Below, piece by piece: positions 1 to 64,000 of a stretch of 64,000 nt of DNA. The stretch comes from a virus (lineage: Duplodnaviria; Heunggongvirae; Uroviricota; Caudoviricetes). The stretch lies in the IMG/VR virus record IMGVR_UViG_3300042870_001966. One strand, given 5' to 3'. The position numbers were made by a program, and so were the translations under genes. The notes beneath the pieces were generated by a model, which had not been told where the DNA came from, searched no databases, and worked only from the letters and a program-made list of their open reading frames with translations. How positions within the stretch are numbered: the stretch's first letter is position 1; each line of letters starts with the position of its first letter.

Positions 1-1429
1 CGTAAATCGTTACCTTAACTTTCCCTTTTAATCCACGCATTCCCCTACCAATAGATTGACGTATTGTTACCTCAGATTTGTAACTCTCGGCCAAGATAAT
101 GTGATTAACGTTTTTTAAGTCAATTCCAGTAGAGAAAGTTCCGTATGATGCGACTAGTGTAACGCCAGGACCAGCTTCCATAATTCTTTGATATTCATCA
201 CGATCTGAGCTATCAACACCACCGTCTATGTAATAAACGTGCTCTCTCCATTCCTTAATCTTATCACAAATACGCTGGCCGTACTGATCCTTAACGTTTA
301 TGTATAGAATCAAAGTATTTCCTTCAAGTTTCTTAACGAATGCAGAAATGAAGTCAATTCTAGGTTCGTAAGAGACAATGAACGCTTTTTCAGAGTCGTA
401 CATCTCTTTACCGGACTTTCCTTCTTCTCGCAGAGCCATGTATTTCTCAACAAAAGGTTCAGTTTTAGGATATTCTAAGTAAACCATTTTAATATAGACA
501 TCAGGTGAGTAGTTATTCTCAATTAAGTGACTTGCGGATAGAGTCATACTTAATGGACCAAGAAATTCTTGAATTCTGAAGAAATCCGAATAGTCTTCTT
601 CTATTTTAATTGTTCCGGAAAGTCCAAGTTTGTATTCGACATTAACTGACTGTATTAAAATATCCCGAACAGAGTTTCCTCTACTTGTGTGACACTCATC
701 GATACAAACAATGCTAAATTCCTTGAAGAATTCAGGAGGTCTGTTAATTAGACTTTGGTAAGTTGAAATAACTATCTCAGATTCAGCAAATGCTTTGTCT
801 GTGTACTTACTCTTTCCGCCGATCGTCATTACGTTAAAGCTCATCAGACCGGTATTGTAATCGTCTGTGAATTTTTCAGCAGTTTGACTAACTAGTCCAG
901 CTCTAGGAACTACGATTAGGGCTTTTTTGCCATTTCCGGCGAGAATACCCTTTCTCTTAAGAAAGGCTAAATATAAAAAGAAAATAATTGTTTTACCAGC
1001 AGATGTTGCAAGTTCAAGAGAACAGAACTTGTATTTTAAGGCACGAAATACTGCCTCTAATTGATAGTCTCTAGCCTCAATGTTTGAACCATCCAGCATA
1101 ACTGACGTAAACTTTGCAAGTTGATCCTTTGTGAAATTTAAGTTAAATAATTTCTCATAATCTTCGATATGAACCTCATACTCAAATTTCTTACTGAAAT
1201 TAAATAGTTCTTTCCAAAGGCCGACTCCGATTTTGTGAGCGCCGGTTTCTTTATCGACTACAACAAAATGGTCGTATCCGTCCCATAACTTTCGTTTATA
1301 TAGACGATTAAAAAGATAGCCTTTTTGCCTCTTTTTAAAATAGAATTGAAGATCTTTGAGTTCGCCCTTTGTGTCATGGCTTACAAGTACAAGAAATTGT
1401 CGATCGTTTGATAATTTAAAGGTTAACAA
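1..1429 (-). CDS. uvsW: UvsW-like SF2 DNA helicase, truncated at left window edge
   Basis: Not in ORF track; manual translation from TTG at 1429 gives MLTFKLSNDRQFLVLVSH...KLWDGYDHF, Walker A ELATSAGKT, VCIDECH, and SYGTFSTGID...RQSIGRGMR helicase motifs. Confidence 0.88.
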   Translation of the reverse strand, partial: MLTFKLSNDRQFLVLVSHDTKGELKDLQFYFKKRQKGYLFNRLYKRKLWDGYDHFVVVDKETGAHKIGVGLWKELFNFSKKFEYEVHIEDYEKLFNLNFTKDQLAKFTSVMLDGSNIEARDYQLEAVFRALKYKFCSLELATSAGKTIIFFLYLAFLKRKGILAGNGKKALIVVPRAGLVSQTAEKFTDDYNTGLMSFNVMTIGGKSKYTDKAFAESEIVISTYQSLINRPPEFFKEFSIVCIDECHTSRGNSVRDILIQSVNVEYKLGLSGTIKIEEDYSDFFRIQEFLGPLSMTLSASHLIENNYSPDVYIKMVYLEYPKTEPFVEKYMALREEGKSGKEMYDSEKAFIVSYEPRIDFISAFVKKLEGNTLILYINVKDQYGQRICDKIKEWREHVYYIDGGVDSSDRDEYQRIMEAGPGVTLVASYGTFSTGIDLKNVNHIILAESYKSEVTIRQSIGRGMRGLKGKVKVTIY

Positions 1430-1444
1430 GCATTTAAAATATTT

Positions 1445-1885
1445 TTAATGCCCGTCTAGGAGCTTTTGTACGTCTAATCTGGTTTTAATACCAAATAGAA
1501 CTGCGTCAATTGTTTTAATGGAATCTGAGTAAAAAGTTATCTGATTTTCAACCTGTTCGATCTTTTCTTTAAGCGAGGCGGTCTTTCCATCAACTATTGT
1601 ATTCTTTTCATTAGCGCCATACCTCATTTGATGATTCTTTGATGCATCGATCCACTCTTCACCCTTCTTTTCACGGAAAGTCTTCTTAAGTTGAGTAAAG
1701 TGCTCAATAAGAGTGTGATTCTCCTCAAGCATTCTCTGCCTTAAGCTAAGAAATGTCACTTGAGCCTCAGGAATCTTACGAATGTGCTCGAGAAGTTTGA
1801 TTCCTACATAGATTTCGCCAGAGAACGATTCTCGTTTCTCTCTAAAAACTTCAGCAATAGTTCTTTTTGGGGTAGTTTCTTCCAT
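1445..1885 (-). CDS. UvsY-like recombination mediator
   Basis: 146 aa helical protein directly upstream of uvsW as in T4-like phages; C-terminus SIKTIDAVLFGIKTRLDVQKLLDG resembles the UvsY C-terminus. Confidence 0.55.
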   Translation of the reverse strand: MEETTPKRTIAEVFREKRESFSGEIYVGIKLLEHIRKIPEAQVTFLSLRQRMLEENHTLIEHFTQLKKTFREKKGEEWIDASKNHQMRYGANEKNTIVDGKTASLKEKIEQVENQITFYSDSIKTIDAVLFGIKTRLDVQKLLDGH

Positions 1886-1891
1886 ACCTAT

Positions 1892-1918
1892 ATTTTATCA
1901 AAAACTTGCAGTAAGTTT
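1892..1918 (-). promoter_or_regulatory. AAAC-N16-ATAAAAT promoter (class A)
   Basis: Matches recurring AAAC-N16/17-(-10) motif; -10 ends 6 nt before the ATG at 1885. Confidence 0.6.
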
Positions 1919-2388
1919 TAACTGATAAAGCAATAATATAGACTTTCGATTTGATAGAAGTCACTATTGAACTCTTGAATTATATTACTTGAGTAAATTG
2001 AATCCCCAAGTTCATGATGATCACCGTTTGTGTAGAAGACAGAGACGCCTCCATCGTAAAGGCATACAACTGAGTCTAATTTATAGTGCTGAATTGACCC
2101 TCTAACCATCTCCTTGAATTGCTCATGAGATACGTCAGAACCCTCATTAGTAACAAAGATACTAGGAAATGATCTCTTGATCCGGTGGCCGCTATTTTCT
2201 ATTGAATTTAGTATTTGTAGCACATAAGGCAGCTTGCCATAGTCATCTAGGTCTTTTAGGACTTGATTGTACTGTTTTGAATTAGTAAAGTTATAAATTA
2301 CGAAAGGTTTTTGCGCCTGCACACAGTCTCTAACCAATTGATAATGGTTTCCATCGTATTCTCTTGTTTTTCTTAGCGATCTGTTCAT
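1918..2388 (-). CDS. hypothetical protein
   Basis: 156 aa ORF preceded by late-type ATAAATAA; no recognisable motif. Confidence 0.6.
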   Translation of the reverse strand: MNRSLRKTREYDGNHYQLVRDCVQAQKPFVIYNFTNSKQYNQVLKDLDDYGKLPYVLQILNSIENSGHRIKRSFPSIFVTNEGSDVSHEQFKEMVRGSIQHYKLDSVVCLYDGGVSVFYTNGDHHELGDSIYSSNIIQEFNSDFYQIESLYYCFIS

Positions 2389-2406
2389 AATTTAGTATAT
2401 TAGATA

Positions 2407-2434
2407 AAACTACTAGGTTATTTATCAGTAAAAT
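2407..2434 (+). promoter_or_regulatory. AAAC-N17-GTAAAAT promoter (class A)
   Basis: Motif match ending 5 nt before ATG 2440; its spacer contains a divergent late-type motif. Confidence 0.6.
2418..2425 (-). promoter_or_regulatory. late-type promoter ATAAATAA
   Basis: GATAAATAA on minus strand upstream of ORF 1918-2388; similar to T4 gp55 TATAAATA. Confidence 0.55.
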
Positions 2435-2439
2435 ACTCT

Positions 2440-2979
2440 ATGGAAAATCATATTCATATTAACATATTCGACTTTGACGAAACTCTCTTTAGAGTGCCAG
2501 GTTACACATGCAAAGAAGCAAAGGGAATTACGCCCTACGACTGGTTTGACTCGCCTGAGTCTTTATCACCGGAGTTCAACATTCGAGCAATCTTAAATAC
2601 TTGCGAGCAAACTCAAGCGCAACCAGACGTTCTTAGTTTTTTAATAACTCACCGAGTTAAAGCCTGTCAAGAAAGAGTTCTTGAAATACTTAGAGATAAT
2701 GGCGGAATCTTATTCGATAAAACGTTCTTTCTTGGAAGAGAATCTGCTAAGGCTGAGGTTGCCCTTAAATTGATTAGAACTCACGAAGCTAATTCAATCA
2801 CAATATTTGAAGATTCACTATGGGAAATCATTAAGTACACAGAAGCATTCTTGGATGCAGGCTTAATGATTGATATTGAATTCATCTTTGTTGATAAGAG
2901 TCGAGTAATTACAATCGCATGGGAAACCGCTAGGTCCATTGCTGAACTATCTCAAATTGAAAAATTAAGCATACAATGA
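2440..2979 (+). CDS. HAD-superfamily phosphatase (Swiss-Army-knife RNA-repair-like HAD)
   Basis: Motif I IFDFDETLF, motif II LITHR, motif IV IFEDS. Confidence 0.7.
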   Translation: MENHIHINIFDFDETLFRVPGYTCKEAKGITPYDWFDSPESLSPEFNIRAILNTCEQTQAQPDVLSFLITHRVKACQERVLEILRDNGGILFDKTFFLGRESAKAEVALKLIRTHEANSITIFEDSLWEIIKYTEAFLDAGLMIDIEFIFVDKSRVITIAWETARSIAELSQIEKLSIQ

Positions 2980-3584
2980 TATTATTCGTAGAAGGCGCCA
3001 GGCACTGTGGCAAAACATTTTTAATTAATCAATTTATCGAGAAGGCAAATGATCCAAGAATTGAGTACTACAAATTCTATTTCGCAGATCATATTAAAAC
3101 GTTAGGATTAGTTGGATTAGACACTGATCCAAGTCTTCATTATTTTAGCTTGGGAAATATCATGACCATTATGGAAATGAATCTTAGACCTGAATATTCA
3201 GATAAAATTTGGATATTTGATCGAGCTATCATATCTGCATACACTTGGGCAATCTTAAGAAAAAGATTAACTCGAACTAAAGCTGAGCTTGAATTCTTAA
3301 CTCTATTGAAAACTAATTTATATGCAAATTCAAAAACGTTAGTAGTTTCAGTTGCAGGTCAAACTGGTGATTCTAGCAGAGTTAAAGATACTTGGGATGG
3401 AGCACATTCTACACTAGAAGAACAGCAACTAATGGCTCATCTAATTGAGCTTGGTGTAAAAGATCTTGTAAATTCAGAAAAAAATAACAAACTAAGCATC
3501 GTTTTTAATAAGTTTGATGAAGATTCGGTTAATTCATTTAATGCCGAGTGTTATACATTATTAGGAATAGAGCCTAATAAATAA
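2976..3584 (+). CDS. P-loop nucleotide kinase (thymidylate/dNMP kinase-like)
   Basis: MILFVEGARHCGKT Walker A and WIFDRAIIS (TMPK-type DR motif); ATGA overlap with upstream HAD gene. Confidence 0.7.
   Translation: MILFVEGARHCGKTFLINQFIEKANDPRIEYYKFYFADHIKTLGLVGLDTDPSLHYFSLGNIMTIMEMNLRPEYSDKIWIFDRAIISAYTWAILRKRLTRTKAELEFLTLLKTNLYANSKTLVVSVAGQTGDSSRVKDTWDGAHSTLEEQQLMAHLIELGVKDLVNSEKNNKLSIVFNKFDEDSVNSFNAECYTLLGIEPNK
3577..3584 (+). promoter_or_regulatory. late-type promoter ATAAATAA
   Basis: Embedded in the Asn-Lys-stop end of the kinase gene, 5 nt before ATG 3590. Confidence 0.55.
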
Positions 3585-3589
3585 CAGAT

Positions 3590-5458
3590 ATGGCAGGATT
3601 ATCACACTTACGAGACGTTTATGAAAAGCGTGGAAAGGACTTCCTTGACAGTCTTTTAAATAAGACAGTTATCATCAACGAAAAAATTGACGGTGCCTAT
3701 TTTGGTGCCAAGAAAGATGCACAACAGAATAACTTTAACTTCTTTAAAAAAGACAGCAAAATTGGTTACATCGACCGAGTTCTTAGTCGCTACTACGAGC
3801 CGGGCATTGGACATTTTGAGAGTCTTGGGACTGATGTAATTTCAGCAATTCCTGAAAATTACGTGTTTGGAATGGATTATACTCCGAATCGTGAAACTCC
3901 TCTAACCCTAAGTCACATTAAGGTATTGGATGAAAATTACCAATTATCTGAGATTATTCATGATTTCGGTAAATTAAACGAATGGGCTGGTAAGCTTGGA
4001 GTAAATCCTCCAGCGATTCTATTTCAAGGTAAACTTAATGACGAACAAAAGGTAAAGATACAGGAATTCCTGTTTACTCCAGCAGCTTCATTGATTGAAA
4101 AGTTCAAAACGATCTCATTCACTAAACACATTATGGCAGTATTGGATCCAACTGTTGACGAAACGGCTCAAACTAAAGAGTATGAGAGATCAATTGACGA
4201 AATTGTATTTAGATTCTTTGATGATAATAAAACAGCGAATGAAGCTTCAGTACTAGCGAAATTAGTTGATCCCGTTTTTTACGATAATGCAAAACAGCTA
4301 TCGCCTGAGAAAGTTCAAAGGAAGAGTGATGATTATATTTGGATTATTGTTATTGATTTAATGAATTTTATTGAAGGCTACAGAATATCAGAGCTTAGGG
4401 AATTCGTTGAGGCTGGAGAAACTCCAGAGGAGAGATACGTTTCTCTGATAAATCGACTGTTTGCTGAGTTTATTAAAGAGTACGGCGACAAATACGGAGA
4501 TCTAGATATTCAGGTCCCAGCGTTTCTACAAAAACCTGAGTTTGATATTAATTTAGACCTAATTAATGATCCATTCGTAACTACTATAATTGCAAAGAAT
4601 CCTAATTATAAAGAAATTTACCGAATATTCATTAATATTTTTAGAAAAAAGAAAGTTAAAGTAAATTCAAATCTATTCACTGATGCAATGAAGACTAATT
4701 TATTAGCACAAATCGATAAACTTGGACAGGTTGCAATGGGAGATCAATTATTTGAAAACTATTTTCCTTCATTCAATGAATTTGTAGGAGACGATAAGAA
4801 TCCTGGCTATTTTGAAACATACGATATCGCGCAAAATGAAGAGCGTAAAGTAAAGAAAGTTAATTTACTGATTTCAGAATTTCAACCGATCCATAAAGGA
4901 CACCTAAAGAATGCAAAAATCCTTACTGAGAAAAACGGACTTCCTACTCTATTAATATGCGTACATCCTGGAAAATCAGGAAAAATCTTCCCGTTTAAGA
5001 AAGAAACTATTAATAACGCCCTATCTAAATTAACGGCAAACGAGAAACCTAATATAGCAGGTCACGTAATGGTTGGAGATGGAAATATTGAATCTATACT
5101 TAAAGCAATAAAACCTGGTTTTGAGCCAGTTAGCATCGCAGCAGAACCTAGCCGAATTAAAGATATCGCACTACAATTAGACTTAGCAAAAAAGAGATCA
5201 AGAAACCTAAATATTAAGAGAGAGACTTCGTTAATTGAAGTACCTACTACAAGTATTGGAGAATCAATTATGACCTCAATTAAAAACAGAGATTTTGCTT
5301 CATTTAAAGAAGCTACCCCGATCACCATACATTCAGAATTCTATAACTTAAATAAAGATCTAATGGAATCATTAACTGAATCTATTAGTCATGAGAATGT
5401 GATCGAAGATGAAATTAAGAAACCTAACCCAACTCCTATAATTCAAATAGAAGACTAA
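3590..5458 (+). CDS. fusion: N-terminal ligase-like (KxDG) nucleotidyltransferase domain + C-terminal HxGH (cytidylyltransferase/NMNAT-like) domain
   Basis: NEKIDGAY (motif I), DEIVFR (motif IV-like), LAKLVD (motif V-like); C-terminal ISEFQPIHKGHL. Confidence 0.55.
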   Translation: MAGLSHLRDVYEKRGKDFLDSLLNKTVIINEKIDGAYFGAKKDAQQNNFNFFKKDSKIGYIDRVLSRYYEPGIGHFESLGTDVISAIPENYVFGMDYTPNRETPLTLSHIKVLDENYQLSEIIHDFGKLNEWAGKLGVNPPAILFQGKLNDEQKVKIQEFLFTPAASLIEKFKTISFTKHIMAVLDPTVDETAQTKEYERSIDEIVFRFFDDNKTANEASVLAKLVDPVFYDNAKQLSPEKVQRKSDDYIWIIVIDLMNFIEGYRISELREFVEAGETPEERYVSLINRLFAEFIKEYGDKYGDLDIQVPAFLQKPEFDINLDLINDPFVTTIIAKNPNYKEIYRIFINIFRKKKVKVNSNLFTDAMKTNLLAQIDKLGQVAMGDQLFENYFPSFNEFVGDDKNPGYFETYDIAQNEERKVKKVNLLISEFQPIHKGHLKNAKILTEKNGLPTLLICVHPGKSGKIFPFKKETINNALSKLTANEKPNIAGHVMVGDGNIESILKAIKPGFEPVSIAAEPSRIKDIALQLDLAKKRSRNLNIKRETSLIEVPTTSIGESIMTSIKNRDFASFKEATPITIHSEFYNLNKDLMESLTESISHENVIEDEIKKPNPTPIIQIED

Positions 5459-5465
5459 CTAAACT

Positions 5466-5492
5466 AAAAAAGCTCCATAAGGAGCTTTTTTT
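5466..5492. terminator. bidirectional intrinsic terminator
   Basis: AAAAAAGCTCC-ATAA-GGAGCTTTTTT between convergent genes. Confidence 0.85.
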
Positions 5493-5511
5493 ATGTGATT
5501 AGGTTAGGAAT

Positions 5512-7080
5512 CTACAGAGTTGTAAATTCTCCTTTTATAAAATTGATATGTTGCGCTTTACCATCATGGTGGATGATTACGTGTGACTGGAGCCATCCAC
5601 TAGGTCCGACATTATAGTTAACTCTTAATTTAGTTGAAGTCCCTACAGCTAACGCGCCGTCCTTTCTTCCAGGAGAATGGTAATGTCCAACTACAATTTT
5701 TGTATTTAATTTTCTAAATTGAAGCAGAGATCCGCGTGATCCGTTTGAACCTACATCTCCGTGTTGAGCAAGCTCCCAGCCATTTACGACAAGGCTATCA
5801 CTTCGGCCTAATGTTTTGAAACTTGGAAATCTCTCGTTGATTAGGTACGGAATAACTCCATTTGGTGCAACTCCCCTAAGCAGTAGAGAACTGTATTCCA
5901 TGTACTCAAGAGAGTTCTTTATGGTTGCAGCTTTTCTCCAGTCAGTGGTTTTTAACCAACGGTCTAGAAAATCGTCATGATTACTTCTAACGATAGCTAC
6001 ATTATAGTCTCTAAAATCCTCAAGCCCGACTAGCATTGCATCGACCTCTTTTCTCAATGAGTTAGACCCGTCCTGCTCTCTGTGATATTGAATGAATGGG
6101 TCGTTTATTTCATGATGATTAATTGAAAGTCCATCAAATACGTCATGTAGAATAACATTTTCAGGATGAAGTTTCTTAAATAGGTCTAGGGTTTTATTAA
6201 TTACACGTTGATCGTGTTGACCATAGTGAAGATCGCCTAGGATCGCGGCAGCTACTGAAGTTACTTCAGAGATTTCGCTTGATTCAGTATCGTCATTGTA
6301 TTCAACTCGATTGTATAGGTCAGTGAAATTACCATCGTCGGTTGCGGTTACTTGTCTAGCGAAGAATGTATTAGAGTCTTTTATTTCAACGACTACAAAA
6401 CCAAGAGTATGGTGGAATTCTCCCTTCTTACCTGATTTAGAATCAGTATAGTTAGAAACGGTGCATGCTCCAGTAGTCATCATCATTTTTGGAAGATTTC
6501 CTTCAAGTACAGGAACTGTTTCTAAATGAACTTTCGGAGAGCCAAAGACACATGAGTTAATACCAGTCATTCCCTGAAGACCAGTCATTGGATCAACTGC
6601 GGTTGGCTGAATTTTAATATCTGACATGATCCACATGTGTTTGTGAACCTCATGTCTATTTGCATCTAAATATGTTTCAATTCGACTAGACCACGTTTCG
6701 TAATTTTTATCAGAGAAAACGGAGGTTGGGTTTTTATAGCGACCTGCGATTACGTGGATATCTGCATTAATGTGATCTGCGTACTTTTCGATATTGGATA
6801 CAAAGTCTTCATGAACTGGCGTATCGTTTTGGGCCCAGGTGATAATGAAACGTTTCTTCTTTTTATTGAATTTTCGCTCTCGGGCTTTAATTAATTGCGG
6901 TGATTCTTGTATTGAACTTTCAGTTATTCCTAATTTGGCTAACCATTTCTGAACAGTTCTCTCGGACTTATTTAGAAATGAGCTTAATTCTTTCATTCTG
7001 GTGTCCCAACTTAAATCCTTATTCCAATAGAGATTAGATAGGTTGGAAACATCTTCTGGGGTTAATTCGTTAAACTTCAT
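5512..7080 (-). CDS. HTH + calcineurin-like metallophosphoesterase
   Basis: N-terminal HTH-like SFLNKSERTVQKWLAKLG; metallophosphoesterase motifs GDLHYG, HDVFDG, SNHD, HGD, GHYH. Confidence 0.75.
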   Translation of the reverse strand: MKFNELTPEDVSNLSNLYWNKDLSWDTRMKELSSFLNKSERTVQKWLAKLGITESSIQESPQLIKARERKFNKKKKRFIITWAQNDTPVHEDFVSNIEKYADHINADIHVIAGRYKNPTSVFSDKNYETWSSRIETYLDANRHEVHKHMWIMSDIKIQPTAVDPMTGLQGMTGINSCVFGSPKVHLETVPVLEGNLPKMMMTTGACTVSNYTDSKSGKKGEFHHTLGFVVVEIKDSNTFFARQVTATDDGNFTDLYNRVEYNDDTESSEISEVTSVAAAILGDLHYGQHDQRVINKTLDLFKKLHPENVILHDVFDGLSINHHEINDPFIQYHREQDGSNSLRKEVDAMLVGLEDFRDYNVAIVRSNHDDFLDRWLKTTDWRKAATIKNSLEYMEYSSLLLRGVAPNGVIPYLINERFPSFKTLGRSDSLVVNGWELAQHGDVGSNGSRGSLLQFRKLNTKIVVGHYHSPGRKDGALAVGTSTKLRVNYNVGPSGWLQSHVIIHHDGKAQHINFIKGEFTTL

Positions 7081-7105
7081 TGATGTATACAGTTTTTGTT
7101 AACTA

Positions 7106-7132
7106 ATTATATTTAATACTTGGATAAAGTTT
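7106..7132 (-). promoter_or_regulatory. AAAC-N16-ATATAAT promoter (class A)
   Basis: Motif match upstream of ORF starting at 7080. Confidence 0.65.
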
Positions 7133-7168
7133 TACTTGAGAACTTCCAAAGTAGTGGAAGATTGCCTA

Positions 7169-7176
7169 ATAAATAA
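7169..7176 (+). promoter_or_regulatory. late-type promoter ATAAATAA
   Basis: GCCTAATAAATAAC, same context as the 3572 site; 4 nt before ATG 7181. Confidence 0.55.
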
Positions 7177-7180
7177 CCCT

Positions 7181-7426
7181 ATGGAAAAGAGCGCTAAAAA
7201 CGTAGATAACTACCGGAAGGGTAAAGAACCTTTAAAGAATGCTGTGATGCAGCATCCAACCGGGAACGAAGTATACGATTTTTTACAGAAAAAAGTGAAT
7301 CGCGACTTTTGGGTTACACCGTTTAAGAAATGGCAGAAAATCCAAAAATATAATAATAAAGCGAATGACTATATGCAGGATCACGACTATCTTGGTCCGC
7401 TTGGCCGTGGAGATAATGACAGATAA
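7181..7426 (+). CDS. hypothetical protein
   Basis: In frame with track ORF 7136-7426; start moved to ATG 7181 (MEKSAK) just after the late motif. Confidence 0.6.
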   Translation: MEKSAKNVDNYRKGKEPLKNAVMQHPTGNEVYDFLQKKVNRDFWVTPFKKWQKIQKYNNKANDYMQDHDYLGPLGRGDNDR

Positions 7427-7443
7427 AAATACTTTAAAAACTA

Positions 7444-7863
7444 ATGTTTGGACTAGAAGACCTTACTGAACCACATACGGGTGAAGACAAAACAATCGCC
7501 TATTTCGTGCTATCTCTAATGCAGATCGCGGATCAGGCAAAAATAATTCACTGGCAAACTGGATACGATACTGAACACCGTCACTTTGGAGCTTTCTACG
7601 AAGGTTTTATTGAGAGCATGGACACAATAGTTGAAGCGATTGCTGGTAAATACGGATCACAAAATCTTAAGTTCGGAGAAGCAGCTATTATGGTTTACGA
7701 TTATGATATGGCTTACATGGAATTCTTTAAATTAGTAGATGAAGCATTACGTGGAACATTTGCAGAAATATTTGATAGAGAGGAAGATTCTGATCTGTAT
7801 AATTTAATAGATGAGGTACTAGTCCTTAAAAACAAAACGCAATATTTGCTACAACAAAAGTAA
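7444..7863 (+). CDS. ferritin/Dps-like four-helix protein (DUF5856-like)
   Basis: IHWQT...EHRHFGAFYEGFIESMDTIVE pattern typical of phage Dps-like proteins. Confidence 0.65.
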   Translation: MFGLEDLTEPHTGEDKTIAYFVLSLMQIADQAKIIHWQTGYDTEHRHFGAFYEGFIESMDTIVEAIAGKYGSQNLKFGEAAIMVYDYDMAYMEFFKLVDEALRGTFAEIFDREEDSDLYNLIDEVLVLKNKTQYLLQQK

Positions 7864-7864
7864 T

Positions 7865-9421
7865 ATGTTTTTAAAAGTAAGAAAATTACAATCAATTGAG
7901 AATTTAATTCTTGAAACTGACCTGATTCAGATCGGCGATGAGGCTAACGATATTCTCAATAAAGTAAAGTCCGAAGATGATACGACTGGATCTGGGCCTA
8001 CTGGCGATAATAACGAGGACCTAAATCGTCTTCTTGATATGCTATTTAATTTAGGAGAAGATGAGCTTACTGGAAAATTAGATGATCCGACTCTGTCAAA
8101 GATATTTTCGGATCCTAAAATGAAGCAAACTCTTGAGGAGTATTTTGCATATTTACAGGAAAGAATCAAAGTCTTTAGAGAAGAGTTAATGAAAGCTCTA
8201 AATGAGGTTCCGGTAAATGAAGCAAAAGTTGGTCAAATTACAGATAAAATTACAAAATTTGTTTGTAGAGTTAGAGTAATTGAGCTAATTTATCAAAACA
8301 AAGCCTCTAAAAAGAAAGCTGGTGACGAGCCTGATTTTAGTGAAGAAATTAATAAAAAGGTTTCTGAAATAAACGATGAACTCTATAATTTGTATTCACT
8401 AATGGTAATTATACCAGCAGAGAAAACTAAACAGTCTTATTCTAAATTTCAAGGAGCTCAAAATCAAGAAGAAAAAGAAGCTGCTGCACAGGAAGTATTT
8501 TCAAATTTAGAAGCAGCTGAAATCTTAGCAGCGGAAATGCCGGAGGAAGTTTCAGCCGGAATTGAAGATGCTACAGCAACGTACACTTCTCAAATATCAT
8601 CAGAACTTGGAAATGACGTAACCTCTGACATTAAGGCTGGAGTTTACGTAAATAAGAACGTTGCCTCTTTAATTAGACGAATATTTGAATTTCAATACAC
8701 AAATTGGACAAACGAGAATGATATTTTAGCGGAAGCGAATAAGCTTAGAACAAGCGTTAATGGATTTCCGGACGTATCGACTGAAGCAAAGGAATACCTA
8801 TTGCGACTAATTGACCAGATTCAAGTAGCGTTAATTGAAAAGGCTAAGAATAAGCAATTCGATACCAAGAAATATAAAGGAATCCATTACGATTTTAATA
8901 AGAAACTACCGTTATACGAAAGAACTTCTCTTCCAGTAAATGGAAAACAAATAGCAGACGAAACTAAATTAATGAAATTTAGAAAAGCTGCTCAATCGTT
9001 AATGGAGTTGATATTCGGTGGAGAAAAAACCGGCGGAGTAACTGCACAAGCTTTTGAAAGAACTGGTAAATGGGCACATGCGATTTATGCAAAAACCCTA
9101 AACGGCGCAGCTAAAGTAATAGGAAAAGCGGTAAAAGGCCGAGAAGGAGAAATGAAAGCTGATGCGTTTAGTCGACTATTCATATTCGATACTTCTGTAG
9201 TAGACGAACCTAAGGCTAAACAGGTTAGCGAAGATGGAGTAGCTCCTGGAGTTTCTCCACAGGTACCTGGATCAATTGGCGGAATGGGAGCTATTACACC
9301 ACCGACTGAAACATCATTTGGTTCTGGAGATAATTTCGGAATTCAGAAAAAAGGCAAAAAGAAAAAGTATGGCGTTGTATTAGGCTTCGCTGATTTTATA
9401 AAAGAACAAAATAACCTATAA
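7865..9421 (+). CDS. hypothetical protein, probable virion/internal protein
   Basis: 518 aa helical ORF in late operon; C-terminal VLGFADFIKE motif. Confidence 0.6.
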   Translation: MFLKVRKLQSIENLILETDLIQIGDEANDILNKVKSEDDTTGSGPTGDNNEDLNRLLDMLFNLGEDELTGKLDDPTLSKIFSDPKMKQTLEEYFAYLQERIKVFREELMKALNEVPVNEAKVGQITDKITKFVCRVRVIELIYQNKASKKKAGDEPDFSEEINKKVSEINDELYNLYSLMVIIPAEKTKQSYSKFQGAQNQEEKEAAAQEVFSNLEAAEILAAEMPEEVSAGIEDATATYTSQISSELGNDVTSDIKAGVYVNKNVASLIRRIFEFQYTNWTNENDILAEANKLRTSVNGFPDVSTEAKEYLLRLIDQIQVALIEKAKNKQFDTKKYKGIHYDFNKKLPLYERTSLPVNGKQIADETKLMKFRKAAQSLMELIFGGEKTGGVTAQAFERTGKWAHAIYAKTLNGAAKVIGKAVKGREGEMKADAFSRLFIFDTSVVDEPKAKQVSEDGVAPGVSPQVPGSIGGMGAITPPTETSFGSGDNFGIQKKGKKKKYGVVLGFADFIKEQNNL

Positions 9422-9423
9422 TA

Positions 9424-9849
9424 ATGAATAAAATTGTTAAAACATTTGAAAATTTCCTAGAAGGACCAGAACACCATGAAATGATGCCGCATAGAGCGCC
9501 TCATCACGATATGGAACAACGAGTAGCTCACACAACTGATCATGATGATCATAGAGCTGAGAATTATATGTTCTTTGGAAATCTAGAGACAATTAAGAGA
9601 CTTGTTGATATTTTATTGGAAATGGATCCATCAAAAGTGGATGCGGTTCTAACGAATGGACACGATTGGGCAGCAGATCATATAGCTACATCAAAGGACG
9701 ATATCGAAGAAGTTGCAAATTTCTTAATCAATGAAATGGCAGAAGACTCTATTCGCGAGAACGACGAGTCGGAAGAAAACTCTATGGTTTGCGAAAACTG
9801 CGGAGTTGGGTATTCAGTTAACGAAGAACACCTTTGCGAAGAGGCTTAA
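9424..9849 (+). CDS. hypothetical protein with capsid-targeting-like N-terminus
   Basis: MNKIVKTFENFLE; His-rich segment; DWAADHI motif. Confidence 0.6.
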   Translation: MNKIVKTFENFLEGPEHHEMMPHRAPHHDMEQRVAHTTDHDDHRAENYMFFGNLETIKRLVDILLEMDPSKVDAVLTNGHDWAADHIATSKDDIEEVANFLINEMAEDSIRENDESEENSMVCENCGVGYSVNEEHLCEEA

Positions 9850-9862
9850 ATAATATTAAATT

Positions 9863-10810
9863 ATGCAAATGCAAAACCATATTAAACCATTTAAAGCATT
9901 CAATGAATCAGTTGAAGAAGTAGATGGTGAATGGTACTATGGGATCGCTGATTGCAAGGGTCTTGAATCTTTTATGCCTGCTCCAAACGTAGAAGAACTA
10001 GGAGAGCTTGAAGACATGGGATTTACTGGAGGTCAAGCTAAATCGTTCAATCATACACTAAGTATGATGAGTATGAGATGCCACTTCAATCAACAAAGAC
10101 ACCCAGTAGTTTACATGGCAAAACTTGCAGCAGACGATGCAGAAATGGTTCAGGATCTATTGGATTCAGGGGATTATATTAATGCATTAGAGGTAGTAAA
10201 AGCAAATTCAATAGAAGTTAAATTAGCTAGAGGTCAAGGAGCAAATCTAGAGAAACGATGGAGAATGATTCCTAATCCGGATCTTGATCCAATGTCTGAA
10301 GGTTTAGAATACCATATCACAAATAATTTATCAGTATGCGAGTCTATTTATAGACCAGCCAGTGATGCTCACTTTAGCCTATTAGCTGAAGCCCGAAGTC
10401 GATTTGAGTCAGGCGAATTAGCACTGTCTGGAATAGATCAGATTCTGTTTGAAGAAACGGATTTAGGTTTATTTGGAGAATACGGTGGAGAACTAGTTCC
10501 ATTAGATTTTCTATTTGAGGCAGAGTATCAAGGAAGATCGGTTGAACTTGGAAAACCTGCTCGAGGTGGAGCCAAGAAATACCACGTTTACGTAATGAAT
10601 CCAAAAACAAAAAGGGTAAAGAAGATTTCATTTGGAGACGTTCACGGTGGACTAACTGCAAAGGTTAGTGATCCGAAAGCTAGAAAAAGTTTCGCGGCTA
10701 GGCACCAATGTCATCTAAAAAATGATAGACTTACTGCCGGTTATTGGGCATGTAGAATAAATCGATATGCTAACTTATGGGGAGGTAAAACTTACCCAGG
10801 ATTTTGGTAA
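9863..10810 (+). CDS. conserved phage protein (DUF6321-like C-terminus)
   Basis: ARKSFAARHQC...TAGYWACR motif; N-terminal IKPFKAFNE. Confidence 0.6.
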   Translation: MQMQNHIKPFKAFNESVEEVDGEWYYGIADCKGLESFMPAPNVEELGELEDMGFTGGQAKSFNHTLSMMSMRCHFNQQRHPVVYMAKLAADDAEMVQDLLDSGDYINALEVVKANSIEVKLARGQGANLEKRWRMIPNPDLDPMSEGLEYHITNNLSVCESIYRPASDAHFSLLAEARSRFESGELALSGIDQILFEETDLGLFGEYGGELVPLDFLFEAEYQGRSVELGKPARGGAKKYHVYVMNPKTKRVKKISFGDVHGGLTAKVSDPKARKSFAARHQCHLKNDRLTAGYWACRINRYANLWGGKTYPGFW

Positions 10811-10826
10811 AATAAAATAGGTACAA

Positions 10827-11324
10827 ATGAACGAAGGCAAGGTAACTGGAAAATCAGGTCCGTATTTTAAAGGACTGGCTAAGGATCAAAAGAATAAAAA
10901 GCTGAATCAAATGAATCGTCAATCAAAAATGAGCGATTCGGACGATAATGCATATAAACCAATGCCCGGAGACCTAGATAAATCAGGAAAATTTAAAGGC
11001 TCTAAAGTTAAAAGCTCATTTACCAAAAAGGTGAATCGTGAAATGGATGAGACTCTCGTCTATAAATTTTCCGAATGGGTAGAAATTAATGAGTCTAGCC
11101 CAGCAGACAAATCACTAAAGAAGAAAGCTGAAAAATATAAGATGCCATTTGGTATTCTTAAGCAAGTATTTAATAGAGGAATGGCTGCTTGGAAGACAGG
11201 TCACCGACCAGGTCAAAGTCAAGAAGCATGGGCCCATGCTAGAGTAAACTCTTTTGTTACAAAATCAAGTGGAACTTGGGGAAAGGCGGATAAGGACTTA
11301 GCTCAAAAGGTAAGAAAGAAATGA
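10827..11324 (+). CDS. conserved phage protein (DUF5824-like)
   Basis: LKQVFNRGMAAWKTGHRPG...WAHARVNSF pattern. Confidence 0.55.
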   Translation: MNEGKVTGKSGPYFKGLAKDQKNKKLNQMNRQSKMSDSDDNAYKPMPGDLDKSGKFKGSKVKSSFTKKVNREMDETLVYKFSEWVEINESSPADKSLKKKAEKYKMPFGILKQVFNRGMAAWKTGHRPGQSQEAWAHARVNSFVTKSSGTWGKADKDLAQKVRKK

Positions 11325-11590
11325 TAAAGCCTTATGTTGATATTAATGAGGTTGGTACTGAACTTGTTAGAACCTTCTCACAAGACATAGATCCAATTGA
11401 GTTAAAATGGCATAGAGACGACGAAACTCGACATTTAATTTCAGAAAATGACACGGACTGGATGATTCAAATGGATAATGCACTGCCGACGTCGTTAAAT
11501 AATATAGTAACGATTCCTAAACATGACTGGCACCGCCTTATTAAAGGAACCGAAGACTTAACCCTAAAAATTAAAAAAGAGAAAGTATGA
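11321..11590 (+). CDS. small cupin-like protein
   Basis: WHRD...WHRLIKG double-His beta-rich pattern; translationally coupled to neighbours. Confidence 0.45.
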   Translation: MIKPYVDINEVGTELVRTFSQDIDPIELKWHRDDETRHLISENDTDWMIQMDNALPTSLNNIVTIPKHDWHRLIKGTEDLTLKIKKEKV

Positions 11591-11973
11591 AATTTTCAGT
11601 CGGAGACAAGGTGGTAATCAAGACGGACGTTGAGGAGATGCAAAACGGTCTGTTGGAATTAGTAGATGGCCTTGAAGCAGTAATCACCGAGATTTATCAA
11701 AACAGTTACGAACCAGATGTGGATCGTTTTGAAGTAGAATTAGTTAGACCAATTGAGTTTAACGGAGAAGAAATTGTGGTAGTCCCAGGACTTTACCAAG
11801 ATAATATCGACCTTGTTAAGAAGGTTGATGAGTCTAAAAAACGTAATTTAGCTAAGAGTAAATTAGTTAATGAACGTCGAGTGTCTTCGTTTAAGGAGCT
11901 GGAATATAGATTAGCAGTAATTGCTAAATCCGAAGCAGTTTCAGAGAAGAAAAAATTAAAATTCGCTAAATAA
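11587..11973 (+). CDS. hypothetical protein (SH3/KOW-like N-terminus)
   Basis: MKFSVGDKVVI...GLEAVITEI beta-barrel pattern. Confidence 0.5.
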   Translation: MKFSVGDKVVIKTDVEEMQNGLLELVDGLEAVITEIYQNSYEPDVDRFEVELVRPIEFNGEEIVVVPGLYQDNIDLVKKVDESKKRNLAKSKLVNERRVSSFKELEYRLAVIAKSEAVSEKKKLKFAK

Positions 11974-12470
11974 TGCAGAAACACGTAGCTCTATACGAAG
12001 AATACAAAAATCCATGGGCAGATGATGTATTGACCATGGAAGTGGAAAGATATGACGTTGACTTAACTAATTTTCCTAGACAGATTGAAAACAAGGCTGC
12101 TGGTATTTCTCCTGAAGATAAGGACCAGCTGAAAGATTTAGGTTTTGACTCAATGGCGGAAATAAACGACCATTCTCACGGAACATGCAAGATACTGTAT
12201 AAAATCGATGCAGTTCACTCACGACATGGAATTGAGGATATTGATTTTGAACTTAAGGGCTTCTATCTTATGATAGAATATTCAATTTGGGACGAGGCTA
12301 CCGATGAAGAAATTTGGCACGAGATTGAATTAGAAGACGGCGGAGATTTCTCAGGAAGAGTTGAAGCTAAGATAGAAGGCTTGCCTTTTTATCCACATGG
12401 TATTGAAATAGACATGCACGGTGGATTTGACGTAAGTAAATTTACATACACGGTGCAGATCGGAAGCTAA
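11973..12470 (+). CDS. acidic hypothetical protein
   Basis: 165 aa ORF, TAATG coupling; no known motif. Confidence 0.55.
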   Translation: MQKHVALYEEYKNPWADDVLTMEVERYDVDLTNFPRQIENKAAGISPEDKDQLKDLGFDSMAEINDHSHGTCKILYKIDAVHSRHGIEDIDFELKGFYLMIEYSIWDEATDEEIWHEIELEDGGDFSGRVEAKIEGLPFYPHGIEIDMHGGFDVSKFTYTVQIGS

Positions 12471-12491
12471 TCAGTTACTCTGAAATACTGG

Positions 12492-12521
12492 AAAGGAAGG
12501 TCTGTCGATCTTCCTTTTTTT
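12492..12521 (+). terminator. intrinsic terminator
   Basis: AAAGGAAGGTC-TGTC-GATCTTCCTTT followed by a T run. Confidence 0.8.
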
Positions 12522-12531
12522 ATTTAGGTCG

Positions 12532-12539
12532 ATAAATAA
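12532..12539 (+). promoter_or_regulatory. late-type promoter ATAAATAA
   Basis: GATAAATAAC immediately after the terminator, at the head of the baseplate operon. Confidence 0.6.
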
Positions 12540-12563
12540 CTATAACGAAACAAATCAAAAGAA

Positions 12564-14564
12564 ATGGCAGACGAAATAACAACGCATACTAATCTAGTAA
12601 CCGATACGGCATTCGCTGGAGTTAATTACATGGAGGCCTTAGCTAAAGTTGGAGGTACTGGAACTCTAAAAGGCGATTTTGGAGAACTTGGATCTCTAAT
12701 CGGAACTGAGAATAACGGAATAATCCAACATAATGTAAGTTCGATATTTAATAAATTTACAGTTTTTCAGTACTCTCCTTTAAATGCAGGAAGTAAATAT
12801 CGAGCAGAAGGTCACTTTATTGGATTTTCAAGTAATTTAAAAGATTCAAGCCAATACGAAGCAGAAGATAAAGCAGCAAGTGACATACAATTGGCGATTA
12901 TTGGAATTAATGCCAGTGGAATAACTGACCCGGCAGAAAGGACTAAAGCTCTACTTGCAAAGCTTGCACAATGGGAAAAAGTGGCTGGCCCTCTTAGGCA
13001 GAAGGCTAGAAATTTTAAGACTAATCAAGAAGGAATTTTATCGAATCCGTCTGCTACTAAATTAAAGCAGTGGGGAGCAAACATATCGGCGGGGACCTCA
13101 GTTGGTTTCCAGCCTTATGCATTAACTGATTTTATGTATTGTAAAGACTATGGAAAGGTTCCGAATAATAGATTAGTAACCCTACGTAGATACCCATTCC
13201 CAATTGCAGATAGCTTGAGACTCGGTCAAGCGGATCAGCGTAAAAATGCAATACCTATTGCACAGGCAGTTACTTGGTTTGGGTCAGACACTCTTAACGA
13301 CTTAAATAAATTAGGAATATTTGCTTGGGACATTCCATGGGAATCATTGACTGTTTCTGAACAAGAAATCACAGGTAATGAGGTTACGTTTAGTGAATTA
13401 TTATCAACTATACAGGGTCTTCCTGGAGGAGCTGCATTAAAAACTACACTTGAGGCAGCATACGCAACATTTAGTGGGTCGGATCAAAACATCCAGGAGC
13501 TTAGTGGATACGATGCAAAAATGCAACAGTATCAAAAGAACTTATATACAACTGGTCCATATTGGAATAGAATATACGGGCCAGTTAACGTAATTGATAA
13601 GACTTCTAGAAGAAAACGCGGTATGCAAGAAACTAATAGTCAAACTGGAATGACGATTAAATTCGCATATTCATTTAGGTCTTTTAATGGATTAAGTCCA
13701 AAAATAGCAGCACTAGACCTAATTTCTAATTTTATGAATTTAACTTACAATGATGCACAATTTTTAGGGCAGCTTGCTAGATATTACCCTAAAGTAGGTT
13801 TAAAGTTTAGCCCTACAATGACTGAGGCGTTGGGAAAGATGCTGACTAGCTGGGGGTCGACTTATTCAGGCAATAATTCAGAAGAATTTTCTAAGATCGT
13901 AAGCAGTATGTTGTCAGCAGTTGACCTAGCCGGTAGTAAATTTATGAATGACCCGGCTAAATTATTAAGTGATGGAATACAGTCTGCGCTGATGACTAAG
14001 CTTGGATCAGCAGTGCCTGACCTAATTTCAATTAAGGCAGCACTATCGGACCGACCGGTTGGAGAGTGGCATCTAGTCGTTGGAAATCCAATGAACCCTA
14101 TTTTCGTAATGGGGGATTTAATTTGTACGAATACTGCAATGGAGTGGGATCAAGAAATTGGCCCTGACGATTTTCCTACTGGCGTAACATTTACGGTTAC
14201 TTTAAAACAAGGAAAGCCGAGAGATAAAACGGCAATTGAGAGAATGCTTAACGCTGGTGAGACTAAGTTAACGGCAGGTATGCTAAAATCGTCAACTTTA
14301 GAAGACACCTTTGGCGAACAGAATAATACTACATGGAATGCTATTGCTGGAACAAGTGGAGATGCGTCTACTGAAAAATTAACTGAGTATTACAATAGTC
14401 TAAGCGCGGGATCAAAAGGTCGCTATCATAACTTTAGAAATAGATTTCTCGGAGGATATGGATTTGAGCAAAATGAGGCTAAATTCAATGATGCAGATAA
14501 GAGTGGAGGCCTTGATGATAGTTTACTTCTATACTATTACCAAAGAGAATACGGACAAAATTAA
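12564..14564 (+). CDS. probable baseplate/tail structural protein
   Basis: 666 aa, first gene of an operon with gp53-, gp27- and gp5-like genes; no diagnostic motif recognised. Confidence 0.45.
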   Translation: MADEITTHTNLVTDTAFAGVNYMEALAKVGGTGTLKGDFGELGSLIGTENNGIIQHNVSSIFNKFTVFQYSPLNAGSKYRAEGHFIGFSSNLKDSSQYEAEDKAASDIQLAIIGINASGITDPAERTKALLAKLAQWEKVAGPLRQKARNFKTNQEGILSNPSATKLKQWGANISAGTSVGFQPYALTDFMYCKDYGKVPNNRLVTLRRYPFPIADSLRLGQADQRKNAIPIAQAVTWFGSDTLNDLNKLGIFAWDIPWESLTVSEQEITGNEVTFSELLSTIQGLPGGAALKTTLEAAYATFSGSDQNIQELSGYDAKMQQYQKNLYTTGPYWNRIYGPVNVIDKTSRRKRGMQETNSQTGMTIKFAYSFRSFNGLSPKIAALDLISNFMNLTYNDAQFLGQLARYYPKVGLKFSPTMTEALGKMLTSWGSTYSGNNSEEFSKIVSSMLSAVDLAGSKFMNDPAKLLSDGIQSALMTKLGSAVPDLISIKAALSDRPVGEWHLVVGNPMNPIFVMGDLICTNTAMEWDQEIGPDDFPTGVTFTVTLKQGKPRDKTAIERMLNAGETKLTAGMLKSSTLEDTFGEQNNTTWNAIAGTSGDASTEKLTEYYNSLSAGSKGRYHNFRNRFLGGYGFEQNEAKFNDADKSGGLDDSLLLYYYQREYGQN

Positions 14565-14575
14565 TAAGATTAAGT

Positions 14576-15175
14576 ATGCTAGATTTAAAAGTTTTACAAC
14601 AAAAAGGCGACTTTACAAAAACAAACGGCGATGTAGTTAACGACTTAACTCGGCGAAGTGTTTCGTTTAGAGGAGTTCTAGTTAACCAAGGAAGAACGTA
14701 TGCAGTCGAAGAAGGAATTCAGATGCGAGGGGATTTGATTTCCAAAATATTTTATCAGACTGCCAGTTTCGTATGTGTTCTTTTTAAATACAACGGAATC
14801 TCTAATCCATTTTCGCTAGACGTTAATGACTTAATAAAAGTACCAGACGGCTCTGCTCTATCTGGGATGTTGGTCAAACCGGTTGATATTAATGGAAATA
14901 ATGAGAATTGGCAGACTTCTACTAGAAAGAAGAAAAAGACTGCGTTTATTTCTCCTAAAACTAAACAGGATAAGAATCGCCTTGACTATCTACAGGCTAA
15001 TTCAGCAGCAACGGTGGCTCCGCCTAATATCGCTAAAGATAATTCAGTGAAGGTTGTTAATGGTAAAATTGTATTTGGAACCGACGTAACGTCAGTTAAG
15101 AAAGAAGATTGTCCTGATCCAATTTCTAGAACCAAGCTACAGGCAGCGTTAGTAAAAAATAAGATATTTTCATAA
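14576..15175 (+). CDS. baseplate wedge protein, gp53-like (LysM-like)
   Basis: RGDLISKIFY...LFKYNGISNPFSLDVNDLIKVP pattern. Confidence 0.6.
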   Translation: MLDLKVLQQKGDFTKTNGDVVNDLTRRSVSFRGVLVNQGRTYAVEEGIQMRGDLISKIFYQTASFVCVLFKYNGISNPFSLDVNDLIKVPDGSALSGMLVKPVDINGNNENWQTSTRKKKKTAFISPKTKQDKNRLDYLQANSAATVAPPNIAKDNSVKVVNGKIVFGTDVTSVKKEDCPDPISRTKLQAALVKNKIFS

Positions 15176-16665
15176 TGGCATTGTCCGACCAAATACTATT
15201 ATCGCTTGAGCCAAAGATAACTCCGCCAAGTATTGATGTACTGGACCTAGAAACACCAGACTCTACTAGACAGATTCGTAATCCGGACGCTTCAGGTTTT
15301 GCTCAGAATTTGGGTAGAAAATCTCCATTAATAATGATTGGGAATTCTAGAATGCCAGCTGATAGTATTTTAGGAATGACGGTTTTTACAAACTCATTAA
15401 TTCCAACCATTCATGTCAGTGTGTTAGATTCGACTGGCTCGCTAACCTCAGTAGGGTACCCAAAAACCAAGCCCCTATTAACAGCGTACGTTGCAACTGG
15501 CCATCCTAAGCTTAAATCATTTTCTCAAACTTTCCTGATTACTGGAGTTCAGTCAATTCCAGTCGGAGGTTTTTCAGTTAGATATGAATTCTTTGGAGAG
15601 TTATATGTCCCTAAGTTAAATGGGAATTTTATAAAGTCCTATTCAAATATGACGTCTGCTCAAGCTTTAAAAAAGATAGCAGAGGAACTTGGCCTTGGTT
15701 TTGCCAGTAATGAAGATTCAACTAATGATGCAATGACTTGGATTAATCCTAATCTAAATTATAAATCGTTTATTAAACAGGTAACAGATCATTCATACAA
15801 GAACGAAAAGACGTTTTTTGACTGCTTTATTGACAGGTATTATGTCTTAAATTTTATTAACGTAGAGAAGCAATTTAAACAATTTAAAGATGACGCTGAA
15901 ATACCTCAAAGTTATCCATCGTACGCGACTGATTACTTAGACGTAAGCCGTGCAGAAAAAGGTGGAAAGTTAGATTCGACTGAATCGACTATTTCATTAG
16001 TTCTATCAAACGCTGAAGTTGGAACAACTATGTCAGATCTAAAGATTCTTGAGTACTCAATGATAGGTGACAATGGTGATATCCTAAAAACTGAAGGATT
16101 TCGAAAGAGGGTTGTTCTATACCGCCACGGAGAAGAATCTCCAGTAAAAGACTGGTATTCTGAGCCTTTATCTGAGCCTTCACCTGATGGATTAAGCGTG
16201 TATCAGGCCCCTGAATTAACTGATTATTTGGAAAATGATATTGTTAAATGGGCTGGGACAGATTACCTTAACTCTCACACTAATTATAAATTCTCAAAAT
16301 TATTAAACACACATAATAAAATTGAAGCTGAAAAGAATGTATTGAAGGTAAAACTTCCAGGATTCAATCAAAATATACTAAGAGGAAGTAGAATAAAGGT
16401 TAACATTTACTCAAGTCGTGCAAAAAAAGCGTATGACGATAGTTTAAATGACGATAAAACTCAAACTAATTCGCAAAAGCCAGAGATTGCAGATAAAGCT
16501 AGATCAACTGACTTAGTACTTGATACAAATTTAACTGATACGTATTATGTTAAAGATATCGTGTACCGATACAACCCGCTAAACGAATCTACATCGTTCA
16601 CTACTGAAATTTTATTAAGTAGAAGAAATTGGATTCCTGCACAAAAAATGGAAAATAAAGTTTAA
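15175..16665 (+). CDS. baseplate hub protein (gp27/gpD-like)
   Basis: SYSNMTSAQALKKIAEELGLGF...WINPN pattern; located between gp53-like and spike genes. Confidence 0.5.
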   Translation: MALSDQILLSLEPKITPPSIDVLDLETPDSTRQIRNPDASGFAQNLGRKSPLIMIGNSRMPADSILGMTVFTNSLIPTIHVSVLDSTGSLTSVGYPKTKPLLTAYVATGHPKLKSFSQTFLITGVQSIPVGGFSVRYEFFGELYVPKLNGNFIKSYSNMTSAQALKKIAEELGLGFASNEDSTNDAMTWINPNLNYKSFIKQVTDHSYKNEKTFFDCFIDRYYVLNFINVEKQFKQFKDDAEIPQSYPSYATDYLDVSRAEKGGKLDSTESTISLVLSNAEVGTTMSDLKILEYSMIGDNGDILKTEGFRKRVVLYRHGEESPVKDWYSEPLSEPSPDGLSVYQAPELTDYLENDIVKWAGTDYLNSHTNYKFSKLLNTHNKIEAEKNVLKVKLPGFNQNILRGSRIKVNIYSSRAKKAYDDSLNDDKTQTNSQKPEIADKARSTDLVLDTNLTDTYYVKDIVYRYNPLNESTSFTTEILLSRRNWIPAQKMENKV

Positions 16666-16667
16666 TT

Positions 16668-17747
16668 ATGGCAGTAGAATTTAAAACAAACGGCCCAAGA
16701 AGATGGAAACAGTTCGTAAAGAGTTCCATATACGATATTCAGGATCCAGTATTCTTGACTTTTGATATTGATTTTTTTCCACCTAAATATTCAAATGATG
16801 GAGAAATGGCTCTGTATTGGGACCAGTTATTTGCAAATCCTAATACTGATAAAACAATAAATACATACAATGTAGTAGAATGGTCAGCAATTGACTTCTT
16901 AACTGCATACGATTCGCCGTGGACAAGGGCATACGCTCATCACTTAACCTCGGCGCAGGCTAATTTACAACTACTACAGAATTCTCCATGGTATTTTCAG
17001 TCAATAGCAGGAATAGATTCATTATGGAAAGCAGCAAGTAGAATAAAGGAGGGTAATAAAAAGGCTGAAATCACAATTAACTGCATTGATTCTATACAGC
17101 AACCATTACTTAAGTTTGCAGAAAATTATAGACGAGCTATATACGATCAGGATAAATTAGCGTATACTCTTCCGGATAACTTAAGAACATTTGACATGAC
17201 AATTACTCTATTTGAAATAAGAGATATTAGGGATGATAACGGCCGCTTAGAAAGTGGAGTACAGCAGTTAAAGTACAGACTAAGTCGTTGTGAGTTTGAT
17301 TTTGATGGATTTATGAGCGGCCCAACCTCGCTTGAAATGAAGGCGTTCACTCAAGATCAGCCATTTAACACTTCATTTAAGATTAAAGCTGGATGGGTAA
17401 CCGAAGAATCAGAATCTTCAGCTCAATCTGATTATCAGTCTCTTGGTATTTTCTCAGGTTTAGCAAATAGCCTAGAAGGAAGAGCTCAGCGCTTTTTATC
17501 AAGTGCAGCAAGTCTACCTGCAAGATTAATAGGCGACTTAACTAACCAATTACAGACTAGACTTGAAACCGCATTATCGCAAAATGTGTATAATAGAACA
17601 AATGAAGTACTTTCAACTAATCAGGTATTCGGGCGAAGATCGCCAGTTGGGCCGGTTGGAGGACAGACTGTAGGAGATGACACTTACCCAGGATCAGATG
17701 TAAAACCAAATGTATCAGATGGTTCATTGGGGGATGTTTATCCATAA
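16668..17747 (+). CDS. tail-tube-fold baseplate protein (gp48/gp54-like)
   Basis: LPDNLRTFDMTITLFEIRD tube-fold pattern; position in baseplate module. Confidence 0.4.
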   Translation: MAVEFKTNGPRRWKQFVKSSIYDIQDPVFLTFDIDFFPPKYSNDGEMALYWDQLFANPNTDKTINTYNVVEWSAIDFLTAYDSPWTRAYAHHLTSAQANLQLLQNSPWYFQSIAGIDSLWKAASRIKEGNKKAEITINCIDSIQQPLLKFAENYRRAIYDQDKLAYTLPDNLRTFDMTITLFEIRDIRDDNGRLESGVQQLKYRLSRCEFDFDGFMSGPTSLEMKAFTQDQPFNTSFKIKAGWVTEESESSAQSDYQSLGIFSGLANSLEGRAQRFLSSAASLPARLIGDLTNQLQTRLETALSQNVYNRTNEVLSTNQVFGRRSPVGPVGGQTVGDDTYPGSDVKPNVSDGSLGDVYP

Positions 17748-17762
17748 AATATAGAATAGCGA

Positions 17763-18563
17763 ATGAATCCAAATCACGATATAATGAAGGATCCTACTGG
17801 GTCGGATCGCCTAACTACTAAGTATTTAGGAGAAGTCGTTGATGTGACTGATCCTCTAAGAGAAGGTCGCTGTAAAGTTAAAGTATTTAGCCTATTTGAT
17901 ACGTTGCCAGTTGAAGATATTCCATGGGCAGTTCAATCTCAAAAGCCCGCATTTTTCGGGCAGGACGCAAAGGCTGGATCAATATCAATTCCTAAAAAGG
18001 GAGCGATTGTTAATGTGAGATTTAATAATGGTGACTTATATTCGCCAGAGTACGAACAGGTTCAGGAAATAGGCGACGATATTAAGGAAGAGCTTAAGAA
18101 GAGTACAGAATACGAGTACGAAGGAGCTCACTATATCCTATTTGATGGAGATGAGCAGATAAAATTCTGGTTTAATAAAGGTCGAGGGTTAACTCTTGAA
18201 ATGAAAGACTCTTACCTAAATATTGATCAAAATTCAAAAATTGAATTGTATCACAAAGACGGCCTTTCCTCAGTTGAATTAGATGGAAACGTAATCACAG
18301 TAATGAGCCAGTCTCAAGTTAACGTTATTTCCAATTCAATTAAAACAAGCGCACAAACAGTTCACGTAGATGGAAAGACTACCCGATTGGGTTCGTCAAA
18401 TGTTGTTGAAAGTGCAGTGATGGGTGATTCAATGTTTGCAGCTCTTATGGGATTAGCTGCAATGGTTGATGCTAAAATGCCTTCTACTGGAGCGGCAGCT
18501 CAATCTCTAATTAATAACATGAAAGATCAGATCCTATCTGAAACCGTATCAATTGGGCGTTAA
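17763..18563 (+). CDS. baseplate spike, gp5/VgrG-like OB-fold + beta-helix
   Basis: YLGEVVDVTDPLREGRCKVKV...DIPWA...IPKKGAIVNVRF; no lysozyme domain evident. Confidence 0.75.
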   Translation: MNPNHDIMKDPTGSDRLTTKYLGEVVDVTDPLREGRCKVKVFSLFDTLPVEDIPWAVQSQKPAFFGQDAKAGSISIPKKGAIVNVRFNNGDLYSPEYEQVQEIGDDIKEELKKSTEYEYEGAHYILFDGDEQIKFWFNKGRGLTLEMKDSYLNIDQNSKIELYHKDGLSSVELDGNVITVMSQSQVNVISNSIKTSAQTVHVDGKTTRLGSSNVVESAVMGDSMFAALMGLAAMVDAKMPSTGAAAQSLINNMKDQILSETVSIGR

Positions 18564-19385
18564 TCCAAATTGATCTTCACATTTAACTAATTCAAGCTCA
18601 GTATTTAAGTGACTAATTGCATCTCCGAAATGGATTGCATTATAGGTAAGTTTACCGGTGCTCTTAGCACGGTCAATATCTTCTGATAAAGTAGGTAACT
18701 GTTGTCTATTTCTAAAATATCGACTTGACGCTTGGTATTTTCCAAGCAAGTCTTCTCTGACCATTTCCATGTGATGCATCGTTATAACTCCTGGGTCAAA
18801 TACTCGCGATCTTTCGTATGAGTCATCCGCTATTCCGCGAGTAGGGTCTATATCAGAAAACATGAATTGCACTGAATGATGCCTACTGGCCGATCCTATC
18901 TTGTAGATAAATGGGACCTTAAACTTGGAGTACCCTTGGTGTAGAGTTGGCGTTACGTAATTTATGTACTTAACCGCAGTCGCATGTAAATTATTATCAA
19001 TGATTTGTCGCTTAGCTTCGTCAAATTCGTCTTTAACATAGAATTCATCCGCGTCCATTGAAAGATAATGGGTTGCTCCTAATTCAAGAGATTTTTCCAA
19101 TAGGCTTTGACGTTTATTGCACTCATAAACCTTAGCTCTCAGCACATCTTCAGCAGTGGTTAGGGATGATGGTACAAAGTCTGTGAATACTATTATGGCG
19201 TCAATTAATCCTTTCTTCTTGAGTCTCTCTAACATTGGAACTAGGTTAGGAGAACACTCAGTGTTTCCCCAAGAAACAGTTTGATATGACACGAGAACAA
19301 GGTCAACTGATTCTCGGATTGAGCGTATTGATTGCTCTAGTGTCTCTAGTCCGTCAAAGACAACGTATCCTGCTGATAATTTCAT
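18549..19385 (-). CDS. GT-A fold glycosyltransferase (GT2-like)
   Basis: ETLEQSIRSI...HYLSMDADEFY DxD motif. Confidence 0.7.
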   Translation of the reverse strand: MKLSAGYVVFDGLETLEQSIRSIRESVDLVLVSYQTVSWGNTECSPNLVPMLERLKKKGLIDAIIVFTDFVPSSLTTAEDVLRAKVYECNKRQSLLEKSLELGATHYLSMDADEFYVKDEFDEAKRQIIDNNLHATAVKYINYVTPTLHQGYSKFKVPFIYKIGSASRHHSVQFMFSDIDPTRGIADDSYERSRVFDPGVITMHHMEMVREDLLGKYQASSRYFRNRQQLPTLSEDIDRAKSTGKLTYNAIHFGDAISHLNTELELVKCEDQFGLTPN

Positions 19386-19387
19386 AA

Positions 19388-20026
19388 TTAAAGTTTTTCA
19401 AAATATCCGCCTACTTCAAAAGACGAATTCATGTTAATTGAGCCTGCTTTAGTTGGAATAAATTTAGCTGGATCAACTAATCTAAAGTCAACTGATACTC
19501 GAGTAGAGTCAGAGGTGTTTGTTTTATTTCCATGAAGTAGATTAGCTCCATTAAATACTAAAATTTCTCCGTATTTTACAGTATACGGCATGAAATCTTC
19601 CTTTCCTTCAGAACTTTCCATCCAAATAGTATTGGTCTCGTTAGTATCAGTAAATGGCATCCAAAAGTTAACTTCAGAAGTTCCGTGATTGTATGCTCGG
19701 TCCCTGTGCCATTCGCCGACTGCTAAATTATTAACGAGTTGGGTTCTAAACGTTGGGATTTTTTGATAAATGATTGATTCATACTCGAATGAGTTCGCTA
19801 ATTCTTTAACTAATTCAACGTACGTTGGGTAAAACAACTCACTGAATTTTGAGTAATAAGCTTTGTGCCAATCAGTAGATTGATCCATTTCTCTAGAAAA
19901 GAAAAGGTAGTCTTTTAATTTGTGCAGTTCAGATAGATTATCAACTTCTAGAATTGACTCGACGATTTCCTTAAATGGAAATTTTTGTGTGTCATACTGA
20001 ACTTTGTAAGGTACTGGTAAATACAT
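19388..20026 (-). CDS. Fe(II)/2-oxoglutarate dioxygenase (StrG/PhyH-like)
   Basis: WHRD...LHGN...RVSVDFR facial triad and 2OG-binding Arg. Confidence 0.7.
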   Translation of the reverse strand: MYLPVPYKVQYDTQKFPFKEIVESILEVDNLSELHKLKDYLFFSREMDQSTDWHKAYYSKFSELFYPTYVELVKELANSFEYESIIYQKIPTFRTQLVNNLAVGEWHRDRAYNHGTSEVNFWMPFTDTNETNTIWMESSEGKEDFMPYTVKYGEILVFNGANLLHGNKTNTSDSTRVSVDFRLVDPAKFIPTKAGSINMNSSFEVGGYFEKL

Positions 20027-20028
20027 TA

Positions 20029-20778
20029 TTATTTTGTAGTTTTTTTATTAGTTATTAAGTTTAGAGCCGACTTGTCTACACCGTCATTTCTATTCGCCCA
20101 AAAGAAATCGTCAGTTGATCTAGGTTCAACATTGAGAGTTATGCGGCCTCGATTGATCTTCCAGTTGAATTCTTCCCATGATTTACAAAAATAATGGTTG
20201 ATTTGTGCAATACTAGTTGTATTTATTTGACTCGCATGACCTGTTACTAATTCACCAGTTAACTCGAATATTTCACCGTCGACTGTCAAATCAGGCATGT
20301 GAGGATTTGTATACCTAACTACTTTTTTACAGTCGATGATTGTTTTGAAATGGTCAGAGCAATCGTCTTGGCATTTAATGAATCTCTCCAAGACTGGTCG
20401 ATCTGAGTAACGAATATGACCGTTTGACCCAAAGAATCGCCAATGGATTACTACACCAGCTGAAGTTAAGTAGGTTTGAATGAATTCGTTAATTGATAAA
20501 TCATTATGAATTACTAAAAACTCATCAATATCGAGTGCCATTGCATAGTCAAAGTCGCTAGCAAAATTTTCTAGAAAATTATTATATGCTGGAATTTGCA
20601 TCCCTTTTCCAGGAAAATAGATGATCTTAACTGAGTCTGAGGCAAAGTCTCGTAGTTTGTTATTTGCTGAATTATCGTAAATGACAAAGTCAGTAACTCC
20701 TAATCTCTTGTGGTAGTCTAGCCATTCAGCTAAATACCTCTCCTCGTCTAATGCTATTGCAAAAATGGCAAGTTTCAT
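20029..20778 (-). CDS. glycosyltransferase (GT2/GT92-like)
   Basis: DEERYLAEWLDYH, LDIDEFL, INHYFCKSWEEF. Confidence 0.75.
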   Translation of the reverse strand: MKLAIFAIALDEERYLAEWLDYHKRLGVTDFVIYDNSANNKLRDFASDSVKIIYFPGKGMQIPAYNNFLENFASDFDYAMALDIDEFLVIHNDLSINEFIQTYLTSAGVVIHWRFFGSNGHIRYSDRPVLERFIKCQDDCSDHFKTIIDCKKVVRYTNPHMPDLTVDGEIFELTGELVTGHASQINTTSIAQINHYFCKSWEEFNWKINRGRITLNVEPRSTDDFFWANRNDGVDKSALNLITNKKTTK

Positions 20779-20781
20779 TTA

Positions 20782-23346
20782 TTATCGTATATTTTTGTTA
20801 GGTGATTTCGGAGTCTTACCGATTCTAGAAATATGAGTTAGCATTTGATTAACTTGAGCTGATCCCAATTTAGAAATGAGGATCGGCTTCCAATAGTCAA
20901 TTAGTTTATTATATGGGCCAGTTTCCTGATTTGGAACTAGTGCTAAGCATTTAATTAACGGAAATCCTATTTTTAGTAGAGTATAAAAATGATCAGAATA
21001 GACATAGTCTCCTCCTATTTTTGAATGAAATATTCTTGACATTATATCGCTAGTTATGCCTGAATAATTTCCGGAAAGTAGCGAAAGGACCTCAGTTGTT
21101 AATTGAGTATCATTCGATCTAATGTACTCATCTAGACTGACTGTGCTTATGTAACAACCGGTCCTATAACCATTCTTAATTAACATCTCAGATAAACCTA
21201 GCTCATACTTGTCAACTATTTCTGATTTATTATGAGAAACTGTTATACTGTTCATAAACTGAGAGAACGGTTTTGCCGTAAATACTGCTCGGTTAACTGA
21301 GAAAAAATTACTTTGTAAATAGCACTTGCCCTCTATTAGTTTTGGGTCGGGCGCATGATCACATAGTGCCCATGCATCAACGGATGCACCAGTCATAGTG
21401 TCAAAGACTGGAGTTAGATCGCCCACACAATAACCTGAATCATTAACAAAAAGAAATTGATCAATTTTAGAAATGTCAGACTTGTACTTTTCAATTATTA
21501 AATTGAAACCTCTCTTGTAACTACCTAAATCGTTTGATTCACCGTGCCTTCCACATATACTATCAGATATTAAATGAGAGATTTTTTCCAGCTCAGAAGG
21601 ATTTACGTTACCGTCAGACACAAATATTATTTTGTCACAAAATTTACTAAGTTTAGTTAAATAGTCAACTACATAATCGTCGATCTGGTTAAGGACATCA
21701 TAATGAGCAAATACTGCAATTCGATTGTGCATATTAAAACCAAGTCGACTCATCGCTGATTTAATAACAGCTTTATTACTTTTGTTAAATTCACGAACCT
21801 GATTATCAGCTAGTGCCAATTTTAGAAGCCGATCTGCTTCAGTAACACTGGAATATCTTAAAATCGGTAAATCGTGGTAATTATCATCAACTGAAACTTC
21901 GGAAACGACTTTACACCCGTAGCTTAAGGCTTCATATACTCTAACTACTTCAAGATTTCCATTATCGTAGTAGTGGTGATTTAGTACAACTTTAGTTCTC
22001 TTGAGAATATCTACGATATCTGATCCAAACTTATGTACGCTAAATCCGTCTACTACTTTGATGGACCTAAGCTCTCTCATACTATCTAGAAATTCAGTTC
22101 TTCGACTGCTGCCTGAGTATTCTCCATAAAACAGGACATCTATATCTCTAGCTTGGTTAACTATATCAACATCATGTTCAACTCGACCGATTGGTACAAA
22201 TATATGAGGTCTTCCAAATTTTCCTTTGAAATAATTGATATTGTATTCTGAATAATCCCATATTTCAATCGCACAATTTAGCCTGTGTATGTAATCTTTA
22301 GTGAACCAGCTTGAATGGGCTTGTTCAAATTGGTAGGCTATGTAATTCTTTGGGAAATCCGTGAATACATTTGGGCACATGACGATATGCAAGTTAGGGT
22401 CATTTGGGTTTAGAGCACTACCTGGAGATTTAATTGAAGACTTTACAATAAACCCTAATTCGGTTAGGGTCTTTTCTAAATTCTTAGCGTGATTAGCTAC
22501 CTGTTTTGTGTAGATCAGATTGATCTGTACCGTATTGGTGAGTTTGTCTGAATACTTTTTAAAGTTTTCGTAAGATATTGGAACTGCTGCATTATTTTGA
22601 GTAGCAGTAACTAGTGACTGATCTAGGTATTGGTATTTTTTCTTGATAAAGGCAAGTAGCTGCTTTTTCTTTTTGGCAACATGATTATCTCTAATTCCGG
22701 AAATTTCCTTGAAATGTGAAGTCCTACTTAAATTTAAAAAATCAAAGCCGAGTATCTTATCTTCCTTTAATTCAACTTCATCACTAGGTCTGGTAAAGAT
22801 AAAAAGATCAGACCGTATCGACTTTTCAGAAAAGGCTAGTGAGTTCGTTATAAAGAAATTAAAGGCCTGGATTATTGATATGTTAGTATAATCCTGGTTT
22901 ATTAGAATTTGATTAGCAAGCCGACTAATCTCAGAAGAAGGCTTAAATTTAAAAAAGCTCGTAGATATTAATGAGTTCTGGGAAAAGAAAAATTGATTGG
23001 AATTATTGGTTAAGTCTATATCCTTTATTAAAAACACATGGGGGTCGAATACAGTAATATCCGATGCTTCTGAATAAGAAAGTGCTGTTAATATGAAAGG
23101 GTTAACTATAGTTGGGTTAGAATTACTTGAAAATTTCTTCTTCAACGAGATAGATTGCTCGTTTGGGGAGATCTTAATCACTTGAATAATTTCGCATAAT
23201 GCCGATATTATGGTTTTAGGCAAAGGTATATCGGAGCAAATGACTAGGCTGTCGTATTTTCCTGAATAGTAGAGGAATGTTTCCACATTTTTTAAGAAAA
23301 TATCGGAGACTGCATTTGAGTAATAGGTAAAAGCAATGGGCTTCAC
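20782..23346 (-). CDS. multidomain glycosyltransferase with C-terminal RgpF (rhamnan synthesis F)-like domain
   Basis: GTG start; central DIDVLFYG...KVVLNHHY...VRVYEALSYG (GT-B/CgeB-like); C-terminal IAVFAHYD...DLGSYKRG...VNDSGY...LQSNF...YELGLS (RgpF-like). Confidence 0.7.
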   Translation of the reverse strand: MKPIAFTYYSNAVSDIFLKNVETFLYYSGKYDSLVICSDIPLPKTIISALCEIIQVIKISPNEQSISLKKKFSSNSNPTIVNPFILTALSYSEASDITVFDPHVFLIKDIDLTNNSNQFFFSQNSLISTSFFKFKPSSEISRLANQILINQDYTNISIIQAFNFFITNSLAFSEKSIRSDLFIFTRPSDEVELKEDKILGFDFLNLSRTSHFKEISGIRDNHVAKKKKQLLAFIKKKYQYLDQSLVTATQNNAAVPISYENFKKYSDKLTNTVQINLIYTKQVANHAKNLEKTLTELGFIVKSSIKSPGSALNPNDPNLHIVMCPNVFTDFPKNYIAYQFEQAHSSWFTKDYIHRLNCAIEIWDYSEYNINYFKGKFGRPHIFVPIGRVEHDVDIVNQARDIDVLFYGEYSGSSRRTEFLDSMRELRSIKVVDGFSVHKFGSDIVDILKRTKVVLNHHYYDNGNLEVVRVYEALSYGCKVVSEVSVDDNYHDLPILRYSSVTEADRLLKLALADNQVREFNKSNKAVIKSAMSRLGFNMHNRIAVFAHYDVLNQIDDYVVDYLTKLSKFCDKIIFVSDGNVNPSELEKISHLISDSICGRHGESNDLGSYKRGFNLIIEKYKSDISKIDQFLFVNDSGYCVGDLTPVFDTMTGASVDAWALCDHAPDPKLIEGKCYLQSNFFSVNRAVFTAKPFSQFMNSITVSHNKSEIVDKYELGLSEMLIKNGYRTGCYISTVSLDEYIRSNDTQLTTEVLSLLSGNYSGITSDIMSRIFHSKIGGDYVYSDHFYTLLKIGFPLIKCLALVPNQETGPYNKLIDYWKPILISKLGSAQVNQMLTHISRIGKTPKSPNKNIR

Positions 23347-23367
23347 ATAAATTGATTTTTTATAAGG

Positions 23368-23375
23368 TTATTTAA
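23368..23375 (-). promoter_or_regulatory. late-type promoter variant TTAAATAA
   Basis: One mismatch to ATAAATAA, 21 nt upstream of the glycosyltransferase cassette. Confidence 0.35.
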
Positions 23376-23383
23376 TCGAAAGT

Positions 23384-23410
23384 AAACTAACTAACGATTT
23401 CTAGTATTAT
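23384..23410 (+). promoter_or_regulatory. AAAC-N16-GTATTAT promoter (class A)
   Basis: Motif match upstream of dnaJ-like gene. Confidence 0.6.
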
Positions 23411-23438
23411 ACTAGAAACAAAAAGACAGGTTTACCGT

Positions 23439-24344
23439 TTGAAAAATTATTATAAAATTCTCGAAGTTCCCGAAACAGCGGACTCTGCTGAAATAAAGAA
23501 AGCTTACAGAAAGCTTGCTTCTAAATACCACCCTGACAAAAATGGTGGAAGTAAAGAATTTGAAGAAAAATTCAAAGAAGTAGCTGAGGCGTATGAACAT
23601 ATTGGATCAGAAGATAAGAAACGAGTATACGATTCTGCCCGGGCACCTAAAAATTCTTCATTTAATTCGGAATTCTTTGGGTCGTTTCATGATTTCTCTT
23701 TCTCTGGAGCAAGAACTCAAGACTTTAGGCACTTAACGGTTACTGTTGACAAATGGGCAACCATCAAAGAATTAATGGACGGTTCGGTATTTGATATTGG
23801 ATACCCGATATCAAAAAAGTCAAAAGACGGTGCATTAAAGTTCGAAGACAAGCAAATTAGAGCAGAAGTTAATTTAGCAATTAACCCTTATCCAATTTCT
23901 TTTGAAAACGGTAAATATTTTTTAGTCCTAAAAGTCAGAGGAGGAGGGTCCAGTCAGGAAACTGAGGAAGTCGATTACTTTAACAGAAAGCGGGCAGGCA
24001 ATGTGGTTGGCGATTTAATTATTCGCATAAATGTTGATATGCTGGGCCTTGAACTTGAAGATAGTGATCTAGTTCAAGAGATTGAGATCAGCCTATATGA
24101 TATTTTGTTTAATGAAGAAGTCATTTTAGAGAGCCCATTGGGTAAAAAGTACAGAATAAAATCATTTAACCGGGATTCACTTAGTGACTTAGTAGTTAAG
24201 ATACCCAACCAAGGACTCGTATCCGCATTTGGTAAAAGAGGAAGCCATCTCTTTAAAATAATTGTGAACCGTCCGGACTTTTCGAAATTAAGTGAAGAAA
24301 AGTTAAAGGAATTCAAAGACTTACTGATTAGCATTAATAAATAA
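23439..24344 (+). CDS. dnaJ: DnaJ-class co-chaperone (J domain + C-terminal domain, no Zn finger)
   Basis: KNYYKILEV...[13 protein letters not shown] (HPD motif); GDLIIRI C-terminal pattern; no CxxCxGxG repeats. Confidence 0.85.
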
Positions 24345-24389
24345 TGTTAGTACGGCTCACCATGTATGACAGGTGGCGCGTATAAATAA
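24337..24389 (+). promoter_or_regulatory. tandem late-type promoters (24337-24344 and 24381-24389)
   Basis: ATAAATAA in dnaJ NK-stop codons and a canonical TATAAATA upstream of the head operon. Confidence 0.6.
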
Positions 24390-24408
24390 TCAAAAAAGTC
24401 TGATACAA

Positions 24409-26394
24409 TTGGCTAATCCTAAAATACAAAGTTTGAACAAGACATCTGTTCCTGACAACTCAGTATTCATTATTGAGAAAATCAACGAAGCTGTCACTGT
24501 AACTAGAGAAGATAACGACATTATCCTTGAAGGTACTGCCGCTGTTTTTGGAGTAATGAACGAGAATAATCGAGTTTACGAAAAACAGGAGTATTTACCT
24601 CATCTAGAATACCTAAAAAAGAAGATCGAAGAGCGCAGACTCTTTGGTGAACTTGATCACCCACAAAAATTTGATGTTTCTTTAGCTAACGTATCTCACG
24701 TAGTAGAAGGACTTACTTACGATGAAGGTTCAAATAGCGTAAAGATTAGACTTCGTCTTCTTGATACTCCTTGTGGAAAGATCGCTAAGACCTTAGTTGA
24801 AGCTGGTTGCACAACAGCAGTTTCATCAAGAGCAGCAGGTAACGTTTCTGAAAACGGAAAAGTTAAGTTGCATAAAATCTTTACTTATGATTTAGTAGCA
24901 GAACCTGGTTTCTCTCAAGCATCATTAAGTCAAGTGTCTGAAAGTTTACAAGGTAACTTTGCTTCTATCTTTGAATCATTGGATACACTAAAGACAACTG
25001 CTATAACTAGCAAACTAACAGATATTTCTGAAAATTTCAACTTTGCAGATTCTGTAAAGATTTATAAAATAAATAATTCTGAAATTCCAACCCAACAAAA
25101 TAATACACAGCAAATGGCTAATGAGTTTGTAACAAAAGATGAAATGAACCAATACTCTGAATTGGTTAAGAAGAAATTCTCAACTTTACAAGAGAGTATT
25201 TCAAAAAACAATAAAGGTCTTAAGCAGATCAGCGAAAGCACAGCTGGTGAATCTCCAGTAGTTGCTAAAATGGTAGAATACGTTAATTACCTAGCAGGTG
25301 AAATGGAGCAGTTAGTTGAATATTCTAACTACCTATCAGCAATGTTAGGAAAAGGTATCAACTACACTGAGCACGTTGCAGAAAAAGTTAATAATGTTAT
25401 TGACTATTCTGACTACTTAGGAGAAAAAGTTGAAAAGAATATCCAGTATTCTGAATACTTAGGAGAAAAAGTTAACCAAAACATTAACTACTCTGAATAC
25501 GTTGCAGAAAACGTTGAAAAAACTATCGAATACACTAATTACTTAGCTGAGAACGTTGATAGAGGAATTCAATACGCTGAATACGTTGGAGAAAATGCAG
25601 AAAAAGGAATCCACTATTCTAACTATATCGCTGAAAACTTAGAAGCCGCTATTAAATATTCTGATTACTTAGGTGAAAACTTAAATAAAGGTATTAAATA
25701 CTCTGAGTATATCGCAGAATCACTTAATGAAAAAGTTCTTCCAGGAGCAACAGCTAAGACTCGTTCTCTACTTGGAGAAGTTAAGAAATTAAACGAAGGT
25801 GTTGAATTTGAAATCAGTGAAACTTCTACAGTAGATGACCTAGTTGGTGCAGTAGACGGTATCTTAACACATATTAAATCTAATTCAGCAAACGCAGTTC
25901 TAGAAGGTAAATATCCTTTCTTAAAATTGTTAAGCGAAGGCCGTAAACAAGCATTTTACAAGTTAGATCAACCTACTAAAACCGCAATCGTTGAAACTCT
26001 TAGAGGAGCAATCTACTTTAATGAAGAAGAGGTAGTTAATATCATGGAGGCAGTTCTTAACAAACAGGTTGAAAACACTCCTAACTATATTAAATTTATG
26101 CCAGCTGCTTACAAAAATGTATTTGAAAGTATGACTGAAGGAGAAAGAAATTGGGTTGCTGCTCAAGCAAACACACTAGTTCTTAATTCAGCATATCAAG
26201 TTAAATCTTTCTGGGATTCTCGTGACTTCAGAGGAATTAATGAAAGAATTGCAACAGAGACTATTATAAATAATAACACTATTAACGAAAGCCAAGGTAA
26301 AGAAGGTTATGTGTCGTTAAATCAAGTACACGAAAGCTTAAGAGGCTATTCAAATACTTACATAGACATGCTTAAAAGAAAAGCACAAAACTAA
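24409..26394 (+). CDS. prohead protease (gp21-like) fused to scaffold/core domain
   Basis: FGELDHP, VSSRAAG, TYDLVAEPGF gp21 motifs; long coiled-coil C-terminus; start moved to in-frame TTG 24409 downstream of TATAAATA. Confidence 0.85.
   Translation: MANPKIQSLNKTSVPDNSVFIIEKINEAVTVTREDNDIILEGTAAVFGVMNENNRVYEKQEYLPHLEYLKKKIEERRLFGELDHPQKFDVSLANVSHVVEGLTYDEGSNSVKIRLRLLDTPCGKIAKTLVEAGCTTAVSSRAAGNVSENGKVKLHKIFTYDLVAEPGFSQASLSQVSESLQGNFASIFESLDTLKTTAITSKLTDISENFNFADSVKIYKINNSEIPTQQNNTQQMANEFVTKDEMNQYSELVKKKFSTLQESISKNNKGLKQISESTAGESPVVAKMVEYVNYLAGEMEQLVEYSNYLSAMLGKGINYTEHVAEKVNNVIDYSDYLGEKVEKNIQYSEYLGEKVNQNINYSEYVAENVEKTIEYTNYLAENVDRGIQYAEYVGENAEKGIHYSNYIAENLEAAIKYSDYLGENLNKGIKYSEYIAESLNEKVLPGATAKTRSLLGEVKKLNEGVEFEISETSTVDDLVGAVDGILTHIKSNSANAVLEGKYPFLKLLSEGRKQAFYKLDQPTKTAIVETLRGAIYFNEEEVVNIMEAVLNKQVENTPNYIKFMPAAYKNVFESMTEGERNWVAAQANTLVLNSAYQVKSFWDSRDFRGINERIATETIINNNTINESQGKEGYVSLNQVHESLRGYSNTYIDMLKRKAQN
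25273..25734 (+). repeat. 11 x 42-bp (14-aa) coding tandem repeat
   Basis: Units such as IQYSEYLGEKVNQN, INYSEYVAENVEKT, IKYSDYLGENLNKG. Confidence 0.9.
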
Positions 26395-26411
26395 AAAAAC
26401 ATTTTTAAAAA

Positions 26412-28079
26412 ATGGCAACTAAAATTTTCAAAAAATTGAACGACGCTTCAATTAACGAAACTTGGACTCCAGTTTTAGAAGGTTACGGTGCAGACGTAAA
26501 AGCTCGCCCTTGGTTAGTAGACTACGCTCACAACCACGCAATTTTCGATAACGCAGGTTCAATCAATGAATCAGCGGTAGCTCCAGGATTGTTCTTACAA
26601 CAACCAGGTTCTATCTCTTCAATCGGTGCAATCTCTGCTCCAACTAGCTCAATGACTCCATTCTCATCTGCTGGTGTAAAAAACGGTTACGGTGCTTCTG
26701 CATCAGGTTCTGGTGATAAATTCCCAAGCCTTTTACCGGTAGCTATCCAAGTAGCTGCTAAAACTATCGGTTTCGACCTAGTTGGTGTAGTTCCTATGGA
26801 TTCTCCAGTAGGTTTCTTACCTTATTTGGATTACGTATACCAAGGTGGTAACACTGATAAAGCATACGAGCCATTCATGGTTAAAGTTCCTTCAATCAGC
26901 GCATCTATCGCAGTTGGTAAATTCATCGACGGTACTAACGCAGATTGGAAATTCCAATTGGTTGGAAAATCACGTGTTGATGGTCAACCAATCCTTAAAG
27001 TAGTAACTGGTACTGATGGTGCTACTACTGTTGCTGACTTCCTTGCATCAATTAGTGCTACAGCAATCGGTTCTGGAACTGGTGCTACAGGCGATCCTTA
27101 CGATGGTTTAGGTACAACTGCATTCGCAGCTAACACAGTTACTTTGGTATCTGCTTTAGAAAACCACATCTCTGGATTTACTTCAGTAAGTGATGATGAT
27201 TATGCAACAACTGCATTTGATGGTCCTTTCTTAGGCGACACAGGTTCTCAATTACCATTCGAAGGAATGAAGAGAGAAGTTGCTGAGGTTTCTAAATTCC
27301 GTCAAATGGGTCTTCGTATGTTTACGAAATTCATTGAGGCTAAAGGTGACCAAGTTGCTATCTCTGCAACTGTTGAGCAAATCCAAGATCTTAACCGAGT
27401 TTGGAATTTCGACGTAATCTCTATGTTAGAGAACGTAGCAGTTAACGAGCTTGCTCAATCAATCAACAAAAAATTAGTTGACCGTGTATTCAAATTAGGT
27501 TCTGTTCACAACACTGCTATCGCAGCAGTTGAAGGTGCAGGAATCACTACTTTGGACTTAACTGTAGGTTCAACTGGTTTCGAGAACATCTCAACTTTAC
27601 AACGTCGTGTTGTAACTAAAATCCTTGAAATGGCTAACTTGATTTATCATAGAGGTCGTTTCGGTGCAGGTACTTACATCGTTACTAACGGTCGTGTTGC
27701 TTCTGCTTTAGCAGACGTAGCTGGTTACTCGTTCGCTCCTTTCAATAACGATCTTCCATCTGCTGCTGGTCAATTGTACCCTGCAGGTAAAGTTCACGGT
27801 TTAACTGTGTACGTAGATCCTAACTTGAAATTCAGCGACGATCGTATCCATATCGGTCGTAAAGGCGCTGATGAAGAGCCAGGTGTTAAATTCCTTCCAT
27901 ATATCATGGCAGAGTCTCTTCAAACAATCGCAGAGGGAACTTTCTCTCCGAAAATTGGTATGAAGTCTCGTTATGCTATTACAGAAGCTGGATGGCACCC
28001 AGAAACTCAATACATTACCTTGAACGTAACAGGTCTAGGTGTATTGACTGGTTCTACTCGTCCTTCTGCATCTTACTAA
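26412..28079 (+). CDS. major capsid protein (gp23-like)
   Basis: AAKTIGFDLVGVVPMDSPVG, LAQSINK, VYVDP, QPKIG-like FSPKIGMKSRYA; strongly biased codon use. Confidence 0.92.
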   Translation: MATKIFKKLNDASINETWTPVLEGYGADVKARPWLVDYAHNHAIFDNAGSINESAVAPGLFLQQPGSISSIGAISAPTSSMTPFSSAGVKNGYGASASGSGDKFPSLLPVAIQVAAKTIGFDLVGVVPMDSPVGFLPYLDYVYQGGNTDKAYEPFMVKVPSISASIAVGKFIDGTNADWKFQLVGKSRVDGQPILKVVTGTDGATTVADFLASISATAIGSGTGATGDPYDGLGTTAFAANTVTLVSALENHISGFTSVSDDDYATTAFDGPFLGDTGSQLPFEGMKREVAEVSKFRQMGLRMFTKFIEAKGDQVAISATVEQIQDLNRVWNFDVISMLENVAVNELAQSINKKLVDRVFKLGSVHNTAIAAVEGAGITTLDLTVGSTGFENISTLQRRVVTKILEMANLIYHRGRFGAGTYIVTNGRVASALADVAGYSFAPFNNDLPSAAGQLYPAGKVHGLTVYVDPNLKFSDDRIHIGRKGADEEPGVKFLPYIMAESLQTIAEGTFSPKIGMKSRYAITEAGWHPETQYITLNVTGLGVLTGSTRPSASY

Positions 28080-28105
28080 TCGTAAGCAAACGGAAATACA
28101 TAAGC

Positions 28106-28140
28106 AAAAGGCTCCTCAAAAGGGAGCCTTTTCTTTTTTT
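28106..28140 (+). terminator. intrinsic terminator
   Basis: AAAAGGCTCC...GGAGCCTTTT plus T run after capsid gene. Confidence 0.85.
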
Positions 28141-28155
28141 ATAGGAGAATCGCTA

Positions 28156-28163
28156 ATAAATAA
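28156..28163 (+). promoter_or_regulatory. late-type promoter ATAAATAA
   Basis: GCTAATAAATAAC right after the terminator. Confidence 0.6.
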
Positions 28164-28198
28164 CTATCTAAAAACAATAAACAAAATAATAAAGCACA

Positions 28199-28564
28199 AT
28201 GAGCAACACCGTTTTAAATTACGCACAATTTCTTTTAGAGAAAAAAGCGATCAACCAGGAAATGGCAGATCTTCCTAAGGGTAAAGGTTCTAAATCTAAC
28301 AAGTCAGTTAATGCTGAGATGAAAGAACTTCCTAAAGGTAAAGGTTCTAACTCAAATAAAACTGTTAAACCTGAAATGGCAAGTCTTCCTAAAGGTAAAG
28401 GTACAACTAGTACAAAAACAGTTGATACTAAAACTTCTAAATTGCCTACTAGCAAAGGTACGGCTTCTAATAAAGTAGTAGATTCTAAAATGGCGAAGAT
28501 CGTTATTAAAGGAAATGCTATTAATAAGAAAGTTGAGCCTAGCATGGCTAAAATGCCTAAGTAA
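28199..28564 (+). CDS. Lys-rich repeat protein, candidate DNA-condensing internal protein
   Basis: N-terminal VLNYAQFLLE then 19-aa MxxLPKGKGxxSxKxV repeats. Confidence 0.7.
   Translation: MSNTVLNYAQFLLEKKAINQEMADLPKGKGSKSNKSVNAEMKELPKGKGSNSNKTVKPEMASLPKGKGTTSTKTVDTKTSKLPTSKGTASNKVVDSKMAKIVIKGNAINKKVEPSMAKMPK
28262..28561 (+). repeat. about 5 x 57-bp coding tandem repeat
   Basis: Unit starts at 28262, 28319, 28376, 28433, 28490 (CTTCCTAARGGTAAAGGT core in first three). Confidence 0.8.
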
Positions 28565-28584
28565 TTAAAAAATCAATCTCGACC

Positions 28585-28890
28585 ATGTCAGATAAAAATA
28601 AAAACAGACTAACTCCATTTAAACAGTTCGTAATTCAAGAGAATTCTATAAAGGATTTAGTTGGAAAATCAGACGACGAGGAATTGGATTTAGATGATGC
28701 ACGTAGCATCGGAAAGAAAATTTCACGTATGAAGGGCGAAGATCGTAAGAAATTCGTAGGGATTGTCAATTTCATGGGAGCTTCATGCCGAATCTATAAT
28801 GAGATTTGGGCAAATTACAAGCCAGTTGATCCAACTAAGAAAAAATCCAACCGCGGAAAAGAATTCCAAGGCGAAAAAGAAATAGGATAA
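28585..28890 (+). CDS. hypothetical protein with capsid-targeting-like motif
   Basis: LTPFKQFVIQE near N-terminus. Confidence 0.6.
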   Translation: MSDKNKNRLTPFKQFVIQENSIKDLVGKSDDEELDLDDARSIGKKISRMKGEDRKKFVGIVNFMGASCRIYNEIWANYKPVDPTKKKSNRGKEFQGEKEIG

Positions 28891-28893
28891 TAA

Positions 28894-29919
28894 TTGAGCG
28901 CACAAGGAGTTATATCAGAATCACTAATTAGCTTTAACATAACTTGGAGTAATCCAGGGAAAGGTCAACAGTCTAAGTGGGATCAAACAAAGCAAGGAAT
29001 CGAAATTCACGAGACTGACGTGTATCCTGATTTACAATATACGTCTGCCTATGCAGCTCCATTGTATGTTAAGTACACATCAGGGGCTCTACTCAATGAT
29101 CTAATATCTGAAATCAATAAGATAATTGATGCACGAATTGCAAGTGAATCTAGTAAAAAGAATGAGGCTACTGAAGCTTTACCTCCTGGGCCAAATGCAC
29201 CCAAACAGTTAGGGTCTGGAGAAGAGGAGGAAGAGGATGAAGAAACTCAAAAAGCTTTACCTCCTGGGCCAGACGCTCCTAAACAATTAGCAGGATACTC
29301 GCCTGGTGGTGACCTGGTTAAGGTAGAAGAACCTGGATTACCTGCGATTATTGATACTAAGCCTGAGGAAATTGATGTACCAGATGTGACGCCTGACGAA
29401 ACTGCTGCAGTTAGCGACTATGCATACACAGTAGTAGTTAAAGGAGATCGTCTTAGATTTTTAGAAGGTCAGCAAGAAAGAGGAGCTTACTCTGCAGGGG
29501 TTAAGTTTCTATATCAAGTATCAAATAATCTATCAAAAGTAGTATCGGGAGAAACGATTGATAATAAAACTAAAATTTATGCAGAAATTTCAATGTCAGG
29601 TCTATTAGGCAGAACATTTAGAATGGAATTTCCAGAGTTTGACGAAAAGGAATTTAAGTTTGGTGGAAATTTGTTAGCTCAAATATTACCATCGATCGAA
29701 TTAAGCTTTACGCCTGATCAAAATTCAGTATATTCAAAAGAGAAACCTGAATTAGATATAGCAGACGTTATTAAAGCAACAAATATTACACTGGGAAGTA
29801 AAACTACTTCTGAAATTAAGGCTTTACAAAAGCAAATACAAAAAGAAATTGAAGCAAGGGAACCTTCTCAATCAGAAGGATCATCCGATAAACAAGTTGC
29901 TTCGGACAAGAATAAATAA
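28894..29919 (+). CDS. hypothetical protein with duplicated Pro-rich motif
   Basis: TTG start; ALPPGPxAPKQL twice flanking a poly-Glu tract. Confidence 0.6.
   Translation: MSAQGVISESLISFNITWSNPGKGQQSKWDQTKQGIEIHETDVYPDLQYTSAYAAPLYVKYTSGALLNDLISEINKIIDARIASESSKKNEATEALPPGPNAPKQLGSGEEEEEDEETQKALPPGPDAPKQLAGYSPGGDLVKVEEPGLPAIIDTKPEEIDVPDVTPDETAAVSDYAYTVVVKGDRLRFLEGQQERGAYSAGVKFLYQVSNNLSKVVSGETIDNKTKIYAEISMSGLLGRTFRMEFPEFDEKEFKFGGNLLAQILPSIELSFTPDQNSVYSKEKPELDIADVIKATNITLGSKTTSEIKALQKQIQKEIEAREPSQSEGSSDKQVASDKNK
29174..29271 (+). repeat. 20-bp exact direct repeat
   Basis: AAGCTTTACCTCCTGGGCCA at 29174-29193 and 29252-29271. Confidence 0.85.
29912..29919 (+). promoter_or_regulatory. late-type promoter ATAAATAA
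   Basis: Embedded in NK-stop codons of upstream gene, 19 nt before tail tube ATG. Confidence 0.6.
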
Positions 29920-29938
29920 CTAAAAAATAAGAGACAAG

Positions 29939-30523
29939 ATGGCAGGTCTACCACATTTTAAAAACTCAACAGCCGGTCCTGGAAAGTACGAGCCGTTGTA
30001 CCTTAATCAATTTGAGGTAATTATTACTCCTCCACCAGCAGTTGCTGGTAAAATAGGTTTCGGTAACAACTTAATGCTTGAACACGTTCTTAAGGTAACT
30101 AGTTTACCAGAGCTTGCAGGTTCAGGTTCAGCAGTAATTACGCAGAACTATAAATTCGCTCAAAGAACTTATGCTCCAGCTAAACCAGCTCAGACGTATC
30201 ATCAGTTTAATATTGATTTTGAGGTTAACTTAAACAATAATAATGATATGTACATCTACAATGCACTAAGAGCATGGGCAGATTTAATTTACGATCCATT
30301 AACTGGTCGTCAAGGTTTAAAAGTTGACTACGCGGATGCCAGCATTCAAGTAACGCAATTTAATAGAGCTGGTGTAATTTACAGAGACTTTATGTTCTCA
30401 CCAGTATTCATTGGACCAAATAAATTAACTGAAACTGCACTAGATTACGCAGGAGACGGTATTTATAAACTAACCGCACAATTCACAGCGGATATGTACA
30501 CTGAATCTAGAATCGGACAATAA
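29939..30523 (+). CDS. tail tube protein (gp19-like)
   Basis: YEPLYLNQFEV...FNIDFEVN...LRAWADLIYDPLTG...IQVTQFNRAG tube pattern. Confidence 0.75.
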   Translation: MAGLPHFKNSTAGPGKYEPLYLNQFEVIITPPPAVAGKIGFGNNLMLEHVLKVTSLPELAGSGSAVITQNYKFAQRTYAPAKPAQTYHQFNIDFEVNLNNNNDMYIYNALRAWADLIYDPLTGRQGLKVDYADASIQVTQFNRAGVIYRDFMFSPVFIGPNKLTETALDYAGDGIYKLTAQFTADMYTESRIGQ

Positions 30524-30544
30524 AAAAATCATCGCTAACTGACT

Positions 30545-31198
30545 ATGGACATGTTTAACGTAAAACGCAGAGATAATCCTTCTATGGATCGATACAGTGA
30601 CTTGAAGAAGCCTGCATTCGGAGGTCCCAAAGAGAAGGAAGACTTTGATAAATCAAAAAGAAAATCACTTGATGGATACCAACGAGTAGTCGACAGAAAT
30701 GCCGATTTTGAAGGTGGAAAATTCAATCATAATTATGACACGACGTGGAAAGCAGTAACTCGTGACTTAATCTCAAGAACTGCTAAGAAAAAACCATTTG
30801 ACCCTATGTACGCAAAACCAACAATCGCAACAGTTGACGCTGTTGAAGAAGGAAAAATTAAACGTTTCGAACAATTCGTAAACGAAAATGAAGGCTATAA
30901 CATGTTCGCAGAAGCTGAAGAGGAAGCTCCAGAAATGGAAGAGACTCCAGAAGAAGGAGCAGAAGTAGAAGAAATTGAAGTAGACGAAGAGCAATTAGAA
31001 AATCTAATGGCTGATTTCGGAGAAGATCTTGAAGCTATGATCGAAGATATCGCTGAAAAGATGGAAATTGAAAAAGAAGAAGTTTGCAATCTACTTTGTG
31101 CAGCTGTTAAAAAACTTTGTTTAGAAGAAGAATCTGAAGAAGGTGAAGAAGACGAGAACGAAGAAGAAGAGAACGAAGAAGAAGACGAAATGATGTAA
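30545..31198 (+). CDS. acidic hypothetical protein
   Basis: Basic N-half, internal IKRFEQFVNE, Glu-rich C-half. Confidence 0.6.
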   Translation: MDMFNVKRRDNPSMDRYSDLKKPAFGGPKEKEDFDKSKRKSLDGYQRVVDRNADFEGGKFNHNYDTTWKAVTRDLISRTAKKKPFDPMYAKPTIATVDAVEEGKIKRFEQFVNENEGYNMFAEAEEEAPEMEETPEEGAEVEEIEVDEEQLENLMADFGEDLEAMIEDIAEKMEIEKEEVCNLLCAAVKKLCLEEESEEGEEDENEEEENEEEDEMM

Positions 31199-31222
31199 TT
31201 CTTTAGAAACTTAATAAAAAAG

Positions 31223-31248
31223 AAAAGGGACTTTATAGTCCCTTTTTT
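31223..31248. terminator. bidirectional intrinsic terminator
   Basis: AAAAGGGACT-TTAT-AGTCCCTTTT between convergent genes. Confidence 0.85.
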
Positions 31249-31634
31249 ATTGTTTCAACTCCAGTTAATTCTCCAATTTCAAGATCCCCATCTATTAATT
31301 GAGGGATAAACTCTACTGACTGATACGCAGTATTTAGGAATTTTATAGCATTATTTACGCTACTTGCACTAAGTCCAGAATTAACGTAAATGATTCTATT
31401 GTATTTACGGTTTCTAACGTTAATTGCTTTATCGATTAATTTCTTAATCTCATAATTAATTAGGAACGATTGGATCTTATTTGGCACAAGAATTTCCTGT
31501 TCAAATTTCTCCTTGATTATTTTATTTACGTTTAGTAAATAATCGCATTTCTGCTTCTTACTAAAGGTTTGAATAAATTGTTTTTGGTCTTTTACGAAAA
31601 CGATTTCAAGTCTTCTGTCATCTGTATCAATCAT
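31233..31634 (-). CDS. hypothetical protein
   Basis: 133 aa ORF coupled to dCMP deaminase. Confidence 0.55.
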   Translation of the reverse strand: MIDTDDRRLEIVFVKDQKQFIQTFSKKQKCDYLLNVNKIIKEKFEQEILVPNKIQSFLINYEIKKLIDKAINVRNRKYNRIIYVNSGLSASSVNNAIKFLNTAYQSVEFIPQLIDGDLEIGELTGVETIKKGL

Positions 31635-32125
31635 ATTGAATCTAGGCTGATTTTTTTAACGTCTACCCCGGCTCTTCTTAAAAAATCAAGTCCAGCAATA
31701 TCTCGATATTCCTCTAGATAAACAACTTTTTTTATTCCAGCTTGAAGTATTAATTTACTGCAATCTGTACATGGGGAGTAAGTTATGTATAAGGTCGATC
31801 CATCGCAACTTTGAGTAGATTTAGCAACTTTAGCTAAAGCATTAGACTCTGCGTGTAGAACGTACCATTTTGTTTTGTATTCTCTAAATGAACCGTCTTC
31901 GTTCATTACGGCCTCTTCGCATTCATTTTCAAATCCAGAAGGAGTACCATTGAATCCATCTGCAATAATCGTGTTATTCTTAACAATTAATGCTCCAACT
32001 TTTTTACGAGTTGCATGAGATAATTCTGCCCAAACTTGGGCCATTTTGATGTAGGCGACATCAACCTTATGTTGCCTCTGTACGGATAGTGAGTTAGTAG
32101 TTGACATTTCCTTGAGATTTTTCAA
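31631..32125 (-). CDS. dCMP deaminase
   Basis: KVGALIV, GFNGTPSG, HAESNA, PCTDC zinc motifs; real start may be ATG 32107. Confidence 0.9.
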   Translation of the reverse strand: MKNLKEMSTTNSLSVQRQHKVDVAYIKMAQVWAELSHATRKKVGALIVKNNTIIADGFNGTPSGFENECEEAVMNEDGSFREYKTKWYVLHAESNALAKVAKSTQSCDGSTLYITYSPCTDCSKLILQAGIKKVVYLEEYRDIAGLDFLRRAGVDVKKISLDSI

Positions 32126-32984
32126 ATATCCATTTCAAAAGGTCTTCGCCATTTTGAAAAATTAGGACATCGTCTGTATGTTTATTAATAGAATCAAATA
32201 GTATTTCAAAATCTTTACTAGGAGTTCCGTCTATTTCGATTAAATCAGATACGATAGCTGGTAAAGTTACTGGTGAAAATTCATTTTGTAACATGTAGCC
32301 AGCTAGATCGTAGTGTCTATCGTAAACATGATATGAATTAGCGACATGAGTATACGATCCTAATTCCAATTCTGGATAGAATTGCTTAAGATGAGAATGG
32401 ATTTGCATTTGTAGAGAACAGAAGAAAGCAACATCAGTTGGTGTACCCCATACTGCATCGTTACTTCTCATGAAAACACTCATGTAAAGTTTATTATTTC
32501 GAATATGAAGATTTGCGTACATAGTACAAACAAAATCTTTATTTGAAAAATGCTGGTGAACTGGTTTATTGAAGTGCAGAACTGCTTGGCGAGTGTTCGA
32601 ATCGTTCATTAGGCTTTGAATTGCCCATTGATACTGAGTCAAATCATGAGAGTTTGTCTCTTTAAAGATTAGATTACCGTAAGCAGAGTTTGCGGTGCCG
32701 TCTGTGTTCTGAATTGTTTCCCAGAATTTAGCCCATTTTGAAATAAACGCTACATCATTACGACCCATGTAATACCATAGGAATTCAGCTGCAATGTATT
32801 TCATTTGCGAACTTCTAGCCTGATTTAGGTATAGGCATTGAGTTGGATCTTCGACTTCGAGTGCAACATCTAGTAATTCTTTACTGGTAGTTCCTCTAGC
32901 GTTATTCACAAGACCGTTAGCCATTAAATACTTAATGGAGTCTTCATAGCATGAAGCGAAAGTCTTTCCTTTAAATGTAATCAT
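32094..32984 (-). CDS. thymidylate synthase-fold enzyme, dCMP hydroxymethylase (gp42)-like
   Basis: NSAYG, DSNTRQA, KDFVCT (catalytic Cys), MRSNDAVWGTPTD, SYHVY; Asp at the position of E. coli ThyA Asn177. Confidence 0.75.
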   Translation of the reverse strand: MITFKGKTFASCYEDSIKYLMANGLVNNARGTTSKELLDVALEVEDPTQCLYLNQARSSQMKYIAAEFLWYYMGRNDVAFISKWAKFWETIQNTDGTANSAYGNLIFKETNSHDLTQYQWAIQSLMNDSNTRQAVLHFNKPVHQHFSNKDFVCTMYANLHIRNNKLYMSVFMRSNDAVWGTPTDVAFFCSLQMQIHSHLKQFYPELELGSYTHVANSYHVYDRHYDLAGYMLQNEFSPVTLPAIVSDLIEIDGTPSKDFEILFDSINKHTDDVLIFQNGEDLLKWIFEKSQGNVNY

Positions 32985-33008
32985 ATTAATTGTGTTAAAC
33001 TAGTAACT

Positions 33009-33036
33009 ATAATACTCAAAAAAAGGAAAAAGGTTA
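33009..33036 (-). promoter_or_regulatory. TAAC-N17-GTATTAT promoter (class A variant)
   Basis: One mismatch in the AAAC box; upstream of the ThyA-fold gene. Confidence 0.5.
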
Positions 33037-33037
33037 A

Positions 33038-34699
33038 CTATACAATAGCTAAATCTGAAAAATGGTCAGTATTTTCAACCTGGATCTTAGTATCGAAGTA
33101 TTCTTCAGGTAATGGATCATGCGAGATAACAAACACGGTCATATTATACTTCTTTGAGAAAGTTTTTAAGAGGTCAACTACTCTAAAAATAGAGTCTACG
33201 TCAAGAGAAGAAAATACTTCGTCTAAGAATAACACGTTTACTTTATTATGTTTAAGTTTAATAAGTTCAAGTATACAAAGCAGAACGATTAAGTTCATTT
33301 TCTTTTGTTCTCCAGCAGATAATGAGTCTGGTGAAACTTGCATTCCTAAATGAGTAATGATCGGATTGAACTCTAGGTCAAACTCGAACGAAAACTTAAA
33401 TTCTAATACTTTAGCGGTTTTTAGGATCTTCTTATTTAATAGTGGAATAATTTGACTCATTAGCATACGTTTCATTCCGTTATCCGATAAGATCATTTCC
33501 ATTTCTTGCGAAACTTTTAACTTTTCTTGCTCAACTTTTAAGGTCTTACTAGAATCATCAATTTCAGACTGTATGTTTTTAATTACTTCAGCTAAATGAT
33601 GATCAGTTGTTTTAACTGTTTGCGTTTTTAATCCAGAGAGTTCTCTCTTAAGAGATGTAATATTTGCATCGATTGAATAGTAATCGGCCTTTGCTGTATT
33701 TTGAGACTCCTCAATCTTTTTAAGACCTGTCGCCTGACTTGCAAGCGATTCAGTAATCGATGGAATTAGGGACTCTTGTTGAATCTTCTTTGCCTGTAAC
33801 TTATCTTTAATTTGGCTGTGTAATTCGTCAGTTAAGTCAGATAAACAGTGAGGGCATTTATTTTTTGCATAGATATCTAGCTTCTTTTGGATTTCTGAGA
33901 TATTTAAACGAGTAGAAGACTGGCTATCTTGACTAGTTCGGATTGAGGTTCGGATTTCCTCTATTTTAGTATTAAAAGAAGCTGCTTCAGTTCTCTTAGC
34001 CTGTTTGTCTATTTCTAATTGAGATATTTGAGCAGTAATTTCAGAAATTCGAGTCTCATTTGAAGTTTCAATTTCAACTTTTAGATTTTCAAGCTGAAGA
34101 AGAGACGACTCAAGAAGTCTCTGATTACTTGAAATAGCCGTTTCATGGGCAGAAACATCCCCTTTAATTTTCTTGGATTCTTCTTTCACGATTTTAGACA
34201 TGTCATTAACTATATCTAGTCCAAAGATCTTATCGATAATTTGACGTTTATCTGCTGGACTTAATTTAACGAAGCTCTTAAAATCATTTACTGATAGACT
34301 GATTGTATTTGAGAATACGTTAAATGGGATTCTGGCTAATTCATCTTCTATGAACTCATCAACTCTGCGTTTATCCGGTAAGTTATATTCAGCGCCGTCT
34401 ACTGATACTTTTGAAAAGTTTGGTTCAAGCCCACGTTCAATATCAATTAATTTACCACCATCGGTTAAGAATTTAATTTGAGTATAGGCATTCTTGTTAA
34501 TACGATTAGGAATCTCCTTGGTTTTTCGGATTGCCGATTTTCCATAGATAGAAACAGTTAAGGCATCAGAAATTGAAGATTTACCTGAGCCGTTTTTACC
34601 TTGAACTAGAACAAGTCGAGGCTCGTCAGTAAATTTAAACGTCTGTAATTTATTTCCGTATGAACAAATGTTTCGGAATGAGAATTCTTGTATCTTCAT
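33038..34699 (-). CDS. recombination ATPase gp46 (SbcC/Rad50-like)
   Basis: GKNGSGKS, CPHC zinc hook, LSAGEQKK, FLDEVFSSLD, VISH. Confidence 0.92.
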   Translation of the reverse strand: MKIQEFSFRNICSYGNKLQTFKFTDEPRLVLVQGKNGSGKSSISDALTVSIYGKSAIRKTKEIPNRINKNAYTQIKFLTDGGKLIDIERGLEPNFSKVSVDGAEYNLPDKRRVDEFIEDELARIPFNVFSNTISLSVNDFKSFVKLSPADKRQIIDKIFGLDIVNDMSKIVKEESKKIKGDVSAHETAISSNQRLLESSLLQLENLKVEIETSNETRISEITAQISQLEIDKQAKRTEAASFNTKIEEIRTSIRTSQDSQSSTRLNISEIQKKLDIYAKNKCPHCLSDLTDELHSQIKDKLQAKKIQQESLIPSITESLASQATGLKKIEESQNTAKADYYSIDANITSLKRELSGLKTQTVKTTDHHLAEVIKNIQSEIDDSSKTLKVEQEKLKVSQEMEMILSDNGMKRMLMSQIIPLLNKKILKTAKVLEFKFSFEFDLEFNPIITHLGMQVSPDSLSAGEQKKMNLIVLLCILELIKLKHNKVNVLFLDEVFSSLDVDSIFRVVDLLKTFSKKYNMTVFVISHDPLPEEYFDTKIQVENTDHFSDLAIV

Positions 34700-35190
34700 T
34701 AGTTTGAAAAGTATGTAAGTTCTTGGTTGGGCATAATGTCTTGTACTGCATAGAATTTATACAGTTTTGAGGTAGAGTCATAGGACCAGTTTATATTGGG
34801 AGAATCTGAGCGTCTATAAACTGAGCCGTATCCTAATAGGATTGCATGCGAATTAATATTCATCATTTTATCTGGATTAACAACATCTAATAAAATTGCT
34901 TTGAATTGAGCTTGAGAAATTAAGCCTTGATCAAGCCTTTCCTGTAGGTCAAGCTCAGCAAGTCGGCTCGCAATCTCTCTCTCCTTTTCGATTCCATCAG
35001 GGTTAGGGAATAGTTTATTGGTTAAGAATTGATCATTTTTACTTAAAAGAATTTGGGTCCTTTGTGTAACCGGCAACCAGGCACAAACTTCAATAACTGA
35101 GTCTCTAAAAATCTGACGATTAGTAAAAACGCAAAACTCAGATCCTATTTTTTGGATTGATATTGATTCTAAAATATTTGGTCTATTCAT
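34699..35190 (-). CDS. SET-domain protein with altered NHS motif
   Basis: LGYGSVYRRSDSPN...FYAVQDIMPNQELTY matches SET GxGxxxNHSxxPN...AxxDIxxGEELT. Confidence 0.65.
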   Translation of the reverse strand: MNRPNILESISIQKIGSEFCVFTNRQIFRDSVIEVCAWLPVTQRTQILLSKNDQFLTNKLFPNPDGIEKEREIASRLAELDLQERLDQGLISQAQFKAILLDVVNPDKMMNINSHAILLGYGSVYRRSDSPNINWSYDSTSKLYKFYAVQDIMPNQELTYFSN

Positions 35191-36295
35191 CGCCTCTTTC
35201 TTGTTTTACCAGTCCATGTACTTCTATAAACTTTCGAGCTAAGTCCGTCTTAAAGGTCTGTGAGTAGTCTCTAGATTTAATGAAACTTTTAAAAATATCA
35301 ATAACATTAAACTGATCTTCTGGATTAAAGTCTACTGACGTCTTATCGTCAGCGATATCGTCAACATACGTAAAAAATTCAACCTTTCTATGTTTTGATT
35401 TTGAAATTAATTCAAGAAATCTTGTTACTGGAAATTTGTTTACGAAATTAACGCTAATCATCACATCAACGAATGAATTTTGAAAATGAGAAATAACTTG
35501 ATCTGCTGGCATTTCCAATAATTCATAAATATCAAACTTTTTATAGGTAGGAGATTGAGTATTAAGAACGAATGTTTCAATTAGATTAGAGCCGCTTAGG
35601 TCTAATTGATAAAAACCTTTTTGATTATCTCTATCGCCTCGATCCATTTGATATGGGGTTCCAGTGTATAGAACATTTTTAAATTCTTGTCTATGATGAA
35701 TATGACCTGCGTAAACGCGCTTGTATGAAGTTAACATGTCAACCTCTACTCCGTGCTCAACTTTAGTCCACTTATTAAAACGTAATCCTTTAATATCGGC
35801 ATGGCATACGATGTATTCACATAGATCCTGATGATCGGTTATTATTTGATTGATTCTATTAGTGTCTTCTACCCAAGGTAACATTAGGAAATTTTGAGTT
35901 CCATTAATCGTTAAGATTTCCGGGTTTTCAAACACATGAATGTTATCTGCAATATGCGAAATCGCCTTTAGTGAGTGAACCACATTTCGGTCTTTATAGT
36001 AGACATCATGGTTTCCAATAATAATGTAAATACCTCTCTTAAACTTCTCAGACAATTTCTTAAAGATAGTTAAAGCCTCATCGTGAATTCTAACATTAAT
36101 TGATTCGCGTGAATGGAAAATATCTCCTTCTAAAAACAGAACATCTCGATCTTCATCGAAATCTTTGTCAACTTCACTAATTAAAAAATCCAGTAAAAAG
36201 TCCTTTTGTATTTGGAGCCACTCTACTGAATTGTTTTTAATTCCTAGGTGTAAATCACCAACTAGTGTTATTTTTCTAATATTGTTTAATTTCAT
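35183..36295 (-). CDS. recombination nuclease gp47 (SbcD/Mre11-like)
   Basis: GDLHLG, GDIFH, GNHD, CHAD, GHIHH, YTGTPYQ; start placed at ATG 36295. Confidence 0.92.
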   Translation of the reverse strand: MKLNNIRKITLVGDLHLGIKNNSVEWLQIQKDFLLDFLISEVDKDFDEDRDVLFLEGDIFHSRESINVRIHDEALTIFKKLSEKFKRGIYIIIGNHDVYYKDRNVVHSLKAISHIADNIHVFENPEILTINGTQNFLMLPWVEDTNRINQIITDHQDLCEYIVCHADIKGLRFNKWTKVEHGVEVDMLTSYKRVYAGHIHHRQEFKNVLYTGTPYQMDRGDRDNQKGFYQLDLSGSNLIETFVLNTQSPTYKKFDIYELLEMPADQVISHFQNSFVDVMISVNFVNKFPVTRFLELISKSKHRKVEFFTYVDDIADDKTSVDFNPEDQFNVIDIFKSFIKSRDYSQTFKTDLARKFIEVHGLVKQERGDE

Positions 36296-36296
36296 C

Positions 36297-36974
36297 TTAA
36301 AACATTTTATAGTTCTTACCCATACTATCAAGGAATCCATATTTGCTGTTTAGCTCAATAAGAAGAAGTTCCTTATTTTCATAAGTCAACATGTCAAATA
36401 TTTTTTTGTATTCCATGTTAACGGTACTAGATATTGAATCAAGTACATGAATTGGACTAATGAATACGTTTAGGCTTACTCCTTTACTTAAACCTGATAG
36501 AATTAAATTAAATAGAAGATTCATCTCAGGTTTAGTAAATTTCTTCTTTTCAGGTTCATCACCAAGTATCGCTAGAACCTCTGAATTACCTTGGATGAAT
36601 GAATTTATATCTTTACGGACGATCCCTAGATCCACATGTTCGGCGTATCGACTGGGATCAGTTAAGTGGTAATCGGCTGAGCTGCTATCTAATTTAATTT
36701 CAGAACTTCCTCTTGAAGATCCAGCATTATCTTCGTCTTCTTCAGTAAATTCTAATCCTAAATTATAAGTATTATTAAAGATTTTATCAGTCTTCTTTAG
36801 GTCTGAGTAAGCAGATCGACGTCTTTCCAATTCGTCTTCGTCATAGTCATCATCGGATATTCCGTTGTTTAAACGGTCATACTCATCTTCAAGACCTAAT
36901 TCGAGTTCCTGATCGATATTATTGTCGTCTTCATGTAAATCTAAGAAATCTTCATCTGTTTGTTTTGGTATCAA
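36297..36974 (-). CDS. acidic hypothetical protein
   Basis: TTG start, Asp/Glu-rich N-terminus; between gp41 and gp47. Confidence 0.6.
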   Translation of the reverse strand: MIPKQTDEDFLDLHEDDNNIDQELELGLEDEYDRLNNGISDDDYDEDELERRRSAYSDLKKTDKIFNNTYNLGLEFTEEDEDNAGSSRGSSEIKLDSSSADYHLTDPSRYAEHVDLGIVRKDINSFIQGNSEVLAILGDEPEKKKFTKPEMNLLFNLILSGLSKGVSLNVFISPIHVLDSISSTVNMEYKKIFDMLTYENKELLLIELNSKYGFLDSMGKNYKMF

Positions 36975-36990
36975 AATAGTTATGATTTTT

Positions 36991-38529
36991 TTATATTGAA
37001 TTTAATAAGTCATCGTACTCAGCAGAAGATTTCCCTGGATTAGCTACTGGCGCTGGATAGTCAGGGCTTATTGCTAAGTCGTATGGAATTAAATTCGGTG
37101 GCATTGTTGTTGTGTGAACTGTATTGTATTGAGTTCGCATTTGATTTTCCAGAGATTGAGTATCATCATCATCTGAGTAGAACTCGCTAGCTGGATCGTA
37201 TTCTTCAGTTAGTTTTGCAAATTCATAACTCATTCGATACATTTTGAAACTTTCGGTGTATCCACCATCACGGTTTGCAATTAACTTAATCTTCATTCGT
37301 TTTTCCATAGGTCCTCTAATCAAACCGAATAGAGAATCTACTGTATGTACAAGCCCAAATGATTCTGCGATATCTGACATGCTTAAGTCTTGATCGTCTA
37401 CTGCATCTCTTTTAATTTGAGTTGCTGTAATAATACACCATTCATTTCGAATAGCAACAGCTCTTAATTCCTCAGAGATTACTTTGATCTTTTCGTAAAC
37501 GTTTCCTTGCTCTCGCATCGGTCTCATTAAGTTAATATAGTCAACTACGACTACTGTAAATTTCTTTCCAGTATTTTGCTGAACTTTTAGGAAATAATTT
37601 TCTACATCAATCGCTGAGGCAGTTCCGGTTGGAAATTCTTTAACTACTAATTCGCCTAGGTGAGAAGATTTGCTTCTAAGATCAGCGATCCGTTGAGTTA
37701 CTTCTCCGACTTGAGTGTTATCTAGTAGGGCATCATAATTTTTAAATGGAATATCTAGAATCATTGACCCAAGTCGCTTCATGTATTTACGGTCAGATAA
37801 CTCAAGAGTTGCAATTCCGACATGACATCCGGCAACAAATGCTCGACCTGCAATATTAGAAAGGACCATTGACTTTCCTACTTTTGGACGCCCTTGAAAA
37901 ACTACTAGCGTTTTAGGATTCCATCCACCGCCTAGTGTCTTATCAAAGAATGGGAAACCTGTAGGATTTCCAATTTTAGATAGCTGAACGTGATCAATTG
38001 GAGTAAAGAAGTCTAGGCCTGATTCGGCACTAGTAAATGATACGTTTAATTTTTGATTAAATTTTTCACGAACTTCGTTAGTTATTAGCTCAACATTCTC
38101 TGGGTTAATGTCAGTTGTTTTTAAATACGAAAGAACATCAATTACTGAACCGTTTAGATTTTTGTAAAAGATGAAGGCTTTTGTGTACTTAAATAAGAAA
38201 TCGTAATTGTAAGTAGTCAAGTCTACTTCGAATAGAGCTTTGTATTTAGAATCAGGAATATCTAGATTCGCTAGATTAATAAGTTCACGAAGTTCATTAC
38301 GAGTTGGGATCTTTGAATATTCGACGAAAAACTTCTTTGCGAGACGGTACACTCTTTGTAAAGTGTCGTCGTTAAAGTAGTGAGCTTTGATTAATGGAAT
38401 AACCTCCCTCTTGTCCATTGAATCGTAATTCTTAGGCTTAATGATAATATCATTATCGTCTTCAGTTAGGACAAAATTAAAGATTATTTTTTCGAGAAGC
38501 TCAATGTTCTCTTTGAAGTCTATCATCAT
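36991..38529 (-). CDS. replicative DNA helicase gp41 (DnaB-like)
   Basis: GRPKVGKS, ATLELS, VVDYINL, TATQIKR, IAESFGL. Confidence 0.92.
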   Translation of the reverse strand: MMIDFKENIELLEKIIFNFVLTEDDNDIIIKPKNYDSMDKREVIPLIKAHYFNDDTLQRVYRLAKKFFVEYSKIPTRNELRELINLANLDIPDSKYKALFEVDLTTYNYDFLFKYTKAFIFYKNLNGSVIDVLSYLKTTDINPENVELITNEVREKFNQKLNVSFTSAESGLDFFTPIDHVQLSKIGNPTGFPFFDKTLGGGWNPKTLVVFQGRPKVGKSMVLSNIAGRAFVAGCHVGIATLELSDRKYMKRLGSMILDIPFKNYDALLDNTQVGEVTQRIADLRSKSSHLGELVVKEFPTGTASAIDVENYFLKVQQNTGKKFTVVVVDYINLMRPMREQGNVYEKIKVISEELRAVAIRNEWCIITATQIKRDAVDDQDLSMSDIAESFGLVHTVDSLFGLIRGPMEKRMKIKLIANRDGGYTESFKMYRMSYEFAKLTEEYDPASEFYSDDDDTQSLENQMRTQYNTVHTTTMPPNLIPYDLAISPDYPAPVANPGKSSAEYDDLLNSI

Positions 38530-38534
38530 ATTTT

Positions 38535-38876
38535 TTAATTGGCTATTGTGTAATATTTTAAAAATTCAGATTCATTGATTGTAATGAATTCTCCTTTTTT
38601 TATAAGTATATCATCTTCTATCAAAGTTTTCATGATAAGTTTTATCTTATCTCTAAACTCTTCATCATTCATTTTATCCCCAAATACGTATTTCAACGTT
38701 TTAGTAGAGAATTTAATGTCAGTTTGATCAAATTCCTTTGATTTTGAAATTGTGACTTTGACTATGTAGGACAGAATATCGAACACAAAGTCCTGCCCAG
38801 TTGGATAACTAGGCAGAGCGATGTGAGATTCTAGTAAGTATTTAAGTGGGATTGTTTGCTGTAAATTAATCTGCAT
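38535..38876 (-). CDS. hypothetical protein
   Basis: 113 aa between uvsX and gp41; possible winged helix. Confidence 0.55.
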   Translation of the reverse strand: MQINLQQTIPLKYLLESHIALPSYPTGQDFVFDILSYIVKVTISKSKEFDQTDIKFSTKTLKYVFGDKMNDEEFRDKIKLIMKTLIEDDILIKKGEFITINESEFLKYYTIAN

Positions 38877-40056
38877 CTTCTGAACTAGTTAAGTCTTCTA
38901 ATTCATCTATTTCAATCTCGTCTATTCCGTCTTGTGTTTCTGGGAATTTAAAAGTAGGTTTAATAACTTTCTCATCCAGTTCAGTTAAGACTTCCTTGGT
39001 GAATAGTCGATCAGAGAAAAATTCTTTTACTGGAACGGCATCGCCATTATGTCTAATGATGTAGGTTTTTCCAAGTTTCTTAGGTAGGAAATAAAAAGTC
39101 TCACCGTTTAATTGAAACGCTGAACATAAGTCAGCCTCATCAGGTTTAAGTTTTGAGAATTCTTTCTCGGTTAACTTATTACCACGACCGACTCCACAAT
39201 TTTCCCAGTTTACGTATTGTTCCAGTCCAACAAACTGATTCATACCTTTATGGAAAGAGATATGGAACTCAATATCAATTGGTCTAGCTAAACGATTCTT
39301 CTTAGTTTTAGATCTAACGATAATTCCAGTAGTTGTTTTAGCTTCATCCCTAAGGGTTCCTTTACTTAACATCAAGATAATTGAGGCAGAGAACTCTGGA
39401 CCTCCACCGCCTGACATACCTTTTGGAGTATATTGATCCATTGAAGCGTATGTGTGGTTAGTAAAGATAAACGGAACTTTATAATTTGAAAGATCTAACG
39501 TTAATGACTTGAATAGGGATCTCATCTCTTTTGCACGTAATCCCATATCTGCTGCATTTTTACCTGCATCCATATCACGTTGACTTTTATCAGTATCCAA
39601 CATTCCTACTGAATCTACAAATAGAGCAAGCTTAAGTCCTGGATTTTCTTTAATTGTTTCAATTAGGTCATGAACGAAGAATTTAACTTCGCTGATAAGG
39701 CCCATACGTAAATATTTTAATTTAGTTAAGTCTACTCCAAATTTAACGTAATCACTTGAATCGATTGCACCTTCGGTGTCAATATAGATTACCATGTAGT
39801 CTTTCTTCTGCAACTCACGAACTGCATTTAAACATAAGAATGTTTTACCTGAACCTGAGTCTCCAGCAATTCCAATACTACGAGTGTTAGGATAACCTCC
39901 AAAAAGGGATCCTGACATTTGAGCATTTAATAAGTAGTTTCCAGTCGGGATGTACTCTTCGATGTCAGAGAATCCGCGAATCTCAATTTTTGATTTTACT
40001 TTCTTTTCGAGCAAGTCGTTAAACTTAGCGAAAGCGTCCATTGTTGTTTTTGCCAT
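38866..40056 (-). CDS. uvsX: RecA/UvsX recombinase
   Basis: GDSGSGKT, YIDTEGAID, FVDSVGML, TNHTY, SGGGGPEFSAS. Confidence 0.92.
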   Translation of the reverse strand: MAKTTMDAFAKFNDLLEKKVKSKIEIRGFSDIEEYIPTGNYLLNAQMSGSLFGGYPNTRSIGIAGDSGSGKTFLCLNAVRELQKKDYMVIYIDTEGAIDSSDYVKFGVDLTKLKYLRMGLISEVKFFVHDLIETIKENPGLKLALFVDSVGMLDTDKSQRDMDAGKNAADMGLRAKEMRSLFKSLTLDLSNYKVPFIFTNHTYASMDQYTPKGMSGGGGPEFSASIILMLSKGTLRDEAKTTTGIIVRSKTKKNRLARPIDIEFHISFHKGMNQFVGLEQYVNWENCGVGRGNKLTEKEFSKLKPDEADLCSAFQLNGETFYFLPKKLGKTYIIRHNGDAVPVKEFFSDRLFTKEVLTELDEKVIKPTFKFPETQDGIDEIEIDELEDLTSSEDAD

Positions 40057-40078
40057 GTTGTAAAAATTATTTTAGTAT

Positions 40079-40106
40079 CTTTTACAAGGGATACTAAAAT
40101 GGGTTT
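40079..40106 (-). promoter_or_regulatory. AAAC-N17-GTAAAAG promoter (class A)
   Basis: Motif match upstream of uvsX. Confidence 0.65.
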
Positions 40107-40662
40107 AGTTAAAGTATGAAATTAATAAAAATGATCCAGAAAGGACCGTTGTGTCTGAGTAGTCTCCATTTACTACTTGGTGAAATCCGACTTTCACTAT
40201 ATTAGAATTATCTTTAGTGAAGTGGTCCTTTGATAGGTTTCGAGTAAAAGAAATGTCGTTCTTTGAAGTTAGGTTAACTCCGTAACAGTGCATCTTTAGC
40301 GACATTGGAGAATTCATTGAAATATCTCCCAAGTAAAAAATACTGTCTTCAGTAAGTCCAACCTCATCGATATTTAAACCAGCTTCCTCAATTAAAGCTC
40401 GACATACTGAGTCGTATGGAGTTTTATCTAGATCTGGGTTAACTGTGTCAATTACTAATGAATTACCGGTTTGGCCATTTACCATATTCGGAGACTCGAG
40501 TAAAAATATTGACTTAATTGACTTAGTATCTGGGCTTAATTCAAATGGAATAATGCAGATATAATCTAGATCATCTGATAAGTAATCGGCTGAATGTTGG
40601 TCCTTTTTTAAAGTTAACACCTTAAATTTTCCGATTTGGGTTCTAGTTTCGTTATTAGTCAT
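40105..40662 (-). CDS. Nudix-fold protein, degenerate Nudix box
   Basis: DSVCRALIEEAGL resembles AxRElxEExG but lacks upstream Gx5E. Confidence 0.5.
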   Translation of the reverse strand: MTNNETRTQIGKFKVLTLKKDQHSADYLSDDLDYICIIPFELSPDTKSIKSIFLLESPNMVNGQTGNSLVIDTVNPDLDKTPYDSVCRALIEEAGLNIDEVGLTEDSIFYLGDISMNSPMSLKMHCYGVNLTSKNDISFTRNLSKDHFTKDNSNIVKVGFHQVVNGDYSDTTVLSGSFLLISYFN

Positions 40663-41335
40663 TTGCGGCTACTCCTTTTTGTTTAGGTGATGCGCTTAAA
40701 GTCTTCTTCATAGTTTTCTTAATCGCATCAACGGTTATGCTGTTATTTATATAGTTTGACAGTTTAGTCAAAAACTCCTCTTTGTTCTTGGAATTAGTGT
40801 ACATCATTTTCAATAGACTCTTACTTGGAAGTTTAATCCTAACTGCTAAGTTTAGGTCAGTATCCTCCAATGAAAACATTCCAAATAGATCGCTTGGATC
40901 TACTTGAACTTGTTGACGAAGAGCTGTTTGATTAACTGGTTCAGCAGGTCTAGCTACTGGTGCAATCTCTTTTACCGTATTAGCAAATTCAGCAGGAATT
41001 TCGGGAGCAACTTGAATATCTTCAGTTAAGGAAGGTATGTAGTTAATTGACTGGATTTCAGCCATTGATAATCTAGGCTGGTCGTCAGTGATCATCATTA
41101 AGTCTGATGAAACTGCATCTGTGTCCATTTGACTTCCATCAGATAGGACTGCTAGAAATCGACCGTTTCGTCCAGGCAGTACGTCCCTAACGGTTACAAT
41201 AGTACCAGCTTTTCGTGGATCATTTGTTTTAATCCATTGAAACTCATTTGATTGAAAGCTACTCTTAATAGCCATCATCGTTTCGATATCGTAATTCATA
41301 ATTATGTTTTTTATTTTTTTAAGCCACTTTATCAC
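40655..41335 (-). CDS. hypothetical protein
   Basis: 226 aa; real start may be ATG 41299 (MNYDIET). Confidence 0.6.
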   Translation of the reverse strand: MIKWLKKIKNIIMNYDIETMMAIKSSFQSNEFQWIKTNDPRKAGTIVTVRDVLPGRNGRFLAVLSDGSQMDTDAVSSDLMMITDDQPRLSMAEIQSINYIPSLTEDIQVAPEIPAEFANTVKEIAPVARPAEPVNQTALRQQVQVDPSDLFGMFSLEDTDLNLAVRIKLPSKSLLKMMYTNSKNKEEFLTKLSNYINNSITVDAIKKTMKKTLSASPKQKGVAAND

Positions 41336-42701
41336 TGGACAATTGTTCTTCTAATTTTTTCATTTCGTCCTTAGTATCAACACGACCATTGTATAGTCTT
41401 GTTAAAATAGTTCGAGCAGCTGAATCGTATTTCTTAGTAAATAACGTGTCGTTCTTGGTTAAGACCTGATCAATCGTAGGTTCTTGACCAGCTTTAATTT
41501 TTCCACCGTATGAATCTGGTGAAATATTAAATTGGATTTGGATATTGGGATACATTGAGGCAAAGTCAAAACATGAAACGTATTTGTAATATCCAGGTTC
41601 AGGCTTAGCGACGTATGCTCCATCGTAAGTTGCATCTTCTTCTAATTCTCTTCGGTCGTTTGCCATATACAAACCTCTTTCTAAGAATTCACGACACATT
41701 AGAGTTTCAGTAATGAATACTGCAGAGAATACTTTTGATACATCGACCTTTGCAAACTTGGAGATAGCGAAGGCTACATCAAGCAATCCAAGCTTATCTT
41801 CAATTAGTTTAACTAGAATTGTATCGATAATGTTATACTTTGTAAAGTTCTCAACGTCTTGCTGAGCTTCCATCATTGTTGCATATTCACTATGTAATTT
41901 AGTTGTTCCTAATACTAAATTTGCAATGTAATCTAACTTGTAATTCTCAACTACTTTGTAAGGTTTAGTATTCATAAACACTTCCATGTAATCCAGAAGT
42001 CCTAAGTGAACTGGCATTTTGGCCTTGCCGATTAGGGTTTTAGAAGGCATGTTTAACATTGGTTCAATTCCTAAATTCTTACAACGATTAATTAAATACA
42101 ACCAGTCAAATCCAATTACGTTCCAGCCTGTTAAGAAAGGAATCTTTGGAAGAACTTTGTGAAAGAAAGTTTTCATTAAGTCTTCTTCATGTTCAAAGAA
42201 TAGGTGCTTAACTACGAACGTTTGCTCATGCGCTTTAAAATAATCATTTACTTCGTCTTCTAGTCGAGTAACTACATCAGGTGCAAGATCTCGCATAGTT
42301 GACATTACGAAACATACGTTATCTTCATTTACGAAAGTAATCATATTAACCGGCATTGCGGCTTTAGCTGGATCTGGGAAATCTTGAGAAATAAGCTGAA
42401 TCTCAATATCCAGATAGTATTTCTTTGGGCTATCATCTGAATAAATTGAAGCGAGCTCAGTTTCGGCTAACCTAGTTTGAGTTAACTCTTCAAGCCTAAA
42501 TCGACTTAACCATTTTCCTTGAACCTTCTTTAGGAATCTTCCATCCCAATTTCTATGTTCAGTTGGAGTTGGCGTTAGATTCCAGTTGTACAGGTCATGC
42601 GGAAGTATTGGTTTCTTCATGAATCCGATATTTCCATCTGGTTTATAATATGAGATTAGAAGAGCTGAGTCTTCTGTGTGAAATTCTGTACTTACAATCA
42701 T
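41319..42701 (-). CDS. family B DNA polymerase, N-terminal half only (gp43A-like)
   Basis: Exo motifs LDIE, GWNVIGFDW, YNIID; palm motif A FDFASMYPNI; ends in first fingers helix; no KxxxNSxYG or YxDTDS. Confidence 0.85.
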   Translation of the reverse strand: MIVSTEFHTEDSALLISYYKPDGNIGFMKKPILPHDLYNWNLTPTPTEHRNWDGRFLKKVQGKWLSRFRLEELTQTRLAETELASIYSDDSPKKYYLDIEIQLISQDFPDPAKAAMPVNMITFVNEDNVCFVMSTMRDLAPDVVTRLEDEVNDYFKAHEQTFVVKHLFFEHEEDLMKTFFHKVLPKIPFLTGWNVIGFDWLYLINRCKNLGIEPMLNMPSKTLIGKAKMPVHLGLLDYMEVFMNTKPYKVVENYKLDYIANLVLGTTKLHSEYATMMEAQQDVENFTKYNIIDTILVKLIEDKLGLLDVAFAISKFAKVDVSKVFSAVFITETLMCREFLERGLYMANDRRELEEDATYDGAYVAKPEPGYYKYVSCFDFASMYPNIQIQFNISPDSYGGKIKAGQEPTIDQVLTKNDTLFTKKYDSAARTILTRLYNGRVDTKDEMKKLEEQLSSDKVA

Positions 42702-42719
42702 ATTGTATATTTTACTAAA

Positions 42720-43199
42720 TTAATAACCTCTCTGTTGGCGAGCCTTGTTCTCCTCATTCTTAGACATGTACATATTGAACATTTCCTGAGAAGTCATTCC
42801 TACTGATACTGCATAGTTCATAAAGAAGTGTAGCATATCAATTATTTCAAATTTGCACTCAAGCTGATCAGACTCTGATAAATCTGAGAACTTTTTATCT
42901 GAGTAGCCTTCATGTGCGGATTTCCAACGCTTCCAAATAGCATTACCTGAACCGTCATTGATTCCACCTAATGCATCGGTTGCTTCGTGGATCTCATCTA
43001 TCATTGCATGGTTATTCATGTGCCAAAAGGTCATAAGCTCCCTAAGATTCATGTTGGCAAAGTCATACCCGTAAACATTCTTTTGTGTATCAGCCTGAAT
43101 GTCCATGATTTGGCCTAATGTGTCTTCGTTCACTTCTGTTCTGTCTGACCAGTGATCTTTAATTTCTAATTTTGCACACGAGTTGTCTGTATTTGCCAT
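42720..43199 (-). CDS. dimeric dCTPase/dUTPase, T4 gp56-like
   Basis: AIWKRWK...DQLECKFEIIDMLHFFMN...KNEENKARQQRGY. Confidence 0.85.
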   Translation of the reverse strand: MANTDNSCAKLEIKDHWSDRTEVNEDTLGQIMDIQADTQKNVYGYDFANMNLRELMTFWHMNNHAMIDEIHEATDALGGINDGSGNAIWKRWKSAHEGYSDKKFSDLSESDQLECKFEIIDMLHFFMNYAVSVGMTSQEMFNMYMSKNEENKARQQRGY

Positions 43200-43220
43200 A
43201 TTTATGTAGTTTTACAGGAT

Positions 43221-43247
43221 CTTTTACCCTAAAAGTGAAAAAGGTTT
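43221..43247 (-). promoter_or_regulatory. AAAC-N16-GTAAAAG promoter (class A)
   Basis: Motif match upstream of gp56-like gene. Confidence 0.65.
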
Positions 43248-43269
43248 AAGTTTAGTTAGAATAATACTG

Positions 43270-43341
43270 ATAAATAACAGTAGCAACAACTAGACCAAGT
43301 TCAAAAGTTATGAATTTGGGACTAATGCGATAAATAAATAA
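43270..43341 (+). promoter_or_regulatory. tandem late-type promoters (43270-43277 and 43330-43341)
   Basis: GATAAATAAC and GATAAATAAATAAC upstream of tail sheath. Confidence 0.6.
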
Positions 43342-43363
43342 CTTAAAATAATACGCAAACTCG

Positions 43364-46300
43364 ATGGCAGAAAAATTAAATCTGAACCGATACAAAGCAA
43401 GTGGTGTCTATACGGTAGAAATTGACGAAAGCACTAACCTTAGCTTACCTCTTTCAACTGGAAGATTAGTAATCGGCTCTAGCAAAAAAGGACCTATCAA
43501 TTCAGTAGTATTAGTGAATGACAATCGTTCACTATCCGCTGTATATGGTGAGACTGACACTAAATTGGAAAAAAACGGAAGCTTTTTCCACAGAACTATT
43601 GATGTTGCTTTACGTCAAGGCCCAGTTTACGCTTTAAACTTGTTACCGATTGCTGACACAGATGTTGCATACTTTACAACATTTAATACTGAGTCAGCAT
43701 CTAACAATTCAACGTGGTCGGCAAATCTTTATCAAGATAGCATTTCAAGATTCTATAATACTCAAAAATTGTGGTTCGCTGATGTTGATGCGGTTAACAA
43801 ATACAAAAATCTTGCGTTAGGTGATACGTTCCCTGCGACTGGAACAATAGACAAGGATGCTAACAAAATCTTAAGTTTAGTAAATCTTTCTAAGAAAGCA
43901 GTTACTGCATGGGCAAGAATTGCTGATACTACTGGTTATGATATTAAAGTTAAAGAATACTATCAACTATTAGGAGACCGAGTAGAAGTTCCAGAATTTT
44001 TACACCCGGACGATTATGTTGCAGATTACTTTGTTGAGCTTGCAGTAGTTGATGGTGATTGGACTGACTATATTCGTTTGTCGACTGACCCTATTTACAG
44101 ACAGTACTTTACAGCAAACGGAATCATTCTTTCTAAACTGGACGACTTTTTATCACTAAGAGATGTTGTTGTAGTTAATCGTACAATTGGAGCAATCATT
44201 CCTGACTTTAAGGATTTGGCTGGATCAACTGCATCATTAGATACACTGTTTAATAGAAAATTCAGTAGCTCTAACGTATTTTGTGCAATTGACTACAAAA
44301 AAGTAGACTTAATTGACTTAACTAGCTCTACGTTTAATAGCGGTAGTTCAACTGAACCTATTGCACAACAGCGTATTGATTTAGTAGGTCACGGATTTGG
44401 TGAGCTTAATACAACTGATGGTAGTAAAACACTATACACTGTAGATAATGGAATAAGCGGAACTGATCCAATTGCTCTAATCGACGTGTTAAGTTACAAA
44501 AAATCAGCTGGATACGAATACTACTTTGAGTTAGACGGTCTTGCTCACTCAACTACTTTAGCAGCTGGTGAAACATACACAATGAATACAGGTGGAGACC
44601 TCTATATTACGGCTACTCAAGGAAGTAAATTATATGAAGCATGGGCAAATGGATTTGTTAAAGCTGGAGATACTTTACACTATTTAGCTGCACCGTCTAG
44701 TACTCCTACTACTCTATATTTAGGAACTGACAACTTAGTTAAAACTCAAACTACTGGTCAAATTAAGTATATTGAATTTACAGCATATTCGGATATAACT
44801 AGAACTAATCAAGTAGATGCTCAATACATCACAGATGGAGCGCTTGAATTATTACACATTAAATCAACGGTAGTTAACCAATTTAATTATGAGTTTGACT
44901 TAACTAGTTCAGCTTTCTTTAATACAGTTGGAGCAAATAACTATCAGTATTTTTCTCCAAATCAATTAGTGTTCACATTGAATACGAATCTTTATGGAAA
45001 TGTGGCTAAGAAAGAAACTGTTAATTTAGCGTACGACTCAGCACGCAGAGCATTAATTGATGGGTTCTTTGTACCAGGTCAATACATTAAAGCTAAGATC
45101 GCAACTGATGCGAATGGTGATAATGTAATTAGAGATCGAGTTTTAAAAATTAAATCAGTTTACGCTCAACTAATATCAGTTCCAGTTGGACCTTCTAGTA
45201 CTCCTACTAAAACTTTAAAGTACACGATTACGGTAGATAATGCATACGATGCTAATGTTCAAGGAATTGATCTTACTGGTCAAACCGTTAAGGTTTATAA
45301 AGGAATTAAAAATTACGTAACTAATTTACGAGGTTTCCACGTTCCAGCAATGGTAGTTGATGAGACTGCTCTTTATCCAAACGGTACAGCTTCTAGACAA
45401 GATGAAATTCTTGACTATATGTTTGATTCAACTAATATTGCATCAACTCTAGCGGATAATGAGACTCTTGATTATCGTTATATTATTGATTCGTATGAAG
45501 GTCAAATTTCAAATGCATCAAAACAACAACTTGTTCAACTTGCAGCAAATCACGGAAAAGCGTTAGCTATCTGTAATGCTCCATCTTTAGCACAATACGA
45601 AAAATCAAGTGACCCAAGCTTTATTGATTTTAATACTAACTTAGTATCAGCTGAATACATTTCAACTGGTGGTAATTTATCTTCTAACCCAGCATTTACT
45701 TTTGGATTTGCAACTGGAGATAAAAATGGTATTGCAATCTCTACTTACGCTGCATACTTTATGCCTAACTTGTTAATTTTCGAAGGAGGTAAAAACAAAT
45801 CTATTCCGCCTGCAGCGTTCGTTGCTAACACGTACATGAAGAAATACTCAAGTGGAAATACTTTCTCTATCGTTGCTGGTAAAAGAGGTATTATTACAGA
45901 AGCTGAAGTTACTGGACTTGAATACGATTTAACTGATGACGATCGCGCTTACTTAGAGCCTGTTGGATTTAACTTAATTGTTAGACGTAGAGGTTTTGGA
46001 GTAATGATTTTCTCTAATAACACAGGTTATCAAAGAGTAAGATCAGCACTTAATAACGTTCACGTTAGAGAGGCATTAGTAACAATCGAAAGAGACGTTG
46101 AGAGAATCTTATTGAACTTCTTATTTGAATTCAATGATCCTACTACACGATTAAGAGTTAAAACTCTAGTTAAAAACTACTTAACTGCAGTTCAAGACGC
46201 TAGAGGTATTGCAACTTTCGATATTGTATTTGATGATTCAAATAACGGTCCTGAAGTTCTTGAAAACAATGCAGGTATCATCGATATTATCGTTGACTTC

Positions 46301-46396
46301 CCAAGAGGTATTCACAAGTTCATCAATCGTATTACAATCACAAGAGCTGGAGGTCAATTGGCTTCTAACTCAACAGGATTTACTCCTTCATTCTAA
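43364..46396 (+). CDS. tail sheath protein (gp18-like)
   Basis: ASGVYTVEIDES, GSSKKGPINS, PPAAFVA, ALNNVHVRE, FLFEFND...YLTAVQDARGI. Confidence 0.92.
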   Translation: MAEKLNLNRYKASGVYTVEIDESTNLSLPLSTGRLVIGSSKKGPINSVVLVNDNRSLSAVYGETDTKLEKNGSFFHRTIDVALRQGPVYALNLLPIADTDVAYFTTFNTESASNNSTWSANLYQDSISRFYNTQKLWFADVDAVNKYKNLALGDTFPATGTIDKDANKILSLVNLSKKAVTAWARIADTTGYDIKVKEYYQLLGDRVEVPEFLHPDDYVADYFVELAVVDGDWTDYIRLSTDPIYRQYFTANGIILSKLDDFLSLRDVVVVNRTIGAIIPDFKDLAGSTASLDTLFNRKFSSSNVFCAIDYKKVDLIDLTSSTFNSGSSTEPIAQQRIDLVGHGFGELNTTDGSKTLYTVDNGISGTDPIALIDVLSYKKSAGYEYYFELDGLAHSTTLAAGETYTMNTGGDLYITATQGSKLYEAWANGFVKAGDTLHYLAAPSSTPTTLYLGTDNLVKTQTTGQIKYIEFTAYSDITRTNQVDAQYITDGALELLHIKSTVVNQFNYEFDLTSSAFFNTVGANNYQYFSPNQLVFTLNTNLYGNVAKKETVNLAYDSARRALIDGFFVPGQYIKAKIATDANGDNVIRDRVLKIKSVYAQLISVPVGPSSTPTKTLKYTITVDNAYDANVQGIDLTGQTVKVYKGIKNYVTNLRGFHVPAMVVDETALYPNGTASRQDEILDYMFDSTNIASTLADNETLDYRYIIDSYEGQISNASKQQLVQLAANHGKALAICNAPSLAQYEKSSDPSFIDFNTNLVSAEYISTGGNLSSNPAFTFGFATGDKNGIAISTYAAYFMPNLLIFEGGKNKSIPPAAFVANTYMKKYSSGNTFSIVAGKRGIITEAEVTGLEYDLTDDDRAYLEPVGFNLIVRRRGFGVMIFSNNTGYQRVRSALNNVHVREALVTIERDVERILLNFLFEFNDPTTRLRVKTLVKNYLTAVQDARGIATFDIVFDDSNNGPEVLENNAGIIDIIVDFPRGIHKFINRITITRAGGQLASNSTGFTPSF

Positions 46397-46414
46397 GGAA
46401 TACATTAATAAAAT

Positions 46415-46447
46415 AAAAAAGGACTCTAGTAATAGAGTCCTTTTTTT
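46415..46447. terminator. bidirectional intrinsic terminator
   Basis: AAAAAAGGACTCTA-GTAA-TAGAGTCCTTTTTT. Confidence 0.88.
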
Positions 46448-46501
46448 GTTAGGGCCGACTTGGAAGTCGAATTCCACCACTTGGTTTAAGTCCAAGAACT
46501 A

Positions 46502-47089
46502 TTAGTCACGACCGGTCATGATCTCTTCCATAACTCTAACTGTATCAGTTGAATCGTTATGTAAGATACCCGTTCCGCCGTGCTCAATCCATTTCTCCAA
46601 TTTCTTTTTAAAATCGTCGATTAGAATGTCTTTTTCGCTAGTTGCGTACTTCCATTTGTCTTGATCTAGAACAAGCCTAGTATCAGGAGTCATATCCGCT
46701 GGGTCAGTTACTGGCTCTTGGTCAATTCCTAAATTTGAATTTACCCAACGAGTCTTACCAATAAGACACTCAGGACTACGGCTTGGTGCAGATAATAAAA
46801 TTGGGTCATATCTTTGTAAGTAATCCCATAATTCTCTGCCGTCTTTGGTCCATTGTAGGTTAGCCCAGAAGTCTGCTCCTAACTTATCCAGTAATGGCCA
46901 AATTGAGTTCTTTCCGTTTTTCTTTTCGTATTCCTTAGGTGAAAGATTTTCAGTGTTTTCTTCAATATCTTGAAAGCCTCTATCAAAATCGACAAGGACT
47001 CCATCTAAATCACAGAACACTCGATATTTACCCTCTTTACCTTCGTTTACGAATTGTTTAAATTTCTTAAGCATTTTCTTTAAGTTCAA
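46502..47089 (-). CDS. HAD 5'(3')-deoxyribonucleotidase-like protein with capsid-targeting-like N-terminus
   Basis: VFCDLDGVLVDFD, ILLSAP, GKTRWV, ILIDD; likely start ATG 47074 (MLKKFKQFVNE). Confidence 0.75.
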   Translation of the reverse strand: MNLKKMLKKFKQFVNEGKEGKYRVFCDLDGVLVDFDRGFQDIEENTENLSPKEYEKKNGKNSIWPLLDKLGADFWANLQWTKDGRELWDYLQRYDPILLSAPSRSPECLIGKTRWVNSNLGIDQEPVTDPADMTPDTRLVLDQDKWKYATSEKDILIDDFKKKLEKWIEHGGTGILHNDSTDTVRVMEEIMTGRD

Positions 47090-47399
47090 ATTGTGTAGTC
47101 TCGTCTTTGTTTATAATGGCGACAAGATCGTTTGCCATAATGATGTGGTAGTTAGTACCGTCCCACTGGACGTCAAGTCCTGAGTATCGTTGATATAAAA
47201 CTCGATCGCCTTCTTTGATTGGGCAACCTGAATTACTGGAAACCAGATGGCCTACTGCAATTACTACTCCGGTATTGGGTCTTTTTCTAGCATCAACTGA
47301 TAAAATGATGCCTGTTTCAGTTTTAGACTCTACTGAGTCCGGTAAAACTAATATTCTTTCGAATAGAGGAATAAATCCTCCTTTGATTGGTGTACTCAT
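47067..47399 (-). CDS. groES: co-chaperonin GroES
   Basis: PLFERILV, KTETGIIL mobile loop, GVVIAVG, EGDRVLY, IMANDLVA. Confidence 0.9.
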   Translation of the reverse strand: MSTPIKGGFIPLFERILVLPDSVESKTETGIILSVDARKRPNTGVVIAVGHLVSSNSGCPIKEGDRVLYQRYSGLDVQWDGTNYHIIMANDLVAIINKDETTQFELKENA

Positions 47400-48508
47400 T
47401 AATTCTTGTAATTTTTTTTGAATTGGTAGTAATTGAATTTTCTACGAGTAGTCAAGTCAACGTTTTCTTTAATTGCATCAAGTACGTCTTTTGGAAAAAC
47501 TGCTGTACTTAATCTGATTAAGGTCTTGTTACGATTAAGGTTGTTCTCGATCGTCAGCCATTCACCAGGTTCCTTTATTTTAAGGACTTCACATGTTACT
47601 TCACGTAATAAATCCATGAAACCTAGATCACCTGAATCAATGAAGTAAATAACGTCTTTCCATTGAAGCGATTGCTTTACGTATTCGACAATTTTTGTTA
47701 CTTTAGAGGCTGTCATCTTGGGATGGACTCTTGGAATATTGTCTGATGCATCACCCGCTAAACACTTAACTAAGATATCTAAAGTTGGATCAACGGTTAA
47801 GTGTTGATAGTCCTTTTGAGTTAAGTCGTTGATTATGTTAGTTACAGCTGAATTGTCTATTGAGTCAATATCAAAATTAAAAAGGTCAACTTCAGCGGGT
47901 TCAACTTTACCGAAATCTTCAGTTGTGTAGATCTTTTTGTATTTCGTCATTTGCTTAGGCATAATCAAAATAACTTTACGTTTGTCACTTTCAAGTAACT
48001 GGGTTAAGTCTTTGTCTACTGACCAAATACAAATATCTTCTTTTAAATTTTCGCAAATGTAAGCAATTAAATCATCACCTTCTGCTCCAGGAACACGGTT
48101 TACTACAACTCCATAATCGTCAGATATTGTACTTAGAATTTCATTTTGAAAGTATTCAAAGAACAGATAAATTTTATCATCGTATTTTCTTTGACCTTTA
48201 TAACTGAAATCCCCTTCTCCGTGTGTTTCAAAATGTTCTTTGATATATTTCTTTCTCCAACTCTTAGAGTCAAATACAAAAAATACTGAACTGATGTTTT
48301 CCTTAAATGGAGCAAGAATGCTGCCAAAGTAATTTACAGAAAATTGTCTAAATGTATCTTTGCTTACCTGCTTTAGAATAAACTTATCGTCATTTAATAA
48401 GTCATTGACATAATACTTTTCGCCAACTCTCTTATCGTTAGCTAATATATTTTTTGCGATACTTACTGCGACATTCAGAAACGCATTTCCGTCAATGATT
48501 AAATTCAT
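47399..48508 (-). CDS. 5'-3' exonuclease / T4 RNase H-like flap nuclease
   Basis: IIDGN, FDSKSWRK, EGDDLIA, DKDLTQL, GDASDNIP. Confidence 0.88.
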   Translation of the reverse strand: MNLIIDGNAFLNVAVSIAKNILANDKRVGEKYYVNDLLNDDKFILKQVSKDTFRQFSVNYFGSILAPFKENISSVFFVFDSKSWRKKYIKEHFETHGEGDFSYKGQRKYDDKIYLFFEYFQNEILSTISDDYGVVVNRVPGAEGDDLIAYICENLKEDICIWSVDKDLTQLLESDKRKVILIMPKQMTKYKKIYTTEDFGKVEPAEVDLFNFDIDSIDNSAVTNIINDLTQKDYQHLTVDPTLDILVKCLAGDASDNIPRVHPKMTASKVTKIVEYVKQSLQWKDVIYFIDSGDLGFMDLLREVTCEVLKIKEPGEWLTIENNLNRNKTLIRLSTAVFPKDVLDAIKENVDLTTRRKFNYYQFKKNYKN

Positions 48509-48511
48509 AGT

Positions 48512-48817
48512 TTAAGGTTTTGGAGCGTCAGCTTGTTCCGGCTGAACACTTAGTGTTTTAATTGACTTAGCAATTAACTCAGCTTCATCCAATGTAAATA
48601 TACCCTTTGACTGACAGTGATTAGCTGCGGAAATCAAAACGATTACTGAATGTTCTGGTGTTAAATTAGCTAAGAAGTTATCGTAATCAGCTTGATTAGT
48701 ATAACTGATTGAAGAAAGTAGTGTTGCAATCGGAGCAGCATCCGGCTGAACTTGGTCAGCCGGTGCACTCTTGATTTCTTCAACTACAGTCGCGGTTTGT
48801 TTTTTAGAACTTGCCAT
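48512..48817 (-). CDS. hypothetical protein
   Basis: 101 aa; GIFTLDEAELIAKSI helical C-terminus. Confidence 0.6.
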   Translation of the reverse strand: MASSKKQTATVVEEIKSAPADQVQPDAAPIATLLSSISYTNQADYDNFLANLTPEHSVIVLISAANHCQSKGIFTLDEAELIAKSIKTLSVQPEQADAPKP

Positions 48818-48836
48818 GTTTGTATGTTGTTATTTT

Positions 48837-49898
48837 TTATAGATCTTTGAATAAATCGTCTAAGTCATCTGCTTTAGCTGGAGCAGCTGGCGCAGATTTT
48901 ACTGGAGCTGGACTTTCCGTTATTGAACCAAAATCATCGTCTAATTCAATTGACATATTAGAGCTTGATGTAGCTGGCGCAGCTGGCGTATATTCCAAAG
49001 ATTCTCCCATTGGTGCTTGAGAACGATTAACTGGAGCAGAGTTAGTAAAGTGTTTCTTCATTCTCTCATCTTTAGTGTTTGCAACTAAGTTATCGATGAT
49101 TTGTTTGTAAGGAACGATTGCTTTGATAAATTCTGCAACTTTTTCATACTCATGGTCAGTCCACTCTTTTAAGAAGTATTGACTCATGTCCGGTGAGTTC
49201 TTTTTAAAGAACTCACTAGTAAATTGCATTACTTTAGGCTCATTAGATACTGCGATCTCTTTTCCTGCATGAGAGATAATCAAAGGACTAACTTCATTCA
49301 TGAATTTACTTGAACTGAAATCTCTCCATGCTTTCGTTTTACGTTTAATAACTAATACGAAGTCCTTACCAGTAGTAAGAGAGAATGGATTGATTTTTTG
49401 AGTTGTTACTAACTCATTTTCTGGATTGATCTCTTGTTGAATCAAGTTATCAATAGTGTATCCGTAAGAATAAACTTTGATTTTGCCTTCCAATTGTGGA
49501 AATTGAGGGTCTTTCTTGATGTAAACACAAGAGTAATAATTGTAGTAACGATTGAAGTACTTCTGAATTTCTTCAACAATTGAAGGTTCTTCGTTTTTCA
49601 AACGTTTTAATTCCAAGTCCAATGTCCAAAGAATTGATGATGCGCCAGTAGTAGAAGGGCAGTCAACGTACAACTTCTCATTTGTTAGAGGGTTGATAAG
49701 TTTTGCTGCGTACTTCTTGTAGCGGCTTTTACTAGGATCCGTTACCCATGGGATAAAACGGATTACTGATTTGTAGATTCCGTTCTGACCTTGGTCTGGA
49801 CCCGGATTGTACATGTTTTCGTCGACTTTGCGAGCGTTTGCTGATGATTTACCTGAGAAATCATCGAGATTGAGATTGAATAGATCTTCCATGTTCAA
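48837..49898 (-). CDS. single-stranded DNA-binding protein gp32-like
   Basis: VIRFIP, CPST, GKIKVYSYG, FSLTTGKDFVL, acidic tail DDLDDLFKDL. Confidence 0.85.
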   Translation of the reverse strand: MNMEDLFNLNLDDFSGKSSANARKVDENMYNPGPDQGQNGIYKSVIRFIPWVTDPSKSRYKKYAAKLINPLTNEKLYVDCPSTTGASSILWTLDLELKRLKNEEPSIVEEIQKYFNRYYNYYSCVYIKKDPQFPQLEGKIKVYSYGYTIDNLIQQEINPENELVTTQKINPFSLTTGKDFVLVIKRKTKAWRDFSSSKFMNEVSPLIISHAGKEIAVSNEPKVMQFTSEFFKKNSPDMSQYFLKEWTDHEYEKVAEFIKAIVPYKQIIDNLVANTKDERMKKHFTNSAPVNRSQAPMGESLEYTPAAPATSSSNMSIELDDDFGSITESPAPVKSAPAAPAKADDLDDLFKDL

Positions 49899-49918
49899 AA
49901 ATGATTTTAATTTATAGA

Positions 49919-49945
49919 ATTATACTAAATAAGTGTGAGAGGTTT
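49919..49945 (-). promoter_or_regulatory. AAAC-N16-GTATAAT promoter (class A)
   Basis: Motif match upstream of gp32-like gene. Confidence 0.7.
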
Positions 49946-49947
49946 CC

Positions 49948-49980
49948 AAAAAAATAGGGCGAGTTTTAATACCCGCCCTC
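49948..49980 (-). terminator. intrinsic terminator
   Basis: Minus strand GGGCGGGT-ATTAAA-ACTCGCCC then ATTTTTTT. Confidence 0.75.
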
Positions 49981-50003
49981 TAATGTGAACTTTTAATCTA
50001 AAA

Positions 50004-50198
50004 TTAAGCTTTTGGAGCTGTCTTAGAAGATTGAACGTGAGTTCTTCCCTCTTGGCAAGTAGCTTTAATTTCTTGAAGAAGACCACGAGTTCTAGTACCC
50101 GCAGATTTATTTCCTTTTTCGTAGAATTTAACCGCTTCTGCTTCAAGTTGAGCAACTTGGTCCTTTAATTGTGTTAACCATTCTGGTGTCATAATCAA
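50004..50198 (-). CDS. histone H1-like Hc1 family small basic protein
   Basis: KFYEKGNKSAGTRTR motif; likely start ATG 50192. Confidence 0.75.
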   Translation of the reverse strand: MIMTPEWLTQLKDQVAQLEAEAVKFYEKGNKSAGTRTRGLLQEIKATCQEGRTHVQSSKTAPKA

Positions 50199-50213
50199 TA
50201 AGTATTTTTGTAT

Positions 50214-50240
50214 CTTATATTACGAAACTTCACCCGGTTT
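50214..50240 (-). promoter_or_regulatory. AAAC-N16-ATATAAG promoter (class A)
   Basis: Motif match upstream of Hc1-like gene. Confidence 0.6.
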
Positions 50241-50246
50241 TAAATA

Positions 50247-50972
50247 TTATTGATATTTGGTTGAAAATATTGCATCTGGGAATGATTTCTTAGTAAATCG
50301 TATCCAGGTTTGCATTACTTCTTCGAATTCTGATTTAGAGATTACGCCGGAAGAAACGAAAGGCCGTAAGTATGAATTGAATTCTGAATCTATTGGGACT
50401 CTCTTTTTAACAGCAGCTGCGTGCATCCCTGAGACCATTGCTGGTATTTCATCAGGTAAAAGAAAATACTTGTAATTGTCTTGAGCACCATCTCTAACTT
50501 TTTTTGAGGTTTTTACAATGTGACCGACTTTCTTGTTTACTCCTTTTTGTAAAAGGTGCTCCAATTCGTGTCTAAGTGTATCAACTATTTTAAAGTTTAA
50601 GTCTTGGTATTTAGAAGGTTCAGCGTCAGGGCTAATGTAAATAACTAGGTCTATCTCTGGAGAGTCTGGATCAGATTCAGCTGGGATATACACGTTTGCA
50701 TCAACTACAAATCCATTCTCTTCGAAATTAATGGTTTCCCAAGGAAGTCCATTAAAATCAGTAGTTTCAGAAGGATCAAAGTCGACCACTCTAACTATTT
50801 TAACAGTTAAGTCAAATTCAATAGGTTCAGAGTAGGTAAAACTCTCAGTTTTAGGTTTGCCTATTGTTGAGCCGGCTGTTTTTTTGATAAATGAAAATAC
50901 ATCGCTCGCATAAGAAGATGATAGCGTGTCGTATTTTGATTCGTATATAAATTGACTAAATCTTTTTATCAT
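50247..50972 (-). CDS. putative zincin (HExxH) protein with capsid-targeting-like N-terminus
   Basis: MIKRFSQFIYE; TLRHELEHLLQ...PDEIPA. Confidence 0.6.
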   Translation of the reverse strand: MIKRFSQFIYESKYDTLSSSYASDVFSFIKKTAGSTIGKPKTESFTYSEPIEFDLTVKIVRVVDFDPSETTDFNGLPWETINFEENGFVVDANVYIPAESDPDSPEIDLVIYISPDAEPSKYQDLNFKIVDTLRHELEHLLQKGVNKKVGHIVKTSKKVRDGAQDNYKYFLLPDEIPAMVSGMHAAAVKKRVPIDSEFNSYLRPFVSSGVISKSEFEEVMQTWIRFTKKSFPDAIFSTKYQ

Positions 50973-51538
50973 TTCTTTAAGAAGATTACATCGAGATCAC
51001 TAGTAGATGGAATTGACTTATCGTCATAGTTAATATCAATATCTCCACGATCCTTCCCTAGTTTATCAGAAGATAGTGCTGATTTTAATTTATCGTATAT
51101 GTCTTCAGGTAAAGCCTTTGTTCCAGTAAGAGCGACTGTAATCTGTTCTTTTTTATCTGTGAAGTTGTTATCGGTGATCCATTTATCTAGATCAGCTTGA
51201 GCCAATTCATATTCTTTGTATCTCTTAACTCCACCACCGTCTGTGAATTCCGAATGCCATGACTTGTCTTTATCTAAGAATACGATTCGAGTAGAACCTG
51301 TACCAGAAGAAGCAACTGGAGCATTTGGATCGGGCGGAAGTGCTGCACTAGCAAAAGGATCAGCCATTGGATCAGGAGATGATGGTGCTGGAGCATCGGC
51401 TGGAGCATCTGCTGGTGGAGCAGGTTCAGCTGGAGTTTCGTCAGCGGGTGGTTCAACCGGTTCCGCTGCAGGCTCTGTTTCTGGATCGCCTTCTGCTTCC
51501 AATAACAGTTTAAATTTACTAAAGTTAAGTATTTCCAT
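50969..51538 (-). CDS. hypothetical protein, Pro/Ala-rich linker
   Basis: MEILNFSKFKLLLE then PAEP/PADA low-complexity segment; late promoter upstream. Confidence 0.6.
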   Translation of the reverse strand: MEILNFSKFKLLLEAEGDPETEPAAEPVEPPADETPAEPAPPADAPADAPAPSSPDPMADPFASAALPPDPNAPVASSGTGSTRIVFLDKDKSWHSEFTDGGGVKRYKEYELAQADLDKWITDNNFTDKKEQITVALTGTKALPEDIYDKLKSALSSDKLGKDRGDIDINYDDKSIPSTSDLDVIFLKK

Positions 51539-51557
51539 AATAGTCTATTTGTTACTG

Positions 51558-51566
51558 TTATTTATA
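51558..51566 (-). promoter_or_regulatory. late promoter TATAAATAA
   Basis: Canonical T4-type late box just downstream of the nrdA terminator. Confidence 0.65.
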
Positions 51567-51571
51567 AACAA

Positions 51572-51596
51572 AAATAGGAGCGCTAGGCTCCTATTT
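51572..51596 (-). terminator. intrinsic terminator after nrdA
   Basis: AAATAGGAGC-CTAGC-GCTCCTATTT then TTGTTT. Confidence 0.8.
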
Positions 51597-51617
51597 AAGT
51601 CAGTATAGTTTAAGGAT

Positions 51618-54047
51618 TTATGATCCGCAAGCTTCGCATGCATCTGGGTTATCAAGAGAACATACTATATCTTCCGCACTTGTATTAAGCGCTTCAAATA
51701 CTGGTGCAATTTGGACAGTTGGAGCAACTTTTCCAGTAGCCATATTTACTCCTAGTCCAGCAATTGCCGAACTCGCAGCTTCAGTTCTAAGATAATACAT
51801 TCCTGTCTTTAATCCGCTTTTCCAAGAATGGAAGTGAGCTGATGTTAATTTTGCAGTATTTACGTCTCTAAAGAATAAATTCAGAGATTGTGATTGACAA
51901 ATAAATTTACCACGATCAGCTGACATGTCGATGATGGTCTTTTGAGAAATTTCCCAAACTGTTTTATAAACAGCTCTTAATTCCTCTGGAATCTCAACGA
52001 TATTTTGAACAGAACCTTTTTCCAAGATTACTCGATTTCTCATAGAATCTCCCCAAAGTCCTAGTTCAGCTAGATCTCTAACTAGATGTTTATTAACTAC
52101 AATAAATTCTCCAGCTAAAGTTCGACGAGTTCCTATATTCGAAGTGAATGCCTCGAATGCTTCATTGTTACCCATGATTTGGGCAGTAGAGGCAGTTGGC
52201 ATTGGCGCAAGCAATAGAGAATTTCGGGATCCATGCTTCATAAGTTTTCTACGAAGAGCTACCCAATTCCAACGACCTGATAATTGGTCATCCGTTACTC
52301 CCCATAAGTTAAACTGAAATTGTCCTGAGCTTAATGGAGAACCTTCGTATGAGGCGTATGCCCCATCCTTCTTTGCAAGATCAATTGATGCTTCCATTGC
52401 AGCGAAGTAGATTGTTTCAAATATCTCAGAGTTTAATTTCTTTGAGGCTTCTCCGCCAAATTCAATTCCCATTATTGCAAAAGTATCAGCTAAACCTTGA
52501 ATACCTATTCCAATTGGGCGGTGTTTCTCGTTAGATGCTTTAGTTTCTGCAGTAGGGTAGAAGTTTACGTCAATTACTTTATTTAGATTTAGTGTTGTTT
52601 GATATGCTACATCATATAGAGCCTCATAGTCGTACTCACAATTAGGTTTTCTTAGTTTACCTGTACGCTTTCCGATTGTAATAAATTGATTTACTGGAAT
52701 AGACGCTAAGTTACAAACAGCCTGTTCTTCTTTTGAGGTGTACTCTATAATTTCAGTACATAAGTTAGAAGATTTGATTGTTCCTAAATTCTTTTGATTT
52801 GATTTACGATTAGCTGAATCTTTGAAAAGAATATATGGCGTGCCTGTCTCAACTTGTGATTCAAGGATTTTTTGCCATAGGGTTCTAGCCTTCATAGTAT
52901 GACGACCTTTTCCTTCAGCTTCAAGTCTTTCGTAATTACTCTCGAATTCCTCTCCGTACATTTCCCAAAGCTCGCAGTCAATTTCAGCTGGACAGAATAG
53001 TGTCCAATCGCCATCCTCTTCAACTCTCTTCATGAAAAGATCTGGTGTCCACATAGCTAAGAAAAGATCTCGAGCTCTACGCTCTTCTTTACCGTGGTTT
53101 TTACGTAAATCCAAGAAATCTTCAATATCTGCATGCCATGGCTCCAAGTAAATAGCAAAAGAGCCTTTACGTTTTCCTCCGCCTTGATCTACATAACGAG
53201 CAGTCTCATTGTAAACCTTTAGCATTGGAATAATTCCATTTGACGTACCGTTTGTTCCTTTGATATAAGAACCAGTAGCTCTAATATTTGAAACCGATAA
53301 GCCGATGCCTCCAGCATTTTGTGAAATTGCAGCTACATCAGATAGAGTTTTGTAAATTCCTGAAATTGAATCTTCATGCATAGTTAATAAGAAGCATGAA
53401 GATAATTGTGGACGTTTGGTTCCAGCGTTAAACAGGGTTGGAGTGGCATGAGTCATTTTGTGAGTTGACAGAAGCTCATACGTTTTTAATACGTTTTGAA
53501 TGTCTGTTCCCCAAATACCTACAGCTACCCTCATGTATAAATGTTGAGGAGTTTCAGCCGGCTGGCCGTATGTCTTTAATAAGTAACTACGCTCTAATGT
53601 CTTAAATCCAAAGTAGTCAAAGTTAAGATCGCGATCATGAATGATTGCTTCGTTTAGCGTATTCTTATTCTTCTGTACAGCAGCATAGGTTTCATCAGAG
53701 ATAATGCCTGCCACCTTTCCAGTCTTTGGATCTATGTAATTATATAGGTGGTCAATTGTATCACTAAATGACTTGTGGGTCGTTTTGTGCAATCGGGTAA
53801 TTGCAATTCTTGCAGCTAAGATTGAGTAGTCTGGGTGAATATGAGCTAGAGCAGCAGCAGTTTCAGCCGCGAGTAGATCAAGTTGCTGTGTGTTAATTCC
53901 ATCGTATATTCCAGATACTACTTTAGTGGCTACTTCAAGTGAGTCAACGTAGTCTGTATCCAATCCGTATGTTTGCTTTTTAATACGGTTTGTTATTTTA
54001 TCGAGCTTTAGCGTTTCGCTATGCCCATCTCTTTTTATTACCTTCAT
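51618..54047 (-). CDS. nrdA: class Ia ribonucleotide reductase alpha subunit with ATP cone
   Basis: VIKRDG ATP cone, TPTLFNAG, SSCFL, SNLCTEI, CNLAS, APMPTAST, GMYYLRT, CEACGS. Confidence 0.96.
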   Translation of the reverse strand: MKVIKRDGHSETLKLDKITNRIKKQTYGLDTDYVDSLEVATKVVSGIYDGINTQQLDLLAAETAAALAHIHPDYSILAARIAITRLHKTTHKSFSDTIDHLYNYIDPKTGKVAGIISDETYAAVQKNKNTLNEAIIHDRDLNFDYFGFKTLERSYLLKTYGQPAETPQHLYMRVAVGIWGTDIQNVLKTYELLSTHKMTHATPTLFNAGTKRPQLSSCFLLTMHEDSISGIYKTLSDVAAISQNAGGIGLSVSNIRATGSYIKGTNGTSNGIIPMLKVYNETARYVDQGGGKRKGSFAIYLEPWHADIEDFLDLRKNHGKEERRARDLFLAMWTPDLFMKRVEEDGDWTLFCPAEIDCELWEMYGEEFESNYERLEAEGKGRHTMKARTLWQKILESQVETGTPYILFKDSANRKSNQKNLGTIKSSNLCTEIIEYTSKEEQAVCNLASIPVNQFITIGKRTGKLRKPNCEYDYEALYDVAYQTTLNLNKVIDVNFYPTAETKASNEKHRPIGIGIQGLADTFAIMGIEFGGEASKKLNSEIFETIYFAAMEASIDLAKKDGAYASYEGSPLSSGQFQFNLWGVTDDQLSGRWNWVALRRKLMKHGSRNSLLLAPMPTASTAQIMGNNEAFEAFTSNIGTRRTLAGEFIVVNKHLVRDLAELGLWGDSMRNRVILEKGSVQNIVEIPEELRAVYKTVWEISQKTIIDMSADRGKFICQSQSLNLFFRDVNTAKLTSAHFHSWKSGLKTGMYYLRTEAASSAIAGLGVNMATGKVAPTVQIAPVFEALNTSAEDIVCSLDNPDACEACGS

Positions 54048-54061
54048 GTAGTTTCGTATTT

Positions 54062-55024
54062 TTAAAAGTCTGCGTCTAATGAAAATCCGGTGTTATCTCC
54101 GGTTTTTACCCCTGCTTTTTGGTATTCGCCTACTCTTTTTTCGAAAAAGTTAGTTTTTCCGTTTAGTGCGATGTTAACCATGAAGTCAAAGGGATTTATT
54201 GAATTAAATACAGGTTCACAACCTAAATCAGATAATAGTCTGTCTGTTACAAATTCTAAATACTGAGCCATCAAATCTGAATTCATGCCGATTAGTTTAA
54301 CTGGAAGAGCCTCAATTATAAACTCTTTCTCAATCTCAAGGGCAGATAATATAATTTCTTTAATTCGATCTGGTGACACTTTATCTACAATGTGATGATT
54401 GTGTAGGTGAACTGCAAAGTCTGTATGAGAACCTTCATCTCTGGAAATAAGTTCATTAGAAAAACTTAGTCCTGGCATTAGGCCTCTTTTCTTAAGCCAA
54501 AAAATAGAACAGAATGAACCTGAAAAGAATATTCCTTCAACTGCAGCAAATGCAACGAGTCTTTCTTGGAAAGTTGAGTTCTTGATCCATCTTAGTGCCC
54601 ATTCAGCTTTTTTCTGAACGGCTGGGATTGTGTCAATTGCTCGTAATAGGTGCATTTTCTCGTCTTGATCAGTAATATACGTATCGATTAACAGAGAATA
54701 TGTTTCAGAATGGATATTTTCCATCATGATTTGAAAGCCATAGAAGAATTTTGCTTCTGGATACTGGACGTCTTTTACAAAGTTCTCAGCTAAATTTTCA
54801 TTAACGATTCCGTCGCTTGCGGCAAAAAATGCCAATATATGTTTAATAAAATGGCGTTCACCATCGTTAAGGTTTTTTCTCCAGTCGACTAAGTCTGCTG
54901 CTAAGTCAATTTCCTCTGCTGTCCAAAATGACGCTTCTGACTTCTTGTAAAATTCCCAAATATCATGATGCTGAATTGGGAAGACAACGAAGCGGTTTGG
55001 ATTCTCTGTTAAAATAGGTTCCAT
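54062..55024 (-). CDS. nrdB: class Ia ribonucleotide reductase beta subunit
   Basis: [43 protein letters not shown]. Confidence 0.96.
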
Positions 55025-55041
55025 TTTTGTAATTTTTTTAA

Positions 55042-55179
55042 TTAAGTGTGTGTAAGTGATTGAATAATCGAATATGGTGTCGTCTGTCGGCTAATAGTGG
55101 TTGCAAAATGCTTGATATGGTTAGCCAGGTGAACAGCGAACAGTAAAATGCGTGGTATTTTAAATTTCGAGTTATCCAT
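55042..55179 (-). CDS. 45-aa small ORF upstream of nrdB
   Basis: Manual translation [45 protein letters not shown]; ATG 5 nt after TATAAATAA; fills the intergenic gap. Confidence 0.4.
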
Positions 55180-55184
55180 CTGGA

Positions 55185-55193
55185 TTATTTATA
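55185..55193 (-). promoter_or_regulatory. late promoter TATAAATAA
   Basis: Canonical box upstream of the small ORF and nrdB. Confidence 0.55.
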
Positions 55194-55224
55194 TCGAAAC
55201 TATAATACCACGCAACTTATAAAA

Positions 55225-56406
55225 TTAGACGAATTCGAACTTTAATTGCTTTCTAATCGCATCTACTTTGTAGACTTGGATTTGGCCTGAATCGCTCACC
55301 TTGGTTCTACCTTTAAGGTGATTTACGTCAGTTGTAAAAACTGTATCTGAATCAGGTAACTCAATTTCTAAAACAAAAGTTTGTTTGTTAAGTGTGAAAT
55401 TTAATGTTTGACCTTCGATTCGGTCTTTTAGGTTTTGCCAAGTTAACTGCTCTTCTCCTACTTTCTCTAATGAATCAGTTAAAATAATTCTAGGCTCTCC
55501 TTTCTTGATTACGATATCTTTGATATAGAAATCAATTGAATCTCCGGATTTATAACCTTTACTGAATTCTTCGTAATTTGCAAATTCAGTTTTGTGTAAT
55601 AGCCCGGTAAAATAGTTTTGGAATTCAACGAACATTCCGAAATCATAAGGTTTGTTAGTTAAAATACCTGTGTACTTTTCTCCAAATTTAAGTTCGTGAA
55701 CTCTTTGAGGTAAAGTTTGTTTAATATATTTCTTGTATGAAACAATGAATAGATCATTTGTTTGATCGTAGTTCTCAATCATTACTGGAATCTCTTTATT
55801 CAAGTATTCATTGAAGTCTCGAATAACGTTTGCAGCAGCATGTGATCCAGGTAGGAAACATTTAACTGTTCCTTTATACAGTGCAAGGTAACCTCCTTTA
55901 ACTAGGTTAGTAACCTTAACATAGAACCATTTTTCTTCTTTTAAGAACTCGTTAAGATCGTCTCGGTAAGAAAGAGCAGCGCAACGTTTTTCTGATCCTA
56001 AATAATCGCCGGCATCGGCTTTGTAGATAACAACTTTGAACTTTGCACTTGTTTCATTCTGTAATAACAAAGAAGGCTCTTCGCTAAATTCTCTAAATGG
56101 AACAAAGATAGTAGACAAGGAATCATCATCTTGAACTTCGATTTGTTTGTTTTCAAAATCAATTTTCTTGGCAGTTACTTTACAAACATGACCTATTTCA
56201 AAGTCTTTATTTGCGGTTGCGCCGAATGTATTTGATGAATAGTACTTGTCGTAAAGCTCTTGGGCATAAGGTTCTTTACAGAAAATCTTTAAGCCCGCTT
56301 TTTTATCCGCTGGAGTTAATTTAATGCTTTTGTTTACTCGGGAATTTCCCTGGCTAAACAGTAAGTCAAAATCAATAACTTCTTGGACGTTTTCGTTTTT
56401 TTGCAT
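55225..56406 (-). CDS. ribosomal protein bS1-like multi-S1-domain protein
   Basis: VKVTNLVKGGYLA...CFLPGSH; GEKYTGILTNKPYDFGMFVEF...GLLHKTE S1 repeats. Confidence 0.75.
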   Translation of the reverse strand: MQKNENVQEVIDFDLLFSQGNSRVNKSIKLTPADKKAGLKIFCKEPYAQELYDKYYSSNTFGATANKDFEIGHVCKVTAKKIDFENKQIEVQDDDSLSTIFVPFREFSEEPSLLLQNETSAKFKVVIYKADAGDYLGSEKRCAALSYRDDLNEFLKEEKWFYVKVTNLVKGGYLALYKGTVKCFLPGSHAAANVIRDFNEYLNKEIPVMIENYDQTNDLFIVSYKKYIKQTLPQRVHELKFGEKYTGILTNKPYDFGMFVEFQNYFTGLLHKTEFANYEEFSKGYKSGDSIDFYIKDIVIKKGEPRIILTDSLEKVGEEQLTWQNLKDRIEGQTLNFTLNKQTFVLEIELPDSDTVFTTDVNHLKGRTKVSDSGQIQVYKVDAIRKQLKFEFV

Positions 56407-56438
56407 GTTTTTGTTAGATTAAAAAAGTTAACTAATAA

Positions 56439-56465
56439 ATTATACACAGAAACTGCCTAGAGTTT
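56439..56465 (-). promoter_or_regulatory. AAAC-N16-GTATAAT promoter (class A)
   Basis: Motif match upstream of bS1-like gene. Confidence 0.7.
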
Positions 56466-59400
56466 TAAATTGTATGAATTCCTGGATCAACAAATATACT
56501 TGGTGCCCAGGTGGTTGGATACAGCCCTGGCATTTTACTTTGGAATATTAAGGTGCCGGTTGAAAGTAGGCTTGATCTCCAAGCTAACTCATCCAGAAAT
56601 ATTGCAAATAATGGATTTTTATGAGTTAATCTTTCCCAAGGCGGAAGATCATCCTGGTTAAAAAATGGGCTTGATGCTACTCTAGCTAACTGAACGCCGG
56701 GCTTACTTAGAAAAGAACACGATATGATTGCGCCCAAGTATGCTATCTCTTTTACGACTGGTTCAGTAGCAGTGATAACTGGAATATAGGCGGCTTTAAT
56801 CAAATCCATTGCATCTAAATTAGTGAGTCTAACCTTTGTTGAATTAGGTATCTGTAATTGAAGCGCCATTATAATTAATTTAATTGGAAGAATGTATGGA
56901 TTCGCTGATTCAATGATGTTAAACGATAGATCCTTTAAGGATTTAGTTAATCCAAGAATTGGCTCAACGATAGACTTAACCGGTTGCAATATTCCGTCGA
57001 TTGCCGTATTAATTAAGCTTCTGATTAATTCAACCAAGTCAGTAGAGGTAAGTAATGAAAAATAACTGACTATGTCTAATGGAATCATTGGAATTTTAGG
57101 AAGCTTAAGTTTAAATCCATTAGGTAAAGTAATTGTGACGAATTTTGAAGCGGCGGTTGTAGTTACAGTAGCGGTTTGTGAATTTCCACATGGTATTAAT
57201 TGAAGTATCTCACCGACTGTCGTAGAAGCAGCCGATCCGGCTCCGGACGTTAATAAATTTCCAGCATCGGCTAGCATTCTTAAAATTAGTTCAAGAAGGT
57301 AAGCAATTGCTGATTTAAGAAGAGGCTTAATTAGTGCGTCTAATGGAATTGATACTTGAATCGGAAAGGGTAGTCCCAAAGGATTTGGTGCTTGTGGGAC
57401 GTGTAATGCAGTTAATACTGGAATAAGCATTGCTTGTGAAATTGCAACTAAATCTGCTTTATTAGGTAAAACAATTGGTGGAAATGCTGAAAGTATAGAA
57501 TCAAATAGGCTTGTTATGCTAGATATTCCAATATTAGATAGAGAATCTCCAAGTAAGGCTTTTAGTGATTCAACGGTTAATCCGCTTAGTACTGCATCTA
57601 ATAACGCATTAAATATTGCAATCGCGGCTAATATTTGAGGAGACGCTGGTAATTCAAGTGAAGTCTCTTCAGTTGAGCAGCATGGGGCAAATGGATCAAA
57701 TAATTTTAAACTCGGTGAGACTATTGATAGCGAAGTAAACGCCAGTGCCGACTTTAAGCGAGCCTTTCTAAGATCGGCTGCTTTTTTTATTCTTGCTTTT
57801 TCTTCATCACTTAAATTTGGATCAATGTCATCTGCTGGGGACTTTACTCCTTGCAGATAATCCATTGCCTCTTTTGTGTACTCTTTTATCGCTTTTTTAA
57901 ATTCAACAATATCTTCTTGCTTGTTTAGATTAAACGATTTTTTTGATTTTAATTTTGAGGTATCTACTTGAGCAGCCATTCTTTTAATCTTTGCAATAAA
58001 GTTAACTGAGTCGAGGTCAAGATTAAGTTCGCCTTTTGCGGCTTGTTCAACAATTGGCTGCATCGCACTAACTGCATTAGGTAGAGGTGGATTTAATTTA
58101 GTCGGATCGTTAGGGAATGAAATTGTTCCTAATTTGATTTTATCAATGTACTTATTGAAATCTTCTAGCACTCCATCAATTTTAGACTGTAGTGTTATTG
58201 GATCAAGCGATCGAGCCTTCTTTTTAGTTTCGCGCTTCTTTGCTAAGTTTTCTTCAGACTCAGCGCCTTTAACTTGAGAGTCTCTCTCGTTTCTAGTCTT
58301 TTCCTTTAACTTAGTTATCGCGGTAATTTGAATTTCCCCAAGTCTATCGAATTGCTTGTTAATTGATCTCTTAAATTCGTTTACTTGTTTTGTAAAATCA
58401 TTGGACGCTTCCATATCGAGGGCGTCCGCTAATTTCTCAGAAAGCCCAGTATATTTAGCAAGATAAGTCACAGGATCAATTTGTCCTAACACTGCTCCTG
58501 CTCCATTCTTTATGTCAATGCCCTTTCCTAATGCAACAGCCGCGGCGACGGTTGCAACTCTAATTGCCTTTGATGCTTTTGCTGAAATTGTAATTGGTAT
58601 ACTTAGAGAGCCTTTAGTAAGCTGTCCTTTAAATGGGTCAGTTGGATTTATACCTAATGGGTTCTGAGAAGCTGGGCTGTTGTCTACCTCAAATCCAACT
58701 TTAGATCCACCTGGGATTAGTAGGAATGGAATATTTGGAGCAACTAGCATGTATTTTCTACCATCCGGTGCTATGTATAACACGTAAACTGATGGTAATG
58801 GGATTCCAACAATTACGACTGGCATTGTTATAAATGTAACAATTGTGCCAAGCGGAGTAGATAAAGAAAATAACGGAGTCCACTTTTGAGGTATAGGAAT
58901 CATTACTATACCAAGTGGAGTTGGAATAATATTGTTAATTGGATAATATCTAAATAATGGAGAGCTTAGATCAGGAATAGGTAATAAACTTACTTTGTTT
59001 AACGCTTTTGCAAACTCTTTCCAATAACATGGGTTATTCATGTCAGGTAATTTAGAATCATTTCCATTTAATGTTCTAATAAAGAGAGGATCTTTTCCTA
59101 ATTTCGCGAGAGTTTCAGCTTCACAATCTTTGGCAACGGCTTTTGACTTAGCTGCTTCGCTAAAACATTTTATCTTGGAAATTTTAACTTCAAGAACCTT
59201 GGGGTCCATTGAATTTTCTTTTATTAGTAGATCTAAGTTAGCGATATCTTTTTGACAAGCCTGTATTTTTAGAGCAGCTTCATCGTATGCTTTTTGATAG
59301 TACGCTAACCTTTGAGAAATCACGGTGTCTAGCGTAGAATACTTGAATACTCCTTGTGTATAAACAGTTGAAGCTCCTGCCCTATATGAAGTCGGTCTAG

Positions 59401-60823
59401 CTAATTTAATTGATGCGTCAGTAGTCCTTCTAAAAAAGTCAGCAACTTCTCTTTTTGCAATAGTAGATAGGGAGGTTAAAGTTGGTGCTATTTCCGCTGG
59501 AAACACCTGCTCCTTTTCTTTCTTAATTCTATCAGGTAAACTTTTATTAGCAGTATCATAGAAGGTAGAGTAGGCTTCTTGACTACTTATATAAAACGTG
59601 ATGTCTCCTTCTTTTAAAGAAACTGGCGCGTTTTCAACGTCTTTTATTAACGGATCAATTTTAGTTGGATCAACAGTTAATCCTCTTTCCTCTGGTGTAT
59701 ATAGATTTGAAATCGGATTGGCTAATTTTTTATAAAGCCCTCTATATCCGCTAGCAGTTAAGTTGTATAAAGCACCAGAGATAAAATCATAGTCTCTATT
59801 CTGTTTGTATTGCTCAAATGGAATTGACTGACAACTAGTAGCAACTGAATTAGAGAATGGAGAATTTTTTAGGTATGGGCTATTGCGTATAACTAATGTT
59901 TTTTCAACTTGAGAAGTTTCTCCATTTTCCAATAATTTAGGGACCGTTAATTTAGTAAAATCTAAATCGATTAATCTCATTGAAAACACAGCCGTTCTAG
60001 CTGGAGCAATAAGTCCTCCAGTTAGAGAAGATTCAGTATCTGAAAAAATAGGTATTAATTGACCGCTTATTTTTGAAGTTAGCGAATTTAAAGTGGACTC
60101 AACTGTTGAACTATCGCTTAAGGCTGGATAGTTTTGAATACTTTGAGATAGTGCATTTGCTGCTCCTTGCTTAGAAAGAAGTTGACGCTCTTCTGCTAAG
60201 ATTCTATTTTTTCTAGCTGTATAATACTTGAGGTATATTGGAGTATTGACAATATAGTTAAAATAGGTTTGGGTAATAAGATTAGATAAGACAGTTGAAT
60301 TATACGTAGTGATAGTTTTAAATTGAGAATCAGTTAGTGAAACTACTAACTTGATTCCATAATTTACATAGTCAAACGACTGAAACGTTGAATTATAGTC
60401 CTCAATTATTTTATCTTCAATTGCTTTAGTTCTATCATACTCGTCCGTCCAATACAGATACTGGGAGGTGAGAGGTTCAACTGTACTTATGGTGGAAGTA
60501 AAGAATTCAACCCTAGCCTTATAATAATTAGAAATGACTTTGTAATGATCTAGTGCTTCTTCTACTTTACCTTTAATTGTTCCAAGTTCAACAACTACAT
60601 CTTGTTTCGAAAGCTGTTCGGTTAGGATCTTTTTAACCTGGATTAATCCATCGTTAACGCATGAGCTCTCTGATGGAACTGTAACTTTTACCTCTTTAGT
60701 AGGTTGAGCTATTGGTTCAGGAATACAGGCTTTTACTTTAGCTAAATCATCTTCCGTAAACGCTGGGGATGCTAGCTTTCCGCATTTAATATCTGTTAAT
60801 ATTTCCTTAAATGTTTTATCCAC
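56465..60823 (-). CDS. large hypothetical protein (1452 aa)
   Basis: GTG start; coiled-coil and Lys-rich blocks alternating with Pro-rich hydrophobic blocks. Confidence 0.65.
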   Translation of the reverse strand: MDKTFKEILTDIKCGKLASPAFTEDDLAKVKACIPEPIAQPTKEVKVTVPSESSCVNDGLIQVKKILTEQLSKQDVVVELGTIKGKVEEALDHYKVISNYYKARVEFFTSTISTVEPLTSQYLYWTDEYDRTKAIEDKIIEDYNSTFQSFDYVNYGIKLVVSLTDSQFKTITTYNSTVLSNLITQTYFNYIVNTPIYLKYYTARKNRILAEERQLLSKQGAANALSQSIQNYPALSDSSTVESTLNSLTSKISGQLIPIFSDTESSLTGGLIAPARTAVFSMRLIDLDFTKLTVPKLLENGETSQVEKTLVIRNSPYLKNSPFSNSVATSCQSIPFEQYKQNRDYDFISGALYNLTASGYRGLYKKLANPISNLYTPEERGLTVDPTKIDPLIKDVENAPVSLKEGDITFYISSQEAYSTFYDTANKSLPDRIKKEKEQVFPAEIAPTLTSLSTIAKREVADFFRRTTDASIKLARPTSYRAGASTVYTQGVFKYSTLDTVISQRLAYYQKAYDEAALKIQACQKDIANLDLLIKENSMDPKVLEVKISKIKCFSEAAKSKAVAKDCEAETLAKLGKDPLFIRTLNGNDSKLPDMNNPCYWKEFAKALNKVSLLPIPDLSSPLFRYYPINNIIPTPLGIVMIPIPQKWTPLFSLSTPLGTIVTFITMPVVIVGIPLPSVYVLYIAPDGRKYMLVAPNIPFLLIPGGSKVGFEVDNSPASQNPLGINPTDPFKGQLTKGSLSIPITISAKASKAIRVATVAAAVALGKGIDIKNGAGAVLGQIDPVTYLAKYTGLSEKLADALDMEASNDFTKQVNEFKRSINKQFDRLGEIQITAITKLKEKTRNERDSQVKGAESEENLAKKRETKKKARSLDPITLQSKIDGVLEDFNKYIDKIKLGTISFPNDPTKLNPPLPNAVSAMQPIVEQAAKGELNLDLDSVNFIAKIKRMAAQVDTSKLKSKKSFNLNKQEDIVEFKKAIKEYTKEAMDYLQGVKSPADDIDPNLSDEEKARIKKAADLRKARLKSALAFTSLSIVSPSLKLFDPFAPCCSTEETSLELPASPQILAAIAIFNALLDAVLSGLTVESLKALLGDSLSNIGISSITSLFDSILSAFPPIVLPNKADLVAISQAMLIPVLTALHVPQAPNPLGLPFPIQVSIPLDALIKPLLKSAIAYLLELILRMLADAGNLLTSGAGSAASTTVGEILQLIPCGNSQTATVTTTAASKFVTITLPNGFKLKLPKIPMIPLDIVSYFSLLTSTDLVELIRSLINTAIDGILQPVKSIVEPILGLTKSLKDLSFNIIESANPYILPIKLIIMALQLQIPNSTKVRLTNLDAMDLIKAAYIPVITATEPVVKEIAYLGAIISCSFLSKPGVQLARVASSPFFNQDDLPPWERLTHKNPLFAIFLDELAWRSSLLSTGTLIFQSKMPGLYPTTWAPSIFVDPGIHTI

Positions 60824-60922
60824 TTAGGGTTTTGCTTTATTTTATCTATCGCCCTTCTAAAACAGAGCAGCGCCTGCGAGTATTACTCAACAAGCGCCGT
60901 TCTTCGATGGCTAATCTTAAAT

Positions 60923-62506
<1,584 letters not shown>

Positions 62507-62522
62507 TTATTGTGTGGTTATT

Positions 62523-63266
62523 TTACTTTATTATTATACCAGATTTTTCAATTTGGTTTAGGTTAGAAAGCTTTAAAGCTATCTGAATTAACGTAATTAC
62601 GTCTTTTTGGCAGTATTCTTTAATTCTTTCGATATTACCGGCCCAGTAATTCTCATGAACTTGATCACCTTTGATATCGTCTTTCGGTGAATCGACTCCT
62701 AGAATAGTGGCTAATAAGTCGAGTGAAGTGAATCCTTCTTGCCATGCACCAAATGACCAAAGCTCAGAAGTATCAATAATTGAAGTTTCCCAAGGTTTTT
62801 TATCCCATACTTGAAGAGGTATTGGTGTTTCTACTCCTAGTATAAATGCTCTTTTGCAAAGATATGGAACATCGAATCTTTTAACGTTATGGCCAGTTAA
62901 TTTAGCACCAGTTTTCCCAAGACCACCAATTACCTTAAAGGCTTGACGTAAAATGTCTTCTTCATCTTCTCCAGAGTAGGAAACTATTTGAGCTACGGGT
63001 TCGCCGTCCACCCATTTAATTTTACCGAAGGAAATACAGACAACTCTACCGAATTCAGCGTGAAGAGCTGATTTCATTTGATAAAGCTCATCGTCTGATT
63101 TATCTTTATTGTCTGGATACTTTGCACCCAATTGATTTCTAAGGATTTCCGAACGATTTGCCCAAAGTTCTTGCATTTTCTCTGAAAGATCTCCAGAATG
63201 GCTAACTGTTCCAGCTGTTTCTATATCGAAGAACAGCATTTTTTCTAATTGATGTGGATCAAACAT
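62523..63266 (-). CDS. stand-alone DEDD 3'-5' exonuclease (PolB-like exonuclease family)
   Basis: FFDIET, GHNVKRFDVPYL, YCQKDV. Confidence 0.85.
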   Translation of the reverse strand: MFDPHQLEKMLFFDIETAGTVSHSGDLSEKMQELWANRSEILRNQLGAKYPDNKDKSDDELYQMKSALHAEFGRVVCISFGKIKWVDGEPVAQIVSYSGEDEEDILRQAFKVIGGLGKTGAKLTGHNVKRFDVPYLCKRAFILGVETPIPLQVWDKKPWETSIIDTSELWSFGAWQEGFTSLDLLATILGVDSPKDDIKGDQVHENYWAGNIERIKEYCQKDVITLIQIALKLSNLNQIEKSGIIIK

Positions 63267-63309
63267 ATTTTAATTTTATGAATTAGTTGAAATATACTAA
63301 AAATCAGGA

Positions 63310-63401
63310 CTAAGTAGCTAAGTGCTTAGGATTAAGGTAGTAAGTTTACTTAATTCTTTATATTAATAATATAAGTAGACTAAGTTCCTAAGACTCTAAG
63401 C
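63310..63401. repeat. (C)TAAG array with about 8-nt period flanking an AT-only core
   Basis: TAAG at 63311, 63319, 63333, 63341, 63372, 63381, 63389, 63397. Confidence 0.6.
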
Positions 63402-63423
63402 TCTATACCCTCCCAACACCCTT

Positions 63424-63450
63424 ATTCTACAGTACATTTTACAAAGGTTT
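63424..63450 (-). promoter_or_regulatory. AAAC-N16-GTAGAAT promoter (class A)
   Basis: Back-to-back with an equivalent plus-strand site. Confidence 0.6.
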
Positions 63451-63454
63451 CAAA

Positions 63455-63481
63455 AAACTTAATCTTTTTATTCAGTAGAAT
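63455..63481 (+). promoter_or_regulatory. AAAC-N16-GTAGAAT promoter (class A)
   Basis: Upstream of RuvC-like ORF. Confidence 0.65.
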
Positions 63482-63505
63482 ACTTCAAATCACTTAGAAT
63501 GACTC

Positions 63506-64000
63506 TTGGTAGTAATAGGAATAGATTTCTCAATACAGTTTCCAGCTGTTTGTATTTGCAAAGACTTTAAAAGTTTTCGCTGGATCGCGTGTGTCAATTC
63601 CAATACGACTAAAGCCCACCGGAAGTTACTAGAGGACACTCAATTAGAATTTCCTGAGCTAGAGTTTATTTTTCTCCCCCCTAAGAACTTTAAATATGAT
63701 ACCTATTCTGGAGTAGAAAGGGCTAAATTAGCTAATTATTCGCTACTAGTCGATACATTAATCGATAGAGTGGAAGAAGTTATTAAAGATGAGCCTAACC
63801 GAATCATTTCAATTGAAGGTATAGCATACGGTGCTCAAGGCAATGCACTAATTGATATTGCTCAATCTACTGGCATGTTAAGAAAGAAAGTACTTGACAA
63901 TTTATTAAATAATAATCAAGAGAGTCTATTCATATTTTCTCCTGGGGAACTAAAAAATGCAATTGGAGCAAAAGGAAATGCCGGTAAGTTTGACGTGTAC
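63506..64000 (+). CDS. RuvC-like Holliday junction resolvase, truncated at right edge
   Basis: Not in ORF track; TTG start, MVVIGIDFS, ISIEGIAYG, FSPGELKNAIGAKGNAGK. Confidence 0.75.
   Translation, partial: MVVIGIDFSIQFPAVCICKDFKSFRWIACVNSNTTKAHRKLLEDTQLEFPELEFIFLPPKNFKYDTYSGVERAKLANYSLLVDTLIDRVEEVIKDEPNRIISIEGIAYGAQGNALIDIAQSTGMLRKKVLDNLLNNNQESLFIFSPGELKNAIGAKGNAGKFDVY

Follow-up and report, generated by a model that had tools for sequence, protein, structure and literature searches.

A T4-like capsid-targeting tag predicted on some thirty unrelated proteins of an uncultured large phage

A short N-terminal peptide with the consensus M-h-K-x-[FY]-x-Q-[FW]-[VLI]-N-E recurs on about 30 proteins (27 to 33, or 8–10% of the ORFs) of an uncultured T4-type phage with a 271-kb genome and 324 ORFs; 6–9 of the carriers lie in the window, the 64-kb stretch with 61 ORFs analyzed here. 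We consider it probable, at roughly 60%, that this tag acts as a T4-style signal for capsid targeting and cleavage on a far larger cargo set, and all the sequence tests run favor a T4-like reading. The original prediction had proposed that ten or more proteins are loaded into the head through such a signal, a figure that is an underestimate for the genome and slightly generous for the window.

The proteome scan that had been suggested was carried out with a matrix over the whole genome, and 27 of the 324 N-termini reached at least 12 bits, against 0.1 predicted by shuffles; internal sites at this score numbered just two genome-wide (0.7 predicted by shuffles). The motif is real and lies far above chance. 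Columns 0 (F/Y) and +3 (F/W) are the most informative, column +4 is V, L or I, column +6 is E, and the residue after this Glu is mostly A, N, S or G. The tag has a fixed position, residues 4–12, and the leader measures 11–19 residues in most carriers. A matrix trained only on the 21 sites outside the window recovered the window's sites; with the full matrix, six N-termini among the 61 window ORFs reach 15.7 bits or more, and no other exceeds 3.3. BLASTP among the mature parts of 33 carriers found no similarity at E<1e-3, and the domains recognized in carriers with Pfam and PHROGs include lysozyme, NUDIX, VanY, peptidoglycan-binding, 2H/Acb1-like and HAD nucleotidase. Because the mature parts are dissimilar, the domains diverse and the synonymous codons variable at conserved positions (TTT/TTC 20/5 and 9/15; GAA/GAG 18/6), the sequence comparisons indicate that the carriers are unrelated outside the tag, which is a signal rather than a trace of shared ancestry and is conserved at the protein level.

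The sites in the window are as follows.
9424..9462, plus strand: N-terminal tag of ORF 9424-9849 (141 aa, acidic, no family)
9863..9907, plus strand: N-terminal tag of ORF 9863-10810 (315 aa, phrog_7595, no assigned function)
28199..28240, plus strand: N-terminal tag of ORF 28199-28564 (basic 121-aa repeat protein directly 3' of the capsid gene)
28585..28641, plus strand: N-terminal tag of ORF 28585-28890 (101 aa)
47042..47074, minus strand: N-terminal tag of the 5'(3')-deoxyribonucleotidase, ORF 46502-47074, counted from the ATG
50940..50972, minus strand: N-terminal tag of ORF 50247-50972 (241 aa, virus-only family)
51497..51538, minus strand: variant tag of ORF 50969-51538 (acidic protein, Pro- and Ala-rich)
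9377..9406, plus strand: C-terminal tag-like segment of ORF 7865-9421 (518 aa, candidate member)
30854..30886, plus strand: internal tag copy of ORF 30545-31198, residues 104-114
11058..11093, plus strand: internal tag-like copy of ORF 10827-11324, residues 78-89

Eleven ORFs had been named as bearing the motif, and the strings are present at all of them, with unequal claims to membership. Six are clear N-terminal tags, scoring with the full and the out-of-window matrix, respectively, 17.0 and 8.1 bits (9424), 19.4 and 10.0 (9863), 15.7 and 6.6 (28199), 21.0 and 14.6 (28585), 31.6 and 30.2 (46502), and 30.4 and 26.6 (50247). The tag is retained in orthologs from the relative G002 at 30–65% identity: V-K-T-F-E-x-F in that of 9424, F-K-S-F-N-E-S in the homolog of the N-terminal part of 9863, and F-E-S-Y-M-Y-E in that of 28585, whose ortholog in the more distant G004 lacks the Glu at the tag position. 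Orthologs of 28199 and 50247 keep the pattern as Y-E-E-Y-L-F-E, with different residues, and as F-K-H-F-I-Y-E. The mature part of the 28199 protein has a pI of 10.3, and the Atlas matches of the 50247 protein are viral hypothetical proteins only. ORF 50969 carries a conserved variant, low-scoring at 3.3 to 4.9 bits, and the same variant, I-L-x-F-x-x-F-...-L-L-L-E, is retained in its G002 ortholog. The membership of 7865 is uncertain: its C-terminal copy fails the out-of-window matrix (0.2 bits), and F-S-D-F-L-K-Q is retained at the C-terminus of its G002 ortholog. ORF 56465 was rejected as a carrier (-3.3 bits, out-of-window matrix).

Enzymes had been expected among the carriers, and the only recognizable one in the window is the 5'(3')-deoxyribonucleotidase, which matches phrog_2643 and whose AF2 model has the fold of deoxyribonucleotidases. 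The model shows the tag as a low-confidence helix (residues 5-11), followed by a disordered linker and a confident HAD core, and the tag is retained in more than 100 homologs at 45–87% identity. The gene belongs to the replication block and has no exact late promoter, and a nucleotidase is not an obvious injected enzyme; both points count against the packaging reading.

The internal copy of 30545 is the top-scoring site of the genome (33.9 bits with the full matrix, 33.3 with the out-of-window matrix), is kept near residue 107 in ~36 related loci and divides a basic N-terminal part (pI 9.4) from an acidic C-terminal part (pI 4.1). The copy in 10827 is moderate at 7.5 to 8.6 bits, not significant alone, with ~1.7 internal sites of such score expected by chance in the window; it directly precedes a conserved C-terminal domain that begins at residue 92, and the G002 homolog has an N-terminal tag together with a separate internal V-N-E in the same place before this domain. 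In sequence, the basic N-terminal regions of both proteins, ~80 to 114 residues ending in the tag, look like long propeptides, and the proposal that internal copies mark polyproteins is unsupported.

Many carriers lie behind T4-late-like promoters, and the window has the following late-promoter-like sites.
7169..7177, plus strand: late-promoter-like ATAAATAAC, heading the operon ~7181-12470 with 7865, 9424, 9863 and 10827
28156, plus strand: ATAAATAAC belonging to 28199 itself
29912, plus strand: ATAAATAAC
51557..51565, minus strand: late-promoter-like ATAAATAAC inside the replication block, heading 50969 and 50247, and 27 nt upstream of ORF 50969-51538

The element ATAAATA is enriched 23-fold upstream of genes, precedes the protease, sheath and tube genes, and stands directly upstream of 16 of the 33 carriers versus 43 of the 291 other ORFs (p=2e-5). 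Late-promoter operons had been said to contain most of the sites; they contain all but that of 46502, and a weak homolog of the late sigma factor gp55 is encoded just outside the window. In favor of the T4-like reading, 13 proteins annotated in the window for replication and nucleotide metabolism are untagged.

Two carriers directly follow the capsid gene, in a locus with these head features.
24373..26394, plus strand: prohead protease of the T4 gp21 family with a helical C-terminal extension (PF03420, phrog_207)
25273..25734, plus strand: eleven tandem 14-residue repeats, protease residues 301-454, most with [FY]xx[FY][LVI]xE
26412..28079, plus strand: major capsid protein of the T4 gp23 family (phrog_138)
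26562-26570, plus strand: predicted capsid maturation site I51-N52-E53

The protease exceeds the cut-off of PF03420 (38.4 bits), matches phrog_207 at 1.7e-37 and, when aligned to T4 gp21, keeps the positions of the catalytic His85 and Ser140. AF2 models its repeat region as long helices (295-369 and 375-452) with low pLDDT. All relatives with a protease identity of at least 44% have 5-10 copies of the pattern in the protease, and the proteases of L083 and L091 have none. A search for a gp22 homolog found none, and the modeled helical repeat extension is a candidate scaffolding core for the tag to bind. The likeness between repeat and tag is at the pattern level only (matrix comparison, p=0.15). 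The capsid protein is 23% identical to T4 gp23 (BLASTP 9e-16) and ~30% identical to those of the nearest isolates, so that the phage has no close relative in culture. In 16 diverse relatives, the column of its predicted maturation site conserves h-x-E with S, A, N or Q, small or polar residues, as the next residue, and the h-N-E end of the tag is the same tripeptide as at this site.

In T4, the capsid targeting sequence is carried by IPI, IPII, IPIII and the Alt propeptide (Mullaney and Black 1996, reviewed in PMC9026906, PMC3012670 and PMC5694885). Mutagenesis of IPIII assigned residues Tyr4 and Phe7 to targeting and residues 8 and 10 to processing (PMC9026906, section 2.6); the cleavage site of gp21 lies behind L/I-x-E (PMC9026906, sections 2.5 and 2.6). 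The four conserved positions of the tag correspond to these IPIII residues, and the T4 IPII and IPIII leaders reach 12 bits when scored with a matrix built solely from the sites of this phage. In both systems, proteins with nothing else in common share an N-terminal leader of 10-19 residues with aromatics three apart and then hydrophobic-x-Glu; both have a gp21-family protease, a gp23-family shell and, as predicted here, late expression and variable accessory cargo. Unlike T4 with its handful of carriers, this phage has ~30, with recognizable enzymes among the putative cargo, a basic M-h-K-x prefix and strong Q and N in the consensus, a protease bearing its own putative repeat scaffold, and no gp22 homolog found; it represents a very distant lineage, known here from sequence alone. 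The window carriers have no homology to the T-even IPI/IPII/IPIII families in PHROGs or Pfam, and only the leader resembles T4. Counting against the reading, the mature parts of the putative cargo show no depletion of [LIV]xE sites (ratio 1.10, compared with 1.16 in other proteins). The T4-like interpretation put forward originally is partly supported, by the conserved positions, the T4 leader scores, the gp21 and gp23 families and the promoters.

We infer that the tag, as an amphipathic N-terminal helix (aromatics at 0 and +3, hydrophobic at +4), would bind the prohead core, here probably the 14-residue-repeat extension of the protease, and that the tagged protein would thus be enclosed as the gp23-type shell assembles. 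The gp21-type protease would cut after Glu +6, and the released cargo would remain in the head and enter the cell with the DNA. A bolder version, which we hold tentatively and with the odds somewhat against it, takes the head scaffold to amount to a polymerized form of the cargo tag: repeats and tags share one helix pattern, and therefore tagged proteins would co-assemble with the core and be freed by the cut that dismantles it, making an injected proteome of ~30 proteins readable from the genome. If true, the injected set would include cell-wall enzymes and candidate anti-defense enzymes (2H/Acb1-like, NUDIX, nucleotidase).

Since the conserved residues are those that T4 needs for head loading and cutting, the injected proteins may be readable from sequence. 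If the tag works like that of T4, the proteins delivered ready-made by a large uncultured phage could be listed from its genome, whereas such lists normally need virion proteomics on phages in culture. It would draw attention to functions of the first minute: wall penetration, counter-defense and nucleotide-signal hydrolysis. The repeat scaffold is a concrete candidate for the binding partner of the capsid targeting sequence, unsettled even in T4, and the tag could be used to bring foreign proteins into the capsids of this lineage.

The tag could also be a shared recognition element with another fate, such as an inactivating propeptide, a docking helix for the phage's own chaperones or an address for another intracellular assembly, with no packaging or injection. 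We regard this as unlikely, although the phage encodes its own GroEL, GroES and J-domain protein, the nucleotidase gene is located among replication genes, and the N-terminus of T4 UvsW.1, a protein without a known head location, scores 22.5 bits, which also speaks against the packaging reading itself. The match to the residues that serve head targeting and gp21 processing in T4 (PMC9026906), the capsid-type tripeptide at the tag end, the association with late promoters and the two carriers next to the capsid gene all argue for the head; moreover, the gp21-type protease works within proheads in T4, and cleavage by it therefore implies entry. UvsW.1 likewise illustrates that such short helices arise by chance, and in an AT-rich genome, where the codons of K, F, N, E and I are AT-rich, composition or folding might favor a generic N-terminal amphipathic helix with no common function. 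This is improbable given the excess over shuffles and the fixed position; furthermore, orthologs keep the tag while the proteins diverge, the AF2 model places the tag apart from the enzyme core, and the related 208-kb genome G004 has no tag of at least 12 bits and no other N-terminal motif.

For T-even internal-protein loci, a recombination cassette that allows gene swaps has been proposed. By analogy, conservation might act on DNA or RNA, in such a cassette or in a translation-initiation region, with the peptide as a by-product; the tags do lie at gene starts, often 12-40 nt downstream of promoter-like ATAAATAAC, and the set of carriers changes rapidly from one relative to the next. We give this very little credence, as synonymous codons vary freely, the distance from tag to ATG ranges from 3 to 11 codons, orthologs keep the pattern with different residues, and there are conserved internal copies well away from any gene start.

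Returning to the capsid-targeting reading, fused protease-scaffold proteins have precedents such as P2 gpO, in which an N-terminal maturation protease precedes a C-terminal helical scaffold that is degraded at maturation; in contrast to this type, the helical part here consists of eleven regular 14-residue repeats, mostly with a cleavage-type, tag-like motif. Head ejection proteins of phiKZ, 201phi2-1 and SPN3US carry long propeptides, thought to target them into the prohead, that a gp21-like protease (gp175, gp245) removes at S/A-x-E (PMC5694885, PMC9026906). For the present large phage, too, a gp21 homolog is predicted to process many proteins of the head interior after Glu, and the N-terminal regions of 30545 (~114 residues) and 10827 (~89) are propeptide-like. 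However, phiKZ-type propeptides mostly exceed 100 residues, have no short common tag and show a small P3 residue (S/A), whereas the leaders here mostly span 11-19 residues and have V, L or I at P3; those systems are also backed by virion mass spectrometry, and this phage is known from its genome. The P1 Dar anti-restriction proteins are packaged in the head and delivered with the DNA (PMC9024508, PMC12810830). Defense-countering proteins carried in the capsid are a point of likeness, as candidates only in this phage. Incorporation of Dar depends on a hierarchy of specific proteins and is not known to use a short common cleavable tag of the kind predicted here.

Orthologs in G004 were found for only 2 of the 33 carriers, both untagged, and therefore, judging from sequence, the cargo set is accessory, like T-even internal-protein loci. 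Across five genomes, representing perhaps one or two independent events, tagged ORFs make up 5–8% in the repeat-bearing lineages (G000, G002, G006) and 0–1.5% in those without repeats (G004, G008), of which G008 still has one tag.

Re-translation recovered all 11 motif strings that had been read as a dispersed signal resembling the T4 capsid targeting sequence, each at the ORF named for it in the original prediction. To avoid circularity, these sites were scored with a 12-column matrix built from 21 N-terminal sites that lie elsewhere in the genome.

Scores of the claimed sites with the out-of-window matrix
30545 (internal): 33.3 bits
46502: 30.2 bits
50247: 26.6 bits
28585: 14.6 bits
9863: 10.0 bits
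10827 (internal): 8.6 bits
9424: 8.1 bits
28199: 6.6 bits
50969: 4.9 bits
7865 (C-terminal): 0.2 bits
56465: -3.3 bits

The last of these strings (K-T-F-K-E-I-L) was removed from the family on its score; PHROGs gave no match for the 1452-residue ORF that holds it (56465-60823, early-strand block). With the full matrix, 6 of 61 N-termini in the window reached at least 15.7 bits, the next best scoring 3.3. Genome-wide, 27 N-terminal and 2 internal sites scored at least 12 bits, versus 0.1 and 0.7 in shuffled proteins. The resulting tag consensus reads M/H, I/L, K, x, F/Y, x, Q, F/W, V/L/I, N, E, ending in a small residue; its first aromatic falls at residue 4 to 12.

The window covers positions 75511-139510 of one virus record, which is 270,962 bp long, has a G+C content of 38% and carries direct terminal repeats. 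It holds a T4-type morphogenesis block, which also has baseplate parts:

24373-26394, prohead protease, gp21 family
26412-28079, capsid protein, gp23 family
29939, tail tube
43364, tail sheath

A minus-strand block is devoted to replication and nucleotide metabolism (dCMP deaminase, thymidylate synthase, SbcCD, DnaB, UvsX, DNA polymerase, SSB, exonuclease, NrdA, GroES). None of the 13 annotated replication or nucleotide-metabolism proteins is tagged, so the motif is not equally common in replication proteins, a point on which the original prediction had been made to depend. The UvsX N-terminus (F-A-K-F-...-L-L-E), which resembles the 50969 variant, was rejected because it scores below zero bits and belongs to the conserved core of UvsX. 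Profiles of family B DNA polymerases are matched by the 460-residue ORF at 41319-42701 in their first half only (positions 109-491 of 856 in phrog_262), and the polymerase may thus be split or interrupted. Among phages in the databases, the uncultured huge phages and Lak phages are closest. Next come isolates from Tenacibaculum, Flavobacterium and Chryseobacterium, together with Sphingomonas phage PAU, whose capsid proteins show about 30% identity; given the hosts of the nearest isolates, Bacteroidota are the likely host group.

Judged from sequence, the tag is a protein-level signal, reflecting neither common ancestry nor a DNA element. The mature parts of the 33 carriers show no BLASTP similarity at E<1e-3 and just scattered weak matches at E<1, and their Pfam and PHROG domains include phage lysozyme, NUDIX, VanY, a peptidoglycan-binding domain and a 2H/Acb1-like phosphoesterase, together with weak nucleotidyltransferase and metallopeptidase matches and, in the window, a 5'(3')-deoxyribonucleotidase. 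ESM Atlas searches with 9863 and 50247 returned virus-only hypothetical clusters, with no function found. At the conserved tag positions the choice among synonymous codons varies in roughly genomic proportions, and we regard a cassette at the DNA level as very improbable. That the tag is a generic helix is also improbable: the excess of N-terminal sites over shuffled proteins is large.

Carriers tend to have a late-type upstream context. The heptamer ATAAATA, mostly as ATAAATAAC, is 23-fold enriched upstream of genes, including those for the protease, sheath, tube and 12564; the T4 late promoter, TATAAATA, is similar. Shortly beyond the end of the window (G000:C1:139689-140048 of the whole genome) is a protein weakly homologous to gp55, the late sigma factor of T4 (25% identity over 120 residues, E 2.4e-5). 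ATAAATA stands directly upstream of 16 of the 33 carriers versus 43 of 291 other ORFs (p=2e-5). The following promoter-like sites head operons with claimed motif sites:

7169, heads an operon including 7865, 9424, 9863 and 10827
28156, heads 28199 and 28585
29912, heads 30545 together with the tube gene
51565, minus strand, within the replication block, heads 50969 and 50247

The placement of most motif sites in late-promoter operons was thus borne out, only 46502 among the carriers listed being without an exact site. PHROGs gave no head or tail assignment to the neighbours of 7865-12470. The longest ORF at 7136-7426 has a TTG start at 7136, but with a late-type promoter at 7169 and an ATG behind it at about 7181 the real gene seems to be shorter. 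About 20-26 genes genome-wide, the SSB and GroEL genes among them, are preceded by a second motif, T-A-G-T-A-T-A-A-T, which in the window stands before 48837-49898, 55225-56406 and 60923-62506; it probably marks an early or middle promoter class separate from ATAAATAAC.

The protease has 673 residues and can be aligned with T4 gp21, whose catalytic residues, His85 and Ser140, have their positions conserved in it; a PDB sequence search with the protease gave no match. Its residues 301-454 (window 25273-25734) form eleven tandem 14-residue repeats, I-x-Y-S-E-Y-L-G-E-K-V-x-K-x, most of which contain [FY]xx[FY][LVI]xE. AlphaFold2 models this region as two long helices (295-369 and 375-452) at low confidence, beside protease and C-terminal helical domains that are better defined. 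The repeats are thus predicted to form a helical rod of about 155 residues, most of them with a Glu-ending cleavage-type motif, and from the repeat pattern and the modeled helices the protease appears to be fused to a scaffold-like rod studded with sites that share the pattern of the tag. When tag and repeat matrices were compared, the best register was the expected one (Y-S-E-Y-L-x-E over F-S-Q-F-V-N-E), at a non-significant p=0.15 against column shuffles; equating tag and repeat beyond the pattern level was therefore rejected. Homology links the capsid protein to gp23 (9e-16), and an alignment of its N-terminal region from 16 diverse relatives contains one conserved h-x-E (h, hydrophobic), with S, A, N or Q as the next residue. 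In this phage it is I51-N52-E53, the same tripeptide that ends the tag, and the probable maturation cut. Chaperone genes are also encoded, namely a GroEL-like chaperonin (60923-62506), a GroES-like co-chaperonin (47067-47399) and a J-domain protein (23439-24344), the last directly upstream of the protease gene.

Relatives were retrieved from IMG/VR as 80 loci, whose capsid proteins are 52-84% identical. The 253-kb genome G002 has 15 to 17 tagged ORFs; 20 of the 33 carriers have orthologues there, most keeping the tag or its pattern with other residues. In G006 (176 kb, protease 47% identical) 13 N-termini reach at least 8 bits, while G008 (61 kb) has one tag. G004 (208 kb, capsid protein 57% identical) has no tag of at least 12 bits, a de novo search of its N-termini gave no convincing alternative motif, and orthologues exist there for only 2 of the 33 carriers, both untagged. 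Every protease at least 44% identical has 5-10 copies of [FY]xx[FY]hxE; in G004 and G008 the protease also has 14-residue repeats, but they lack this pattern. This co-occurrence of repeat pattern and tags is suggestive, with few independent events behind it. In the distant relatives L083 and L091 the 14-residue period is kept, but h-N-E occupies a different register, and a long Gln-rich spacer is present in L091 as well.

Capsid targeting sequences are already known in T-even phages; what the papers searched do not describe is the number of carriers, so distant a lineage, putative cargo that includes enzymes, and scaffold repeats resembling the tag, and our literature search found no paper on a large family of such tags in uncultured or Bacteroidota phages. 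T4 IPII and IPIII start with M-K-T-Y-Q-E-F-I-A-E and score 12.0 bits on this phage's matrix; IPI, with a related leader, scores 0.5. The best match in the 100 kb of T4 scanned is the UvsW.1 N-terminus, M-L-L-E-F-K-Q-F-L-Y-E (L093:12677-14440, uvsW/uvsW.1), which at 22.5 bits outscores T4's own internal-protein leaders. UvsW.1 is not known to be a head protein, which calls for caution in reading the tag as a head signal; the match may have arisen by chance or may reflect some property of UvsW.1 that has gone unrecognised. According to a review of T4 head assembly (PMC9026906), gp21 cleaves after L/I-x-E, and in the IPIII leader residues 4 and 7 mainly govern targeting and residues 8 and 10 processing. 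The four most conserved tag columns (aromatic at 0, aromatic at +3, hydrophobic at +4, Glu at +6) coincide with these four residues.

We infer binding, cleavage, packaging and injection alike in the reading that we consider most likely (probability about 0.6): the tag helix would dock on the prohead core, the tagged protein would be enclosed in the prohead, the protease would cut it after Glu, and the freed cargo would be injected. A shared signal leading to some fate other than packaging is a less likely alternative, on which the UvsW.1 match bears. In mature cargo, the depletion of [LIV]xE expected if cargo must survive the protease is not seen (1.10 vs 1.16 in other proteins) and [LIV]NE is commoner than expected (13 observed vs 4 expected, at scattered positions); we regard this comparison as uninformative. 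The correspondence with the IPIII residues, the late promoters and the capsid I-N-E are consistent with packaging.

Internal copies had been taken to suggest polyproteins; the present data do not favor polyproteins of independent cargo. The 30545 copy lies where a basic part (114 residues, pI 9.4) gives way to an acidic one (103 residues, pI 4.1), and in 30545 homologues the copy is kept at about residue 107 in some 36 of the 80 related loci. The 10827 copy lies just before a conserved domain, the G002 homologue of 10827 having an N-terminal tag and V-N-E at the same internal place. These regions look like long propeptides or like core-type proteins cut into pieces, as are T4 gp22, gp67 and gp68. 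The candidate C-terminal copy in 7865 is conserved and yet fails on the matrix; T4 Alt, for comparison, is trimmed at its C-terminus too (PMC9026906).

Directly 3' of the capsid gene, with its own late-type promoter, 28199-28564 encodes a small, very basic protein (pI 10.3) with about five 19-residue repeats around an L-P-K-G-K-G core, a good candidate for an abundant internal, DNA-associated protein. The nucleotidase (46502-47074) keeps its tag in more than 100 homologues at 45-87% identity. Its AlphaFold2 model (pLDDT 93) matches the fold of 5'(3')-deoxyribonucleotidases, with residues 5-11 a low-confidence helix, 11-14 disordered and the HAD core starting at 18. More distant homologues (including P0111-P0120) have either no leader or one reading M-I-K-L-x-E-L-L-x-E, similar to the propeptides of T4 gp24 and Alt, so other phage lineages may use an all-aliphatic version of the tag.

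Follow-up and report, generated by a model that had tools for sequence, protein, structure and literature searches.

Does the thymidylate synthase-like gene near the middle of this stretch of DNA mark a phage that builds modified cytosine into its genome? The stretch analysed (the window, 64,000 nt) lies in the 271-kb genome of an uncultured freshwater phage, which is complete, with direct terminal repeats. The gene (32094..32984, minus strand) had been read in a first-pass annotation as dCMP-specific, with hm5C or m5C proposed to replace cytosine. A cytosine-modified genome is indeed the best reading, and as to the base itself, both the tree and the residue signature point to hm5C in preference to m5C or 5-hydroxycytosine. 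The gene probably encodes a folate-dependent dCMP hydroxymethylase (5-hydroxymethyl-dCMP synthase) of the T4 gp42 type, acting in a T4-like pyrimidine set to place 5-hydroxymethylcytosine at some or all cytosines. Several lines of evidence support this assignment.

First, the open reading frame runs stop-free for 296 aa and belongs to the ThyA fold (Pfam Thymidylat_synt, PF00303: score 77.7 bits, curated threshold 24.3). Its best sequence matches in the PDB are MilA, the CMP 5-hydroxymethylase of Streptomyces rimofaciens (9e-18; PDB 5JNH, 5B6D and 5JP9), and T4 gp42 (1e-13; PDB 1B5D, 1B5E and 6A9A), both above ThyA, and a profile of 79 homologues gives 179 bits to MilA, 159 bits to T4 dCH and at most 100 bits to thymidylate synthases. 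The AF2 model (pLDDT 96.8) has MilA as its top fold match (TM 0.79 over 309 columns), with a Foldseek probability of 1.00 to each of MilA, ThyA and T4 dCH. The enzyme shares the C-terminal extension of MilA, as well as Asp at ThyA positions 143 and 177 (PMC13326640); it is 50 residues longer than T4 gp42, to which it is 27% identical over 219 residues.

Second, the active site is that of T4 gp42. The segments singled out in the first-pass annotation, KDFVCT and MRSNDAVWGTPTD, are both present: the former places its Cys at Cys146 of E. coli ThyA (YQRSCDVFLGLPFN), the latter its final Asp at Asn177, and HMMER pairs this Asp with the one that sets specificity in MilA and in T4 gp42. At ThyA positions 143, 146, 147, 166, 167, 169 and 177, the enzyme has the residues D C T R S D D, exactly as in T4 gp42, whereas E. 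coli ThyA has L C H R S D N, as does the other ThyA of the phage itself. The canonical residues Leu143, His147 and Asn177 are thus absent, replaced by Asp, Thr and Asp, and the genome's other paralogue has all three. Around position 143 the sequence is DFVC, compared with DFMC in T4 gp42 and LAPC in E. coli ThyA. The remaining catalytic core is also shared with gp42: Glu58, Tyr94, Arg166, His207 and Tyr209 are present along with Cys146, and all are invariant or nearly so in 120 homologues, as is the Arg126 common to both enzymes. One difference from gp42 is a Gln in place of Arg127. In the enzyme's own numbering, ThyA positions 126, 143, 167, 169 and 177 correspond to Arg132, Asp150, Ser174, Asp176 and Asp184, and the catalytic Cys is Cys153.

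The meaning of these positions has been worked out in earlier studies (177 and 147, PMC8670742; 143 and 177, PMC13326640), and mutagenesis has established that position 177 switches substrate (PMC8670742, PMC5175136). An acidic residue at 143, three before the catalytic Cys, correlates with a hydroxymethyl over a methyl product (PMC13326640), a rule that is a correlation over few characterised enzymes.

Third, the signature is conserved. All 120 close homologues have Asp177, and so do 142 of the 149 cluster representatives drawn from 1.8 billion proteins; it is therefore not a chance substitution. Cys146 and Asp169 are likewise present in all 120 close homologues, and Asp143 in 119.

Fourth, T4 gp42 and the query family are united in one clade (35 rows, support 96/96), outside which fall PaMx74 thyA, RB69 gp48 and SPO1 gp29. 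T4 gp42 is the sole characterised member of this clade and sits on a long branch.

Fifth, the phage has counterparts of the genes that accompany gp42 in T4 (gp56, Cd and Td): a pyrophosphatase of the gp56 family, a dCMP deaminase and, encoded separately, a canonical ThyA. The gp56-like gene reported in the window is confirmed at 42720..43199 (minus strand), its product being 39% identical to the C-terminal 94 residues (78–171) of T4 gp56 (E 7e-25; phrog_173, 3.9e-17); it is a predicted dCTPase/dUTPase. Homologues occur in 1423 phage records, mostly of phages of enterobacteria, Acinetobacter and Aeromonas, and nearly all of 30 sampled rows are T4-size genomes of about 160–180 kb, with many annotated as dCTPase/dUTPase. 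Family searches of the complete genome found no DHFR. Nor did they find a trimeric dUTPase, leaving the gp56-like protein as the only candidate dUTPase, so its presence is no proof of dCTP exclusion. The dCMP deaminase (31631..32125, minus strand; Pfam dCMP_cyt_deam_1, 2.6e-22; phrog_174, 1e-49) shares 32 nt, in its longest frame, with the 3′ end of the hydroxymethylase gene. It looks like an ordinary dCMP deaminase: its best PDB relative, 4p9c (1.3e-40), is filed as a deoxycytidylate deaminase, T4 Cd follows at 1.2e-22, and T4 cd matches it by tblastn at 35% identity. The first-pass annotation had offered this neighbour as a caveat, fitting an ordinary dTMP pathway, but a metavirome preprint reverses the argument: there, cytosine-modified contigs are marked by a TS homologue with a dCMP deaminase no more than 3 kb away (70% versus 6.1%; bioRxiv 10.1101/2024.12.05.627091). 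The search for a canonical enzyme elsewhere, which had been suggested as a check, returned a second paralogue at genome positions 229865–231031 (314 bits) with every catalytic residue and Asn177, and no ThyX in the complete genome. A second TS-fold enzyme with a T4-type active site, in addition to an ordinary ThyA, indicates that the phage probably builds 5-hydroxymethylcytosine into its DNA.

The gene set is maintained in relatives. Among long related loci, 24 keep the order PolB–gp56-like–UvsX–gp41–gp47–gp46–hydroxymethylase–deaminase; five of the 24 have one or two genes absent or swapped. Both relatives that are at least 93% complete have the canonical ThyA, the TS-fold paralogue and the gp56-like gene; the last two also occur together in a third relative, 67% complete, and of five large relatives searched, three (the two most complete among them) have an intact canonical ThyA.

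From these observations we infer both substrate and product. By homology, Cys153 would attack C6 of dCMP, Asp184 would pick cytosine, and the methylene of 5,10-methylene-THF would move to C5, where Asp150 would allow water to hydrate the exocyclic methylene, giving 5-hydroxymethyl-dCMP and no methyl product. The gp56-family pyrophosphatase would return dCTP (and dUTP) to the monophosphate, while the deaminase and the separate ThyA would lead to dTMP. An NMP kinase would then raise hm-dCMP towards the triphosphate, possibly the phage's guanylate-kinase-like protein (genome 220765–221244; PF00625, 2.8e-19; phrog_1815, 2e-37) or else a host enzyme. The 'dNMP-type kinase' previously placed in the window does not survive: the product of 2976–3584 is a P-loop protein unrelated to T4 gp1, with no Pfam, PHROG or PDB relative. 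Once in phage DNA, 5-hydroxymethylcytosine would shield it from host nucleases; hydroxymethylcytosine in DNA is a well-known anti-restriction strategy. Searches of the genome by tblastn with T4 gp1, beta-GT, Alc, DenA, Frd, PseT and Dam gave nothing significant, and the T4 alpha-GT and beta-GT families (PF11440 and PF09198) had no match in the complete genome; with no homologues of gp1, the alpha- and beta-glucosyltransferases, Alc or DenA, the downstream T4 logic is incomplete.

The glycosyltransferase/dioxygenase cassette noted earlier is there, at 18549–23346, but as a variable island: nine relatives that retain the TS-fold enzyme lack it at this site, which leaves sugar hypermodification unsupported. 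The suggestion of a new hypermodification of this kind also finds no backing in T4-type DNA glucosyltransferases, as above, or in carbamoyltransferase, C5 DNA methylase and Tet_JBP families, all absent from the complete genome by family searches. In an 854-aa island protein, parts resembling GT-B and RgpF enzymes may be joined to an N-terminal domain of GT8-like type; for its N-terminal 430 residues, Atlas gave sub-threshold GT8-like leads only. It is unlikely that the island further decorates hydroxymethylcytosine to form a new glycan on phage DNA, its gain, loss and remodelling then mirroring T-even glucosyltransferase diversification.

Five other explanations of the enzyme can be weighed against hydroxymethylcytosine synthesis. 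In one, it is a dCMP methyltransferase (5-methyl-dCMP synthase) of the XP12/PaMx74 type, the genome carries 5mC, and the deaminase turns part of the 5-methyl-dC nucleotide pool into thymidine nucleotides. Asp177 by itself is also compatible with this activity; the set of pyrophosphatase, TS homologue and deaminase resembles the cluster of Pseudomonas phage PaMx74, in which a dCMP deaminase and an NTP pyrophosphohydrolase adjoin a ThyA-fold enzyme with Asp177; and five of seven deaminase-linked Asp177 enzymes assayed yielded 5-methyl-dCMP (bioRxiv 10.1101/2024.12.05.627091). However, PaMx74 thyA, a homologue of the 5-methyl-dCMP synthase of Xanthomonas phage XP12 and our 5mC reference (XP12 was not among the relatives retrieved with the AXL3 enzyme), reads N C P R S D D at the seven positions, with Asn143/Pro147 in place of the Asp143/Thr147 seen here and in T4 gp42, and a clade joining it to the query is rejected (p-AU 0.003). 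The full canonical ThyA kept by this phage would be unnecessary under an XP12-type bypass, 5mC phages needing no separate ThyA in the model of the same preprint (bioRxiv 10.1101/2024.12.05.627091), and the nearest PDB entries to the deaminase are, as given above, filed as dCMP deaminases. Together these points make 5-methyl-dCMP synthesis improbable.

A similarly low probability attaches to the absence of any bulk replacement of cytosine, in which case the gene would encode a redundant or specialised pyrimidine enzyme that acts on dUMP, works at low flux or produces a minor modified fraction. The missing gp1, DNA glycosyltransferase and Alc homologues are consistent with this, as is the failure to find homologues of host-DNA nucleases in the genome. 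So is routine assembly from ordinary shotgun metagenomes: a search of sequencing runs found the stretch wholly contained in 20 lake-water or freshwater metagenome runs, indicating that standard library preparation works on the phage DNA. But T4 hydroxymethylcytosine DNA can be sequenced too. For dUMP the canonical ThyA is already there, and Asp177, at the position tied by mutagenesis to the substrate switch, is invariant across the family. The co-occurrence of the gp56-family gene with the paralogue in the three relatives described above also speaks against this explanation. SPO1 gp29, a dUMP hydroxymethylase with the ThyA fold, shares Asp143 and Gln at 127 with our enzyme but has the uracil-specific Asn177 as well as Asn147 (seven positions: D C N R S D N); the AU test rejects a clade of the two (p 0.008).

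Less probable still is a modification on the thymine side, in which the enzyme makes 5-hydroxymethyl-dCMP and the deaminase converts it to 5-hydroxymethyl-dUMP, so that 5hmU or a derivative, or both modified pyrimidines, would enter the DNA. The overlap of the two genes fits such a relay, and phage deaminases of this family turned 5hmdC into 5hmdU in vivo (bioRxiv 10.1101/2024.12.05.627091). Against it, the intact canonical ThyA, conserved here and in relatives, argues that thymine is made and used; the deaminase resembles the ordinary enzyme; and a non-systematic search found no thymidine-hypermodification marker, the T4 gp43 parts matching only a split family-B polymerase.

It is very unlikely that the enzyme is a flavin-dependent 5-hydroxy-dCMP synthase like RB69 gp48 or DLP3 gp80, feeding ether-linked cytosine glycosylation. 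These enzymes have the ThyA fold and share Asp177, an acidic 143 and Thr147, the genome carries a glycosyltransferase island, and the grouping of the query with RB69 gp48 is not quite rejected (AU test, p 0.054). Yet RB69 gp48 (E C T R S N D at the seven positions) branches elsewhere than in the supported clade, and these enzymes, which use flavin and O2, are marked by D169N (PMC13326640). The enzyme here lacks this change, and Asp169 is kept in 145 of 149 representatives, the remaining four being gaps, as well as in every close homologue.

The weakest explanation, extremely improbable, is a ribonucleotide (CMP) hydroxymethylase of the MilA or BcmA kind, whose product would be a free nucleoside or modified base and no DNA precursor: MilA is the best full-length match in sequence and fold, including the extension, but it serves bacterial antibiotic biosynthesis, the gene here lies among phage replication and dNTP-metabolism genes, and the ribose-selecting Ala176/Lys133 of MilA are replaced by the deoxyribose-type Ser167/Arg126 of T4 gp42 and ThyA in 120/120 close homologues, a double change (A176S/K133R) that in MilA itself abolished CMP activity and largely kept dCMP activity (PMC5175136).

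If dCMP hydroxymethylation is indeed what the enzyme does, a lineage of freshwater jumbo phages that is both large and recurrent, comprising 271 related IMG/VR stretches, would swap cytosine for 5-hydroxymethylcytosine, extending the T4 strategy. This would affect which of the host's restriction and CRISPR systems are able to target these phages, and how their DNA behaves in conversion- or enzyme-based methods. It would also flag hundreds of database entries named thymidylate synthase as probably mislabelled. The mechanism is not new: the residue rules are published, and metaviromes are already known to contain many Asp177 TS homologues beside deaminases. For this phage group we found no earlier report of the strategy, and our literature search found nothing relevant on hydroxymethylcytosine in Bacteroidota or Flavobacterium phages.

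When 14 kb of the window was compared by megablast with 50,697 phage records, no near relative emerged; the record closest to the enzyme is that of an unannotated 462-kb uncultured phage (44% identity). The sequencing-run search listed no RNA run containing the stretch, and the T4 late-promoter word TATAAATA occurs 7 times where 7.7 are expected, showing no enrichment, so no argument on timing is possible. The genes between uvsX and polB (40105–41335) have no Pfam or PHROG match, and an Atlas look-up of the 40655–41335 product gave no usable match. Further along the window, the large and small subunits of a class I ribonucleotide reductase are encoded at 51618..55024 (minus strand; Ribonuc_red_lgC, 7.5e-205; Ribonuc_red_sm, 1.3e-110), context that concerns precursor supply.

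P0001, the 296-residue ThyA-fold enzyme encoded at 32094-32984 (minus strand), was characterized by ORF translation, Pfam and PHROG searches, alignments, a phylogenetic tree and an AlphaFold2 (AF2) model. Translation of the ORF recovers, letter for letter, both motifs that the first-pass annotation had quoted, KDFVCT and MRSNDAVWGTPTD. The protein scores 77.7 bits against the Pfam thymidylate synthase model, above the cut-off of 24.3, and all four PHROG families that it matches are labelled thymidylate synthase. Among solved structures, its top sequence relatives are the CMP hydroxymethylase MilA (9e-18) and then the dCMP hydroxymethylase T4 gp42 (1e-13); matches to ThyA enzymes begin only at 1e-10. 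In multiple alignments, the Cys of KDFVCT falls on Cys146 of E. coli ThyA, and the last Asp of MRSNDAVWGTPTD falls on Asn177, as had been claimed. Asp at this position is a real, conserved feature, being kept in all 120 close homologues of P0001 (56-92% identity) and in 142 of the 149 best cluster representatives, drawn from 1.8 billion proteins.

Published rules link such positions (E. coli ThyA numbering) to substrate and product. Asn177 selects uracil and Asp177 cytosine, and among the sites that tell modified from unmodified metavirome contigs, 147 ranks second in discriminating power (PMC8670742). ThyA enzymes that form a methyl product have a hydrophobic residue at 143, where hydroxymethylases such as T4 gp42 and MilA have an acidic one; at 169, Asn marks the flavin-dependent 5-hydroxy-dCMP synthases found recently in RB69 and DLP3, with Asp elsewhere (PMC13326640). 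Ser167 with Arg126 corresponds to deoxyribose, and Ala with Lys, as in MilA, to ribose (PMC5175136). We read positions 143, 146, 147, 166, 167, 169 and 177 from a single alignment, using reference genes from annotated records. Cys146, Arg166 and Ser167 occur in every protein read. At 143, 147, 169 and 177, P0001 has D, T, D and D, identical to T4 gp42, in line with the gp42 pattern noted in the first pass. The same four positions are L, H, D and N in both E. coli ThyA and the phage's own second ThyA; E, T, N and D in RB69 gp48 (5-hydroxy-dCMP synthase); D, N, D and N in SPO1 gp29 (dUMP hydroxymethylase); and N, P, D and D in PaMx74 thyA, from a 5mC phage. Within the P0001 family, Asp143 is found in 119 of 120 members and Cys146, Asp169 and Asp177 in every one. 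P0001 also retains Arg126; its sole departure from T4 gp42 is Gln in place of Arg127, a Gln in common with SPO1 gp29.

Phylogeny, proposed earlier as a check, placed T4 gp42 and the P0001 family in one clade with 96/96 support (IQ-TREE, 48 rows, rooted on two canonical ThyA proteins). PaMx74 is the earliest branch in this tree, with RB69 gp48, SPO1 gp29 and the AXL3 enzyme unresolved close to the base; a quicker 85-row tree agrees. AU tests rejected a clade of P0001 with PaMx74 (p 0.003) or with SPO1 (p 0.008). Grouping with RB69, whose branch is very long, narrowly missed rejection (p 0.054); the D169N criterion sets RB69 gp48 apart from P0001.

A profile built from 79 homologues scores MilA at 179 bits, T4 gp42 at 159 bits and thymidylate synthases at no more than 100. 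Three recent PDB deposits, 9iqu, 9iqc and 9ir2 (234-238-aa chains named 'thymidylate synthase'), reach 90 bits, well under MilA and T4 gp42; these may correspond to the structures of phage 5-hydroxy-dCMP synthases to which PMC13326640 refers. The AF2 model of P0001 is confident (pLDDT 96.8, pTM 0.94). MilA gives the top fold match, spanning the full length (TM 0.79, 309 columns), whereas ThyA and T4 gp42 match only the core; the C-terminal extension is thus MilA-like. P0001 shares this extension with MilA, but its pocket residues are of the deoxyribose type.

The virus record containing the window is 270,962 bp long and has direct terminal repeats, which mark the genome as complete. The suggested search for a canonical ThyA elsewhere found a second ThyA-family gene (genome 229865-231031, plus strand; 388 aa, 314 bits) that keeps every catalytic residue, including Asn177, Leu143 and His147; the complete genome has no ThyX. 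Possession of both enzymes parallels T4, which has td as well as gene 42. Insertions make this ThyA about 120 residues longer than that of E. coli, and a gene for a 2OG-Fe(II) oxygenase (genome 228756-229469, plus strand) lies shortly upstream, with one small ORF between.

The gp56-like dCTPase gene spotted in the first pass is likewise present (42720-43199, minus strand), its product sharing 39% identity with T4 gp56 over the latter's C-terminal 94 residues (E 7e-25). Homologues occur in 1423 phage records, mostly phages of enterobacteria, Acinetobacter and Aeromonas; among 30 rows sampled, nearly all come from T4-size genomes and many are annotated dCTPase or dUTPase. Neither a trimeric dUTPase nor DHFR was found in the complete genome and, given the lack of the former, the gp56-like protein may simply double as the phage's dUTPase. 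The supposed dNMP-type kinase, a P-loop protein at 2976-3584, matches no family and no PDB entry and does not resemble T4 gp1, of which the complete genome holds no homologue. A candidate NMP kinase is instead a 159-aa guanylate-kinase-family protein (genome 220765-221244) adjoining the DNA ligase. It lies in a DNA-repair and nucleotide gene cluster (genome 218314-228405) with a NUDIX hydrolase, that ATP-dependent ligase, a DUF3127 protein, an RNase T-like exonuclease, a UvdE UV endonuclease and an Fpg/Nei DNA glycosylase. A HAD-family protein among the replication genes (46502-47089, minus strand; phrog_2643 '5'-3' deoxyribonucleotidase', 2e-23) could affect dNMP pools.

From its sequence, fold, clade and genomic surroundings we infer that P0001 is, on balance, probably a dCMP hydroxymethylase of the T4 gp42 type, working with a T4-like set of pyrimidine genes, and that the phage DNA probably contains 5-hydroxymethylcytosine. 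The main rival, that P0001 makes 5-methyl-dCMP, draws on the adjoining deaminase (31631-32125, minus strand), which overlaps the 3′ end of the P0001 gene and whose nearest PDB relatives are 4p9c, filed as deoxycytidylate deaminase (1.3e-40), and T4 Cd (1.2e-22). Five of seven tested deaminase-linked Asp177 enzymes make 5-methyl-dCMP, and their deaminases convert 5-methyl-dC nucleotides to thymidine nucleotides (bioRxiv 10.1101/2024.12.05.627091). This product is disfavoured by the residue signature of P0001, by its place in the tree and by the phage's keeping a canonical ThyA. The earlier caveat that the deaminase fits an ordinary dTMP pathway runs opposite to what has been reported: among metavirome contigs, 70% of those with modified cytosine have a dCMP deaminase no more than 3 kb from a thymidylate synthase homologue, versus 6.1% of the unmodified ones (bioRxiv 10.1101/2024.12.05.627091). 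The residue rules, and the commonness of Asp177 homologues beside deaminases in metaviromes, were already known; a jumbo-phage review speaks broadly of thymidylate synthase-superfamily enzymes for 5hmC (PMC7824862).

We found nothing in support of a new sugar hypermodification, the suggested role of the glycosyltransferase/dioxygenase cassette: the cassette is variable, and the complete genome has no T4-type DNA glucosyltransferase, Tet/JBP dioxygenase, carbamoyltransferase or C5 DNA methylase. Its four genes (18549-23346, minus strand), between dnaJ and the baseplate spike, encode a 278-aa protein of no family, a weakly PhyH-like 2OG dioxygenase, a GT2/GT92-like protein and an 854-aa protein with RgpF-like and weak GT-B-like parts and, as a lead, a possible GT8-like N terminus. 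According to a preprint, some phage DNA glycosyltransferases do have the GT-A fold, so the cassette may still, at low probability, act on DNA. In nine related loci the DnaJ and spike genes directly abut, and only 5 of 15 larger relatives have a homologue of the big glycosyltransferase, partial and restricted to its N-terminal part. As a variable island, the cassette does not consistently accompany the P0001 enzyme; some other related loci carry it in remodelled form.

IMG/VR holds 271 stretches encoding relatives. Gene order could be assessed in 24 sufficiently long loci: it runs PolB(N)-gp56-like-...-UvsX-gp41-gp47-SET-gp46-hydroxymethylase-deaminase, and five of these loci lack one or two of the genes or have others in their place. 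Both relatives at least 93% complete encode a canonical ThyA (279-289 bits), the divergent paralogue and a gp56-like gene. The SET-domain-like gene (34699-35190, minus strand; Pfam SET 5.8e-06), between gp47-like and gp46-like (Mre11/Rad50-type) genes, is kept in most relatives, replaced by an unrelated ~181-186-aa ORF in two loci and absent from two others. The family-B DNA polymerase is apparently split into two distant genes: residues 49-496 of T4 gp43 match 41319-42701 (minus strand), kept in all related loci, and residues 525-753 match genome 72978-73685 (minus strand), ~43 kb off and about 1.8-2.5 kb before the window start. Twenty lake-water or freshwater metagenome runs, dated 2016-2024, contain the window stretch in full. 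The phage also has its own chaperones, homologues of DnaJ (23439-24344, plus strand), GroES (47067-47399, minus strand) and GroEL (60923-62506, minus strand).
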